From positions 68,634,001 through 68,698,000 of the forward strand of contig JANJGN010000014.1 in assembly GCA_026770705.1 (NCBI GenBank): DNA of 64,000 nucleotides, given 5' to 3'. Of the stretch, positions 1 through 64,000 are shown piece by piece. The DNA is from Isurus oxyrinchus (lineage: Eukaryota). The notes beneath the pieces are model-generated. The model was given only the letters and a program-made list of their open reading frames with translations. It made no database searches and was not told the DNA's origin. Position 1 is the stretch's first letter, and every line of letters starts with the position of its first letter. Position numbers and translations under genes: made by a program.

Positions 1-114
1 GAATTGCAAAGTGTGGAAGTGTATGAGAAGGAGACAGCCACCTTTGAAACTGAGATCTCTCAAGATGTCCCAGTTGAGTGGAAGCTCAAGGGAGAAATCC
101 TACGCCCATCACCT
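1..114 (+). CDS. TTN: TTN exon, 5' truncated, Ig ~I87 N-half
   Basis: ELQSVEVYEKETATFE...RPSP; donor gtaagc. Confidence 0.9.
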
Positions 115-3100
115 GTAAGCTTTACTTCAAAGCTGGAATATTTATCGTAAAAAAGCAAAATTCAAGATCGTAGTGCAGTTTTGTTTAAAAAAAACCATAA
201 ATTATGATTTTTTAAAATTTTTTCAGACCTGTGAAATGAAAGCAGAAGGTACAAAACGTTTCTTGATCCTTCACAATGTCAAACTGGATCAAGCTGGTGA
301 AGTTGTCTTCAGGGTGCGCAATGCCACATCTATTGCTTATCTGAGAGTTAAAGGTAACTAATAATCCTTGAAGGAAATGTTCAGAGCAGTTTTCTTTATG
401 ATGAAAGAAGGTGAGAAATTTTAAAGAAAAGTTTGTTTTTTTAGTTTAGCTTGCACTAAAATGTAATGTTGCTTTCAGAAATTGAACTTGACTTTGAGGT
501 ACCACTAAAAGATGTGACTGTTCCCGAAAAGCATCAGGCACGATTTGAATGTGTGCTTAACAAGGAGGTTCCCAAAGTCCTGTGGTCAAAAGGCACTGAC
601 ATTCTTAAGGCTGGTGATAAGTATGATTTAGTTGTTGATGGAAAGAAGCACATTCTTGTTATCAATAAGTCAACCTTTGATGATGAAGGAGATTACACCG
701 CTGAAATTGTGGGAAAGAAAACAACTGCAAAACTGACTGTAACTGGTAAGCTTTTTTAGTTAATTACATTTCATGATTAAACCTTATACTGGTTTAATGT
801 GAATGAAAATAAAATATTGCAGATACTGGAAATCTGAAAAAGAAAATGCTGGAAAAACTCAGCAGTCTGGCAGCATCTGTGGAGAGAGAAACAGAGTTAA
901 TGTTTCGACTCCATATGACTCTTCTTCAGAGTTTAATGTGTTGGTAATATTTAATTAACTTCCATTTTGCATATTGTTTGGTAATGTGACAATACATTTG
1001 TTAAGTCCTATACAAATATTTTAGGGGTGTTGTTTATTGTATTGTCTATGGCTGATTTAGCTTTTGTTATTCTGAAGCATTGGGCAATTAAGAGTGTAAT
1101 TAAAGATGGAGATATCATCATTCAAAATATGCCATACACATTATATTAAAGCCTACGATTGATCTGGGTGTGGGGAGTTGCCTTACCCTAATGTCAGGCT
1201 GCATTTTGTAGATCAAGAACTTGCATTTATATCATGGCTTGCACCACCCTATGATGTCCCAAAGCTCAATGAAATATTTTTGAAGTATAACCCCTGTTGT
1301 AATGTAGGGAAACACATTAGCCAATTTTCACAGGCTAAAAAACAAATGTAGATTTCAGTTGAATTATTAATTACATGATTTTGAACTAGTAATGATTGGT
1401 CCATATATTACTTCATATTTCAGGTATGAGGTTGAAGTTTATTACACCACTAAAAGATCAGACAATCAAAGAAGGTAACACGGCGCATTTTGAAATTGAA
1501 TTATCACATGAAAATCTCCCAGTGGCTTGGTACCGGAATGAAAATAAAATTCACCCAGGCAGAACGGTTGTGATCTCCACTGATGGGAAGAAGCATGTAT
1601 TAGAAATTAAAGAAGCAACTCTTGATGATACGTGTCAGATACGAGCAGAAGTTGCTCAGCTATCCACAAAAGGTTACCTGAATGTCATCGGTAAGACTTG
1701 TTTGGAATTCTGTTGTGCAATGAAACTGACATTTTGTAGGTGGAATGTAATACTGACTGAGGGAGCAAAGAACGAGGCAGGGGGAAATTGATTCAAGTGG
1801 GAGGTTCCATGCCAGATCTCCGACATCGGGATCAAAGGCCGAAAATTATTCTGGCATGGGCGTGGGGGAGTGGGGAGGTACAAGACAGTAAAGCTGACAC
1901 CACACAGTGAGAACTTAATTTTACTGGTTTAGCATATCCTTTTAACTCATTAACATGGAACCTTTTGCGACTAAAAAGTAGCTTTGTAATTAAGCGTGAT
2001 GCACACGAGATCACAGGCCCTCAGTTTCCTGGCTGTCTAAATCTGATGGTGAGCTGGCAAGTCAGTCTGTGAGGGCAAGTTGAGCCACTTGGACCTGCCT
2101 GTCACAACTCAGCCATTTTCTTCTGAGAGGGGAGAGTAGTCTGTGATTCATCGCGGGGAAGGGCACAGTCACAGTGTGGTGGTTGAGGGTCATTGATGGA
2201 AGGTCAGAGGCCATTGCAGAGAAGTTGAAGGTCATTGCAGGAAGTTCAAGGATCCTTCTGGAGGGACGAGGGCCATTGTAGTGAGGTAAAAGGACATCTC
2301 GGGGAGGGAGAAGGATCACTATGGGAGGACAAGGACTATCTCGGGGAGGACTTGGGCAGATTAACTTGGCTGCAGGAGCTTGGTGACTGTAAAAGAGGCA
2401 TTTCCAACAGGTGCCAGGTGTTTCCTAAAGGCCAGGGACCCAGTGGAGGACATACTCTTGCCAGAATCTTGACATTTGTGGAGCTTTTGGAGCTACCATG
2501 CTCTTCTCCACCCAGTGTTCCTGGAGCCCAAGGTGGAGGAGGAGCACAGAAGGAGTCTGGAACTGGGTCCAGAGGCACAAATGGCAGGAGGTCATTGTAA
2601 AGGGGCTCAGTCTGTGGCTGGATCAAACCCTGAGGACGGTCAAGAGGAAATCCAACCGGAACCAGTCAAACGAAGATCAGTGCCACATGTCAGAGTACAC
2701 AGATCTTGCCTCAACTACCTTCAAATGTTAGAGAGACAATGTCGTCAAAAGTTGTGGATGCCTTAGGTGGCTATCAGGGATTTGTGTTCTGCTGCAGGAT
2801 GATCCGTGGCACCTGGGATTCAGAGGGCATCCAATACTTGTGGCTTTGAAGGTCATGGCAGCATTAAACTTCAACACCAGTGGCTCCTTCCGGGTATTGC
2901 CCAGGCAGCTGCTCATGGAGTGACAAATTCCCTGTACAAGAGGGCCAGAGAGTTTGTGCAATACAATACTGACCCAAAGAGCCAAGCCAAAAATTTGTGG
3001 GCTTTAGAGCCTTTTCAGGCTTCCCACGAGTGCAGGGTGTTATACAATGTGGCAGTTAAGGCTCCCTGGGACCAGCCTGTGGTATTTATCAACAGAAGGG

Positions 3101-6100
3101 GTTCCACTCCATTAATTTGCAATTGGTGTGGGACCGCAGGAGACATATCCTTCTGGTGAGTTCTGGGTTCCTTGGGTGTTCCCATTCCATACCACTCCCA
3201 AGTGCCACAGCTCTTCAAGACCCTTGCATGCCTACACAGATGGATCCTGGGAGACATTGCACGCAAGATCTGGCTGATGACATAGGTGCAGCACCCTCAA
3301 AATCCAGCCAAGGAGTGTTATAATGAATGCCGTGGATCAACAAGGGAAATGATTGTTAAAAATTAGGTTCCACTGCCTGGACCATTCTGGCAGGGCCCAC
3401 AATATATGCCTCAGTGTGTCTCTTGGACTACCATCACCTGTTGTGCATTGCACAACCTTGCGTGGCAAAGGGAGGAGGCTTTGCTGACTATTGAACTGGA
3501 GGAGCCACACTCCTCATCTGTTGAGTAAGATGGGGAGGAGAGAGCAGAGCAGGCAGGTCAGCAGATTGAGGCTCCACATCAGATGCAAAAGCAGTGGAAA
3601 GATGCGCAAGAGAAGCCTGTGAAGCCTGTGTTCACACCAGATTCCAGCCAGCAAAATGCCTTTAACAAGCCCTCTGCCTTACATCCATGGGACCTCTATA
3701 TCTTCTCCCGAGAGCAACTCACCATTGACCATCAAGAAGCCACTCCATTCTAGCCACTCCAACCATGAAGAGGTCAATACTCCACCTTCATCCATACAGA
3801 CTTGTAACTTATTCTGCAGGTGTTCACACAGCTAATAGGGAGATGACATTAACACCATCCAACACATCCACAGCTGAGGTGAAGACAATATGATTGTGTT
3901 CATTCTTACTGGCCTCTCTGCTCCTTTCTGATGGGCTGCCCTCTTGAACTGCTGCAGTTCATGTGATGTTGGTACACCCACAGTTTGCTAGGGAGGGAGT
4001 TCCAGGATTTTGACCCAGCGACAGTGAAGGAACAGTGATATATTTCCAAGTCAGGATGGTGTGTGGCTTGGATGGGAACTTGAAGTGATGTTGTTCCCAT
4101 GCACCTGCTGCCCTTGTCCTTCTAGATAGTAGTGGTTGTGGATTTGGAAATTGCTGCCTCAGGAGCCTTGGTGAGTTGCTGCAATGCATCTTGTAGACAG
4201 TACACATTGCTGCTACTGTGCGTTGGTGGTGGAAGGAATGAACATTTGTGGAAGGGGTGTCAGTCAAGCAGGCTGCTTTGTCCTGGATGGTATCAAACTT
4301 CTTGAGTGTTGCTGAAGCTGCACTCATCCAGGCAAGTGGAGAGTATTCCACACTCCTCACTTGTGTGTAGTAGATGATGGACAGGCTTTACAGGAGTCAG
4401 GAGGTGGGTTACTTGCCGCTGGATTCCTAGCTTGCTGAGGGGCTCTTGCTTGGGTACAGATGCTTCTTCTGTTACCATGGTTACTGGGGTCTGTAGGATC
4501 ACTGGCTGAAGAGAGGCTGCTCACCCTCTGAGAGCCTTGAGAGGAACCATCAGAAGAGGGAGCCAGGTGCACGTCTTCCCTCTCTGTGCTTGGCAGCATC
4601 CACCTGTCCAATGGAGGAGGAGAGACCCCTCGAGGGATGTCCAGGCACCTCATCCCCCTCTTGCTTGGCCACTGCTGCCTAGAACTCATGGCCAGTGCAT
4701 TGGTATGCAGGTCTGAGCGCATATCCAGCTGCCACTGAATGGTCTGCTGAATTTGACTGTCCATAATGGTCACCAGCCTCTCCATAGAGGAAGCTATGCC
4801 CTCACATACCCATGGCAGAATGCATGGCCTGGATAGACTCCTCATCGTCCACGCAATCCATACAATACCTCTGAAAATTCTGTTAGATGTTCCCCTGTTT
4901 GCCTCTACATCACCAGAAAGTTTCTGGTGGCTGTGACCAGAGGCCCATCATCAGCTTGGTGCTCCGACTGGGCCTGGCTTCCAACAATCTTCTGATTGTT
5001 AGGTCCCTCAGCTGTCACAGCCTCCATCAGCTGCTCTGGCATGTCTGTGATGTGCTCACTAATTCTAAATGGCGATCGCATACTCATCAAGGTGAACGTA
5101 TCTGCACTAGTGGAGGGTGTGAGGGAAAGATGCACTCCCCCTGAAGCTTCAATGCCATCCTCCTCAGAAGTGCAGGGTCGTGGACGATAGAGCAGGCTGT
5201 CCCTCCAGAACACAAAGACCTCCACGGGGAACACAAAGAATTAGGTTTACATTATTTATAATCCCTCTTCTCACCCCTCTCTGATGCATGTCTCCTTTCT
5301 GCCCAATGGTGGACACCAACTGGAGATCTCCTCACTCTCTTCTGTGCACTCCTGCTTCGCTGTCCTCAATTTCCTGGCTGCCCTGCTCTTTGGCCAGGTC
5401 CACTGCCGTCTCCTCTGCTGATGTGAGTGATCTAACGTTAGGCACTCCTCCACCCACCGTTGCCTGTTCTTTGCTGTGTGTGCCATTTTCTCCTTCGAAC
5501 AGAATGGGAGACTGAGTCTCTGCTCCATGAACATCTGACGCCCTTATCAGCATGCATTTCTCTGTCAGATAATGGGGCCTGCTGGTTGTCTACACTTTCA
5601 CCCTCATAGCACTTGTGCAACAATGGAAGCATGAGCGTGAAATTTCGCACCCATATGCATCCAAGCCTCAGCTTACATCTGTTGCTGAGCCTTACACTTC
5701 TTTTGCCTACCTGCCCACTCTCTTCCCCTCACTAAGACACATTGTATGTTGCCCTCATGAGAACCAGGTAGCTCTAAACATTCCACCCTGGCAGCACAGA
5801 GGAGGTAGTTGACCCTCTTGCTACATTGGACACATGTGGACCCCATGCTGCTAGCCTCCGTTGCACTCTCTATCCAGACGTACTTGGTCAAGCTGGAGGG
5901 TCTCCTGATGCCACTGCTGGGGAAAAGCACCTCCCACCATTTCTTGGCAGCCAAGAGGAGAACTGCAAGGGGGCATCGCTGAACTGTAGAGCCATCCTTT
6001 GTCTGTCTGAGCCTTGTGCCAGTTGGACACAGATCAGGACAAATGCTGATGAGGCTGGGAGCCTGGAGAATGAATTCGAGGTGCTGCTAAAGAAGAGAAG

Positions 6101-9100
6101 GTTGAGGCTAGAGATACCTTCAGGGCTGGGATTCCTCACTGCCTCTGCAATACTGAAGCTGATGCCTTGTAAACACTGCCATTTAAAAATGGTGCCTGGA
6201 CGTTAGACCCCTTCATTTACAGCGCGTTCAGAGACTTCCTGCTGGCTCCCACCGCAGAATTAGCTGGGCCCTGCACCTCCATTGCTTTTATTAGCCAAAA
6301 ACCACCACAAAAATCATGATTGTCCAGCCACTCCTGCCACTAACGACAATGCCACCCACCTCGAGGTCTGCCGCTTGGTCCTGCTCCAGGACAACTAAAT
6401 TCTGCCCTACATGTTGTGTACAATTCTATCCATGACAGAACCGATAAAGAAACGGTTTTTAAAAAACAGAGGGCATTAGGTGTTCGTGATGATTCATTTC
6501 TTGAAAAGTAACATTCTGTGAGAGACACTCTTTCTTCAGGCAGAACATTAGCTGTTTGTCTCTCATCCACAGAGGCTGATCCTTATTTCATTGTGAAACT
6601 GCAAAATTATACTGCTGTCGAAAAAGATGAAGTCACTCTTGAATGTGAAGTCAGCAAGGACGTGCCAGTAAAATGGCTGAAGGATGGCAAGGACCTTACA
6701 GTGTCAAAGAAAGTTTCAGTTAAAGCTGTTGATAAATGCCGTATTTTGACGATCAAAAAGGTTGACAATAAAGACAAGGGTGAATATGAATGTGATTGTG
6801 GAACCGACAAGACAAAAGCCTCTTTGAATATTGAAGGTACAAATGTTATGAATGAGTACAAGTAGATTCTTCAAAAATTATAAAGTAACGTTCTTTCAAT
6901 ATGTGCAGTTTAAACACCCATTTTTATTACTGTTTACAGCTCGCATCATCAAGATAACGCATCCATTGCATGGTGTAGAAATCTTTGAAGGTGAAACTGC
7001 GCATTTTGAAGTGGAGATCTCAGAAACTGATGTGCATCCTCAATGGAAGCTGAAGGGTGAAACTTTGTTAATGTCGCCTGTAAGTTGTTTTCTTAATTTA
7101 GTTCAAAATTAAACATTCCCACCTCTATGTTGGAATTATTCGGTAGTAAATCATTTTACCCCAGAACTGTTAATTTATTAAAACCGTCATTATTAAATTG
7201 CCTTCCTAATAAATGTTCAGTGGACCCCAAGAGCCTGTATAGTTGTTCTTGAAGAAAGTTCAGGGTAAATTTTCTACAAATGAACTTCATCCTAATATAT
7301 CTCGGGTTATTTTGTGTTGGCAGCGATGTGAGATTATCGAGGATGGCAAGAAACACATTCTGACCCTCTACAACTGCAAACTAAGTGATTCTGGAGAAGT
7401 TTCATTCCAGGCTGCTAATGCTAAGTGTGCAGCTAACCTGAAAGTCAAAGGTAATTTTGAATTCATTTGGAAGAACTTATTATTTTTTTCTGGAATTTTA
7501 ATCATTACAGTTCAGGCTAGTAATTTAGTGCCTTAGTTCCATATTCTGTTCCTATAAGTGGTATGTGTGATTTCCATATGTAACATATGCATTTTAAAAT
7601 ATATATGTATTTGCCAAATGGATTATTAATCTAATTTTTTTTACTTCCTACTCTCCCATTCAGAAATTCCACTCACCTTCATTGTACCGCTTAATGATGT
7701 GAAAGTATATGAGAAAGATGAAGCAAAGTTTGAATGTGAAGTGTCCAGAGAGCCCAAGAATTTCCGTTGGCTAAAAGGAACTGAGGAGATTAAACCTAGT
7801 GCTAAATTTGAAATTTTAGCAGAAGGGACAAAACATATGTTGGCAATTAAACAAGCTGCATTTGATGATGAGGCAAAATATATGTTTGAAGCAGAGGACA
7901 AGAGGACAAGTGGCAAACTGATTATCCAAGGCAAGCAACAGGAGCTAAACAGCAATATATATATTCCTTAGTAGATAACCTGTTCTCTTATTAACGCAGC
8001 TTGAATTTGATTTTAAAAATTCCTTTATTCATAGGCATACGACTTGAATTCACCAAACCTCTTGAAGACCAGACTGTGAAAGAGCGTGAAACTGCAGAAT
8101 TTGTAGCTGAACTTTCTCATGACAATATACCGGTTGTCTGGTACAAAAATGACAAACGCCTACATCCAAGTAGGACAGTGACTATGAAAGACGAGGGTAA
8201 AATCCATTCCATCATATTCAAAGACGTGACCATTGATGATACTTCCCTTATCAAAGTTGAAGCTATGGCTAAAAGTTCGGAGGCCAAACTAACTGTACTT
8301 GGTAAATATATATGGAAATACATGAATTATATTTGCTAACTAAGCTTTGAAACATTGCGCTCATTGCTGGACATTTTTTCTAATTTGCCTCATTTTCTGA
8401 TTTTCTTAGAGGGTGATCCATATTTTATCCGCAAACTGCAGGATTATACAGCTGTAGAAAAAGATGAAGTTATCTTCCAGTGTGAGGTCAGTAAAGCTGA
8501 TGCTCCAGTTAAATGGTTTAAGGATGGAAAAGAATTGATTCCTTCAAAGAACATGCAGATTAAAACAGATGGGAAGAAGCGCATATTGGTTATTAAACGG
8601 GCTCTGAAGAATGATCAGGGACAATATTCATGTGACTGTGGCTCTGACAATACATCAGCCAAACTAAACATCGAGGGTAAGAATAACTAAATGTCGTCTT
8701 ATCGATAGCATTTAGAAACATCCAAAATCCTGTGGTCCTTTGTACTTGTTTATTGTGGTAACTCAACTTGTATTTTTTTGTAAATTAGATTAATTTGTCT
8801 TAAATTATCAGTCATGTGCTGCTGCTGGACAATAACATCTTACATTATTTTACTTCAGAGCGTGATATTAAGATATTACGTCCACTGTACAGTGTTGAAG
8901 TCACAGAAACAGAAGCTGCTCGTTTTGAGACTGAAATTTCTGAAGAAGATGTACATGGCAATTGGAAGCTGAAGGGGGAGAATTTGCATCCATCCCCTGT
9001 GAGTATTAACATTAGAGAAGTGCTCAAGTTTTTCTTGGCTTCTTTCTTTCTTTCCTTCTTTTTGTCTACCTTCCTTAAAAGTTTTACATCTTTTTTCTTA

Positions 9101-12100
9101 ATATAGGACGTAGAGATTAAGAAGGAAGGCACAAAACATTTTCTTACACTGTACAATGTGCACATGGATCAAGCTGGTGAAGTTGATTTCCAGGCTGCTA
9201 ATGCCAAAACCAGTGCTCATTTGAGAGTCAAAGGTAGATCTGCTTAATATCATGTACCAAGAATGTTAATAACCAAGAAATATGCACTTATTAAAAAAAA
9301 CCCTCAAGACCTTTTGGCACTTTATTGGGAGATTTATATTTCTGTGATGTTATAAATATCCAGAACGATCTGTCATACGATGACATTTTCCGTTGTGAAC
9401 CACTGTAGGTTTCCAAAATTATTGACCACCTAATTAATAATTGATAGACGGATGCATTGTTTAAGTTTAAAGTGGAGTTGCCATGTTTATTGTTTCAATG
9501 TTGAATGGTTCCCTAAGTCTACATTTTTGGCAACTGCTGAAAGGCTGATGGGTGGAATCAGGCTGTTGCCAAACACGCTACTGTGTAACCAATCAGATCC
9601 ACCAATAATTTTTTATGTGTTATTTCTTGAGTAGAAATGGAGACAACCACTATAAGCAGTTTCAGTGATGTAGATCAGGAAATAAAATGTGGAAATACAG
9701 ATTTTAGCTAGGATTTTCCAGCCCCGCCGTTGCAGGACCTGCTGTGAGGAATGCGGCGGCTCAGTTAAAAGTCCATTGACTTCCGGCAAGACCAGAGAAC
9801 CCCGCCCTTTGAATTCACCCATTGCTCTTTCGGCTAGGCCTTGGTCATCTGGGTAGTTAAAGTCAGTCTCCTAAGATAGCTGAAATGCATTTTTAAATTA
9901 GAAAAACAATTTTCTTGAGACTAACAGGCACACCAATCTCTTTTTGCATTCAAAGCTCGAGTGATCAGCTTACTTCGGCCGCTCAAGGATGTGACAGTAA
10001 CCGCTGGAGACTCAGCTACTTTTGAATGTGAACTGTCATATGAAGGAATTGAAGTCCAATGGTTCTTGAAGAACAAGTTACTTGAGCCCAGTGAAAAAGT
10101 ATGTTGATAACTATTTTGTGTTGGTCTCTTTCCTCTTTTATAATTCATGGAGATCTTAAAAGTTTTAGAGTGAATATCTCATCTACATTTCAAAGTAATC
10201 TGCCTCCACCATCCCACTGAGATGCCTGCATGTTTTGGATTTGAATGGTTTGCAGTTCCATTTCAGGCAATTATGCCCACCAATTAAGAAAGAAATGATG
10301 AATTTTTGACTAATTCCTTATATTACAGTATTGCAAATCAATAAAACTGTACATTGTGCATTAAACAATTTATATTCTATACCTGTAAAGGTTGCTATGT
10401 GTGGAAAGCAGCAATTGGAAAAAAATGCTTGTCTCTTGTTGTTACTAAAAGCATGTACATTAATATAATGCTTACAGTATTTTGTTAAGATGTATTTTCA
10501 TGACTATGATAAATGCCAAATGTGAAAGTGTTTTCAAGTTCCAAAAGAAAAACGGTCTCTGATTTTTCATATAGTAAAGCAAGGTCCATCCATAGATAAA
10601 GTATTATATGCATATATTTCAAAATATATATATTTTGTAGTTGTAATCAACATGTTCACTACAGTTCTGTAGTGGATCTGTTAATCTTTCTGTGAATTGT
10701 AGGTACCATCATTCAGATAATTAGAAGCTGAATTTGGTCATAGAGGAAATCCCTTGTGTTAATTATGGTTAGTATGGCTTGTAAGCTCATGTGATCAGAA
10801 TCAGATCAATCTCACTTTGCCCCTTAATTTTTTTTTATAATTGGTTCAATTTATTGAGAACAAAAATTGTAAATCTATGAAGCTTTGGAATTTGCTTTCT
10901 AATTATCTGAATGATGATACCTACAATTCACAAAAAGATTAACAGATCCACTTTAGTAAGATTAAATCTCATGGTTTGCATATTTGAAATGGCCACCTTT
11001 GTAACAACTTTCTTTTATTTGTTCATCCCTAATTACCCTTGTTCAGAAGGCATTTAAATGGCTAGGCAGATTTCCTTCCCTAGTGAATCAAATGGGTTTT
11101 TACAACAATCAACAATGGTTTTGTGGTCATCATCAGATCTTTAAATCCAGATTTTTATTGAATTCAAATTTCACCATCTACCATGGTGGGATTCGAACCC
11201 GGGTACCCAGAGCATTACTCTGGGTCTCTGGAATACTAGTTCAGTGACAATAACACTATGCCACCACCTCTCCTTCTTGATATGTACAGTATCAATTTTC
11301 AAATTCTGCTGAGGCTGACAAAGTTTCAAAAATCTTACACATAAAGCTATGGAATTTGATTGCCATGAAACAATCAAACATGTCACTACATTAGCATTGG
11401 GAAAACAAATGAAGAATTATGGGCAGAAAGAGTTTAATTTCTGAAACAATCGTACCAACATGTTTAGATTGTCATAGGGTCAAAGTGGCATTATTTGCCA
11501 TTTAGGGGTCTCAGTTGGCAGCAGACAGGAAAGCTGTTCATGGTCCTTCCCATCACAGACTTAATTGGGGTGGAGGTAGGAAGGTGGTGGAGTCCTCACC
11601 CATCACCCTCCCGCCTGATTAAATGTCTTCCTGCCACAAAACTCATCACGGGGGAGAGCATTAAATTCCGCCCATAGAGAATTTTATGGCACAGAAGGAG
11701 GCCATTTGGTTCATTGAGTCTGTGGTAGATTGTCATTTGCTGTTAGACAATCAAATGCATGGTATAGACTCATGGAGAAATTGTTGACAAGGACACTGGC
11801 ATTAGATGTTGTAATATTTATGTTAATGATACTTTAGAACAGCAGCCATTTACAAAGCAATTGTTCAAATTAAACCGTATGGAATATTAAGCTGGTCATG
11901 ATCTTGACTGTCACCTTTTGTAATAGTGAAAAACATAACTAATATCCATGAGCTCCATGTGAATGTGCATGGCTGGCTACAGTAGGCAAAGCAACCTTTG
12001 TTTTTATACTTCAGAAAAAATGTGGTAATGGAACTATTAATTCTTGATTGCCAAAACCATGATTTTGCAAAATCAAATAACACAAACTAAAATGTCCATG

Positions 12101-15100
12101 ATAAATTTATTCTGCTCTCAATTATCTGAACTTTGTTATCCAAAAAAAAGGCTTGGCTAAGTTTTAGTTTAAACAAAGCGTGAAAAATTTAGAAAATTAA
12201 ACAATGTACAGAACCGTAGTATAATTTCTTAGTATTTTGCAACAGTTGAGATGTATTTTTAGATGTCTAATATACCCCCACTTGTTAAAAGCTGGAAAGG
12301 ATAGTTTGTATCAAAATGTGATTGTTGCTTGAACTGGGCAACTTGTCTAATTAATTGCCTTGTTATCTTTTTACTATTTTAAACATGACTTGAATAATCA
12401 TTTGGTGAATTTGCTGATGGCCTAAAACTTTTATTTTGGATCAGGTTGTTACTCGTACTGAAGGCAGAGTGCACACTTTCACCCTCAGAGATGTCCAGTT
12501 GGAGGAGGCTGGTCAAGTCAAACTCACTGCTAAAGACTTTGCAACATCTGCTAAGCTTATCGTTAAAGGTGCGTGATACAATATGCTGATTAAATATTGG
12601 ATTTTTTTTCCAAAACAATATATTTGGCAATGTATTTTATGATTAATGTGTTGAATTTTCATTTAAATCTTTTACAGAACCACCAGTTGAATTCACTAAA
12701 CCTCTGGAGGACCAGATAGTTGAAGAAGAAGCCACTACTATATTGGAATGTGAGGTGTCCAGAGAGAATGCCAAAGTTATATGGCTTAAGGATGAAAAAG
12801 AAATTCATAAAACCCAGAAATATGATATGATTGTTGATGGAAGAGTTAGAAAGCTTATTATCCATGACTGCAAACCTGAAGATGCCCAAACATATACTTG
12901 TGATGCCAAAGACTTCAAGACTTCCTGTTTCCTCACAGTGGAACGTAAGTAAAAGAATGTCCAGTGTTCATAACTGAAGCATTTTGTTCCCATGTTGATG
13001 AAAATATATATGATGCTATTTCTCTGCCAGTAAGATTTTGTTTCTTTCACAGCTCTTCATGTTGAATTTACAAAGCCTCTCACTGATCTTGAGGTGAAAG
13101 AAAAAGAAATGGCCAAATTTGTATGTGAAGTTTCACGTGAAAATGCAAAGGTTTGCTTTTTGCTTAAATCACTGTATCAGTTTTTATTTTTTCACTTTTC
13201 CTTTATGACAATTAAAACCCAATCGTTTTAAAGTGATGAATTAGACAATATATCTGACCTGCTGTGAGACCCACATGTTTTCACTTCTTGTTCACTTGCA
13301 GTGTAAGGTTACAATAAATGAGCCTTCATGGTGAAATAAATTTCCTTGTACATTTTCCTGTACAATGGTCCCTCTCTCCCTTTAGGGTCTGAAAATTAAT
13401 CAATTTCCAGAATTTCCATTTTTCTTGGGGCTGCAGATACTCCCAAGGGGCTGAATTTTGCCCTTGATGGGTGGGCGGGCCCAACCGGCTCGGTGGCAGA
13501 TGGACAGGCAGCCGATCCCCACTGCCGAAACAGGCCCCGCCGCCATTTTGAGTGGGCGAGCCAATTAAGGGCCGCCCAAAGGGAAGCGCTATGCACTTAC
13601 TGGAGGGGGCGGGATTCCCTAACTGTCAGAGTGCACATCTCCCTGAGACCAAGTGCTGCCTCAGGGAGAGCACTGACAGTGGTTGAAACTTTAAAAATAG
13701 AAAAATAAAAAAATTAACATGTCCCCCTCATGTAACATGTTAATAAGTATCACAAAAACTTTATTAAACTTTTTTAAAACAGACATGAAACCTCATCCCG
13801 CCGGTGGATGAGGTTTCATGTTTTTTCAGAAGCTTGCTGGGGCTCCTGGCCTGCCCGCCAGTCTTAAGGTTGGACGGGCAGGGCCTTTAATTAGTTTAAC
13901 TACCCTGTCAATAGCCTCAATTGGCCATTGACAGGTCGGCGGGCGGACAGCTGATCACACTACTTCCCCCCCCCCCCCCCCCGCCTTCCTGAATATTTAA
14001 ATGGGGTGGGATGTTCCCCTCGACGTCATCCCGCGTCATTTTCGCATCAGCGAGCAGGCCCCGCCCCCAGCTTGCCAAAGGAAAAATTTTGCCCAAGGTC
14101 TCTAATCCTCATTTTCTCTACACATGCAGATGGTCAGTGCCAAGTTATACATGCGTGACCTCATCACAGCCCTGGGACCCTCCCAGACCCAAACCTTCTT
14201 GCCAGATGCAATCAACAAGCCCCCAGCCCAAGTCTTCTTTGCTAATTCCATCTCATATACTAACCCCATACTACACTTTCTGCCTCAGTGCCAGTATCCC
14301 CAATGCCAGTGGGTATGTTATGCTGTGTTTCCACTACCAATAACCTAGGATTTTCAGGGCTTCTCCAAGAATGCAGGATATCATAGATAAAAACAAAACA
14401 AAACTGCGGATGCTGGAAATCCAAAACAAAAACAGAATTACCTGGAAAAACTCAGCAGGTCTGGCAGCATCGGCGGAGAAGAAAAGAGTTGACGTTTCGA
14501 GTCCTCATGACCCTTCGACAGAACTTGATGAAAACAGGATATCATAGTCTTGTTTCTGTGACCAGGAGGCACTCAGACTCAAATGTCCCTTGAAACGCTG
14601 TCCATCAGTAACTAGAAGGCCCTGAAGTTTGTGACTTATAGCACAACATCAGATTTCTTAGGACAGCAGCTATATTCTGTTTCCTGCTTTGTTTTTTGGC
14701 TAGGAAATGTAACTGCACTTGCCCAGTGTTAGGATAGAGAAATTCAGGAAACTGCTTGTTTATTTTTAGATAGCACTGTTCTTTACTTGTTTACACTGCC
14801 CTAACGTTCCACAATGCTCCTCCAAATCTAATTGTAACTCAGTTAGCAGAAACCTTCCCTTTTAAGCATGTTCTGCTAGCAGAATTGCATGATTTTTTTC
14901 CCAGGAGTTTAACTAGTCAATCAACATTTACCAATATTAGAATTTCTATTAGAACCTATCACATCTGTAAAATTAGGTGCTCCCTTTATTCCAAGCATTT
15001 ATAATGAAATAATAAGAAGGAATCGGTTCCCTAATTCCTCTCAGAGAAGGAAACCTGAAATTCCTATCAGTCCCTATTCCACTCTCACAACATGTTGTTG

Positions 15101-18100
15101 ACTTTTAATACACTCTGAAGTGACGTTACAAATCCTTTAATTGTAAAATAATCACAACAAAACAGTGCAATAAGAGAAATATAAAAAATATTTGCCTAGA
15201 CCCAGTTAGCAGGTCAGGCCAAAACTCAGGCAACCCAGAACAGTCAAACCTGAAAAAAAACATTTTGCCAACCTCTGGGAACTAATGCCCAAGTTAGAAG
15301 AATGTCGGTAGTTGTATCAAGAAACTGCTGGACATTGCTGAGCTCAAAGAATCATACCTTTCAGTCAGTATTGCAGACTGCTGCATCACCATTCCTAGGT
15401 ATGTCTTATCACACTTATTGAAGAGACCTACCAGAATAGAGGCTAATCGGGAACAGAAGCATAGTTGTGATGTTGCTGGACTGGTAATACAGAGGCTTGG
15501 ACTGATGTTCCAGAGCCATGGGGCTGGATTTCCCCAAGAGGGACAGAAAGCATGCATCAACCTAGGCAATGAAAACATTCTTCTCAATAACATCTGGAAA
15601 TTTATACAAAAATTAGGAGAGCTATTCCACAGACTAGCCTAGCAACAGCCTGACATAGTCATGCTCAGAGACTCATATCTTGCAGCCAATGTCCGAGACT
15701 CCTCCAACACCATCTGTGTTTATGTCCTGTCCCACCTGCAGACCCATTAGAGGTGATGGAACAGTGGCATACAATCAGTAGGGAGAAGGTCTGAGAGTCC
15801 TCATCATGGACTCCAGACTGGATAACATCAGGTCCAACATGGACAAGGAAACCTCCTGCTAATTACCACCTTTTGCCCTCCCTCAGCTGAAGAATCAGTA
15901 CTCCTCCATGTTGAACATCAATTGAAGAAGCGTTGAGGGTGGGAAGGGCACAGAATATAGCTAAGGATGTAACCTCGCCCTTGTCCCATTTCTTTTAAAT
16001 TTTATAGCAGCTTATAATTTCTTCAGGGCATGGCAAAACAATTTAGAACCAAAGGGTTACATAGAATTAAATAGTGCTGAATTTTACACTCCAAGATTGG
16101 AAGCATTTGCCACTTTGCGGTGTGTATTACGGGGTGTGATGACCTTGGGCGCGTTTACAACGTCAACACGCTTGTTTCTGATAAAATGGCAGGTGGGCGG
16201 GTCAAAAAATTAGAAACCTGCCCGCGTGATTTAAATATCAATTTAAAAAACAATTCAGCTAATTAGCTACCTATCTCTCTTCAATAATACTATCAGAAGG
16301 CAAAAACCAGGGTGAGATTTACGACTGGTGGGGAATCCGTTTTTTTAAGGGCAGGCTTGTTTTGGCGGGTTTTAAAACTGCAGCTGAGACCAGAGTCTCA
16401 GCTTTGCAGTTCAAACTTTATTAACTGCAGGGACTGATCATCTGAGTGGACAGAGGAACCTTTTGGATATTTTTCATGAGGAGAACTCGCCTCCAATTCA
16501 GTGAGCTCTTTTGATGGATTATTTCCTGTCCATTACCCAGGGGTGAGGGGTGAAAAGTATCTGAGACAGATGGGGATTGTGGCCTCAGTTGGAGACACAA
16601 CTTCCATGGCAATATTTAATAAATATACAGCTCCTCAATCCCAAAAGATGGGAGACTTGCAGAATTTTAAAACTTCTGCCACCTATGAAATTTGACATGG
16701 TTGGCAGAAATTAGCTAAAATTTAAAATAAAAACAAAATGCTGGGAAATACTCAGAAGGCCTGGTAGCATCTATGGAGAGAGAAACAGAGTTGACGTTTT
16801 GAGTCCATATGACTTCTTCAGAGCTGAAGAGAGGTAGAAATATAATGGGTTTTATACTGTTGAAAAGAGGGGATGAAGCAGTTGGAGAAATATGGAAGCT
16901 CAGGGATAGGTGGGAGCTCAGGAGAGATTTGACAAAGATGTCATGGACACAAGACAATAAGAATGGTAATGGTGGTGTTAAAGACTAAGATAGGTGCTAA
17001 TAGTGACATAGAGATCAGATAGCAAAATGTTTTAATAGCAGAACAAGGGTCAGCACTCTCTGAAAGCAAAACATAAGAACAAGTTACAGATTGACCTTGT
17101 TGGGGGTGGGGTGGGGGTTGGGAAAAAATATCAACATGGAGGACAAAGCTCATGGTCTGAATTTGTTGAACTCATTGTTGAGTGCTTAAGGTTGTAAAGT
17201 GCCTAATCGGAGGATGAGGTGCTGTTCCTCTAGATTGTTTTGGGGAACTGGAGGGATAGCACCTCATCTTCCATTTAGGTACTTTACAGCCTTCTGCACT
17301 TAACATTGAGTTCAAAAACTTCAGATCATGAACTCTGCCCTCCATTTTGATATCCTTTTCCCAACGCCTTCCCCCCACAGGGCTAGCCTGTAACTTGTTC
17401 TTATGTTTTGCTTTCAGGGAGCCAAGACCCTTGTTCTGCTATCAACACATTCTGCTGTCTGACCTTTATGTCACCATAAACACCTTCTTTAGTCTTTAAC
17501 ACTATCATTACCACTCCATTTGTCTTGTATCCATGACATCTTTGTCAAATCTCCCCTGAGCTCCCACCTATCCCTGACCTCTCTGCTGAAGTTAAGCATG
17601 CAGGTGCAGCAGGCGATAAAGAAGGCAAATGATATGTTGGCCTTCATAGCCAGAGGATTCAAGTACAGGAACAGGGATGTTTTGCTGCAATTGTGCAGGA
17701 CCTTGATGAGACCACACCTGGAATATTGTGTGCAGTTTTGGTCTCCTTATTTGAGGAAGGATGTACTTGCTATAGAGGAAGTGCAGCGAAGGTTTACCCG
17801 ACTGATTCCTGGGATGGCAAGACTGACATATGAGGAGAGATTGAGTCGGTTAGGATTATATTCACTGGAGTTCAGAAGAATGAGGGGGGATCTCATAGAA
17901 ACCTATAAAATTCTAACGGGACTAGACAGGGTAGATGCAGGAAGGATGTTCCCAATAGTGGGGTGTCCAGAACCAGGGGTCACAGTTTGAGGATACAGGG
18001 TAGACCATTTAGGACTGAGAAGAGCAGAAATTTCTTCACCCAGAGAGTGGTGAGCCTGTGGAATTCACTATCATAGAAAGTAGTTGAGGCCAAAACATTG

Positions 18101-21100
18101 TATGTTTTCAAGAAGAAGTTATATATAGCTCTTGGGGTGAAAGGGATCAAAGGATATGGGGAGAAAGCAGGAGCAGGCTATTGAGTTGGATGATCAGCCA
18201 TGATCATAATGAATAGCAGAGCAGACTCGAAGGGCCGAATGGTCTACTCCTGTTCCTTGTTTCTATGTTTCTATTTTGCTCCACCTGCTCTATCCCTCTC
18301 TTCAACTGTATAAAACCAATCACATTTCTACCTCTCTTCAGCTCTGAAGAAGAGTCATATGGATTTGAAATGTTAACTCGGTGTGTCTCTCCACAGATGC
18401 TGCCAGACCTGCTGAGTTTTTGCAGCATTTTCTGTTTTTATTTCATATTTCCAGCATCCACAATATCTTCCTTTTAGCTAAAATTTAAATTGACTTACCT
18501 GACCAGGCTAGAAGATGCACAGATCTTCAGTATGTTTAATAGATGCGCTCAAATAATTATCTGATAGGTCACCTGACACTGTCAAGTACCAGAGGCCCTT
18601 TAAAATGCTGGCCATTACCTTGTTCCAGGTACCTGCAGCTTCTGAGACTGACATGCCCTCTCCAGCACTCCTGGCGGAATGACGGCGTATAAGCTGCCTT
18701 TGCCTATAATTTGCAGCAATTAGCATATTATTGGGTGCATACAATGGTGGGCCCGGATGTCAGAATGCTACCATCAGAGGAACCCGCCGCCGGTGTACAA
18801 CCATATTATTTAGCACAGAAACACTCCTGTACCAGTGTTTATGCTCCATACAAACATCCTCCCATTCTATTTAGTTCATCTGATCCTCATCTCACCAGAT
18901 CATATCCATCTCTTCCTTTCTCCCTAGTAAACTTATCTGGTTTCTCTTTAACTGCATCTATGTTATTCAGATACCCCACTGCATACAGAAAAAATACATT
19001 CCCGCATACTGAAGTAGACAAGAAAGGCTCTTTGTGTTATCAGATATGACAAATATCCAGGTCAATGATTATATTCCACAGAATGCGCCCAAATATACCT
19101 GAAAAAATTGAGCACCCCCCCACATTCCTCTCTGTAAATGCAACACCCGTGCTTAATCAAAAGTTAACATGGTACTTGCTGTTATCTTACTAAGGAAATT
19201 CGAAGGATATAGGTAGTTCTGCTTACACCAGTGTCTCTTTCAGCATAAATAACTCAAAGCACCAGCACACTAGACTCCAACCTCCCATTATCAGATTTGC
19301 CAAACTCCCTTCTACCGAATTATCTATTCTAACGTATTTTGAAAACAGTATCTTAAATATTTTGAACAGGTTTCACATACTGTATTGAAAAAGATTTTTA
19401 AAATTATCCTGAGCAAGACATTATGGATTTTCTTTTATTTTAGGTTCATTGGTTTAAGGATGGTGTTGAAGTAAGAAAAGGCAAAAAGTATGGCATTGTT
19501 GCTAAAGGTGTGGAGAGAATGCTTATCATTCACAAAAGTAGCTTGGATGATGAAGCTGAATATGAATGTGATGCAAGGACAGCCAAAACATCTGGATTGC
19601 TTACAGTTTTAGGTAATCAAACTATGCATAATTTTATCTATCAGAAACACATTTAAGTTGTTATTGATCCATTTGTACTTATATATGATGCCATGTTTTG
19701 TAGAAGAGGATGCTGTCTTTACGAAGAACCTTGCCAATGTTGATGTTACTGAAGCAAATAGTATTAGACTAGTTTGTGAAGTTTCCAAACCAAATGCTGA
19801 CGTGAGATGGTATAGGGGAGATACAGAGTTGCCTGAAATTGGTCGATATGAACAACTTACAGATGGCAGAAAGCGAATTTTAATAATTCAGAATGCCAAC
19901 CTAGATGATGCTGGTGAATACAATTGCAGACTTCCAACTGCTCGGACTTCATGTGAACTGAAAGTTCATGGTATGTACTGTGGTCTATTCTGATATGAGT
20001 TTGTTTAGTACCTCCATGTCTTAATTTTACACTATATAATTTATCCTCTTAATTTTATTACAGAACTGGCAGCAGAGTTTATTTCTAGACCACAGAATCT
20101 GGAGGTAGTAGAAGGAGACAAAGCAGAGTTTGCCTGTTCAGTATCAAAAGACAACTATGAAGTGAAATGGTTTAAAGGTGACAAAGAGCTTAAAGCAGGT
20201 GATAAATATGAAATCATATCTGATGGCAAAAAACGAATGCTCATTGTCAAGGACTCCATACCAAATGATGAAGGAACTTATGCTGCCATGATTGGTACCT
20301 CAAAAGCACCAGCAGAACTGACAGTAATTGGTAGGTCATGTAAACTAAATTGCATGTCTACAAAAGGATTTACAGGAAATAGGAACATTGCATGTGCACA
20401 GTCAAATTACATTGAATATTGCTGAAAAGACAGACAAGTTGCTGAAGCTTTTTGTCTTGCATCCAGCAGGACAAATGCAATAAATGCCAAATTTCAAACA
20501 ATCGTTTGTCTTTCTTTTCAGCAATATTCAAGTATTATACTGCCAAACAACTGTATCAAATTATATTATTTTAATTAAATTATTAAAAAGAAAAATATAT
20601 AACTGGACATTTTAAATCCCGTCATCTTGCAAAAATGGGAGCAGTAATGGATGGGGATGGTGCACGTAGTGCTCTGTTCACATGCTCTACCATTTCTCCA
20701 GGCTTCCTGCTGGGTATCTGTGACACCTGTCTAAATCAGGCAGAAGCCACATTAGTCTAAATAAATCAGTGTACTATTTCCTATGGGGTCTGGTTAGCCC
20801 AACTGGCTAGATGACTAGAGTGTAGTTCAGCGCGGATTCGGTTCCCATTCCACCTGAGGTACAATTGGAACCTGCACCTCGCCCTACTCCTGAGAGCAGA
20901 AGGCAATGGCAAACCACCATTAACAAAATGTACCAAGAAAATGGCTCAGGATGAAGCATCAGCAGACAAGGAGCCAAGGACCTGCCTTTGGGCAGAGCAC
21001 ATGTCATGACAATTTCCTACATAGGACCCTGATGCCATTTTAACCGCCTGCTGACACAGCCATGGATGCTCCATTCAACTCTGTTCTGCAGTACAGCAGA

Positions 21101-24100
21101 AGATGGCCAATATTTAATTTTGTGGGGCAAAGGTACTGCAGACTCTACAAGAATAATGAGGGTCGCTATCCCCCAAGGTTCCTCTCCACCTTACCCTACC
21201 TTTTGCCGGCCTGCTAACTATTTAGAGACCCAGACTTGGTAAGCTGCATTGGGATGGCCGTTTAAGGCTTGCAAGTCACTGCATACATCTTAATGAAATC
21301 CAGCCCCGGAAATGGGCACCAACAGATGGTCATCTGGCAGATTTCTAAAAGCAGCCGTCGATGTAAAATTCCCAGTGTGTTAAAACATTCTTTAAGGTGT
21401 TCTTTTCCTTGACTGTCAGATAATAAATCAAGAATTTGCAAATATCTGGTCGAAACAAGTCTTTTTTGATTTTAAAATGCAATTCAGTTATACTAATGCT
21501 ACACATCCAGGTATCTGCAAATGGGAATTAAGGGCTAAGGTAAGCAGGGGATTGTTAGTGGAGTGTGCTAATCTTTTGTCTTCTTTGGAGTAGAAAATCA
21601 GTTTCAGGCTTATGAACATTGAATGCCACCCACCCAAGCCCAAGGCCCTAAGTAAGGGAATGTCACTTCAATTATCAGTGTATCCCACCCCTATAATTAA
21701 CATTGTAGGAAAAATTGTTTCTCTCAAATAGATAACTTCATGCAGAAGTATTTGGTCTTAAATTGTTTTATTGTTTTGAATAAACTTGTTTTCCTTTTCA
21801 GAACATCTTAGGATAATAACTCCCATCAAAGACCAGCTGGCCACAGAAGGAGAAGAAATTGTATTTAATTGTGAAGTTAACTCTGAAGGTGCCAGAGCAA
21901 AATGGCTTAGAGATGAAGAAACTATCTTTGATAGTCCAAAATATATCATGCTCCAGAAAAATTTAGTCTTTACCCTCAGAGTCAGAGATTCACAAAAGGA
22001 GGATCAAGGAATGTACTCAATTGCACTAACAAATAATAGAGGAGAACACGCACAATGTTCAGCAACATTAGAAGTACATGGTAAATACTTTATCTTAAAT
22101 GTTAAACAGCTGCACATGCATTATGCAAGTAAAGTGGTATAAGTATTAAATAACTTTTTAATCCATGCAGAGGAAGAACTGAAAATCATTGAACCTCTTG
22201 AAGATTGTGAAACAATGGAGAAGAAATCTGTCACCTTCTGCTGCAAAGTGAACCGTGAAAATGTCACTCTAAAATGGATGAAAAATGGGGAGGAAGTCAC
22301 ATTTGACAAACGACTTCTGTACAAAATTGACAAGAAAAAACATTCTCTTATAATTAGAAACTGTGCATTCAAAGATGAAGGTGAATACACTGTAATTGCT
22401 GGACACGACAAATCAGTTGCTGAACTTCTTATCACAGAAGCACCAACAGATTTCATAGAACATATTCAAGATCAGACTGTCATTGAGTTTGAAGATGCAA
22501 TCTTTTCATGCCAACTATCCAAAGAAAAAGCTGCTGTGAAATGGTACAGGAATGGCAGAGAACTCAGGGAAAGCAAAAAGTATGTTTTATTTTAATTTTT
22601 GTTAAAACAATATCTTGTCATTCATAAGAGTTTCACATATAACATACATATCATTCGTAATCTTGTTACATTGTCAGGTATCAGTTTGAAAAAGATGGTA
22701 GTTTGCACAGACTTATTATAAGGGAATGTCGACCGGAAGATGAATGTGAATATTCCTGTGGTGTTGAAGACAGACGTTCAAGGGCTAGACTGTTTGTTGA
22801 AGGCAAGTACTGATTTAGAAAAACAAGCATACCACAACAATTTTAAAAATTCAGGAAATTCAGGGCCAATTATTATTTTTCTCCTTCCAGAAATCCCAGT
22901 TGAGATCATCAGACCGCCACAAGATATTTTTGAAGCTCCAGAATCAGATGTTATTTTTGAAGCTGAATTGAACAAAGATAAAGTCGAAGTCAAATGGCTC
23001 AGAAACAATATGATAATTGTTCAGGGTGATAAACATCAAATGATGAGTGAAGGAAAGGTTCATCGGTTGCAGGTTTGTAACATTAAACCACGCGATCAGG
23101 GCGGATACAGATTCATTGCCAAGGATAAAGATGCAAGAGCTAAATTGGAACTTGCAGGTAAGTTAGTTTGAATTCTTTGAACGTTCTTGAGGAATATTTT
23201 CTATCACTATTAACAGCTCTGAAGATTTGACATATTCTTGACTTGTGGACGTTCTCATTGTAGCGGTACCAATAATCAAAGTGACAGATCTGAACCTTGT
23301 GATTGACGCTGGAAAACGGTTCACAATAACACTTCCATATGACGCTTACCCACGCGGTGAAGCTGAATGGTTCAGGGAAGACGGTACTACTTCTGACTAT
23401 GTCAGTCTGCCAATACAGAACATTGACACAACTGCAGAAATTACTAGTTATACACTTTTTGATCCAAAGAGAACTGACAGAGGAAGATACAAGATTGTGA
23501 TTGAGAATAAACATGGAAAGGGTGAAGCATATATAAATTTGGATGTTATTGGTAAGTATTCTTTGTTACACATGTTCAATAACTTTGGTATTATGAAAAC
23601 TATTTTTAAAATATCTTCCAAAATGTGATTTCTAAAAAAATATCATCTCTGTCAATATACAGATGTGCCTGGCCCAATCCAGAATTTGAACGTAATAGAC
23701 ACTTGTGATGGCGAGGTCAGCCTTGCTTGGGATGAGCCTGAGACTGATGGTGGTAGCAAAATCCTTGGATATGTTGTAGAACGACGTGATGTAATGCGCA
23801 AAACTTGGACTTTAGCCACTGAGCATGCTGACAATACTGAATTTACAGTGACTGGCCTCCTAAAAGGCGTAGAGTATCTATTCCGTGTCAGTGCAAGGAA
23901 CAGAATAGGTACAGGTGAACCTGTGGAAACTGATATACCTGTTGAAGCTAAAAATAAGTTTAGTAAGTATCAGATCATTTTCATTCACTAGTTTAAATTA
24001 TGAATTCCAAATAATTTCTATGGGTCAGTGTCTCAAAATAAAAATGTTATGACTTTTTTCTAACAGATGTACCTGATGCACCACTGAACGTCCAAGTGAA

Positions 24101-27100
24101 AGATGTGAACAAATTTGGTGCCACCATTACATGGGAGCCACCAGAATATGATGGTGGAGCAGAAATCACAAACTACGTTGTTGAGTTACGTGACAGAACC
24201 TCTGTCAAATGGGAAACAGTTATGACTACCAAAGCAGATGAACTCACTGCTCAGCTGAATGATGTAGTAGAAAACAGAGAATATATATTCCGTGTCAGAG
24301 CAGAAAACAAAGCAGGAGTAGGAAAACCAAGTGCAGCTTCACATCCTGTGAAGATTATGGATCCAATATGTTAGTATCTGATCAGAAATATGCATATTTG
24401 TAGTAAATGTTCTTCACTTTTTTATTTTGTACATTCACTAATTGATTTCTCCTTTTTTTAGTCAAGCCAAGTCCACCCATTGAATTTGCCTATTCAAAGC
24501 AAACCAAAGAATCTCTGCAGCTGAAATGGGAACCTCCTTTAAAGGATGGAGGAAGTCCAATACAGGGCTACATTATTGAATTATGTGTAGAAGGCACAGA
24601 TAAGTGGACTCCCTGCAATATAAGACTTGTTCCTGAAACAACATTCAAGGTTATTATCTCTAATGTATTTATTTGTTAAACATATCAGTGCTGACTTAGT
24701 AAGAGCTGGAGGCAACTGCTCTCCCAGTGATAATTTTAGGAGTGCAATTCACCCACAATCCATCATCAAGTCACAGATAGATTGTCAGTTCTTAGTAAAA
24801 ACTGGTTCCTTGGCAGCTATTCTTCCTGGACTTCTGATGTGCTAAGTGACATTCATGAAGTAGAGTTTCAAGCAGGAGATATTAATCAACTTTTTATTTA
24901 ATTCACAATGTGAAGTACACCTATTTGTGAATGTAAAGCACATGGTAACAGTAACATTCTGTGCAGCATTGGACTCACAGATAGGTCACATGGATGGGGA
25001 GGAATCAGGGACATGCTTTGTCTTTACACGATTGTGCATAGAAACTTACCTGGAGAACATTTGCTTTGTTTTCAATTTTGCTGGGTCATATGGAGAGTTT
25101 AAAAAGAAATGGTTCTTGAGTTCTGAACAACACTGTTGATAATTATTTTTTGCCCAGCCTGGTTGCCATGAGGGCATTAAATCAACTACATAGTATAGGA
25201 TTGGAGTGACATGTAGGCCAGACCAAGTAGGGGTTGCAGATTTCCAGATATTGGAAGATGAGGTTAAGTTTCTGAAATCATTTTTTCAGGAATGAAGATT
25301 TGCAGGATTTTCTGTAGGATAGGACGTAGGTCAAAAAATTCTGAATGAGTTGAAGTTCTTAAGGAGACAGTGAAGAAAGCATTAGAGAAATTAAGCCTTG
25401 AGGTGTTGAAGGTATTCACAACAATTTCATTAGTGATAGGGGATTATAAGGTAAACAAGATGGAAATTGGGCTGTCGATTCCAACAGGGGGTGAGTGGAT
25501 GGTGACATGGGCAAAGAGTTGGATATTGATGACTTTTGAAGAGAGAATGGGACTATGGAGATGGTGAAGAAAGTTTAAAGGAATCAAGGATATGATGAGT
25601 TTCGATAGATATTTATTGTTTTGACTCTAAAATATTTGTAACCTCATACTTGCTGATGGTTGGGAAAAATGTACTGAGAATACTAGTAATTATTTTTTTG
25701 ATATTGCATCTGCTTTTATTTTTTATCATTACAGGTTACTGGTCTAAAACAAGGAGAGAAATATTATTATAGGGTATCTGCTGAAAATGCAGCAGGTGTT
25801 TCAGATCCAGCTGATGCTCTTGGCCCACTAACAGCTGATGATCCTCATGGTAATGGATGTCCTTTTCTAAATATGAATATATTAAAGGCTATGAAACTGA
25901 GTTTCTTTTTAAAATACAATAACTTATATAACTTATCAAAACTGATTGTATTTTCACTTTTAGTGGCTCCTTCCCTTGACTTGAGAGCATTCAAAGACGT
26001 CCTTGAGGTCATTGTTCCAGAACCACTTAAGATTCGCATCCCTATCACTGGCTACCCTGTACCCACAGCAAAATGGGCTGTTGACGAAAAACCTCTTGAA
26101 AGTAATGATCGTGTGAAGATGGAAACAACTGCTGTATATACACAACTGGTCATTTCTCCCAGTGAGCGCCCTGATAAGGGACTATATAAATTGACACTGG
26201 AAAATGATGTGTCATCTGTCACAGGAGAAATTGATGTGAATGTAATTGGTAAGTATCTGAATATTTTCTGAAAACGTTTTTATTTAATCGTTTCCAGATG
26301 ATGCTACAGTAGCTTGCATTTATGTATCATTTTTAACATTGAAAACATCCCAATACACTTAACAGAGACAGGAAGAAAATTAATATATAGGCATGTGCCG
26401 AGCCTTCAACATGAAAGTTAGGAAAAGTAACTAAAAATGTAATTAAAGGGATGAGTTTTGCGAAGGTTTTAAAGATTGAAAAAGAGTAGGGAGTAGAAAA
26501 GATTTAAGGAAGGCATTTCAGAGTATAGCCAAACTACCTGTAGGTGCTGAAAGCAATGGTGGTCTAAAGGGAGAGATACAAAATGTCAGAGAAGAGTGTA
26601 TAGAGGGTGAGGAAAACTGGTATAAAGAGATAATGGAAAGAATCTAGAAGTGACAACAGTATAGCTAAGGAATTTAACAGCAATAAGATAGGCATGGAAA
26701 TGGGCAATATTGAAGATGTAGAATCAAGTCGTCTTGTTGGCATCATAAGGATGGATGCCAGTTTGAAGCTCAGCTCCTGATCAAATGTGACACTGTGGCT
26801 TTGCACAGCCAAAGTGGCTTGAGAGAGGAAAGGAATCAGTAACAAGGAAGGTAGTTTATGACATGGGCATAAAACAACAAAATTATAAGATATTTAATTT
26901 TTTATTGTTTTAATTTCCCAGAACGCCCAAGTGCACCAAAAGACTTTAAAGTGTCAGAAATTGGTAGAAGTACAGTACGTTTGATGTGGGAGTTACCAGA
27001 TAATGATGGTGGAAGTCCATTGACTGGATATCTTATTGAAAAACGTGAAGTTAATCGCAAGTCTTGGGTCAAAGTAAGTTATGAACCATACTGATCTAAT

Positions 27101-30100
27101 TTTACATTCGATATAAACCACAGATATGAAACTAGTAGTTCAAAATTGTCATTTATGTTCATTAAAGTTACTAATTTAGACTGGAAATTTAGACTGTTGC
27201 CTCCCTGGACAAATGATTTTTGTAAGTTTAAAAAGTTCACAGCAATACTGAAGGAAACAAACAAGAATAGAGCAATTCAGATGTCAGATCCATTATTGCT
27301 ATGCCAGATATATGCAACTAAATATAGAGGTCAATCCTATGTCAGTAACTTACTGCATTGTAAGCATTCAGTGCAGATTTCAGTATTGTTATTCAAATTC
27401 ATATGCAGAATTTTCTGTTTTCTTTCTGAGTCCTTGTGTTACCTTTCCCCTGTCAAATCCTCTTCAAAGCTCGTTGGGAATATGTATTTCCCCAGCACTG
27501 CAAGGTCTATGCCCCTTTAAGTTTGTCTTGGAATTTCAGGGGTTCTTCATGCAGGCAGTCCTGAGCCTATACTTACTGTCATCGGAGGATCAAGTCAGCC
27601 ATGGAAATGATGCGGGTGTTACCAGCCCACTTACCTCATTTTCTTCTCCATCTGATGGAAAGGTGCCTGATAAAGCTGGCTTGGACTCCCCACTGAAATT
27701 AAAGGGATTCAGGCAGCAAAACATGTGAAACCAGGAAAAGTAAATGCTATTTGTCTTTTCCTGCTTCTCATTGGATTTTTGGCCTGGAACCCTTCTTATG
27801 GCTGTTCACCAATGGCTTCTCCAGGGACCAATGCTAGGTTTGCAACTATTTTGATATATTATTAAGCTACCTGGCAATCAATGGTTCTTCAACCTATTAT
27901 ACATAATCCAAGGAGGTAGAAAGTGGGATTTGGCTGTGTTTAAGGAAGAGTGGCAATATTTTTATGTGTTGAGCTTATTAACGTCACTGGATCATCATAT
28001 TCTGTGATTTCTAGGTTATTGAGCGAGTGCAAGATTTAGAATTTACTGTCCCTGACCTCTTCCACGGAAGAGACTACCTATTTAAAGTTTCAGCCTGTAA
28101 CAAATGTGGTCCAGGGGAACCTGCATATGTTGATGAACCTGTTAATGTATCTGCACCAGCAAGTAAGTATTTAATTTTGTTAATCGCTTACATTGAATCT
28201 TAGGATACTTCCTTTGTAAATAAAGCCAAATAGATCTGTTTGGTTTATTTTTAAATGTATGCAGCTCAGTTCTTCTAAATATTTCGTAGCGTTCCACTAC
28301 TTACATACTAAAATATATTGTATTGATAAATTAATAGGGAAACAAATAGTTTTTCAAGCCAAGATCTTTCCAGGAGTGATTTAGCAAAGAGTTTCATAGA
28401 TTGGCTCTAAGAACTAATATGTAATTTAAGCTGAGCATGTTTCCTTATCCACTCTCTTAATGTATTCCCACTGGGATCATCTGTGGATTTTCTCTGGTGG
28501 GCATCAGTTACAGTCCCTTTCCAGGACCACAGTAGGGAAAGTACCAGGGAGAAAACAGAGTTCCTCAGTGGAGGGAATTGAACTTCTTCGGAGTTCTTCT
28601 CTTCTTCCATTATGGACCCCCTTCCCTTCTTGTTTAGGTCTCAGTCACTGTTGAGGTCTACCACGAAGCCAGTCTTCTAATCCTCGAGGTACTTCTGTAC
28701 TTTTTACAGTCTCGTGCTATGCAAGTAATCCTGCCATGAACTGCCATAGTCTGACTTGTGAAATTAGTTTTGGGTTTTGGTGGTGATGATGGATAGAACA
28801 GAAGTCATGCCCCATTAGAACACTGACACTGGAAGAACAACTCCACCCTTTGGCTGATATTTTCCAGCCCCACCCGCCGCTGGGATCTTCTGGGCCAGCG
28901 AAAAGCCAATGAACCTTTGGCTGGCCTACCCCATCCCGCGTGACAGGTCCCGCCTTTATCTCCCGATTGTGACTCGCATCCTTTAATCCTTCCAATCCCT
29001 ATATATTTCACGAAATCAGAGGATTGAATGTCATCTGCATTTAACCATTTGGGCTGCATTAGCATCAGATTTAACTGATTTGGACCCAAAGAAGGAAATT
29101 TGTCTTAAGTATGTTTAATTAATTTTTTGAAATTTTTGTACTAAAGACTTTAATTTGTAATTCTGTATTTCACAGCTGTTCCAGATCCACCAGAAAATGT
29201 CAGATGGTGGAATCCATCTGCCAAAGGAATCTTCCTTACATGGGAGCCACCAAAATATGATGGAGGCTCAAAAATTAAAGGATATATAGTAGAAAAGTGT
29301 CAGCGTGGTGCTGAAAAGTGGGAGGCATGTGGAGACTCAGTTAATGAATTGAAGTAAGTTTATATACCTAATTTTCTAATGTTTTCTGTGTTTTAAATCG
29401 TACACAGTAATTGCTAAAACTTGTTATTTATGTCAAATAGGATGGAAGTAACCAATCTCAATGAAGGGGAATGGTATTCATACCGTGTTAAAGCTTTGAA
29501 CAGACAAGGTGCCAGCAGACCAAGTAGACCCACAGATGATGTACAAGCAATTGATCCAAAAGGTATTGATCTAAATATAATTTTCCAAAGATGTATTACT
29601 TTACCAAGCTTAAGCTTTATTAATATATTTCAATCCTATTTAAAAATGTAGACAGGTTTATTTCATAAATTTGCGCATTGTGTTAAACATTGTCACTGTT
29701 GCAAGTTCAATTGAACTCTGTAAAAATAGAATATATTATTAGTTATTCAGAACATACAATACAGCTGAGATATATTGATAAACTTAGTGAGTTAATGCAA
29801 CTAGCACAGGGTCTTAGTGGCAATTCTAATTTCCCCATTAATTCTTTTTAATAATTGGGAACTTGAAAGAGGTACAAATCAGGTATGCAGTTTTCAGTAT
29901 AAAATAAAAATACTGCAGATGCTGGAAATCTGAATCAAAAACAGAAAATGAGAAACAGAGAATCTGAAGGAGGGTCATACGGATTTGAAACATTGACTTT
30001 ACTTTTCTCTCTCCACAGATGCTGTCAAACCTGCTGAGTTTTTCCAACATTTTCTGTTTTTGATGCAGTTTTCAATGCCAGATAGTCTGTCAAATGTGGC

Positions 30101-33100
30101 TTCACATTGGGAGTAGAGCTTTACTAAATTTAACCTATATTTTCCCTTTAAAATACATGATTGTTGGACTAAATTAATAACATGTATTTTTTTTTCCAAC
30201 AGAGACTCCAGAGATTAATCTTGATGTTAAACTGCTTGCTGGCATTACTGTGAAGGCTGGGACAAAGATTGAGCTCCCAGCTTTTATCTCTGGCAAACCT
30301 ACTCCAAGAATTACATGGACAAAAGCTGAATACCTTTTGAGGCCTGACGACAGAGTAACTATTGACACAAAAGCTGATAGTTCCACTGTGACAATCTTAA
30401 ATACCACAAGGAATGACAGTGGTCCCTACATCATTGAAGCAGTAAACAGTAGTGGCCGTGCTACTGCTGTCGTTGAAGTCAATATTCTAGGTAGTTTAAG
30501 TGTTAAGATGCTCTTTATAAATTTTTATAAATCTTGAAATAAGTAAATTCTCTCAAACATGTACTGACTATTTCTTTTGTTTACAGACAAACCTGGGCCA
30601 CCAGCTGCATTTGATATCACTGATATTACAAATGAAACCTGCAACTTGACTTGGAATCCACCTAAAGATGATGGTGGTTCACGCGTTACAAATTATATTG
30701 TGGAATGTAAGGCAGGAACTAGTGAAATATGGAACAAACTCTCATCTACTATCAAAGAAACCAAATTCAAGGCAACACATCTCACACCATTAAAAGAATA
30801 TGTATTTAGAATTAGTGCTGAAAACATGTATGGCATTGGGGAACCATCTCAGCATGCTCCAATTATAGCTAAATATGCTTTTGGTAAGGAAAATCTGATT
30901 TTGTACATTATAATTGTAACATTTGTTACATAATTTGTACATAATATACCATTTTGATTTTCAAAAACCCATGAAAATATGATTGTATGTTAGATCCACC
31001 TGGTCCTCCAACACGTCTACAAGGTTCAGATATTGCTAAGGATTCGCTGACATTGACATGGTATGAACCAAATGAAGATGGTGGCAGCCCAATCACTGGA
31101 TATTTTGTTGAAAGATATGATCCAGACACTGACAAATGGATTAGGTGCAACAAGATACCTACCAAAGACACAAACTTCAGGTATTTATGACAGTGATGAT
31201 TTATACATGAGCAATGTATTGAAAAGCTGAACAATAAGTTATGATAACTGTGATATCCATAATAATGATTTGATTAGAACTAGTTAACTTCCCATGGCAT
31301 TTCTCTTGGTAAAACTTAAAAAAACTCTTTCTGTAATGGGCTTTTGTTTGTTTCAAATGTTAAAGTTCTGTCTTTCTCCATTTCGATACACACTTATTGG
31401 TTTGTGTATGGTCCCTAATATAAAGTGGGGGGGGAGGGGGTCGCAAGGTATATGTGGGAGAAATCTTACTGACAGGAGCACATTACCATGAATTTTCCCA
31501 GTCACTTGACCAAATCCACCACCTGGCCACTGGGCAGAAACTGGAATTCAGTGCTTGGCCTCCTGTTCCTCATGGCCCACATAAAAACACGAAATTGAAC
31601 TTAATTACTTACCTGTCCAGCCCTCTTCTAACTGACCTATCTTCCAGGAGTTCTGGCTTGATGGAGAAGCCATCACTGTTTCCTTGTTCAGGCCTCCAAC
31701 TAATAGTGCACCCAGACTGCTTATTTAAAGAAAGATACTGTTTCCTTCCTGCCAGTGTGCTGACCCTTGCTGAAAATAGGTTAACATCAAGAAATGCAGA
31801 AAACAGCAGGATTAGAATTTTTAGGTGACTGCCCTCATTTTAACTGCCAGCTCCCTGCCAGGAGTTAACATTGGAATCAAGACCTCTGTTTTACCCTGAC
31901 ACAAATTCTCCCTTTTTCTAGAATTCCTGTTTCTTCCTTCCTCTGTATATTTCCTACTTCCTTGTACATCACACAAACAGGGCAGAATCTTCTTGAGATG
32001 TGGGGGTCTCGACTGCCACTGGAGAGCTGGCAAGAAACTTGCGCTGCCCCTTTTCAGGAAGGCCTGCTAAACCACATGCCAGTCAGGCAGTGGCGAGGAC
32101 AGTGGTGGGCCTTTCACTGGAATCAAGACCCCAGGGGCGGATGTGTTGTGTACCAAGAGCTGCCAGTCAATCAGAGCTCTTGTGCTCAGCAGCGCCACTG
32201 GGGATTCAGTGGCTGTTGCTGGAAGAACAGGCACCGGAGTCCAAGGATTGCAGAGTGGCCCAGGCTATAGGTAAATAATGTGTTGGGGAGGGGTTGGTTT
32301 CGCAGAGTGGGGTCACAGTGAGAGAGGTGCAGTGGTGTGGCTCTCAGCAGGCCCCCCTCTTCCTGATGTCCAGGCCCTCAATCAGGCTCTGAGTGCATTT
32401 GATCGAGGGACTGGCTACAGTCTTTAAATGTTTCTCTTTCTCTTTTTAAGAATTTAATAAAATCTGGAAAGAGAAAAATTATTTGGGGCATCCTGTCTGC
32501 TCTATCCAGAGTGAATGTGTGATTATAGCATCATGGACTACTCTCCCACACAAATTGTTTGATCACCCGCTTTAAGAACTGCTTCAACACGTGGACAGCA
32601 GCCTAGTAGAGTAAATTATTCATTCATTATAGAACCTGCCTGATTTTAGGTTAGTTGATCTTAATGAAATGAGAATTGGGCCACCAGTTCTAGAAAGGAA
32701 AGGCAGATCACTCCACCAGGTTACCTCCCATGTGATAAAGATGAAAATTAGCACTACTGAGTTCCTTGCTCTACCTCTCTGAAAAGAAGAAACAAGCTTC
32801 CATTTATATAGCATCTATAACTTAATAAAGGAACAATATTGATGTTACTATTGCCCTCCTTCACAGACCGGGCCAGAAAACAGAGGCAGGATGGCTAAGG
32901 AGAAAAGGAGACTGAGCTGCAGAGAGTGGTTGGGAAAATGGGTCATGCACGCATCCTTCCCTTTGTCCCTGCTGATCTTCACTGTCTCCCTGTCTGACAT
33001 TCATCTCAACATATCCTTGTTTTCACATCACTCCATTGCCTCATCCCTTCCTATACCTGCAGCGTCCTCCACCCCTACAAACCTTCACAATTCTGCACTT

Positions 33101-36100
33101 CTCTAATTTTGGCCTCTTGTACATCTTTGATTAAATTGCTCCACATTTGGTTGTACTTCAGCTACCTTGGCCCTAAACTCTGGAATTCCCTCCTAAACCA
33201 CTTCCCCTCTCTCATCTCCTCTCCTCAATCAATGTCACTAAAGTTGATTATTTGGTTGTTATCATATTTCTGATCGTGGGATCTTGCTATGTGCAAATTA
33301 GCTGCTGCCTTTCCTACATTGCAACAGTGACTACATTTCAAAAGTATTTCATTGGCTGTAAAGCGCTTTGGGACATCGGGTGGTCACAAAAGGCACAAAT
33401 AAAAAAAATATATTTTACCTTTTAAACTTCTCCTTAAAACCTATGTTTTTGATCAAGTTCTTGTTTATCTGTCCTGATTTCTCCTTCTATGCCTTGGTAT
33501 CAAAAATATGAAAAATACTTTTATTGATAGTTTTCCTGTTGAGCGTCTTGGGATATTTTACTATGTCAAATGCATTATGTAAATCTAAGTTGTTTTTAGG
33601 TGATTTTCTCAATTTGCTGAACTTGCGAACTGTGACTTATGATTGATTAGTTTTATTAATGCAGAAAAGGGAGAAAAATTTAGGTAGAATGAGACTGATC
33701 AGAATTTATTTGCTAGTGGTAGAATGTGATTGCTGATAGCTACCAACGGTTAACCAATTAGCAAGAACAAAGACAATCTTGTCATTACAGACACCAGAAA
33801 ATTAGTTAGATGCAGTATGTACAAACTAATATGTGCACATACATGTTTTTCAACCAACAGAGTAAAAGGACTTACTCCGAAGAAGAAGTACAAGTTCCGT
33901 GTTCTGGCAGAGAACCTGGCTGGTACTGGCAAACCTAGCAATGAAACAGACCCAATCCTGGTGAAGGATCCTATCGGTATGTGTGCGATTGACCTATCAA
34001 ATGAAATTTCATAATACTTTGTATGTTAGGGTAAATTTTGCCAGACCGTCTACCAGCAGCATGCTACCAGCAAATATCAGAAAATCATGCCTGTAATTTT
34101 CCAATGTGCACTGGGTGTGTGCAAGGCCTGATAGAATTGACCAAATTATGTTTACTAATAATTGATCAATATTTTTCATGTAAATTCATTTATAGATCCA
34201 CCATGGCCTCCTGGAAAGCCTAATGTTAAAGATGTCATGAAGACTTCAGCATTCTTAAATTGGAATAAACCAGAACATGACGGAGGGGCAAAGATTGAGT
34301 CTTACGTTGTTGAGTTGCTGAAGAGTGGAACAGAGGAATGGGTTAGAGTAGCTGAAGGTGTTCCTATTACTGAATATTTCCTGAAAGGGCTTATGGAGAA
34401 ACAAGAATACTCATTCCGTGTTAGAGCTGTTAACAAAGTTGGTGAAAGCGAACCCAGTGAACCCAGTGATCCTGTGCTGTGCAAGGATAGATTGAGTAAG
34501 TTACACTCAATTTATTATATACTATGTTTATCATATAACAACCTTCAATAACCATGATTAATGCAATAAGTCATAATCTTTTAAATATGAGAATTGTTTT
34601 CTTCCCCATAGATCCTCCTTCACCTCCACGTTGGCTTCAAGTTGTTAATATCACAAAAAATTCTGCTGATCTTAAATGGACACCTCCAGAAAAGGATGGG
34701 GGCTCTCCAATAACAAACTATATTGTGGAAAAAAGAGATGTAAGACGAAAGAGTTGGCAGACTGTTGACACAACAGTAAAAGACACAAAGTACACAGTTA
34801 CACCCCTTTCAGAAGGTTCTCTGTATGTATTCAGGGTTGCTGCAGAAAATGCAATTGGACAGAGTGAATACTGTGAACTGGAAGACTCAGTACTTGCTAA
34901 AGATACCTTCAGTAAGTTCTTTTATGGATATTATTATGTCTTTTTTCCTGTGTATAATTATTTCCTTTGAATTCCTTTTATCTTACATATATATTTTGAT
35001 TTCTCTCAAGCAACACCTGGACCACCTTATGCTCTAACAGTCGTTGATGTAACCAAGAGACATGTTGAACTGAAATGGGAAGCTCCCAAAAATGATGGTG
35101 GAAGACCAATACAGAGGTCATTGTTGTTTTTTTTATTCAGTGTACTTTCTTATCATCACAATTTCTTTCTTATAATGTACACTAATGAATGCTATTGAAT
35201 GTTCATATAGATATGTAATTGAAAAGAAAGAGAAATTAGGAACTCGCTGGGTTAAAGCTGGGAAGACTCCAGGACCAGATTGCAGTTATAGAGTCACTGA
35301 TGTAATTGAGGGCACTGAAGTACAGTTCCAAGTCCGTGCTGAAAATGAAGCTGGCTGTGGGCATCCAAGTGAACCCACTGATATGCTTACAATTGAAGAC
35401 CCAACTAGTGAGTAAAAACTGAAACTAAGAATATTATAAATTGAAATTACATTTTGAAAACAATTAGCAGATAACATTTAATATAATTTTGTTTGTGTCT
35501 AGGTCCTCCATCTCCTCCTCTTGAACTACACGTGACAGATGCAAGCAGAGATCACATATCTATTGAATGGAAGCCACCAGAAAAAAATGGTGGTAGCCCT
35601 ATTATTGGCTATCATGTTGAAATTTGCGAACCAGGAACAGAGAAGTGGATGAGAATTAATTCTCGCCCAGTAAAGGAACTGAAGTATAAAGCAGTAGAAG
35701 GCATTATCCCTGATAAGGAATATGTCTTGAGAGTTAGAGCTGTTAATGCCATTGGAGCAAGTGATCCATCAGAAATTTCAGAAAATGTCGTAGCAAAGGA
35801 TTCGGACTGTAAGAACAGCTTTCTTTTGAAATGTTCCCTTTCTCAATCTTAAATTGTTATTCTTCTATAAATAGAATTACATTTTACATTATACTTAAAA
35901 AAAAACTTATTTTAATAGGTAATCCAAGTATCGAAGTACAGACTCAAGATATCATTGTTGTGGAAGGTGAGAAATTGAACATCCATGTACCTTTTAGAGC
36001 TGTACCAACACCAACAGTTTCATGGTATAAGAATGGAAAGGAATTCAAAGCAGACGAAAGAACGACTACAAAGAGTGACTATGCCCATACATCCCTTGAG

Positions 36101-39100
36101 ATTACAAAGAGTGTTCATGCTGATGCTGGTGTCTATACCATTACTTTGGAGAACAAACTGGGTTCAACAACAGGCACCATTCATGTTAAAGTCATAGGTA
36201 ATAATCTGAAATGTAATGGAGGGAAACTTCCTTATTTATTTCCTGTTCTGAAAAGTTTATTTTCAGATTAAAATAATATATTTTGTTTTGTTTTAATTCA
36301 GGAGTGCCTGGTCAGTGTAAAGATATAAAAGCAAGTGACGTCACCAAGAGTTCTTGCAAAATAACCTGGGATCCTCCAGACAATGATGGTGGCAGTCCCA
36401 TTTTGCATTATGTTCTTCAACGTAGAGAGGTTGGTAGAAGAACATATACCCCAGTAATGTCTGGTGAGAATAAACTAAGCTGGCCAGTAAAGGATCTTAT
36501 TCCAAATTGTGAATACCATTTCCGTGTAAAGGCTGTTAACAAAATTGGTGGTGGTGAATACACTGAGCTTCGCAACCCAGTTATCGCAGAGGATCAAAAG
36601 CGTAAGTATTTTGGGAGAAAAATCATCACTAAACAACATGTATCTATTTGGTCTGTAATCATTGTAATATTTTGAATATTATTAATTTATGCATTTAATT
36701 TTCCTCAGAACGCCCTGATCCACCTGTTGATCTTGAGGTCCAGGATCCAACGTCAAAATCAGCAACACTAACATGGAAACCACCTCTTTATGATGGTGGC
36801 TGTAAGATCATGGGCTATATCATAGAAAAGATAGCTAAAGGCGGTGACAAATGGGAGAGATGCAACGAGTACTTGGTCCCTGTTCTGACTTATACTGTAA
36901 AAAATCTTGAGAAAGGAAATGAATACCAGTTCCGTGCACGTGCTGAGAATATTGCTGGAGTTAGTGATCCTTCAAGAATAACTCTAGGAGTCAAAGCTGT
37001 AGACCCAGTTGGTGAGTGTTCTTTTTCATGTGAGGCTAAGAAAAATCATTAAATGGGTCGAAATTTGATTCCTTAGTTTTTAAAAATGATCAGCTAAGGA
37101 AACAATTTGCAACAATTTCAAGGTTGTACAATTCAGTAATGATAGATCAATAATATTTACAATTATTCTGCTTTTTTGTACAGATCCACCAAAGGTCTTC
37201 CTCGTTGGAAACCTTCAGTTTGGATTAAATGTCAGAAGGGGTGATGAGATTGATCTTCTAGCCCGTATTTCTGGTTCTCCATATCCAACTGTGACATGGC
37301 ATCGAAACGATGAAATAATCAGACCTGAAGATATCAAAAAGAGAGTAGAAAAAAGAATACCAGCTAGGAAGAAGGAAGTTGTAGAGGAGGAGCCTTTTTC
37401 TCTCAGTTTACCAGAACGTTTAACTGTTGATAACAGCAGAACAGGAGAGTCTGAAATGATGGTTCGGGATTCCATCAGAAAAGACTATGGAAAATTTACT
37501 GTCAAAGCAGAAAATGATCATGGTGTCGCCCATGCTAATTGTGATGTTAATGTGCTAGGTACAATGTTACATAAGTTCTTTCATAGATGTTACAAAGAGG
37601 TTGCTAAGATGCAAACATTTACTGTTGTTACTGTTAACATAATTTATGAGTTTTGTTTTTGACATTCTAGACACACCTGGCCCACCAGTCAACTTCATAT
37701 TTGAGGAAGTCAGAAAAGATTCAGTCATCTGTAAATGGGATCCTCCTTTGGACAATGGTGGTAGTGAGATTCTCAATTATATCTTGGAAAAGAAAGATAA
37801 TTCCAAAGCTGAAATCAGCTGGATTACTGTAACAACAACTCTTAGACATTGCATATATCATGTGACACAACTTATTGAAGGAAAAGAGTACATTTTCCGT
37901 GTTGCAGCTGAAAATAAATTTGGCCCTGGTCCATTTTGTGTCTCAAAGCCACTTACAGCCAAAAATCCATTTGGTAAGCTTTTACTTCTCTTTGCCAAAG
38001 TCATCATCATATAAGATGCAATGCTTAAATATTATGTTAAAATGTTATTTGTCACAAGCATTGTTTAAAGAATTTCCTTATTGATATAATGTAGTTTCCA
38101 ACATTTTTGCCAATGATATTTAATATCAGGTTGTTGATACCTGTATTGCAATTTACATATCCTTGTTATTTCTAATTTAGATCCTCCTGAGGCACCTGAT
38201 AAACCTGAAGTGGTGGATGTTACTAGAAATAGTATAGTTGTTACATGGAATGAACCAAAAGATAATGGTAGCCCTATTTTAGGCTACTGGATTGAAAAAA
38301 GAGAAATTAACAGCACACATTGGACTCGCGTTAATAAAAACTTGTTAAATGCTCTAGAAGTACAGGCTGAAGGCCTCATGGAAGGATTAACTTATATATT
38401 CAGAGTCTGTGCAGAAAACGCAGCTGGTCCTGGAAAATTCAGTTTACCTTCAGATCCCAAGACAGCACAGGACCCAATTTGTAAGTACTGGCTTAACAGT
38501 AGCTGATAAATTGTAAAGCACATTTTAATACACCTCTTATTCATTTCACAATTAATTTTGTTTTTCCTTTCCTTTTTAAGCGCCACCTGGACCACCAATA
38601 CCAAGAATCCTAGATACAAGTGCAACATCATTAGATGTAATCTGGGATCCTCCTATCTATGATGGTGGTGGTGACATCACTGGTTATCATGTTGACAAGC
38701 AACTTGTTGGATCAAAAGAATGGTCACGCTGCACAGAAAGACTAGTTAAAGATCGCAAATTCACAGTCTTTGGGGTTAGAGAAGATGCAGATTATATAAT
38801 TCGTGTGACAGCAGTCAATAATGCTGGAGAAGGAGCTCCTGGTCAGACTGAAGCTGTAACTGTAATGGATCCAAGAGGTATTAAAAATTAAGCAATTATT
38901 TAGTTTATATTCTTCAATTTACTTTTTAATTTCAGTTTTTATATAAAGCACATCTTGTTTTATAGAGCCTCCAGTAGTAGAGTTTGATGATAGTGTAAAA
39001 GCAGGCGTTCTAAAACAAGCTGGAGAAATACTCAGGCTTCCTGCCACTGTAACAGGCCGACCAACGCCAGAAATTAAATGGAGCAAGGAAGATGGAAAAC

Positions 39101-42100
39101 TTGATGAAAACCTTGTTGTTATCGAAACAGTTGGTACCAGGACAGAGTTAATTATAAAAAATGCACAAAGAAGTGATTTTGGCAGATATATAGTCACTGC
39201 TACAAATAGCAGTGGCACCAAATCTGCATGGACCCGAGTGGACGTTGTGGGTAAGACACATACTAAATAAGCAAATGTAAGTTAGGCTGATAATCTATAT
39301 CAATATCTTAGTTAAATCTAAATGGTATATCCCACCTTTTTCTTTCAGATGTACCTGGCCCTATACTGGATCTAAAACCTGTAGTTGTTACAAGAAAGAT
39401 GATATTACTTAACTGGTCTGAACCTACGGATGATGGTGGCAGTGATATCATAGGCTATGTTATTGAGAAAAAGGATGCTAAAATGCATTCCTGGAGACAA
39501 CCAATGGAGACAGAAAAATCCAAATGTGATATTGTTGGTCTTCTTGAAGGACAGGAATATATGTTCCGTATTTGTGCTAAAAATAAATATGGCTGTGGTC
39601 CTTCCGATACACTTGGACCTATAGCTGCAGTTGATCCGCTAGGTAAGATGTGAGGAAAGCAGGAGAATTAAATGATTTCTGTTCAGATATGTCACAGTTT
39701 GAATTGGAAATGTATTTTAATTATAGGTCCGCCAACATCACCTGAGAAATTTACATACACAGAGAGGACAAAGTCAACAGTTACACTTAAGTGGAAACCT
39801 CCACGAAATGATGGTGGTCGACCCGTTTTGGGATACATTGTTGAAAAGAAAAGACATGACCAACCTACATTTGAGAGAGTTAACCAATTGGTTTGCCCAG
39901 ATACAACTTTTGTGGTTGATAACCTAGAAGATCTAAACATGTATGACTTCCGTGTCAGAGCTGTCAATGAAATTGGAGAAAGTGAACCATCAATTACTCT
40001 TAATGTAATAGTGCAAGATGATGAAGGTACATGCATTTGGTAGTTATGTCTTGTGCTATTGACCTTTCCATATGGGAAATATAAGTATGATTTTCTTCCA
40101 AATGTTCAAAATTTATTAACATTTTTGTTCTTGTTTGATTTGCTTATTTTCCTAACAGTGCCTCCAATTGTGAGATTGCGACTGAAAGTTAAGAAAAGTG
40201 TTATAGCTGTGAAAGCTGGTGAACCAATTGACATTCCAGCTGAGGTGGAAGGCCTTCCTCTTCCCAAAATTGAATGGAGTAAAGGGGAGACAGTGGTAGA
40301 AAAATCAACTGACCGACAGAAGATAGATACTGAAGTAGTATCAAGAATGAATGCAATGACTAAGTTTAGTATTCCTGCAACTGTTAGAAAGGATTCAGAT
40401 ACTTATACTATTACCGCTTCAAACCGCCTAGGAACAGCATCCCAATCTGTGGATGTTAATATTCTAGGTGAGGAAACAAAACAATTGCAATAAAGAATTT
40501 GAGAAAATATTAAATTCCCCAAAATTTACTATTTTGTTTAAATATTGATTTATTTCACACTTCTTTAACTTTAGATAAACCTTCACCACCAAGAAACCTT
40601 AAAGTTTCTGACATTAAAGCAGAATCCTGCTGTCTGACCTGGGATGCCCCTGAGGACAATGGTGGTAGTGACATAACTAACTATATTGTTGACAAGCGTG
40701 ATGCAAGCAAGAAGAAATCTGAATGGGAGGAGATCACAAACTATATCATTGAAAGACGATATGGCGTAATGTTTCTTTTTTCATGCTACTGCATTAAGTC
40801 AATGTTTTCATAAGCTTCTTAATATAGCTGAGCAAATTTTATATGTGTAACCAAAGTTTTCTTCTATTTAGGTATGGAAGCTGACAACTGATGGAGAATA
40901 TCAATTTAGAGTCAGAGCAGAGAACAAGTATGGAATTAGTGATGGTTGTATGTCTGAAAAAGTGACAATCAAAGATCCATTTGGCCTCCCAGGACCACCA
41001 AGTAAACCAAAAGTGTCTGATGTTACGAGGTGCTCTATGCTTGTAGCTTGGGATCCTCCAATGGACAATGGTGGTTCTCCAATCACAGGTTACTATATTG
41101 AGAAGAGAGAGGTTGGAGGCGTGTATTGGTCACGTGTCAACAGAGCTCCCGTGACAAAGCCAGCTATAAAAGGCCTAAACTTTAATGTCCTTCGTTTGAT
41201 GGAAGATGTTGAGTACCAGTTTAGAGTCATGGCAATAAATGCTGCTGGAATTGGACCTCCTAGTGAACCTTCTGATCCTGTTTTGGCAACTGATCCTAAA
41301 AGTAAGTTTCATCTCTGGATATATATGTTTCTTTGTCTCAGCTAAAGGAATAGTTGTTGATCTAAACTTTAATTAAAATAAAACTATTCTAAAATGATTT
41401 ACATACAATAATAAATATAAGATTTTAATTAATTTAAATGAGATTTGTAACATTGTCAAATGTATTTGACGTTTTATTACTCTGCTTAAAGCAAGCAAAT
41501 ATCACAAAAGCATATTCAAACATAATAAGGAAAATAGGGTAGACCAACATTAGTATGATTTTTTTTTCTCTGAAGATCCACCAAGTGCTCCATCATCTCC
41601 TGAAGTCACTGACAAAACAAAGAATACAATATCACTGGCATGGAAACGCCCAGCAAAAGATGGTCATAGCCCAATTCAAGGCTATATTGTTGAGATGCAG
41701 GAGGAGGGTTCATTGGACTGGAAAAGAGCATCAGATCCAGATAAACTAGTTCCCAACTGTGAATATGTGGTGCCCAATTTACAGACTCTGAAGAAGTACA
41801 GGTTCCGTATTAAAGCTGTTAATGCTGCAGGGGAATCTGAACCAAGTTTACCAACTTCAGAAATAATTGTGAAAGAAACTCTAGGTAAGTTCCTCTAAGC
41901 TTAGAAGTTGAGAATATTAGAATACACTTTTTGCAAGTTATAACGAACATATTTTCCTTCATGATTTACAGAGGAACCAGATATTACATTGGAAGTCAGT
42001 GCACAAGATTTCCTCAGTTGCCGTGCTGGTACATCTTTGAGAATCCCAGCTATTGTCACTGGCCGTCCTACTCCAAAGATTAGTTGGGAGTTTGAAGGAC

Positions 42101-45100
42101 AAGCTAAGACGGTGATAAAGGTATGAAATATTTTAATTGTATGCAGATATATACCTCTGTCCCTGGAAGGAATCCTCTGAGCTATGCCAATTCAAAATAG
42201 CTTGGGCATGTGGGGTTGAAGATGACCACACTTGGTGAGTGTGCTCTAGAAAGTTACTATAGTGAAATTTATTTGCCAGCTTTGATAAGGCTAAATAATA
42301 TACTGTAACAATCAAGGAACTGTTTAATTATGTTTGCTATTCCTTGATGATGTAGATGTGTTGTCTTTTTAATTGTGAGGCAGATGAAATTGATTTGTAC
42401 TTTTGCTTCATCTGGCTTGCACTTATGAGACTGCTAGGGGTAGAATGATGGGTTCTCAGTTGATCCCCTCTACCTACTGATACTTCCCTGTGAAATGTTT
42501 TGTTCACTTATTGTCTACCAAAATATGAAGAACTTGCTATAGTTTGCACAAGGCCTTGGGTGACCTGTAAAGAAAACCCATGGGGTAGATTTCATCTATA
42601 CCATCAAGTTGTGAACTATCATTGGTACAGAAAGACAAATACGGGGAAAATCACACATGTGTAATGCAGCTTGCCTTATTTTTCTTCTAATGAAATTAAT
42701 GGAGAATAAGTTAGACAGACTCCGACTGTTTAGGTGTTCGAGCCTCTCAGTCCAATTCTCCCCTCTTAAAGAGCATCCTGGTCCCTAGAATATGCCCCTG
42801 AGTTCATTGAGCAATATTTATCCTTCTCAGTTATACAGCTGCAGACCAACCAGGTCTAACCAGATGCCTTTCTCATGGTTATTTTTTGTCACTAATTTAG
42901 TATCAGATGTAGGTCATTTTCATGGTGCTGTAACAATAGGTGATGTTACATACACTGAATGTTACATGCTATGTTGCATACAGTGCTCCACCATAACCAC
43001 CTACAATGGGAACTATTGCAGCAGCTTTTCTACTTACTCTTTATTTTGGAAGTCGAGTGGAAAGTTTATTAAAGATTTTCAGAGCAAATTAGCACATATA
43101 ATTAAAACCAAAATTCCTAATTTTGAAATATTTCAGGTGTCGGAGGTAATTGAGTGCATTCACAATTAGCAGAAATTGAGGGATATTACTCCAATTATTT
43201 AAGGCGATAAAACTGCCTCTGTGATTATTGGTCCTATTATGAATAGCTGGAGGTATATGGAAGCTATGAGATGCGGGTATGAGGCTGGCAGCATTGGTAA
43301 GTGTATGAGAGGGAGGTGGAGCATCTGAATGTTGGCTATGATCCCTGGTTACCAATTGGTCAGTGAGGAATTTGTGAAACATTGAGCAGCATGATAAATT
43401 AATGGTACAGTGAGTAGGGGAAACAATTTGAAGAGGCATTTGCTGACCTTTACCACCTGTGTGAGGCCATTGAACTTTTTGCGGCACTGCAGCCAGGTTG
43501 TTGGACTAGGCTCCAGGAATTGACCTTCATGGCCACATATTTGGAGGGCTTGCCTAGAGGGAAACATCATCTCCTCCTGTCTACCTCCAACACCAACATC
43601 TCTAGCGCCACATTCAACAACCTGGGAACCTCTCTCTGGCCTGTGGTTCTATTTGCTGTCTTCTTCCTTCCAACACAGACTTTAGTGGGAATTTTAATGG
43701 AGCCTGCAAAAGCAGGAAATGTGGTATGCGGGTGACTGAGTTAGGCAGGAGCTGAAATTTCGTATTCCTCACAGCGGGTTGAGATCCAGAATTAAGTCAG
43801 CAACATATTTGTGGCATTTTAGGCCTTATACTATCCTGTGGCAGATTCCTGCTTATCATACGTTTTCTTGCTATGAAACTCATTAGCATAAAGCTTTTTT
43901 TATTGTGACCTCCCTTCAAGATAAAGTTAGTGGCTCAGAAGAATCTCATGGCACCCGGTTCACATTTGTTTACACGTGTAATGCAGCAGTCGGCTTTTGC
44001 CATTTGTGTCCAAGGTCAGCTGTTTTCCTTGTTGAACCCTGTGGCACAAGGGAGGGGTAAAGAAGAATGGCAGCTTGCTCAAACCAGCAAGGACACATCA
44101 GTGGTGTGTGGGGAGCGTGGGGTGATGGTAGTGAGGGGTCTGAGGTGTGGAGGCATGGAAGTGGTATCCAAGGGAGGACAGAGAGTAGGGTCGGGAGCAT
44201 GGAGGAGTGAAATGGAAAGGGCCTGGCATCCTGGGTGTGGTGGGAACAGCTAGCCAAGGTAAGAAAATGAGGAGCCTAAAGGGCAATGTCAGTACTATCC
44301 ATATGTGGGTCCATCTCAGGATGTTGGCTGGCAGAGTCCTTATAGGGCTTTGAGTTCACCTACAACATTTCTATTATCCCCACTGAGAATGATCTTGATT
44401 AGTATCCTATACAATGCATAAAAGTGAGGACCAGCTGAGCCTGCAAGTGGTGAGTACAGCACTGGACACTAACAGGAACATTCGGTAAAGAGTGAATAAA
44501 AAAAACACAACATTGTTTCTCTCACAATAAAGAAATGTCCCTAGTTCCCCTGTAAACATCAATGTGTGCCAACCATAAAGCCTGCCTGAACAATTAGCTC
44601 TTTGACTAAGCTAGTCTCAACAAATAACAATGATGCACATATGAATAACATGAAACCAATGTAATGTGAAACATTTGCAATGAAACATAAATTTGAAAAG
44701 CACCCCATGCCATCTTTGTGCTCTCAATAAGTCTTATGTTAATGGCAATGGAGTTGGGTAGGAAAGTTGTGGCCATGACGAAGAGCCTCTCTGTTTGACC
44801 AGGAGGCTCTATATAGCCCACCTGTATTTGCTGCATTGTCAGCTGACAGTGAGTTTCACCACTGAGAAGCTTCTCCCACTGTGTGATCGCACATGTCTCT
44901 TGTGGCACTTTAAATTTTAATTGGAATCGTGTGGGAACCAGTAAAAAGCAAGAGTGCAGAGGTAGCACCCGATTCCTGTTCCGCCATCAGGAACAGCATG
45001 CCACAGTTAAAATTCCGCCCTTTGAGACTATTTCAGTAGCTGTTGTTCCCAGAGTGCACCTCCCTTTAAAAAGAATAGATTAACGGCAAGTCGGGCAAAC

Positions 45101-48100
45101 CATGCACACTCCCAAGTGCCCAGTTGAGCACGCAGCCAGTCAGCAGCACGTTTTGCACTGGGCTTGGTGCAATCATGTTGATGAACAGGCAGTACTCAGT
45201 TTGCATGCTGCCTGTCTCAGCTTGACTGGGCGGGAGGTAATCATGCATCACAATTTCTGTGCCTGAAAACAACTTTCAGCCCTGTCTCACAAGATTCCAC
45301 TTTAATTTTCAAAGCACGACTTTATTTTAGCCCGTGGTGCCCAGGCACCTTTCAGAAATTGTTGCACTAACAATGATGCAGCATCTCCATGTGTACTGAT
45401 ATTTAGAAGAATGATTAATCAGGTTTTCTGGCTGGTACTACTGGTCAAGCAGCTCAAAAGTGTTCACCTCCAGAAATTGAGGTTCATATTCAAACAGGAA
45501 AAACTCCAAAACTCCAATTCTCATAGCAGAACCTGACATTTTACAGGTGCATCTTTGCATAATTCTTATACTCAAGCAAATCACAATGCCCTGGGATATT
45601 ACCACCCCAGCTCCTTCCTGGACAGATCTGCCTAAGTCTGTTTATTTGTTGGTACTTGATCTTATGCTGGCAAAGACTCAGGCTGCAAAACTCAGCTCCA
45701 CAGCATCCATAGTGTCAGCACTACAGATGTCATTTTGGTCACAAAACAGCATTTGTGCCATGTGCATACAGTTCCAGCAAATGTTGTTTTGGAGCGGTCA
45801 GTGGCATAGTCATCAGGAACTTTCACAGATCTGTACAGAGTAGACAGATCATGACATCACATGCTGACTTGATGTCAGTTCTTTCTTTTTCAACCTTGGT
45901 GCTCTAGCTAACGCCTTCCTTAAACATGCAGAGCTGAAGGAGGCTTTTCGGGCCATAATGTCCACACCAGTTAACAAAGATCTGACTATACTAATCCCAT
46001 TTTCCAGCACTTGGCCCATAGCCCTGGAGGCTATGGCAATGCAAGTGAATATCTACATACATCTTAAATGTTATGATAGTTTCTGACTCAGACACCCTCT
46101 CAGGGTAGTGAGTTCCAGACTCCCAACACTCACTGGGTGAAAAAATTTCTCCTCAACTCCCCTCCCAGCCTTCTACCTCTTATCTTAAATCTATGCCCCC
46201 TGGTTATTGATCCCTCTACTAATGGAAAATGTGCCTTGCTTTCCACCCTATCTATCCCCCTCATAATCTTGTACACCTCTATCGGGTCCCCTCTCAACCT
46301 TCACTGCTCCAAGGAAAACAACTCCAGCCTATCCAACCTTTCTTCATATCTCACCCTCCAGCCCAGGCAGTACCCTGGTAAATCTCCTCTGCACCCTCTC
46401 CAGTGCAATCACATCTTTCCTATAGTGTGGTGACCAGAACTGCACACACTGCTCCAGTTGTGACCTAACCAGTATTTTATACAGTTCCAGCATAACCTCC
46501 CTGCTCTAGTATTCAATGTCTCGGCTAATAAAGGCAAGAATCCCATATGCCTTCTTAACCACATTATCTACCTGCCCTGCTACCTTCAGGGATCTATGGA
46601 TATGCACTCCAAGGTCCCTCTGATCTTCAGTACTTTCCAGGCTCCTACCATTCATTGTGTAATCCCTTGCCTTCTTATCCCTCCCCAAGTGCATTAACTC
46701 ACACTTCTCTGGGTTGAATTCCATTTGCCACTGCTCTGCCCTCCTGACCAATCCATTGATATCTTCCTGCAGTTTAGGACTATCTTCCTCACTATTTACC
46801 ACCCTACCAATTTTGGTGTCCCCCACGAACTTCTTGATCATACCCCTTACAGTTAAGTCCAAATCATTTATGTACGGCACAAACATCAAGGGCCCCAGCA
46901 CCAAGTCGTGCGCAACCCCACTGGAAACAGACTTCCAGTCACAGAAACATTCCTCTGCCATCACCCTCTGCTTCCTGCCTCTCTGCCAATTTTGGGTCCA
47001 ACATGCCACTTTGCCTTCGATCCGATGGACTTTTACTTTCTTGATCAGTCTGCCATGAGGGACCTTATCAAAAGCCTTGCTAAAGTCTGTGTAGACCACA
47101 TCAAATGCATAACCCTCATCAACACTCCTGGTTACCTCCTCAAAAAATTTGATCAAATTTGTCAAACATGACCTCCCCTTAACGAATCCATGCTGACTAT
47201 CCCTGATTAATCCGTGTCTCTCCAGGTGCAGATATATTCTGTCCCTCAGAATTCTTTCTAGCAACTTCCCCACCACTGAGGTTAGACTGACTGGCCTGTA
47301 ATTTCCTGATCTATTCCTTCCTCCCTTTTTTAATATTGGGACAATGTTAGCAATCTTCCAGTCCTCTGGCACCTCTCCTGTGGCCAGAGAGGATTTGAAA
47401 ATTACTGCCAGGGCCCGTGATATCTCTTCCCTTGTCTCCCTCAATGGCCTGGGATACATTTCATCCAAGCCTCCAGATTTATCCACTTTTAAGGCTGCTA
47501 ACCCTGCTAGTGCCTCCTCTCTCTCTATGTTAATTTCTTCTAATATTTCGCAGTACTGCACCCTGATGTCTATAACTGTGTCATCCTTTTCCATTATGAA
47601 GACTGACGCAAAGTATTCATTGAAGACTGTACCCACTTCTTCCAAGTCCACACACACATTACCTATATGGTCCCTAATTGGCTCTACTCTTTCCCTAGTT
47701 ATTTTCTTGCTCTTTATATATTTAAAAAAAAACTTTGGGTTTTCCTTTATTCTACCCACCAAAGCATTCTCATACACTCACTTAGCTTTTCTAATTTCCT
47801 TTTTAAGTTCCCCTTCTGCACTTTTTAACACTTCTCTAGGGACTCTGCCGTATTGAGCCCTCGGTATCTGCTATAAGCATCTCTTTTTTTTTTACTCCTA
47901 ACCTTTATATCCCTTGACATTCTGGGTTCTCCAGACTTGGTCCCCACCTTTGTCTTTACGGGAACACATTTGCCCTGTACTCTCGCTGTTTCCTCCTTGA
48001 ATGCCTCCCACTGGTGCAGAGTAAATTAGTTGATGAAGTCGATGGGGAGTGATATTGCATGTGCAGTGAAAGACTTTCTTCTCACTTCAAGGGCTTCAGT

Positions 48101-51100
48101 CACCCCACTTTCTCCCACACATGCATCTGTAGTCACCATCCCCCTTGGCCTAGAGCACAAGAGGGAGAATGAGCAGAGAAAACAAAAAGCTGTTCACAGA
48201 TGGAGGAGGTGACGGTTTCTCAGCAGGAAGCCTTATCCATTTAGGAGCATTTATTTTACCTTTACCTAAGACAGGAATGGTATATGCAATCAACTCTGTT
48301 TTGCAAAGGAGATGTTTATAGAAATCTACCATCTTTTGTAAACAGACCTGCAATCTCAGAACTGAGCATAACATTGCGGCCAGTAGCTGTTTATGCCAGG
48401 CAGGGGAGTTCATTATCTCCTTTCTGACCATAGAGAAGCAGGTGGAGAATGCAAATGGCTTTGGCAGGATAGCAGATGTAAGGCACCATTGACTGCACTC
48501 ACATGGTTTTGTGGGTGACATATCTAAATGTTGAGGTGTACTGCAATCTCAAAGGTCACCACTTGCTGAATGTGCAGTTGACCATACTCAGCACGTCATG
48601 CGGGTGGATGCTTACTTTCTTGGCAGCAGTCAGGATGCATTTTTTTTGTAGCAGTGAACTGCTCTCAGCATTTGAACCGCCACGTTAAACCCGCAGGTTG
48701 AAACGGACTATCCGTCTAAAAGCTAGTTCATGACTCTTTGCATAACCCAAGTACATGTGATCTGTCTGTAGTGAGAACCATGCATGAAACATCATAAAGC
48801 AGACCATTGACCAATAAAGTGCTCAACAAACATGTTCGATGTCTGGACCACACTTGAGGAGCCCAATAGTACTTGTCAGAGCATGTATCTCAATTTGCAG
48901 TGGTCTGCTTTGTCCTGCGTAACCTCACATCACGAGGGCACAACCCTTGCCACCAGGGAAACAATGAGCAGCTGAAGTGCAGGAGGAAGGGAGCAGGCAA
49001 CGAACAAATTATCTTTCTGCATGGGCTCTCTGTGATCACCTCATTTTACCACAGTTCCACTGAACATAACCTCAGATCCCCATTCTGCAGCAATCACACA
49101 CCTTACCATCCCTCTATCACTGACTAGCACTGTGTCCTCTTGGCCACAAGGTTGAAATAAAAGCCACCACAAAACAACTGTTACATGCCGACTTGATCCA
49201 ATAAAACACCTGAATGCTATACAATACTCAACTAATCCTTCTGCTGGGCTTTCATGGCAATAAGCTGTGATTTCATGCCCTCAGTCTAAGCTTCCACTGC
49301 AGCACACAGATGTTTGGTGATTTCTGCCTGTACTGCAATGGAAGCTGAGACATTGGTCATCGAACACCACCTCATGGTTAGGTTTACATGTGGTCATGGA
49401 GTTGGCCACCACTTGCACAATGGAAAGGATGGGCTCCACGCTTTGTGCAAAGCTCTGTGCCTGGTTGAAATTGGATTCCTCCATGCTCCTTGTCAATACA
49501 CCAACATTTCTACAAATATGCTTATCATTTTTTTTTCTGTTGGTCACCTTATTTAAGTTCTCATCTCTTCTGCAGCAGAACCAGTTTACTACTTCACTGA
49601 ATTACCTGGAAAAACTCAGCAGGTCTGGCAGCATCGGCAGAGAAGAAAAGAGTTGACATTTTGAGTCCTTATGACCCTTCGACAGAACTTGAGTTCGAGT
49701 CCAAGAAAGAGTTGAAATATAAGCTCGTTTAAGGTGTGTGGGGGGGGCGGAGAGAGAGAGAGAAGTGGGGGGGGGGGTGGTGTGGTTGTATGGACAAACA
49801 AGCAGTGATAGAAGCAGATCATCAAAAGATGTCAACAACAATAATACAAAAGAACACATTGGTGTTAAAGTTGGTGATATTATCTAAACGAATGTGCTAA
49901 TTAAGAATGGATGGTAGGGCACTCAAGGTATAGCTCTAGTGGGGTTGGGGAGAGCATAAAAGATTTGAAGATATTTAAAAATAATGGAAATAGGTGGGAA
50001 AAGAAAAATTATATAATTTATTGGGAAACAAAGGAAGGGGGAAACAGAAGGGGGGTGGGGATGGGGGAGGGAACTCACAACCTAAAGTTGTTGAATTCAA
50101 TATTCAGTCCGGAAGGCTGTAAAGTGCCTAGTCGGAAGATGAGGTGTTGTTCCTCCAGTTTGCGTTGGGCTTCACTGGAACAATGCAGCAAGCCAAGGAC
50201 AGACATGTGGGCAAGAGAGCAGGGTGGAGTGTTAAAATGGCAAGCGACAGGGAGGTTTGGGTCATTCTTGCGGACAGACCGCAGGTGTTCTGCAAAGCGG
50301 TCGCCCAGTTTACGTTTGGTCTCTCCAATGTAGAGGAGACCACATTGGGAGCAACGAATGCAGTAGACTAAGTTGGGGGAAATGCAAGTGAAATGCTGCT
50401 TCACTTGAAAGGAGTGTTTAGGCCCTTGGACAGTGAGGAGAGAGGAAGTAAAGGGGCAGGTATTGCATCTTTTGCGTGGGCATGGGGTGGTGCCATAGGA
50501 GGGGGTTGAGGAGTAGGGGGTGATGGAGGAGTGGACCAGGGTGTCCCGGAGGGAGCGATCCCTATGGAATGCCGATAGGGGGGTGAAGGGAAGATGTGTT
50601 TGGTGGTGGCATCATGCTGGAGTTGGTGGAAATGGTGGAGGATGATCCTTTGAATGTGGAGGCTAGTGGGGTGATAAGTGAGGACAAGGGGGACCCTATC
50701 ATGTTTCTTGGAGGGTGGAGAAGGCGTGAGGGCGGATGAGCGGGAGATGGGCCGGACACGGTTGAGGGCAAACTGGAGGAACAACACCTCATCTTCCGAC
50801 TAGGCACTTTACAGCCTTCCGAACTGAATATTGAATTCAACAACTTTAGGTCTTGAGCTCCCTCCCCCATCCCCACCCCCTTTCTGTTTCCCCCTTCCTT
50901 TTTTTTCCAATAAATTATATAGATTTTTCTTTTCCCACCTATTTCCATTATTTTTAAATATTTTTAAATCTTTTATGCTCTCCCCACCCCCACTAGAGCT
51001 ATACCTTGAGTGCCCTACCATCCATTCTTAATTAGCACATTCGTTTAGATAATATCATCAACTTTAACACCTATGTGTTCTTTTGTTCTATTGTTGTTGA

Positions 51101-54100
51101 CATCTTTTGATGATCTGCTTCTATCACTGCTTGTTTGTCCCTACAACCACACCACCCCTCCGCTTCTCTCTCTCTCTCCGCCCCCCCCACACACCTTAAA
51201 CCAGCTTATATTTCAACTCTTTCTCGGACTCGAACTCAAGTTCTGTCGAAGGGTCATGAGGACTCGAAATGTCAACTCTTTTCTTCTCTGCCAATGCTGC
51301 CAGACCTGCTGAGTTTTTCCAGGTAATTCTGTTCTTGTTTTGGATTTCCAGCATTCGCTGTTTTTTTGTTTTTATTACTACTTCAGTGGTCTGGGGAACC
51401 ACGTGATCTTTTCTCCTGCTCTGTCTGCAGTCCACTCATGCCTGTTGACTCACTCCTTGCATATCTTGCCTCAATGCTACCCTCTAAATTTCAACAGTGT
51501 CAGTATCCGAGTGGAGGACCATGGGTCTAGATTGAATGATGGTGTTTCTTCCTCCTTAATCTCCTGTTCATCCTGGCCTCAACCTTCCACATCACTGCCT
51601 GGACAGGCAGCAGTTCTTGGGTTTTAAGGCACAAGGGCAAGTTTTGGGTGAGGAAAGGGGGAAAGCAAGAGGTGCATAATTACACCATCATGGATCAAAA
51701 AACTGACTGTGTATGAAAGCTGGAATATACGGCGTGTGGCTTGCAGCAGCACTAAATGTGTGAGGGTGAGGTGACACTATGAATGTGAGGTAAGAGTTAT
51801 GGTTAATAGAGATTATTGGAAGGCAAGTGAAAAGGATGTGGTAAATGAGGTGTAGTTAGTAGAATGTGGCATGTGAAGATGCATTTACTGATCATAATCC
51901 TGGCACTGCATCCAGATCCTTATGGCTGAACTGCTGACATTGACTGCAATGGCTACCTACTCCCATTGCCTTCTCAGAATGTTTCTGGAGGGCTTCCTGG
52001 CCCCTGAAAAAAGAAAACCCCTCTCTTCCTGCACAAAGGCCTCAAGAGCAGCATCTCAGCATACTCTCTCACCTGTGGTCCATTTTTGCAGCTTTATCCT
52101 GGTTTTTCACTAACCAGTTTCAACCTTTGCTGTAGTCAGGATGGAGCTCAGCTTTAACTGGTGCAACCTGAGATTAAATAGTTCAGGCTAGCTTTAAGTG
52201 GTACTAGCCTTGCCTGAACTTGGGCCACCTGCTGCGATGTGCAGCCACTCAGCAGCACATTTAGTGCTGGAATGCAAACCATGATCATTATAATTAGTAG
52301 CAGCATGAAGTTTGCATGCGGTCTGCATTACGGAATGTGTTAGGGTCATTCCGCATTGCGATCCCCACACCCAATTTCAGGGACAATCCAATTTAGTCCC
52401 CCTTTTCTTGAGTCATCAGTGACTTAAAATTGATATTGAAACAGTGACAAGAGAGAGGAGAAGTTTATTTACTCAGAAGGTTATTGGAAAGTGGAATGCT
52501 AAAGAGAATGGCAGAGAGATTGCAATTTACTTCAATGGAGAGTGTAATTGGACAGGGCATAAAATAGCACAAACCCACCCCATTCCCACTGGGCAGATTA
52601 GATTAAAATCAGGGTTCATATTTTGACAGATCTCTTCAGCAGTGGTTAAAGCTCATCAACATGGGTATGCTCTCATCCACCCACCTCATTCTGAATTAGT
52701 TTTAGTTTGGTGTGGGCTGTACAGTTTATGAAGGATGTCCAGTTCACGCAGCGAGTGGTTAAGGTCTGGATTGCACTACTTGAGTGTAGTGGAGGCAGGT
52801 TCAACTGAAGCATTCAAGGGGGAATTAAACTGTTAAGGAAGAATGTTCAGGGTTATGGGGGAAGGCGGGAGAATGGCACTAAGTGAATTGCTCATTCGAA
52901 GAGCTGATGCAGAAATGATGGGCCGAGTGGCCTCCTTCTGCACTGTAATAGTTCTGTGACTTGTGAGGTAGTTTTCATTCTTTAAATCCTAGATGTCTTT
53001 CACAAACTATGATCCCTCCCAGTTATCGTCTCTAACTTGTTGGGTTTGCATTTTTGACTGGATTAGGTATTTTCTTGTTTGAAGTTGATTTAGATCAACA
53101 TTGGGTCAAAATGAATGGAACCATTTTGCAGGCCTGGTTGAAGATCACATGTGGACTCATCCAGTTTGGCATCATGAGAAAAATAATTGCAGACAAGCTT
53201 AACATGGAACAAATCAATCATCAATAGTCATAGTTTTTCTTAAGAAAAGAGGATTGAACAGATTTTGTAACATTTGATATTTTACTGTTTTGTTTAGGAT
53301 AAAGATCATAATCTCCCAGCTGATGCCCAGGTAATAATATGATTAATGATTATTTTACAGTATCATGTTGGAAATTTTGGAATGTAGAAATGGAATTTGC
53401 ATTTACTTGCTGATTAATTATTCATCTTTTTGTCTTTTGTAGGTTGAAAGTATCAAAACTAAGACAACTGTGGTTATTCCAGAATGTAATGGAAGTCACT
53501 CAGGTCGATATAGTATTACTGCTAAGAACAAGGCTGGACAAAAGACATTAAATGTCAGAGTAAATGTTCTTGGTATGTAATTGTTTTATTGGATTGTATT
53601 TGAAAGAGAATGAATTGTAGTTTAATGTGATTATTAAATTAATTATTTTTTATTTGTTACAGATATGCCTGGACCACCAAAAGATCTCAAAGTAAGTGAT
53701 ATTACAAGGAGTACCTGCAAACTTTCATGGAAACCCCCAGACAATGATGGTGGAGATCGAATTAAATGCTACGTTGTGGAGAAAAAGACTGTAGAAGGAA
53801 AAGCTTGGGTAAAAGCTAACGCTGACTGTGCAGGCACATCATTTATTGTGCCTGATCTTATTGAAGGGCAGGAGTACTTCTTCCGTGTCCGGGCAGAAAA
53901 TCGCTTTGGCATTGGCGCACCAGTAGAAACCATTCAGAGAACCAGGGCTAGAGATCCAATTTGTAAGTTTATAGTTAGAAAAACATATACTGGTCTAGTT
54001 CAAAAATCAGTATAATTCATTTTAGTGTTTATGCTTTGTTAGCATTTTTTTGATGACTACTTATATATTTCAGACCCTCCTGAGCCTCCAACAAAACTCA

Positions 54101-57100
54101 GAGTTGGTTTGGTTACTAAGAATTCCATTTCACTTACTTGGAGACCACCAAAGAAAGATGGAGGGGCTCCAGTAACGCATTACATTATTGAAAGTCTTTC
54201 CTTGGATCCTACTGAACAGAAGAAGGAAACCTGGAAGCAATGCAATAGACGTGATGTGGAAGAAACAAGGTTTACAGTTGAAGATCTTAACGAGGGTGGG
54301 CAGTATGAATTTCGAGTGAAAGCTGTTAATGAAGCTGGTGCTAGTAAACCGTGTAACCCTGTTGGACCTATTATTGTGAAAGATCAAACATGTAAGTGCT
54401 GGCACAATTATGTTACAACACACCAATGTAACAATAGAAAATACCAAATTTAACCCTAATTAAAATGCGCTAAATGTTCCCATGTCTAGGTCCACCTGAA
54501 ATTGAACTTAATGAATTTTTAGAGGCAGAACAAAATACAGATATCAGCATTCTAGCCAAAGTCAAGGGCACACCATTTCCAACTTTGACGTGGTACAAAG
54601 CACCTGTCCAGAAACCAGAAAACAAATCTAAAGTAGAATATGATCAACATGTCAACAAAATTGTGACTGAGGATGGTTGCACTTTACTAATTCGTCAGTC
54701 CCTCCGAAAGGACACTGGTCTTTACACCCTCACTGCTACAAATAATTTTGGAACAGCTTCCAAGGAAATGAGACTCAATGTTCTTGGTAATCATTTTTAT
54801 AATTTTATCTCTTACAATTGCATTTCTAAAATGAGAAATTTAAAGTGCATTCATGGCATTTGCTATAGTGAGCCTAATTGAAAATATTCATATTTTGACT
54901 TGTTTTAATACTTAGGTCGTCCTGGTCCTCCAGTTGGTCCTATTAAGTTTGAAGGAGTTAGCGCTGAACAGATAACCTTATCATGGCTACCTCCAAAAGA
55001 TGATGGTGGCTCCAAGATCACTAACTATGTTGTTGAAAAGAGAGAAGCAAGTAGGAAGACTTGGATTCAAGTTACCAATAATGTTAAAGAGTGCATTTGC
55101 ACAGTGCCCAAGTTATTGGAAGGACATGAATATGTATTCCGCATCATGGCTCAGAATAAATACGGTGTTGGTGAACCTCTTGACAGTGAACCAGAGACAG
55201 CAAGAAATCTGTTTAGTATGTATTGAAATAAATTTCCTGCAGATGTTCTATAATTTGATATTTCTGACTTTAAGATGCATCCATACAGTTCAATTCTACA
55301 TATTTAACAGTGGCTAGCAAAATTATTTATCTTGAGTTCTAAGTTCATATTTAGTAGTACAAGTCTGTTCATTGTTGAACAAAAATACTTCAGTTAAACT
55401 TACTCAGTTAAACTTCAGTTATTGTACAGGCTGCATAATCCTGTGCCTTCTCTAACAAAAATGATTTAAATTTTGTGCTCAAGTGATTGAGTATTTTTTG
55501 GAGCATTAAATGTTCTACCTTTAATTTCAAAATTACTGTCAGAATATACTAAGGTTAACTTCTGTTGTAGATTTGGAAAATACCAATGAAATGTATATGA
55601 TTTTTTCAAAGCTGTACCTGGAGCTTGTGACAAACCAACTATAAGTAGTGTGGCCTACGATTCTATGGTAGTCAACTGGGAAGAGCCAGAATATGATGGT
55701 GGTTCTCCAGTAACTGGCTACTGGTTAGAGCGTAAAGAGACCACCGGGAAAAGATGGAATAGAGTAAATCGTGATCCAGTTAGGATTATGCCACTTGGCG
55801 TATCCTATAAAGTAACTGGACTTATTGAAGGCTCAGATTATCAATTCCGAGTGTTCGCCATCAATGCAGCAGGCGTTGGACCCCCAAGCATGCCTTCTGA
55901 CCCAATGATAGCAAGAGATCCTATAGGTAGGTATATGTTTCTGCTTAAGATTTTCAAACTTGTATATGTGTGAGACATCTGTGAATATTAAAAAACTAGT
56001 GTAAATATTTTTCACATTCCTAGGAACCAACTACCCTAACTTCTAACACTTATAGCTACCCATAAGTAAATCAATGTAATATTGTAAACAATATTTTTAT
56101 TAGTGTAAAGTAACAGAAACAACAAGCAAGTCAACAAGCACAGAAATCTAATGACTACATTCTCTCATGAACCCCTAGATCCCAGTTTTAAAACTTGTAT
56201 TTTATAATGCATCTAGATTAACAACATGTTTTTGATAGTTTGTACTGAATATTCTTTTTTTTTAGCACCACCTGGCCCACCATTCCCTAAGGTGACAGAC
56301 TGGACTAAGTCAACTGTAGATCTTGAATGGGCTCCACCAACAAAAGATGGTGGATCTAGGATTACTGGTTATTTTGTTGAATTTAAGGAGGAAGGAAAGG
56401 AAGAATGGGAAAAGGTAAATGCATATATATTGTAAATATAGGGCTGAATTTCTGGTTCCTATCTTATGCCTTTGCCAGGTGCTGGATAGACAGAGCAAAC
56501 CTGAAGTGCAGTCTGCCAGTTCATGCCTTAGAGTGCCCAAATTTGATGGGCCTATTTATTAAATGGTTCAGCAGCAATCTCATTGCAGCTTCTCCCCTTG
56601 GCAGGTCATAAAATGAGGGTAAAACAAAAGTGCAGCTGAAGTCACTCAAACCTGCAGTGGCAGTCCTGCTCCTTAGCCTCAGCTCTACTGGCTAGTTTTG
56701 AACAGCAGCTGAAGGCCCCATGGTATAAAGTTCTAAAGGGTTTCAGCAACCTAAAGACCTATCATCTTTTTTGGCCTGCCTCACTTTATCACATGACTCT
56801 CTTAGAACTTCCCACATGAGAAGACCCAAACTCGGAGTGCAGCACCAGTACTCTCGCTGCTGCTGAATTGGTTCCTTTTCCAGAGCAATGACAAAAAAAT
56901 GAGGTCGTAAAGTTTGAAATGCATCCTACCACTGCATTTCCATGACAACAATTGATAGTACATGGTAGCATATCTGTTGTAGGCACAGGACTTATTTCAC
57001 CCTCCAAGCAAAGCAGAAATTCCAGGGCAAGTGTGAAAGGGGCAGAAATCTGGCATCATAGCTTTGTTGCTCAGTTTTGGCAAATATTTTCTACCTTTTA

Positions 57101-60100
57101 TGCTTTTTCTTAAAGGTAAAAGACAAAGAAGTTAGAGGCACAAAGTTTGTTGTACCAGGACTGAAAGAAGGAAGCCTGTACAGGTTTAGAGTAAGGGCAG
57201 TAAATGCTGCTGGAGTTGGTGAACCAGGGGAGGTTTCCGATGTCATTGAAGTCAAAGATAGAACAGGTAAAAAAATAAAGACTGTGGTTGCATTTCTTCT
57301 GTATTACTTTGACAATGCTATTAATTGACATAATTGTGTTTTTATTTATTCTAGTCGTTCCAGACATTAACTTGGATGCCAGCGTGAGAGACAGAATTGT
57401 AGTGCATGCTGGTGGTGTCATTCGTATCTTGGCATATGTGTCAGGTAAACCACCTCCAGAGATCACATGGCAAAGAGATGATAAACCAATACCAGAAGAA
57501 GCTACAGTTGAAACAACAGCTATCAGTTCTGCTCTTGTTATTAAGAATTGTCAGAGAAAGCATCAAGGTGTGTACAATCTCATTGCAAAGAATGCAGGAG
57601 GTGAAAGAAGAAAGACAATTATTGTTGATGTTTTAGGTAAATATTATTACTTCTTGATTTTACATTTAGTGCAATCAACTTTTCTTAAGAATCTAAGTAA
57701 AATTAATATTTTTTTTATTACAGATGTTCCTGGGCCAGTTGGCGAACCTTTCCGCTGTGAAAACCTGACGAATGATTCTTGCAGATTAACCTGGTTCCTT
57801 CCAGATGATGACGGTGGATCTGCTGTTACCAATTATATCATTGAAAAACGTGAAGCTGAACGTCGAGGCTGGTCCCCTGTCACATACACAGTTACAAGGC
57901 AGAATGCTATTGCTCAGGGACTAATTCAAGGAAATAGCTATTTCTTTAGAATTGCAGCTGAAAATATCATAGGAATGGGCCCATGGGTGCAGACAATGCA
58001 AGAAACTATAGTTAAAGAACCAATGTGTAAGTAATCTTTCTAGTTATATGTTTTCCCTATCTTTGGGTATTAAAGAAATCAGTGGTAACCACTGAATACA
58101 TTAATTTTAATATATTGTTTCTAACTTGCAGCTGTCCCTGAACGCCCTGAAGACCTTGAAGTAACAGCAGTCACAAAGCAATCAGTTAGCTTGAAATGGA
58201 ACCCTCCTAAATACGATGGTGGCTCGGACATTACAATGTACATTCTTGAGTGTCGTCTTATTGGCAAAGAAAAGTTCATCAAGCTCACCAAAGAGAAATT
58301 GTTAGATCGGATTTTCAAACATAGTGGATTAAAGGAAGGTGACACTTATGAATACCGTGTCAGTGCAGTGAATGAAGTTGGACAGGGCAAACCATCATTC
58401 TGCACAAAACCAATAACTTGCAAGGATCAACTTGGTAAGATTTCTTTCAAAAATATTTTAAGAAATATCTCTTTTATTTTCCAGAAAGGCAATAACAGCA
58501 TATTATTTTCCTTAGAACCACCAATACTTGAGTTGGATTTCCGCGACAAGTTTGTTGTGCGCGTTGGTGAAACCTTCAGTCTGACAGGACAATATAAAGG
58601 GAAACCTGCCCCAAAGCTTTCTTGGTTTAAGGATGATGTTGCAGTTGAAGAAACTGATCGCCTAAAGATAAACACGACACCCTCAAAATTGTCTCTGGCG
58701 ATTCGGAAAGGTATTCGTGATGACTCTGGTAAATACTGTGTAGTTGTGGAGAACAGCACAGGGGTACGAAAGGGTTCCTGTCAAGTGACTGTTGTTGGTA
58801 AGTTAGTTATTTTTATTCTTTCTCAACTTAAAACCTTTTAAGATTGAAGAAGAAAACAGGATTGAAACAAAATGTTATTTTTCGTCAGATCGTCCACAAC
58901 CTCCAGTTGGCCCAGTTGTGTTCCATGAAGTTCACAGAGATCACATGGTTATTTCCTGGAAACCTCCACTTGATGATGGAGGCAGTATGATTACTAATTA
59001 TATCGTTGAGAAAAGAGATACAAACCGAGAACTTTGGATGCCTGTTACTTCTTCAACTACTAAAACAACCTGCAAAGTTCCAAAATTGATTGAGGGCAGA
59101 GAGTATATTATCCGTATCTATGCTGAAAATATGTATGGAATCAGTGATCCATTGCTTTCAGAAGAAATGAAAGCTAAAGATCGTTTTAGTAAGTGTTGGA
59201 CCTTAGAATTTTCTAGTTAATATAGTAAGCAAAACAAAAACAAGCAAATGCTCAGAATAGCAAATTAAGAATTTTGCATTTTCATCCAACTAGGTCTACC
59301 TAAAATAAGACAGAATTCTGATTTCTTATTAAGTATTATATTAAATATTTTATGGTTTTGATATTAAATCTTTTTAATTAAGTGTTGTACACAACTTAGG
59401 TGTCTTCCTCCTATTCTATCAAATATTTTTGTAAAATATTAATATTGAATAGATGTGAGGAAGAAATCTTCTGTTTTATTTTTCTTATTCCGGTTTTATT
59501 CTTTTCTCTAAAGGGGTTCCTGAAGCACCAGAACAACCAATTATAAAAGATATTACTAAGGATTCTGCTGTGGTAGTTTGGAATAGACCACGTGATGGCG
59601 GCAAGCCTATCACTCAATATATTGTGGAAAAGAAAGAAACCATGTCTAATCGCTGGGCAAGAGTATCTAGGGAGCCAATTTATCCAGACACTCAGTTCAA
59701 AGTAACTGACCTGCTTGAAGGCTGTGAATATGAATTCCGTGTTTCAGCAGAAAATGAAATAGGAGTTGGTGATCCTAGTCCACCATCCAAGCCCATCTTT
59801 GCAAAAGATCCAATTGGTATATAAAACATATACTCAATTTATTTTTTCCTTCAAAATAACTTCCATAATGTATGTATTCTGGTTTATTTGACCATATTTT
59901 TAACTCTTTTTATTCAGTCAAACCAAGCCCACCTATTAACCCTGAAGCAGTGGATAAAACTAAATCTACTGTTGATTTAACTTGGCTACCTCCGCGTCAT
60001 GATGGAAAAGGGAAAATATTAGGTTACTTAGTGGAATTTCAGAAAGTTGGTGATGAAGAGTGGAAGAAAGCGAATCAAACTCCGGATTCCTGTCCTGAAA

Positions 60101-63100
60101 CTCATTTGAAGGTGACGGGTCTTACTGAAGGTGATACTTACAAATTCCGGGTCATGGCAGTCAATCAGGCTGGCGCATCAGATCCGGCCTATGTCCACGA
60201 TCCAGTTCAAGCAAAAGACAGGCTTGGTGAGTATATTTTAGGAATACAATGTGGATCATTCCATATTGAAAAGTTTTCCTATTAATCCTGTTCTGTGATT
60301 GATTCTGATCACTCAAAAGATTTTTATTCCTTTTACAGAGGCACCTGAATTGTTTGTGGATGCTAACATGACTCGAAGTGTAAACCTAAAAGCAGGAACT
60401 ACTTTAACCCTCAGTGCAACCATAAAAGGAATGCCATTTCCAAAGGTCACATGGAAAAAGAATGACATGGAAGTACCAGTGAAAGCTGATATTGAAATTA
60501 CTCCTGTTAGCAGCAAGCTTGAAATCCGTAATACTGTTCGAGATGACAGTGGATGCTATTTACTCACTGTTGAAAATGAAGCTGGAAGCAAGAGTGCTAT
60601 GTGTACAGTTACAGTATTAGGTAATATAGGAGCGTAAAGATAGTAGGAACAACCTGTGTATTTAATACAATCTTGCTCTATTTGCCTTTTTTCCAGTAAT
60701 TACAATATTAAGAATATATTAATTACTTTCAGATAAACCTGGTCCGCCGCGTAACTTGAATATTAGTGAAGTTAGAAAAGATTCATGCTATCTGACATGG
60801 AAGGAACCAGAAGACAATGGTGGTGCTGTTATCTCAAACTATATAATTGAGAAACGAGATGTTGCTGCTCCTCGGTGGATCCCTGTCTCATCCAGAACCA
60901 AAAAGCACAGCATTATGGCTAAGTACTTAATGGAAGGCATCCAGTATTTGTTCCGTGTGGCTGCTGAAAATCAATATGGTCGAAGTAGCTTTATTGAATC
61001 AACGAAACCCATAAAGGCAATTGATCCAATATGTAAGTTCTAATTTGATAAAATTAATAATTTCACTCAGCCAAGCTCACAACTTCTCCACCAGCTCACA
61101 ACAACTAAATTATCATGTTATCAACTTATTTCTATAGCTCCTCCTGGCCCACCTAAGAACTTACACCATGTTGATGTGGACAAGACAGAAGTGTCTCTTC
61201 TTTGGAACTATCCAGATCGTGATGGAGGTTCTGAAATTACAGGGTTTTTAGTTGAATACCAGGAAGAAGGAGCTCAAGACTGGATTAAATTCAAAACTGT
61301 TAGCATACCAGAATGTGTTGTAACTGGCTTAGAACAAGGAAAGACATACAGATTCCGTGTTAAAGCTCAAAATGCAGCTGGGTTTGGTCGTCCAGATACA
61401 ACTGTACCTATTCTGTGCCAGGAGAAATTAGGTTAGTTAGTTATATTGACTCACATTATTTGCTTTGAGTTTTTCATTGCTTTCAATCTCTAATTCATTG
61501 ACATTTTCATGATACTCATTGGTTCATATATGCTTTTGTTTTATAGTATCCCCATCGGTGGATATCGATGTAAAGTTGATTGAAGGTCTTGTTGTGAAGG
61601 CTGGCAGCACAGTCAGACTTCCTGCTTTGATGAGAGGTATTCCTCCTCCTTCTGTGAAGTGGGTCACTGACAATACTGAGCTTAAATCAGAAGGCAATTA
61701 CAAAATTGATACTGACAACTATTCAACAGTGCTTACTATTAAGGATTGTACCAGAAAACATACTGGCGAATATATACTTACTGTTTCCAATGCAGCTGGT
61801 AGCAAGACAGTGGGTCTACACTTAACAGTCCTGGATGTTCCCGGTCCTCCAGTTGGTCCAATCAATATCCTCGAAGTAACACCACAGCACATGGTTATCT
61901 CTTGGCGCCCACCTAAGGATAATGGTGGGAGTCCTGTCATAAATTACATTGTTGAGAAACGAGAAACTAATAAAGAAACTTGGGGTATTGTTAGCTCTGG
62001 AAGCACTAGCACTCAAATGAAAATTCCCCGTCTTCAGAAAGGATGTGAATACATTATGCGTGTTCGAGCAGAAAACAAAATTGGTATTGGTGAACCACTA
62101 GAGTCTAAACCAACTGTTGCCAAGTACATGTTTGATGTTCCAGGCCCACCTACTAAACCAGCAGTTTATGATATCACAGAAAATGCCGTAACAGTTTCTT
62201 GGGGCATACCAAAGTACGATGGTGGTAGCCCAATTATTGGTTACATTATGGAACGCAGAGAAACAACTGGTAAATGGATACGGGTGAATAAAACGCCAGT
62301 ATTAGATCTAAAATTGAGAACTGTTGGACTTTTTGAAGGAAATATATATGAATTCAGAATATTTGCTGAAAATATTGCTGGTCTAAGTAAACCATCACCA
62401 ATCTCTGATCCAGTCTCAGCGAAGCGTCCTATTAGACCACCTGGACCACCAATCAATCCTAAACTGAAAGACAAGACGAAAGAATCTGTTGACTTAGTCT
62501 GGACAAAGCCCACCAAGGATGGGGGCAGCCCAATTTTAGGATATATTGTAGAATGTCAGAAAGCAAGTACTACAAAGTGGGATAGAATTAATAAAGATAA
62601 CTTGATCAAACAATGTGCTTTTAGAGTACCTGGACTTATTGAAGGCAACGAATATCGATTCCGTATAAAGGCTGCCAATATTATTGGTGAAGGTGAGCCA
62701 AGAGAACTACCAGAATCTGTAATTACAAAGGACATTCTTCATCCACCAGAGCTAGAACTTGATATTGTTTGTCGTGAGCTGGTCACAGTTCGTGTGGGAC
62801 AAACTATTAGCATAACTGGTCGTGTTAAAGGCAGACCAGATCCAGAAATTACATGGTCAAAAGAAGGCAAAATACTTTCTGATGACAAACGTATAAAGAT
62901 GAATAATGACTACCCTGTTATACAGCTTTTGATTAAAGAGGCAACCAGAGCTGATCATGGTAAATATATAATTGTTGCTAAAAATAGTAGTGGACATGCC
63001 CAAGCTGCCGTTATCGTCAATGTACTTGATAGACCTGGACCTTGTAAGAATATCAAGGTAAGCTATGTCACTAAAGATTCCTGTATGCTTGCCTGGGAAA

Positions 63101-64000
63101 ATCCAGATGATAATGGAGGCTCAGAAATTACTAATTATATAGCAGAAAACCGTCAGCCCAGCCAAAGAGGATGGTCTGTGATCTCATCTGATTTGACTAA
63201 ACGTGTGGTCAAAGTTCCAATTACAACAAATCGTGAATACTTCTTCCGTGTGTGTGCAGAAAACAAAGTAGGACTAGGTCCAACCATTGAAACCAAAACA
63301 CCAATTTTAGCCATAGATCCTATTGAAAGACCTGGAGAACCTGAAAATTTTCATGTTGCTGATATAGGAAAGACATTTGTCCTGCTTAATTGGAAAAGAC
63401 CCGATTATGATGGTGGTAGTCCTAACCTGTCTTATCATGTCGAAAAAAGGTTAAAGGATTCAGATGAATGGGAAAGATTACACAAAGGAAGTATTAAAGA
63501 CACTAGTTTCATGGCTGACCGATGTATTGAAAACCAGACCTATCAGTTTAGAGTTCAAACTAAGAATGAAGGTGGTGAAAGTGACTGGGTGAAGACAGAT
63601 TATATTATTGTGAAGCAAGAAATACAGAAACCAGTCTTGGATCTAAAGCTAACTGGAACACTAACTGTAAAAGCAGGAGAAACTATCAGAATTGAGGCAA
63701 CTCTCAGAGGCAAACCTCAACCAGAAGTTGTTTGGGTAAAGGACAAAGATGCAATTGATCTTAGCAGATCACCTCGGGCTAAGATTGAAACAACTGCTGA
63801 TGCAGCCAAGCTCACTATAACTAAAGCTAAACGAGAGAACAGCGGTAAATATGTAATCACAGCAACTAACCCAGCTGGTAGCTTTACAGCATATGCTACC
63901 GTGAATGTTTTGGATGTACCAAGTGAAGTCAGAAGCCTAAAGGTATCTGGCATTGCAAGTGATAGGTGTAGAGTCAGCTGGGACCCACCAGCAAATGATG
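1..64000 (+). CDS. TTN: Titin gene, internal portion: distal I-band Ig (~I87-I105), I/A junction, A-band D-zone super-repeats; 77 exons
   Basis: Tandem I-set Ig exons, then FN3 exons with PGPP...W.PP..DGGS.I..Y...Y.FRV.A.N..G motifs in Ig-Fn-Fn-Ig-Fn-Fn-Fn order. Contains a recognisable I91(I27) sequence. Exon phases are compatible and split-domain exon pairs sum to multiples of 3. Confidence 0.99.
227..353 (+). CDS. TTN: TTN exon, Ig ~I87 C-half
   Basis: cag|TCEMKAEG...LRVK|gtaac. Confidence 0.92.
479..745 (+). CDS. TTN: TTN exon, Ig ~I88
   Basis: 267 nt, EIELDFEVPL...LTVT, AG/GT. Confidence 0.93.
802..930 (-). mobile_element. Mini Penelope-derived element (pLTR end with hammerhead motif)
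   Basis: 10-bp direct repeat gtttaatgtg at 792-801 and 931-940. Shares the ...gctggaaaaactcagcag.tctggcagcatc... terminus with the GIY-YIG element at 49.6 kb. Confidence 0.8.
1214..1335 (-). mobile_element. Degenerate Deu-domain SINE fragment
   Basis: Reverse complement resembles the Deu-domain copy at 33240-33400 (aatgaa.ta.ttttgaagt...ctgttgtaatgtagg). Confidence 0.55.
1424..1690 (+). CDS. TTN: TTN exon, Ig ~I89
   Basis: 267 nt, MRLKFITPL...LNVI. Confidence 0.93.
2560..3480 (+). pseudogene. Harbinger DDE transposase (HARBI1-like) remnant
   Basis: Frameshifted pieces such as IAQAAAHGVTNSLYKRA, FINRRG.H...QLVWDRRRHILLVSSGFLGCSH and CCALHNL. Confidence 0.75.
3915..4425 (-). mobile_element. 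3' fragment of a CR1/L2-group LINE nested in the Harbinger
   Basis: VRSVEYSPLAWMSAASATLKKFDTIQDKAACL... post-RT region typical of this shark LINE family. Confidence 0.75.
4440..6000 (-). pseudogene. Harbinger Myb/SANT-like DNA-binding gene remnant
   Basis: RMALQFSDA / EVLFPSSGIRRPSSLTKYVW...CVQCSKRVN and EKMAH...TVGGGVPNVRSLTSAEE pieces. Confidence 0.65.
6573..6836 (+). CDS. TTN: TTN exon, Ig ~I90
   Basis: EADPYFIVKL...LNIE. Confidence 0.93.
6940..7079 (+). CDS. TTN: TTN exon, Ig I91 (I27) N-half
   Basis: RIIKITHPLHGVEIFEGETAHFEVE...SP. Confidence 0.93.
7324..7450 (+). CDS. TTN: TTN exon, Ig I91 (I27) C-half
   Basis: RCEIIEDGKKHILTLYNC...AANLKVK. Confidence 0.93.
7664..7930 (+). CDS. TTN: TTN exon, Ig ~I92 (GC donor)
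   Basis: 267 nt; ends AAG|gcaagc. Confidence 0.88.
8035..8301 (+). CDS. TTN: TTN exon, Ig ~I93
   Basis: IRLEFTKPL...LTVL. Confidence 0.93.
8410..8676 (+). CDS. TTN: TTN exon, Ig ~I94
   Basis: EGDPYFIRKL...LNIE. Confidence 0.93.
8859..8998 (+). CDS. TTN: TTN exon, Ig ~I95 N-half
   Basis: RDIKILRPLY...HPSP. Confidence 0.92.
9107..9233 (+). CDS. TTN: TTN exon, Ig ~I95 C-half
   Basis: DVEIKKEGTKH...HLRVK. Confidence 0.92.
9234..9955 (+). promoter_or_regulatory. Candidate internal (Cronos-like) titin promoter intron
   Basis: Position matches the recalled human intron 239 (flanking exons 127 and 143 nt). TATAAATA 9351, E-box CAACTG 9531, CCAAT 9589 and 9602, Kozak gaaATGg 9637. Confidence 0.45.
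9706..9820. mobile_element. Short Harbinger-type MITE remnant
   Basis: GC-rich island bounded by ggattttcc...gaattcaccc, like the other MITE ends here. Confidence 0.45.
9956..10098 (+). CDS. TTN: TTN exon, Ig ~I96 N-half (probable orthologue of human exon 240)
   Basis: 143 nt, RVISLLRPLKDVTVTAG...EPSEK; aag acceptor. Confidence 0.9.
10671..10952. repeat. Inverted repeat, ~58-bp arms, ~165-bp spacer
   Basis: 10671-10728 is the reverse complement of 10894-10952 with 2 mismatches and 1 indel. Confidence 0.9.
11015..11272 (-). mobile_element. tRNA-derived SINE
   Basis: Minus strand has A-box tggcatagtg and B-box ggttcgaatcc, followed by gaaatttgaattcaataaaaatctgg. Confidence 0.75.
12445..12568 (+). 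CDS. TTN: TTN exon, Ig ~I96 C-half
   Basis: VVTRTEGRVHTFTLRDVQLEEAG...LIVK. Confidence 0.9.
12678..12944 (+). CDS. TTN: TTN exon, Ig ~I97
   Basis: PPVEFTKPL...LTVE. Confidence 0.93.
13053..13150 (+). CDS. TTN: TTN exon, Ig ~I98 N-part
   Basis: LHVEFTKPLTDLEVKEKE...ENAK. Confidence 0.9.
13448..14094. mobile_element. Harbinger-type MITE
   Basis: Imperfect TIR gggctgaattttgccctt / aaggaaaaattttgccc, 3-bp aag duplication, internal hairpin catgaaacctcatcc...ggatgaggtttcatg. Confidence 0.75.
14387..14534 (-). mobile_element. Mini Penelope-derived element with hammerhead motif
   Basis: 13-bp TSD caggatatcatag (14374-14386, 14535-14547); near identical to the termini of the 49.6-51.4 kb element. 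Confidence 0.85.
14487..14525 (-). ncRNA. Minimal type I hammerhead ribozyme motif (best-preserved copy)
   Basis: AGUU-CUGUCGA-A-GGGUC-AUGAG-GACUC-GAAAC-GUC-AACU: stem I AGUU/AACU, 5-bp stem II, palindromic loopless stem III (ACGU). Confidence 0.65.
15255..15960 (+). mobile_element. LINE APE-endonuclease fragments, two tandem degenerate copies
   Basis: NIWKFIQKLGELFHRL*QQPDIVMLRDSYL...ITTF.PPSAEESVLLHVE at 15570-15960; an earlier, more degenerate copy at 15255-15440. Confidence 0.7.
16727..18473. mobile_element. Palindromic Penelope-like element (inverted pLTRs) with nested CR1
   Basis: 16-bp TSD ttagctaaaatttaaa (16711-16726, 18474-18489). Arm 16730-17233 mirrors 17245-17582 plus 18271-18445. 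Confidence 0.85.
17583..18270 (+). mobile_element. CR1 LINE 3' fragment
   Basis: QVQQAIKKANDMLAFIARGFKY...RPHLEYCVQFWSPYLRKD...YEERLSRLGLYSLEFRRMRGDLIE; typical 3' UTR ending ...ctcctgttccttgtttctatg. Confidence 0.92.
19444..19612 (+). CDS. TTN: TTN exon, Ig ~I98 C-part
   Basis: VHWFKDGVE...LTVL. Confidence 0.92.
19704..19970 (+). CDS. TTN: TTN exon, Ig ~I99
   Basis: EDAVFTKNL...LKVH. Confidence 0.92.
20064..20330 (+). CDS. TTN: TTN exon, Ig ~I100
   Basis: LAAEFISRPQNL...LTVI. Confidence 0.93.
20412..20555. mobile_element. Short element with a 19-bp perfect inverted repeat and probable TSD; degenerate hammerhead-like core on minus
   Basis: ttgaatattgctgaaaaga (20412-20430) and its reverse complement (20513-20531); flanking tcaaatta(c/t)att direct repeat. 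Confidence 0.55.
20603..21375. mobile_element. Degenerate MITE-like element
   Basis: Ends ctggacatttta / taaaattcccag; GC-richer than the surrounding intron. Confidence 0.4.
21802..22080 (+). CDS. TTN: TTN exon, Ig ~I101
   Basis: HLRIITPIKD...LEVH. Confidence 0.93.
22171..22579 (+). CDS. TTN: TTN exon, Ig ~I102 plus I103 N-half
   Basis: EELKIIEPLED...RESK. Confidence 0.92.
22678..22802 (+). CDS. TTN: TTN exon, Ig ~I103 C-half (GC donor)
   Basis: YQFEKDG...RARLFVE; AAG|gcaagt. Confidence 0.9.
22891..23157 (+). CDS. TTN: TTN exon, Ig ~I104
   Basis: IPVEIIRPPQD...LELA. Confidence 0.93.
23264..23551 (+). CDS. TTN: TTN exon, Ig ~I105
   Basis: VPIIKVTDL...NLDVI. Confidence 0.92.
23663..23962 (+). 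CDS. TTN: TTN exon, first FN3 of the I/A junction
   Basis: VPGPIQNL...DGGSKI...YLFRV. Confidence 0.93.
24067..24369 (+). CDS. TTN: TTN exon, FN3
   Basis: VPDAPLNV...MDPI. Confidence 0.93.
24462..24649 (+). CDS. TTN: TTN exon, FN3 N-part
   Basis: KPSPPIEF...ETTFK. Confidence 0.9.
25735..25849 (+). CDS. TTN: TTN exon, FN3 C-part
   Basis: VTGLKQGEKYYYRV...DDPH. Confidence 0.9.
25964..26248 (+). CDS. TTN: TTN exon, Ig
   Basis: APSLDLRAFKD...VNVI. Confidence 0.93.
26400..26850 (-). mobile_element. Old L2-like LINE fragment
   Basis: Minus-strand VTFDQELSF resembles the L2 post-RT LGVxFDxxLSF motif. Confidence 0.4.
26922..27073 (+). CDS. TTN: TTN exon, FN3 N-part
   Basis: RPSAPKDFKV...SWVK. 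Confidence 0.9.
28015..28162 (+). CDS. TTN: TTN exon, FN3 C-part
   Basis: VIERVQDLEFTVPDL...SAPA. Confidence 0.9.
28852..29104. mobile_element. MITE remnant
   Basis: ggctgatattttcc ... ggaaattttgtc ends. Confidence 0.45.
29176..29353 (+). CDS. TTN: TTN exon, FN3 N-part
   Basis: VPDPPENV...NEL. Confidence 0.9.
29441..29562 (+). CDS. TTN: TTN exon, FN3 C-part
   Basis: MEVTNLNEGEWYSYRV...DPK. Confidence 0.9.
29897..30062 (+). mobile_element. Mini Penelope-derived element with inverted ends and degenerate hammerhead
   Basis: 12-bp TSD atgcagttttca (29885-29896, 30063-30074); tcaaaaacagaaaatg / cattttctgtttttga inverted; ctgaagg-a-gggtc...gattt-gaaac. Confidence 0.8.
30203..30490 (+). CDS. TTN: TTN exon, Ig
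   Basis: TPEINLDVKLLAG...VNIL. Confidence 0.93.
30587..30883 (+). CDS. TTN: TTN exon, FN3
   Basis: KPGPPAAFDI...KYAF. Confidence 0.93.
30994..31180 (+). CDS. TTN: TTN exon, FN3 N-part
   Basis: PPGPPTRL...TNF. Confidence 0.92.
31981..32420. mobile_element. Harbinger-type MITE remnant
   Basis: Starts gggcagaatctt; GC-rich. Confidence 0.45.
32990..33597 (+). mobile_element. L2 LINE 3' end with nested Deu-domain SINE (~33240-33400)
   Basis: ttcagc...ggccctaaactctggaattccctcc...ctccttaaaacc...gtaaatctaagttgtt. The Deu core reads gtgggatcttgctatgtgcaaattagctgc...ggctgtaaagcgctttggga. Confidence 0.7.
33861..33976 (+). CDS. TTN: TTN exon, FN3 C-part
   Basis: VKGLTPKKKYKFRV...DPI. Confidence 0.92.
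34196..34495 (+). CDS. TTN: TTN exon, FN3
   Basis: PPWPPGKP...KDRL. Confidence 0.93.
34612..34911 (+). CDS. TTN: TTN exon, FN3
   Basis: PPSPPRWL...KDTF. Confidence 0.93.
35011..35116 (+). CDS. TTN: TTN exon, FN3 N-part
   Basis: TPGPPYALTV...RPIQ. Confidence 0.9.
35211..35407 (+). CDS. TTN: TTN exon, FN3 C-part
   Basis: YVIEKKEKLG...EDPT. Confidence 0.92.
35503..35808 (+). CDS. TTN: TTN exon, FN3
   Basis: PPSPPLELH...KDSD. Confidence 0.93.
35919..36197 (+). CDS. TTN: TTN exon, Ig (start of D-zone, ~A1)
   Basis: NPSIEVQTQDI...VKVI. Confidence 0.93.
36302..36601 (+). CDS. TTN: TTN exon, FN3
   Basis: VPGQCKDI...EDQK. Confidence 0.93.
36709..37011 (+). CDS. TTN: TTN exon, FN3
   Basis: RPDPPVDL...DPV. 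Confidence 0.93.
37184..37558 (+). CDS. TTN: TTN exon, Ig with charged loop insertion
   Basis: 375 nt, PPKVFL...KKEVVEEEPF...VNVL. Confidence 0.93.
37671..37973 (+). CDS. TTN: TTN exon, FN3
   Basis: TPGPPVNF...KNPF. Confidence 0.93.
38181..38480 (+). CDS. TTN: TTN exon, FN3
   Basis: PPEAPDKP...QDPI. Confidence 0.93.
38581..38877 (+). CDS. TTN: TTN exon, FN3
   Basis: PPGPPIPRIL...MDPR. Confidence 0.92.
38966..39250 (+). CDS. TTN: TTN exon, Ig
   Basis: PPVVEFDDSVKAG...VDVV. Confidence 0.92.
39349..39642 (+). CDS. TTN: TTN exon, FN3
   Basis: VPGPILDL...VDPL. Confidence 0.93.
39727..40026 (+). CDS. TTN: TTN exon, FN3
   Basis: PPTSPEKF...QDDE. Confidence 0.93.
40159..40467 (+). CDS. TTN: TTN exon, Ig
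   Basis: PPIVRLRL...VNIL. Confidence 0.93.
40575..40765 (+). CDS. TTN: TTN exon, FN3 N-part
   Basis: KPSPPRNL...ERRYG|gtaatg. Confidence 0.88.
40872..41301 (+). CDS. TTN: TTN exon, FN3 C-part plus FN3
   Basis: VWKLTTDGEYQFRV...TDPK. Confidence 0.92.
41576..41884 (+). CDS. TTN: TTN exon, FN3
   Basis: PPSAPSSP...KETL. Confidence 0.92.
41972..42120 (+). CDS. TTN: TTN exon, Ig N-part
   Basis: EPDITLEVSAQD...KTVIK. Confidence 0.92.
43683..45020. mobile_element. Non-autonomous Harbinger-type remnant
   Basis: Ends tgggaattttaa / ttaaaattccgccc. Confidence 0.45.
45985..48012 (-). mobile_element. CR1 LINE, 5'-truncated, with a 423-aa RT ORF (46506-47777)
   Basis: NYRPVSLTSVVGKLLE, QHGFVKGRSCLTNL, DFSKAFDKVPH. 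Catalytic FADD is degraded to FVGD, so inactive. Confidence 0.95.
49597..51374 (-). mobile_element. Penelope-like retroelement, 5'-truncated, inverted pLTRs, GIY-YIG endonuclease
   Basis: ORF 50075-50404 FTCISPNLVYCIRCSQCGLLYIGETKRKLGDRFAEH...GLN; arms 49599-~50163 and ~50767-51329; 11-bp TSD ttactacttca (49586-49596, 51375-51385). Confidence 0.93.
51239..51277 (+). ncRNA. Minimal type I hammerhead motif in TTN-sense orientation
   Basis: AGUU-CUGUCGA-A-GGGUC-AUGAG-GACUC-GAAAU-GUC-AACU. Confidence 0.55.
52735..52966 (+). mobile_element. CR1 3' end fragment
   Basis: ttcacgcagcgagtggttaaggtctgg...gatgggccgagtggcctccttctgcactgtaa...ttctgtga. Confidence 0.8.
53298..53330 (+). CDS. TTN: TTN 33-nt microexon (DKDHNLPADAQ)
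   Basis: tttag|...|gtaata, phase 0/0; resembles recalled human DGVHDIPEDAQ. Confidence 0.85.
53443..53572 (+). CDS. TTN: TTN exon, Ig C-part
   Basis: VESIKTK...GRYSITAKN...VNVL. Confidence 0.92.
53663..53962 (+). CDS. TTN: TTN exon, FN3
   Basis: MPGPPKDL...RDPI. Confidence 0.93.
54074..54391 (+). CDS. TTN: TTN exon, FN3
   Basis: PPEPPTKL...KDQT. Confidence 0.93.
54490..54786 (+). CDS. TTN: TTN exon, Ig
   Basis: PPEIELNEF...LNVL. Confidence 0.93.
54916..55215 (+). CDS. TTN: TTN exon, FN3
   Basis: RPGPPVGPIKF...RNLF. Confidence 0.93.
55612..55926 (+). CDS. TTN: TTN exon, FN3
   Basis: VPGACDKP...RDPI. Confidence 0.92.
56266..56414 (+). CDS. TTN: TTN exon, FN3 N-part
   Basis: PPGPPFPKV...EWEK. 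Confidence 0.92.
56441..57054. mobile_element. Harbinger-type MITE remnant
   Basis: gggctgaatttctg ... cagaaatctggc ends. Confidence 0.5.
57116..57266 (+). CDS. TTN: TTN exon, FN3 C-part
   Basis: VKDKEVRG...KDRT. Confidence 0.92.
57355..57636 (+). CDS. TTN: TTN exon, Ig
   Basis: VPDINLDASV...VDVL. Confidence 0.93.
57724..58026 (+). CDS. TTN: TTN exon, FN3
   Basis: VPGPVGEPF...KEPM. Confidence 0.93.
58132..58434 (+). CDS. TTN: TTN exon, FN3
   Basis: VPERPEDL...KDQL. Confidence 0.93.
58516..58797 (+). CDS. TTN: TTN exon, Ig
   Basis: PPILELDFRDK...VTVV. Confidence 0.93.
58889..59188 (+). CDS. TTN: TTN exon, FN3
   Basis: RPQPPVGPV...KDRF. Confidence 0.93.
59514..59816 (+). CDS. TTN: TTN exon, FN3
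   Basis: VPEAPEQP...KDPI. Confidence 0.92.
59918..60226 (+). CDS. TTN: TTN exon, FN3
   Basis: KPSPPINP...KDRL. Confidence 0.93.
60339..60620 (+). CDS. TTN: TTN exon, Ig
   Basis: APELFVDANM...VTVL. Confidence 0.93.
60733..61032 (+). CDS. TTN: TTN exon, FN3
   Basis: KPGPPRNL...IDPI. Confidence 0.93.
61138..61431 (+). CDS. TTN: TTN exon, FN3
   Basis: PPGPPKNL...QEKL. Confidence 0.93.
61547..64000 (+). CDS. TTN: TTN large multi-domain exon (Ig-Fn-Fn-Fn-Ig-Fn-Fn-Ig-Fn...), runs off the window; probable orthologue of human exon 304
   Basis: Uninterrupted frame from SPSVDIDVKLIEGL to the window end; absent from the ORF track because it has no stop in the window. Confidence 0.93.

Follow-up and report, generated by a model that had tools for sequence, protein, structure and literature searches.

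Neptune/Nematis-type EN+ Penelope-like elements (PLEs) have been described as encoding a reverse transcriptase (RT) with a C-terminal GIY-YIG endonuclease and a CX2-5CxxC linker in a single ORF, and as occurring in partial tandems, with strong 5′ truncation, an adjacent inverted 5′-truncated copy, a one-ended 30–40-bp tail and a target-site duplication (TSD) (Arkhipova et al. 2013, PMC3846280; Craig et al. 2021, PMC8557442). The elements reported here have all of these features, and differ from the passages compared here in their number (>100,000 copies) and in a sharp 5′-end mode at stem I of the hammerhead ribozyme. In Poseidon PAc of Anolis (Frangieh et al. 2024, PMC11167929), two internal RT start sites set the tail, both target strands are extended, and a hammerhead lies upstream of the start sites, with cleavage unneeded for insertion. 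The same arrangement is suggested here, although PAc belongs to a different clade and its start sites lie in the ORF, whereas those proposed here from sequence fall within a non-coding, T-rich stretch ahead of the ORF start.

The PLE-linked minimal hammerheads share with ours an extra nucleotide before stem II, G10.1-C11.1, a short stem I and a loopless palindromic ACGU, and they too occur mainly as isolated, dispersed copies associated with truncated PLEs; however, our young family has U at A6, and its 58,078 identical cores compare with about 4,000–9,000 motifs reported in coelacanth and Xenopus. Metazoan non-LTR retrozymes (PMC7761336; bioRxiv 10.64898/2026.07.22.740005) likewise have a type I hammerhead, pLTR ancestry and a short non-coding unit, but their units are repeated head to tail and give circles by cutting at each ribozyme, whereas the units here are solo or head-to-head and start upstream of the core, not at the cut.

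Element, minimal hammerhead and insertion shapes alike belong to known kinds, and any importance would lie in mechanism. The role of Penelope hammerheads is called an open question in PMC7761336, and cleavage is described as dispensable in vitro (PMC11167929). The identical cores, intact tandem parents and base-exact 5′-end mode would allow the point at which the template RNA starts to be tested cheaply, and the same family could test whether the element needs the hammerhead fold rather than the cut.

Insertions in a titin-like gene

The window (the whole 64,000-nucleotide stretch of Isurus oxyrinchus DNA analysed) had been described in a first-pass annotation as carrying hammerhead mini-retroelements in titin introns. 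The host gene is indeed titin-like, as judged from the one exon tested, whose best PDB match is titin (E 1e-130). The seven proposed hammerhead-like motifs are homologous, with C3 at 929(−), 14521(−), 16821(−), 18344(+), 29964(+), 49685(−) and 51243(+), and BLAST with the full unit and two window copies found no eighth in the window. As had been claimed, they lie in five insertions, each with its own exact TSD, of 10 bp (792/931), 13 bp (14374/14535), 16 bp (16711/18474), 12 bp (29885/30063) and 11 bp (49586/51375); TSD-like matches of at least 10 bp arose by chance in 10 of 1,986 random window pairs. The features are as follows.

802..930 (−): solo stump of an older sister family, decayed hammerhead (C3 at 929) and tail; TSD 792–801/931–940
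14387..14534 (−): solo stump of the young family, hammerhead 14525–14487 with core CUGUCGA, intact stems and ACGU, and tail; TSD 14374–14386/14535–14547
16727..17233 (−): untailed arm of insertion 3, older family, with ORF end, 3′ region and hammerhead (C3 at 16821; G12A plus a 2-nt deletion)
17248..18473 (+): tailed arm of insertion 3, hammerhead C3 at 18344, split by an unrelated ~690-bp insertion at about 17581–18268; TSD 16711–16726/18474–18489
29897..29950 (−): inverted arm of insertion 4, tail only
29963..30062 (+): untailed arm of insertion 4, decayed hammerhead (C3 at 29964; A9G); TSD 29885–29896/30063–30074
49597..50769 (−): long untailed arm of insertion 5, young family, with ORF 3′ end, 3′ region and hammerhead (C3 at 49685; G12A)
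50075..50611 (−): C-terminal ORF piece in insertion 5, with CPRKRCNTC zinc linker and GIY-YIG endonuclease
50768..51374 (+): tailed arm of insertion 5, hammerhead C3 at 51243; TSD 49586–49596/51375–51385
57279..58034 (+): titin-like exon frame, confirming the host gene and its + orientation

Three insertions of ~130–165 bp had been read as a pLTR tail plus ribozyme. This is correct for the solo stumps 802–930 and 14387–14534, but 29897–30062 consists of an inverted arm that is tail only and a sense arm, joined head to head with filler between them, so solo stumps account for only two of the five insertions and head-to-head pairs for three. The two solo copies had also been said to end close to the ribozyme edge; 802–930 does stop 1 nt before the core, and the end of 14387–14534 is corrected to −8 plus a 5-nt filler. 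Three window copies sit on titin's transcribed strand, and since all three are damaged and have no same-strand partner nearby, the copies are probably harmless to titin.

The motif and its parent element

The type I hammerhead layout attributed to the seven copies holds as motif homology, but none has the full canonical form. The GAAA and loopless ACGU ascribed to all are found together in one of the seven (14521), GAAA being present in five and ACGU in two, and the notation CUGnnGA masks a young-family CUGUCGA in three window copies, which departs from canonical CUGANGA by a U at the conserved A6. The other four are older copies that go back to CUGA(A/U)GA and have decayed stems or core (G12A, A9G, G.G mismatch); the canonical core CUGANGA ... 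GAAA ... UH has 8,472 exact descriptor matches, in older families. An Rfam search of the window at E≤5 gave no hammerhead and six weak matches, no ribozyme among them; the weak miRNA matches at 17193–17288 are in fact the junction of the inverted arms of insertion 3. Across 19 distinct rows, with part of the stems fixed by the descriptor, pairing is 100% in stem II and 89.5% in stem I, and there are no compensatory base pairs, only a one-sided A-U/G-U change, which is no better than shuffles. In predicted folding stem II forms but the hammerhead is not the minimum (−7.3 vs −5.9 kcal/mol); the predicted energy of the ACGU duplex is −3.1.

The suggested link to Penelope is borne out, as the window pieces match an autonomous RT + GIY-YIG element. 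The autonomous parent, intact at locus L061, carries three hammerheads at a spacing of 3.35 kb, set around a 926-aa ORF with RVT_1 at 415–579 (E 7e-8) and GIY-YIG at 829–863, the latter scoring 19.9 bits in the whole protein, under the 22.6 cut-off that the GIY-YIG of the window piece passes with 23.0 bits. The window ORF piece is identical to L061 at 167 of 171 aa (98%), and both carry the linker CPRKRCNTC, of the CX2-5CxxC type given as the EN+ PLE hallmark zinc linker between RT and EN (PMC8557442). The element is an EN+ PLE, putatively of Neptune type, its clade being assigned by the linker motif. Partial tandems (pLTRs), with same-strand cores 3.28–3.40 kb apart, lie at C1:462–469 kb, 701–704 kb and 4.292–4.295 Mb.

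Genome-wide there are 58,078 exact cores, 114,464 tails, 3,691 ORF starts and 6,493 head-to-head junctions within 30 nt, with reversed-pattern controls at 0. A 30–40-nt tail is present on exactly one arm in 24 of the 25 pairs in the genomic census, which is the known Penelope layout; the pieces end at two 3′ sites 32–37 nt apart, and the junction sequences differ between copies.

5′ ends at the ribozyme edge

The idea that 5′ ends repeatedly halt at the ribozyme edge is upheld by a census of 104 tail-anchored arms from one chromosome end (C1:0–2.98 Mb). The ends are not uniformly distributed: 21 of 62 at-risk insertion events end 0–12 nt before the core (p 3e-16), compared with 9 of 41 in the 88 nt beyond that, and the mode is −4, where stem I begins. 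C1:1504880, of an alternative subfamily, was left out before these event-level counts, and one of the 21 piled-up events, also of an alternative subfamily, should be removed. Counted by arms, 26 of 84 at risk end at 0 to −12, and the end hazard per nt is 0.024 there, 0.003 at −13 to −25 and 0.009 at +1 to +12. A core-anchored sample has the same mode, with 33 of 86 arms ending at −1 to −10 (C1:2497496 and 4349475 left out beforehand), and none of its 47 long arms has a mismatch at −1 to −8; mutation is therefore not the source of the pile-up.

Over the whole genome, 40% of the exact cores lose the match within 10 nt upstream, the nested counts falling from 58,078 to 51,410 (−4), 40,139 (−7) and 35,014 (−10), most steeply from −4 to −7. 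Of the 50 junctions listed, counted by hand, 18 have the longer arm ending at −4, nine at −5 and three at −12 or beyond. Older canonical-core families show the same bias, about 10 of 30 copies, read by eye, ending ≤9 nt from the core. A literature search that took in few subscription papers and no supplements found no 5′-end mode at a hammerhead edge and no shark PLE hammerheads; the supplements of PMC4209133 and of the bioRxiv preprint (one chondrichthyan sampled) may list such motifs.

There is also a shoulder of ends inside the motif (17 of 101 at +1 to +25). Tailed arms end inside the motif more often, in 13 of 21 cases vs 5 of 22. An explanation of this excess by a constant distance copied from the priming site was rejected, as the tailed ends do not cluster 35–40 nt downstream. 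None of the 104 arms ends at the cleavage site, +31 (the nearest are at +27 and +37), and cleavage products were rejected as templates on this ground; an upstream pseudo-site (GAAAUC before AAGUU) was not retained as a second cleavage site, since a 13,409-copy variant is without it and ends reach −8. No clear extra G, as from a copied cap, precedes −4 among the solo stumps listed. If every template started at −4, copies that traverse the ORF should stop more often at the upstream hammerhead than they do: 6 of 64 stop there, vs 25 of 79 at the terminal one (Fisher p 0.002).

Origin of the short insertions

The insertions are 3′-end pieces of this abundant Neptune-type PLE, and the short ones are probably one-off run-off cDNAs, primed internally and copied as far as an RNA 5′ end located at stem I. 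On this view priming by the element's enzyme would take place within the RNA, about 95 or 135 nt past the hammerhead core, and copying would run back to the first base of stem I, with ribozyme cleavage playing no part in making the stumps. By analogy with the anole element (PMC11167929), both nicked target strands may prime, one per start site, to give mirror pairs, and the stumps would not be mobile again because they are without the downstream RNA required for binding. The pile-up at the front edge of the ribozyme likely marks the start of the copied RNA, and the short insertions are likely dead ends of copying, not a ribozyme RNA that spreads by itself. The end at −4 could be a transcription start or the edge of RNA protected by a bound protein. 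Older families have YYAGTTC in the −4 region, which we take to be an initiator-like motif; the young family has CAAGTTC, with one mismatch to it, and this counts against a transcription start. Given the different stop rates at the two hammerheads, run-off copying requires an extra assumption: either the usable priming sites are limited to those with ORF-start RNA after them, or protection is local.

The same bases also resemble a 3′ splice site (81% pyrimidine at −25 to −6, and YAG in 15 of 17 long older copies), which speaks against an RNA end here. In D. virilis Penelope an intron ends at helix I and transcription starts 46 nt before the intron (PMC4209133, PMC2377424). The pile-up could accordingly be an RT roadblock on unspliced RNA, formed by splicing factors on a 3′ splice site whose end coincides with the hammerhead edge. 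The polypyrimidine tract and YAG directly before stem I in long older copies, the D. virilis intron end (PMC4209133), a donor-like GTGAG at the ORF stop (the commonest form, present in 74 of the matched contexts) and the retention of the would-be intron by the copies all fit, but we consider such a roadblock unlikely. It should act equally at both hammerheads, which the rates of 25/79 and 6/64 contradict; the young family, with its weaker AAG, still piles up strongly; and, with 23 of 24 short arms lacking any element sequence joined on the upstream side, there is no sign of spliced templates. A 5′-UTR intron spanning both priming sites (CCAG/GT ... AAG/) is unsupported, as many older copies have no GT, and its joint was not found in contigs, which drop rare forms, of four presumed-RNA runs.

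That the pile-up arises at DNA joining, the near-palindrome AAGTT/AACTT at −5 to −1 favoring annealing of two cDNA ends whose RNA template had no special end, strikes us as improbable, in spite of the facts that most short arms belong to head-to-head pairs, that this microhomology is used at many of the 50 junctions listed, and that palindromes are described at inverted junctions (Arkhipova et al. 2013, PMC3846280). Solo stumps with the TSD adjoining the 5′ end stop alike (−2, −4, −4, −10), older families reading TCAGCT or TTAGTT have the same bias, and microhomology by itself leaves the sharp drop beyond −9 unexplained.

The retrozyme- or SINE-like family offered as one option in the first-pass annotation, spreading independently from its own internal promoter with Penelope enzyme in trans, would account for the defined 5′ end, the separate TSDs and the thousands of copies, and the excess of stops at the terminal hammerhead fits extra short templates; D. 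virilis Penelope has an internal promoter (PMC2377424), and pLTRs are said to give rise to retrozymes (bioRxiv 10.64898/2026.07.22.740005). It is nonetheless a poor prospect. The lack of ends at +31 and the variable junctions speak against it, as do the A6U change in the young core and, in the anole element, the need for RNA downstream of the priming sites that the stumps do not have (PMC11167929). The window has no head-to-tail repeats with a ribozyme per unit, and among the matches listed same-strand repeats <1 kb apart occur for 1 of 100 tails and 0 of 100 cores. No fixed 5′ sequence is seen, the short-arm ends ranging from −1 to −10 with variable filler; the form TTCATCAAG, present at 18 of the first 30 BLAST loci and at first suggestive of a SINE master, reflects query bias and recurs in 344 of 58,078 copies genome-wide, with varied flanks. 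The 24 short arms have no private alleles beyond one change in two insertions, and their alleles 17A, 42C and 65A recur among 67 ORF-bearing copies.

Hammerhead insertions and their source element

The seven hammerhead-like motifs of the first-pass annotation are confirmed at their stated positions. They align together as a single homologous block and lie in five insertions, each with its own exact target-site duplication (TSD); among random pairs, a match of at least 10 bp occurred in 10 of 1,986. Solo stumps have a lone hammerhead and a tail, and arms are the halves of head-to-head (mirror) pairs. In element coordinates the hammerhead core C (C3) is 0 and the predicted cut falls between +30 and +31.

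Features in the window
802..930: insertion 1, solo stump; TSD 10 bp; motif ~894-930 (-)
10671-10726 / 10897-10952: 56-nt inverted repeat, 96% complementary, spacing 170 nt; no relation to Penelope ends
14387..14534: insertion 2, solo stump; TSD 13 bp; motif 14487-14525 (-)
16727..18473: insertion 3, head-to-head pair; TSD 16 bp; motifs ~16790-16826 (-) and 18340-18378 (+)
17581-18268: unrelated ~690-bp repeat in one arm of insertion 3; no match in a Pfam search; presumably akin to a LINE 3′ end
29897..30062: insertion 4, head-to-head pair; TSD 12 bp; motif ~29963-29998 (+)
46506-47777 (-): decayed remnant of a LINE-type RT (RVT_1, E 7e-22), in the same long titin intron as insertion 5
49597..51374: insertion 5, head-to-head pair; TSD 11 bp; motifs 49651-49689 (-) and 51239-51277 (+)

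The proposed titin host is borne out in the one exon frame tested, which is titin-like and on the + strand. The idealised hammerhead layout does not fit most copies, and GAAA and ACGU occur together only in 14521 (-). There, and in both copies of insertion 5, the core is CUGUCGA: U replaces the conserved A6. Core changes usually lower hammerhead activity, with natural exceptions (PMC3088659, where no passage on A6U was found).

Insertion 5 contains an ORF end with a CPRKRCNTC linker and a GIY-YIG domain, and this piece is identical at 167 of 171 aa to an open 926-aa RT + GIY-YIG frame at C1:460-470 kb (contig C1; the window itself lies on C14, at 68.63-68.70 Mb), around which lie three cores 3.35 kb apart. 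The suspected Penelope link is supported. The insertions come from an endonuclease-positive Penelope-like element, assigned to the Neptune type on its linker (PMC8557442); what the window carries of it is 3′ ends only. Across the 4.98-Gb genome, exact matches number 58,078 for the 36-nt core taken from copy 14521, 114,464 for a tail 34-mer and 3,691 for an ORF-start 36-mer (controls 0 in each case). Older sister families, whose core is canonical, account for 8,472 exact matches to the descriptor.

We also note near-identical full-length tandem arrays at this C1 locus (L061) and at C1:12.156-12.167 Mb, one unit having the open 926-aa frame; these are likely recent source elements. In the young (CUGUCGA) family, a 30-nt stretch immediately preceding the hammerhead (L061:2180-2210; window 51213-51242) resembles scrambled hammerhead pieces and stands where older families have a pyrimidine tract, as if an old junction patch had become part of the element.

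Ends of the copies

Arms have two 3′ end sites, spaced 32-37 nt. A tail-anchored census of all 104 arms found in C1:0-2.98 Mb (100 among the matches listed and 4 further ones) comprises 72 insertion events, of which 25 are head-to-head pairs with both anchors; in 24 of these 25 exactly one arm carries the tail. Genome-wide, 6,493 junctions put two cores head to head within 30 nt. The one-tailed layout is already described (PMC3846280, PMC8557442). It agrees with what was shown for the anole element, where RT starts at two internal sites and both strands are extended (PMC11167929). At three loci (L010, L070 and L141) both arms carry identical rare variants, and therefore came from one source element.

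The pile-up of 5′ ends just before the core is real. In the tail-anchored census, 26 of 84 at-risk arms end at 0..-12 (0.024 per nt), compared with 2 of 58 in the interval -13..-25 and 10 of 94 in +1..+12, and none of the 104 has its 5′ end at the cut site. By event, 21 of 62 end at 0..-12 (one, C1:1505069, from an alternative subfamily) versus 9 of 41 across the next 88 nt. Among 86 core-anchored arms, drawn from the first 100 matches listed, 33 end at -1..-10, with the mode at -4, where stem I (AGUU/AACU) begins, and mismatches at -1..-8 occur in 0 of 47 long arms. A hand count over the 50 junctions among the matches listed puts the end of the longer arm at -4 in 18 cases and at -5 in 9. Nested exact counts genome-wide are 58,078 (0), 51,410 (-4), 40,139 (-7) and 35,014 (-10), and about 10 of 30 copies of older families end as near to the core. 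The repeated stop at the ribozyme edge, one of the two alternatives first proposed, is supported. Beyond the published accounts found, only this quantified mode and its weaker upstream-hammerhead echo are added.

Explanations for the pile-up

We favor run-off synthesis, in which cDNA would be copied until the template RNA itself ends, with its 5′ terminus at -4/-5. The upstream hammerhead counts against its simplest form: in the ORF-start-anchored set (93 arms from 90 of the 100 places among the matches listed), only 6 of 64 copies that pass the ORF start stop there, at -3, -3, -4, -5, -5 and -7, a smaller peak at the same position. Perhaps the only usable priming sites are those followed by ORF-start RNA, as for the Anolis Poseidon element PAc; an ordinary pLTR-ORF-pLTR transcript would therefore give the short product alone, and long copies would be made from read-through RNA. 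Alternatively, bound protein might protect the RNA locally, with the same stop asymmetry expected. A splice-factor roadblock at the hammerhead edge is still a live rival to run-off, because the bases near -4 can be read both as a 3′ splice site and as an initiator-like motif, and D. virilis has an intron end at the corresponding place (PMC4209133). The D. virilis transcription start site lies further upstream (PMC2377424).

The suggestion that the short copies form a non-autonomous retrozyme/SINE family is not supported. Short arms share the subfamily alleles of ORF-bearing copies and are of similar age (1.3 vs 1.05-1.2 substitutions per 92 nt), their junctions are heterogeneous in sequence, and head-to-tail repeats are rare among the matches listed, with single cases in L081 and L101. 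These two are direct hammerhead dimers, ~270 nt (L081, C1:3479523-3479883) and ~135 nt (L101) apart, and are possible seeds of retrozyme-type repeats. As to covariation, stems I and II are preserved with no compensatory change, a result of little weight among closely related rows. An older subfamily with C at -2 (6 of 19 rows: L265, L269, L271, L280, L285 and L286) has a broken, uncompensated stem I pair, yet is widespread.
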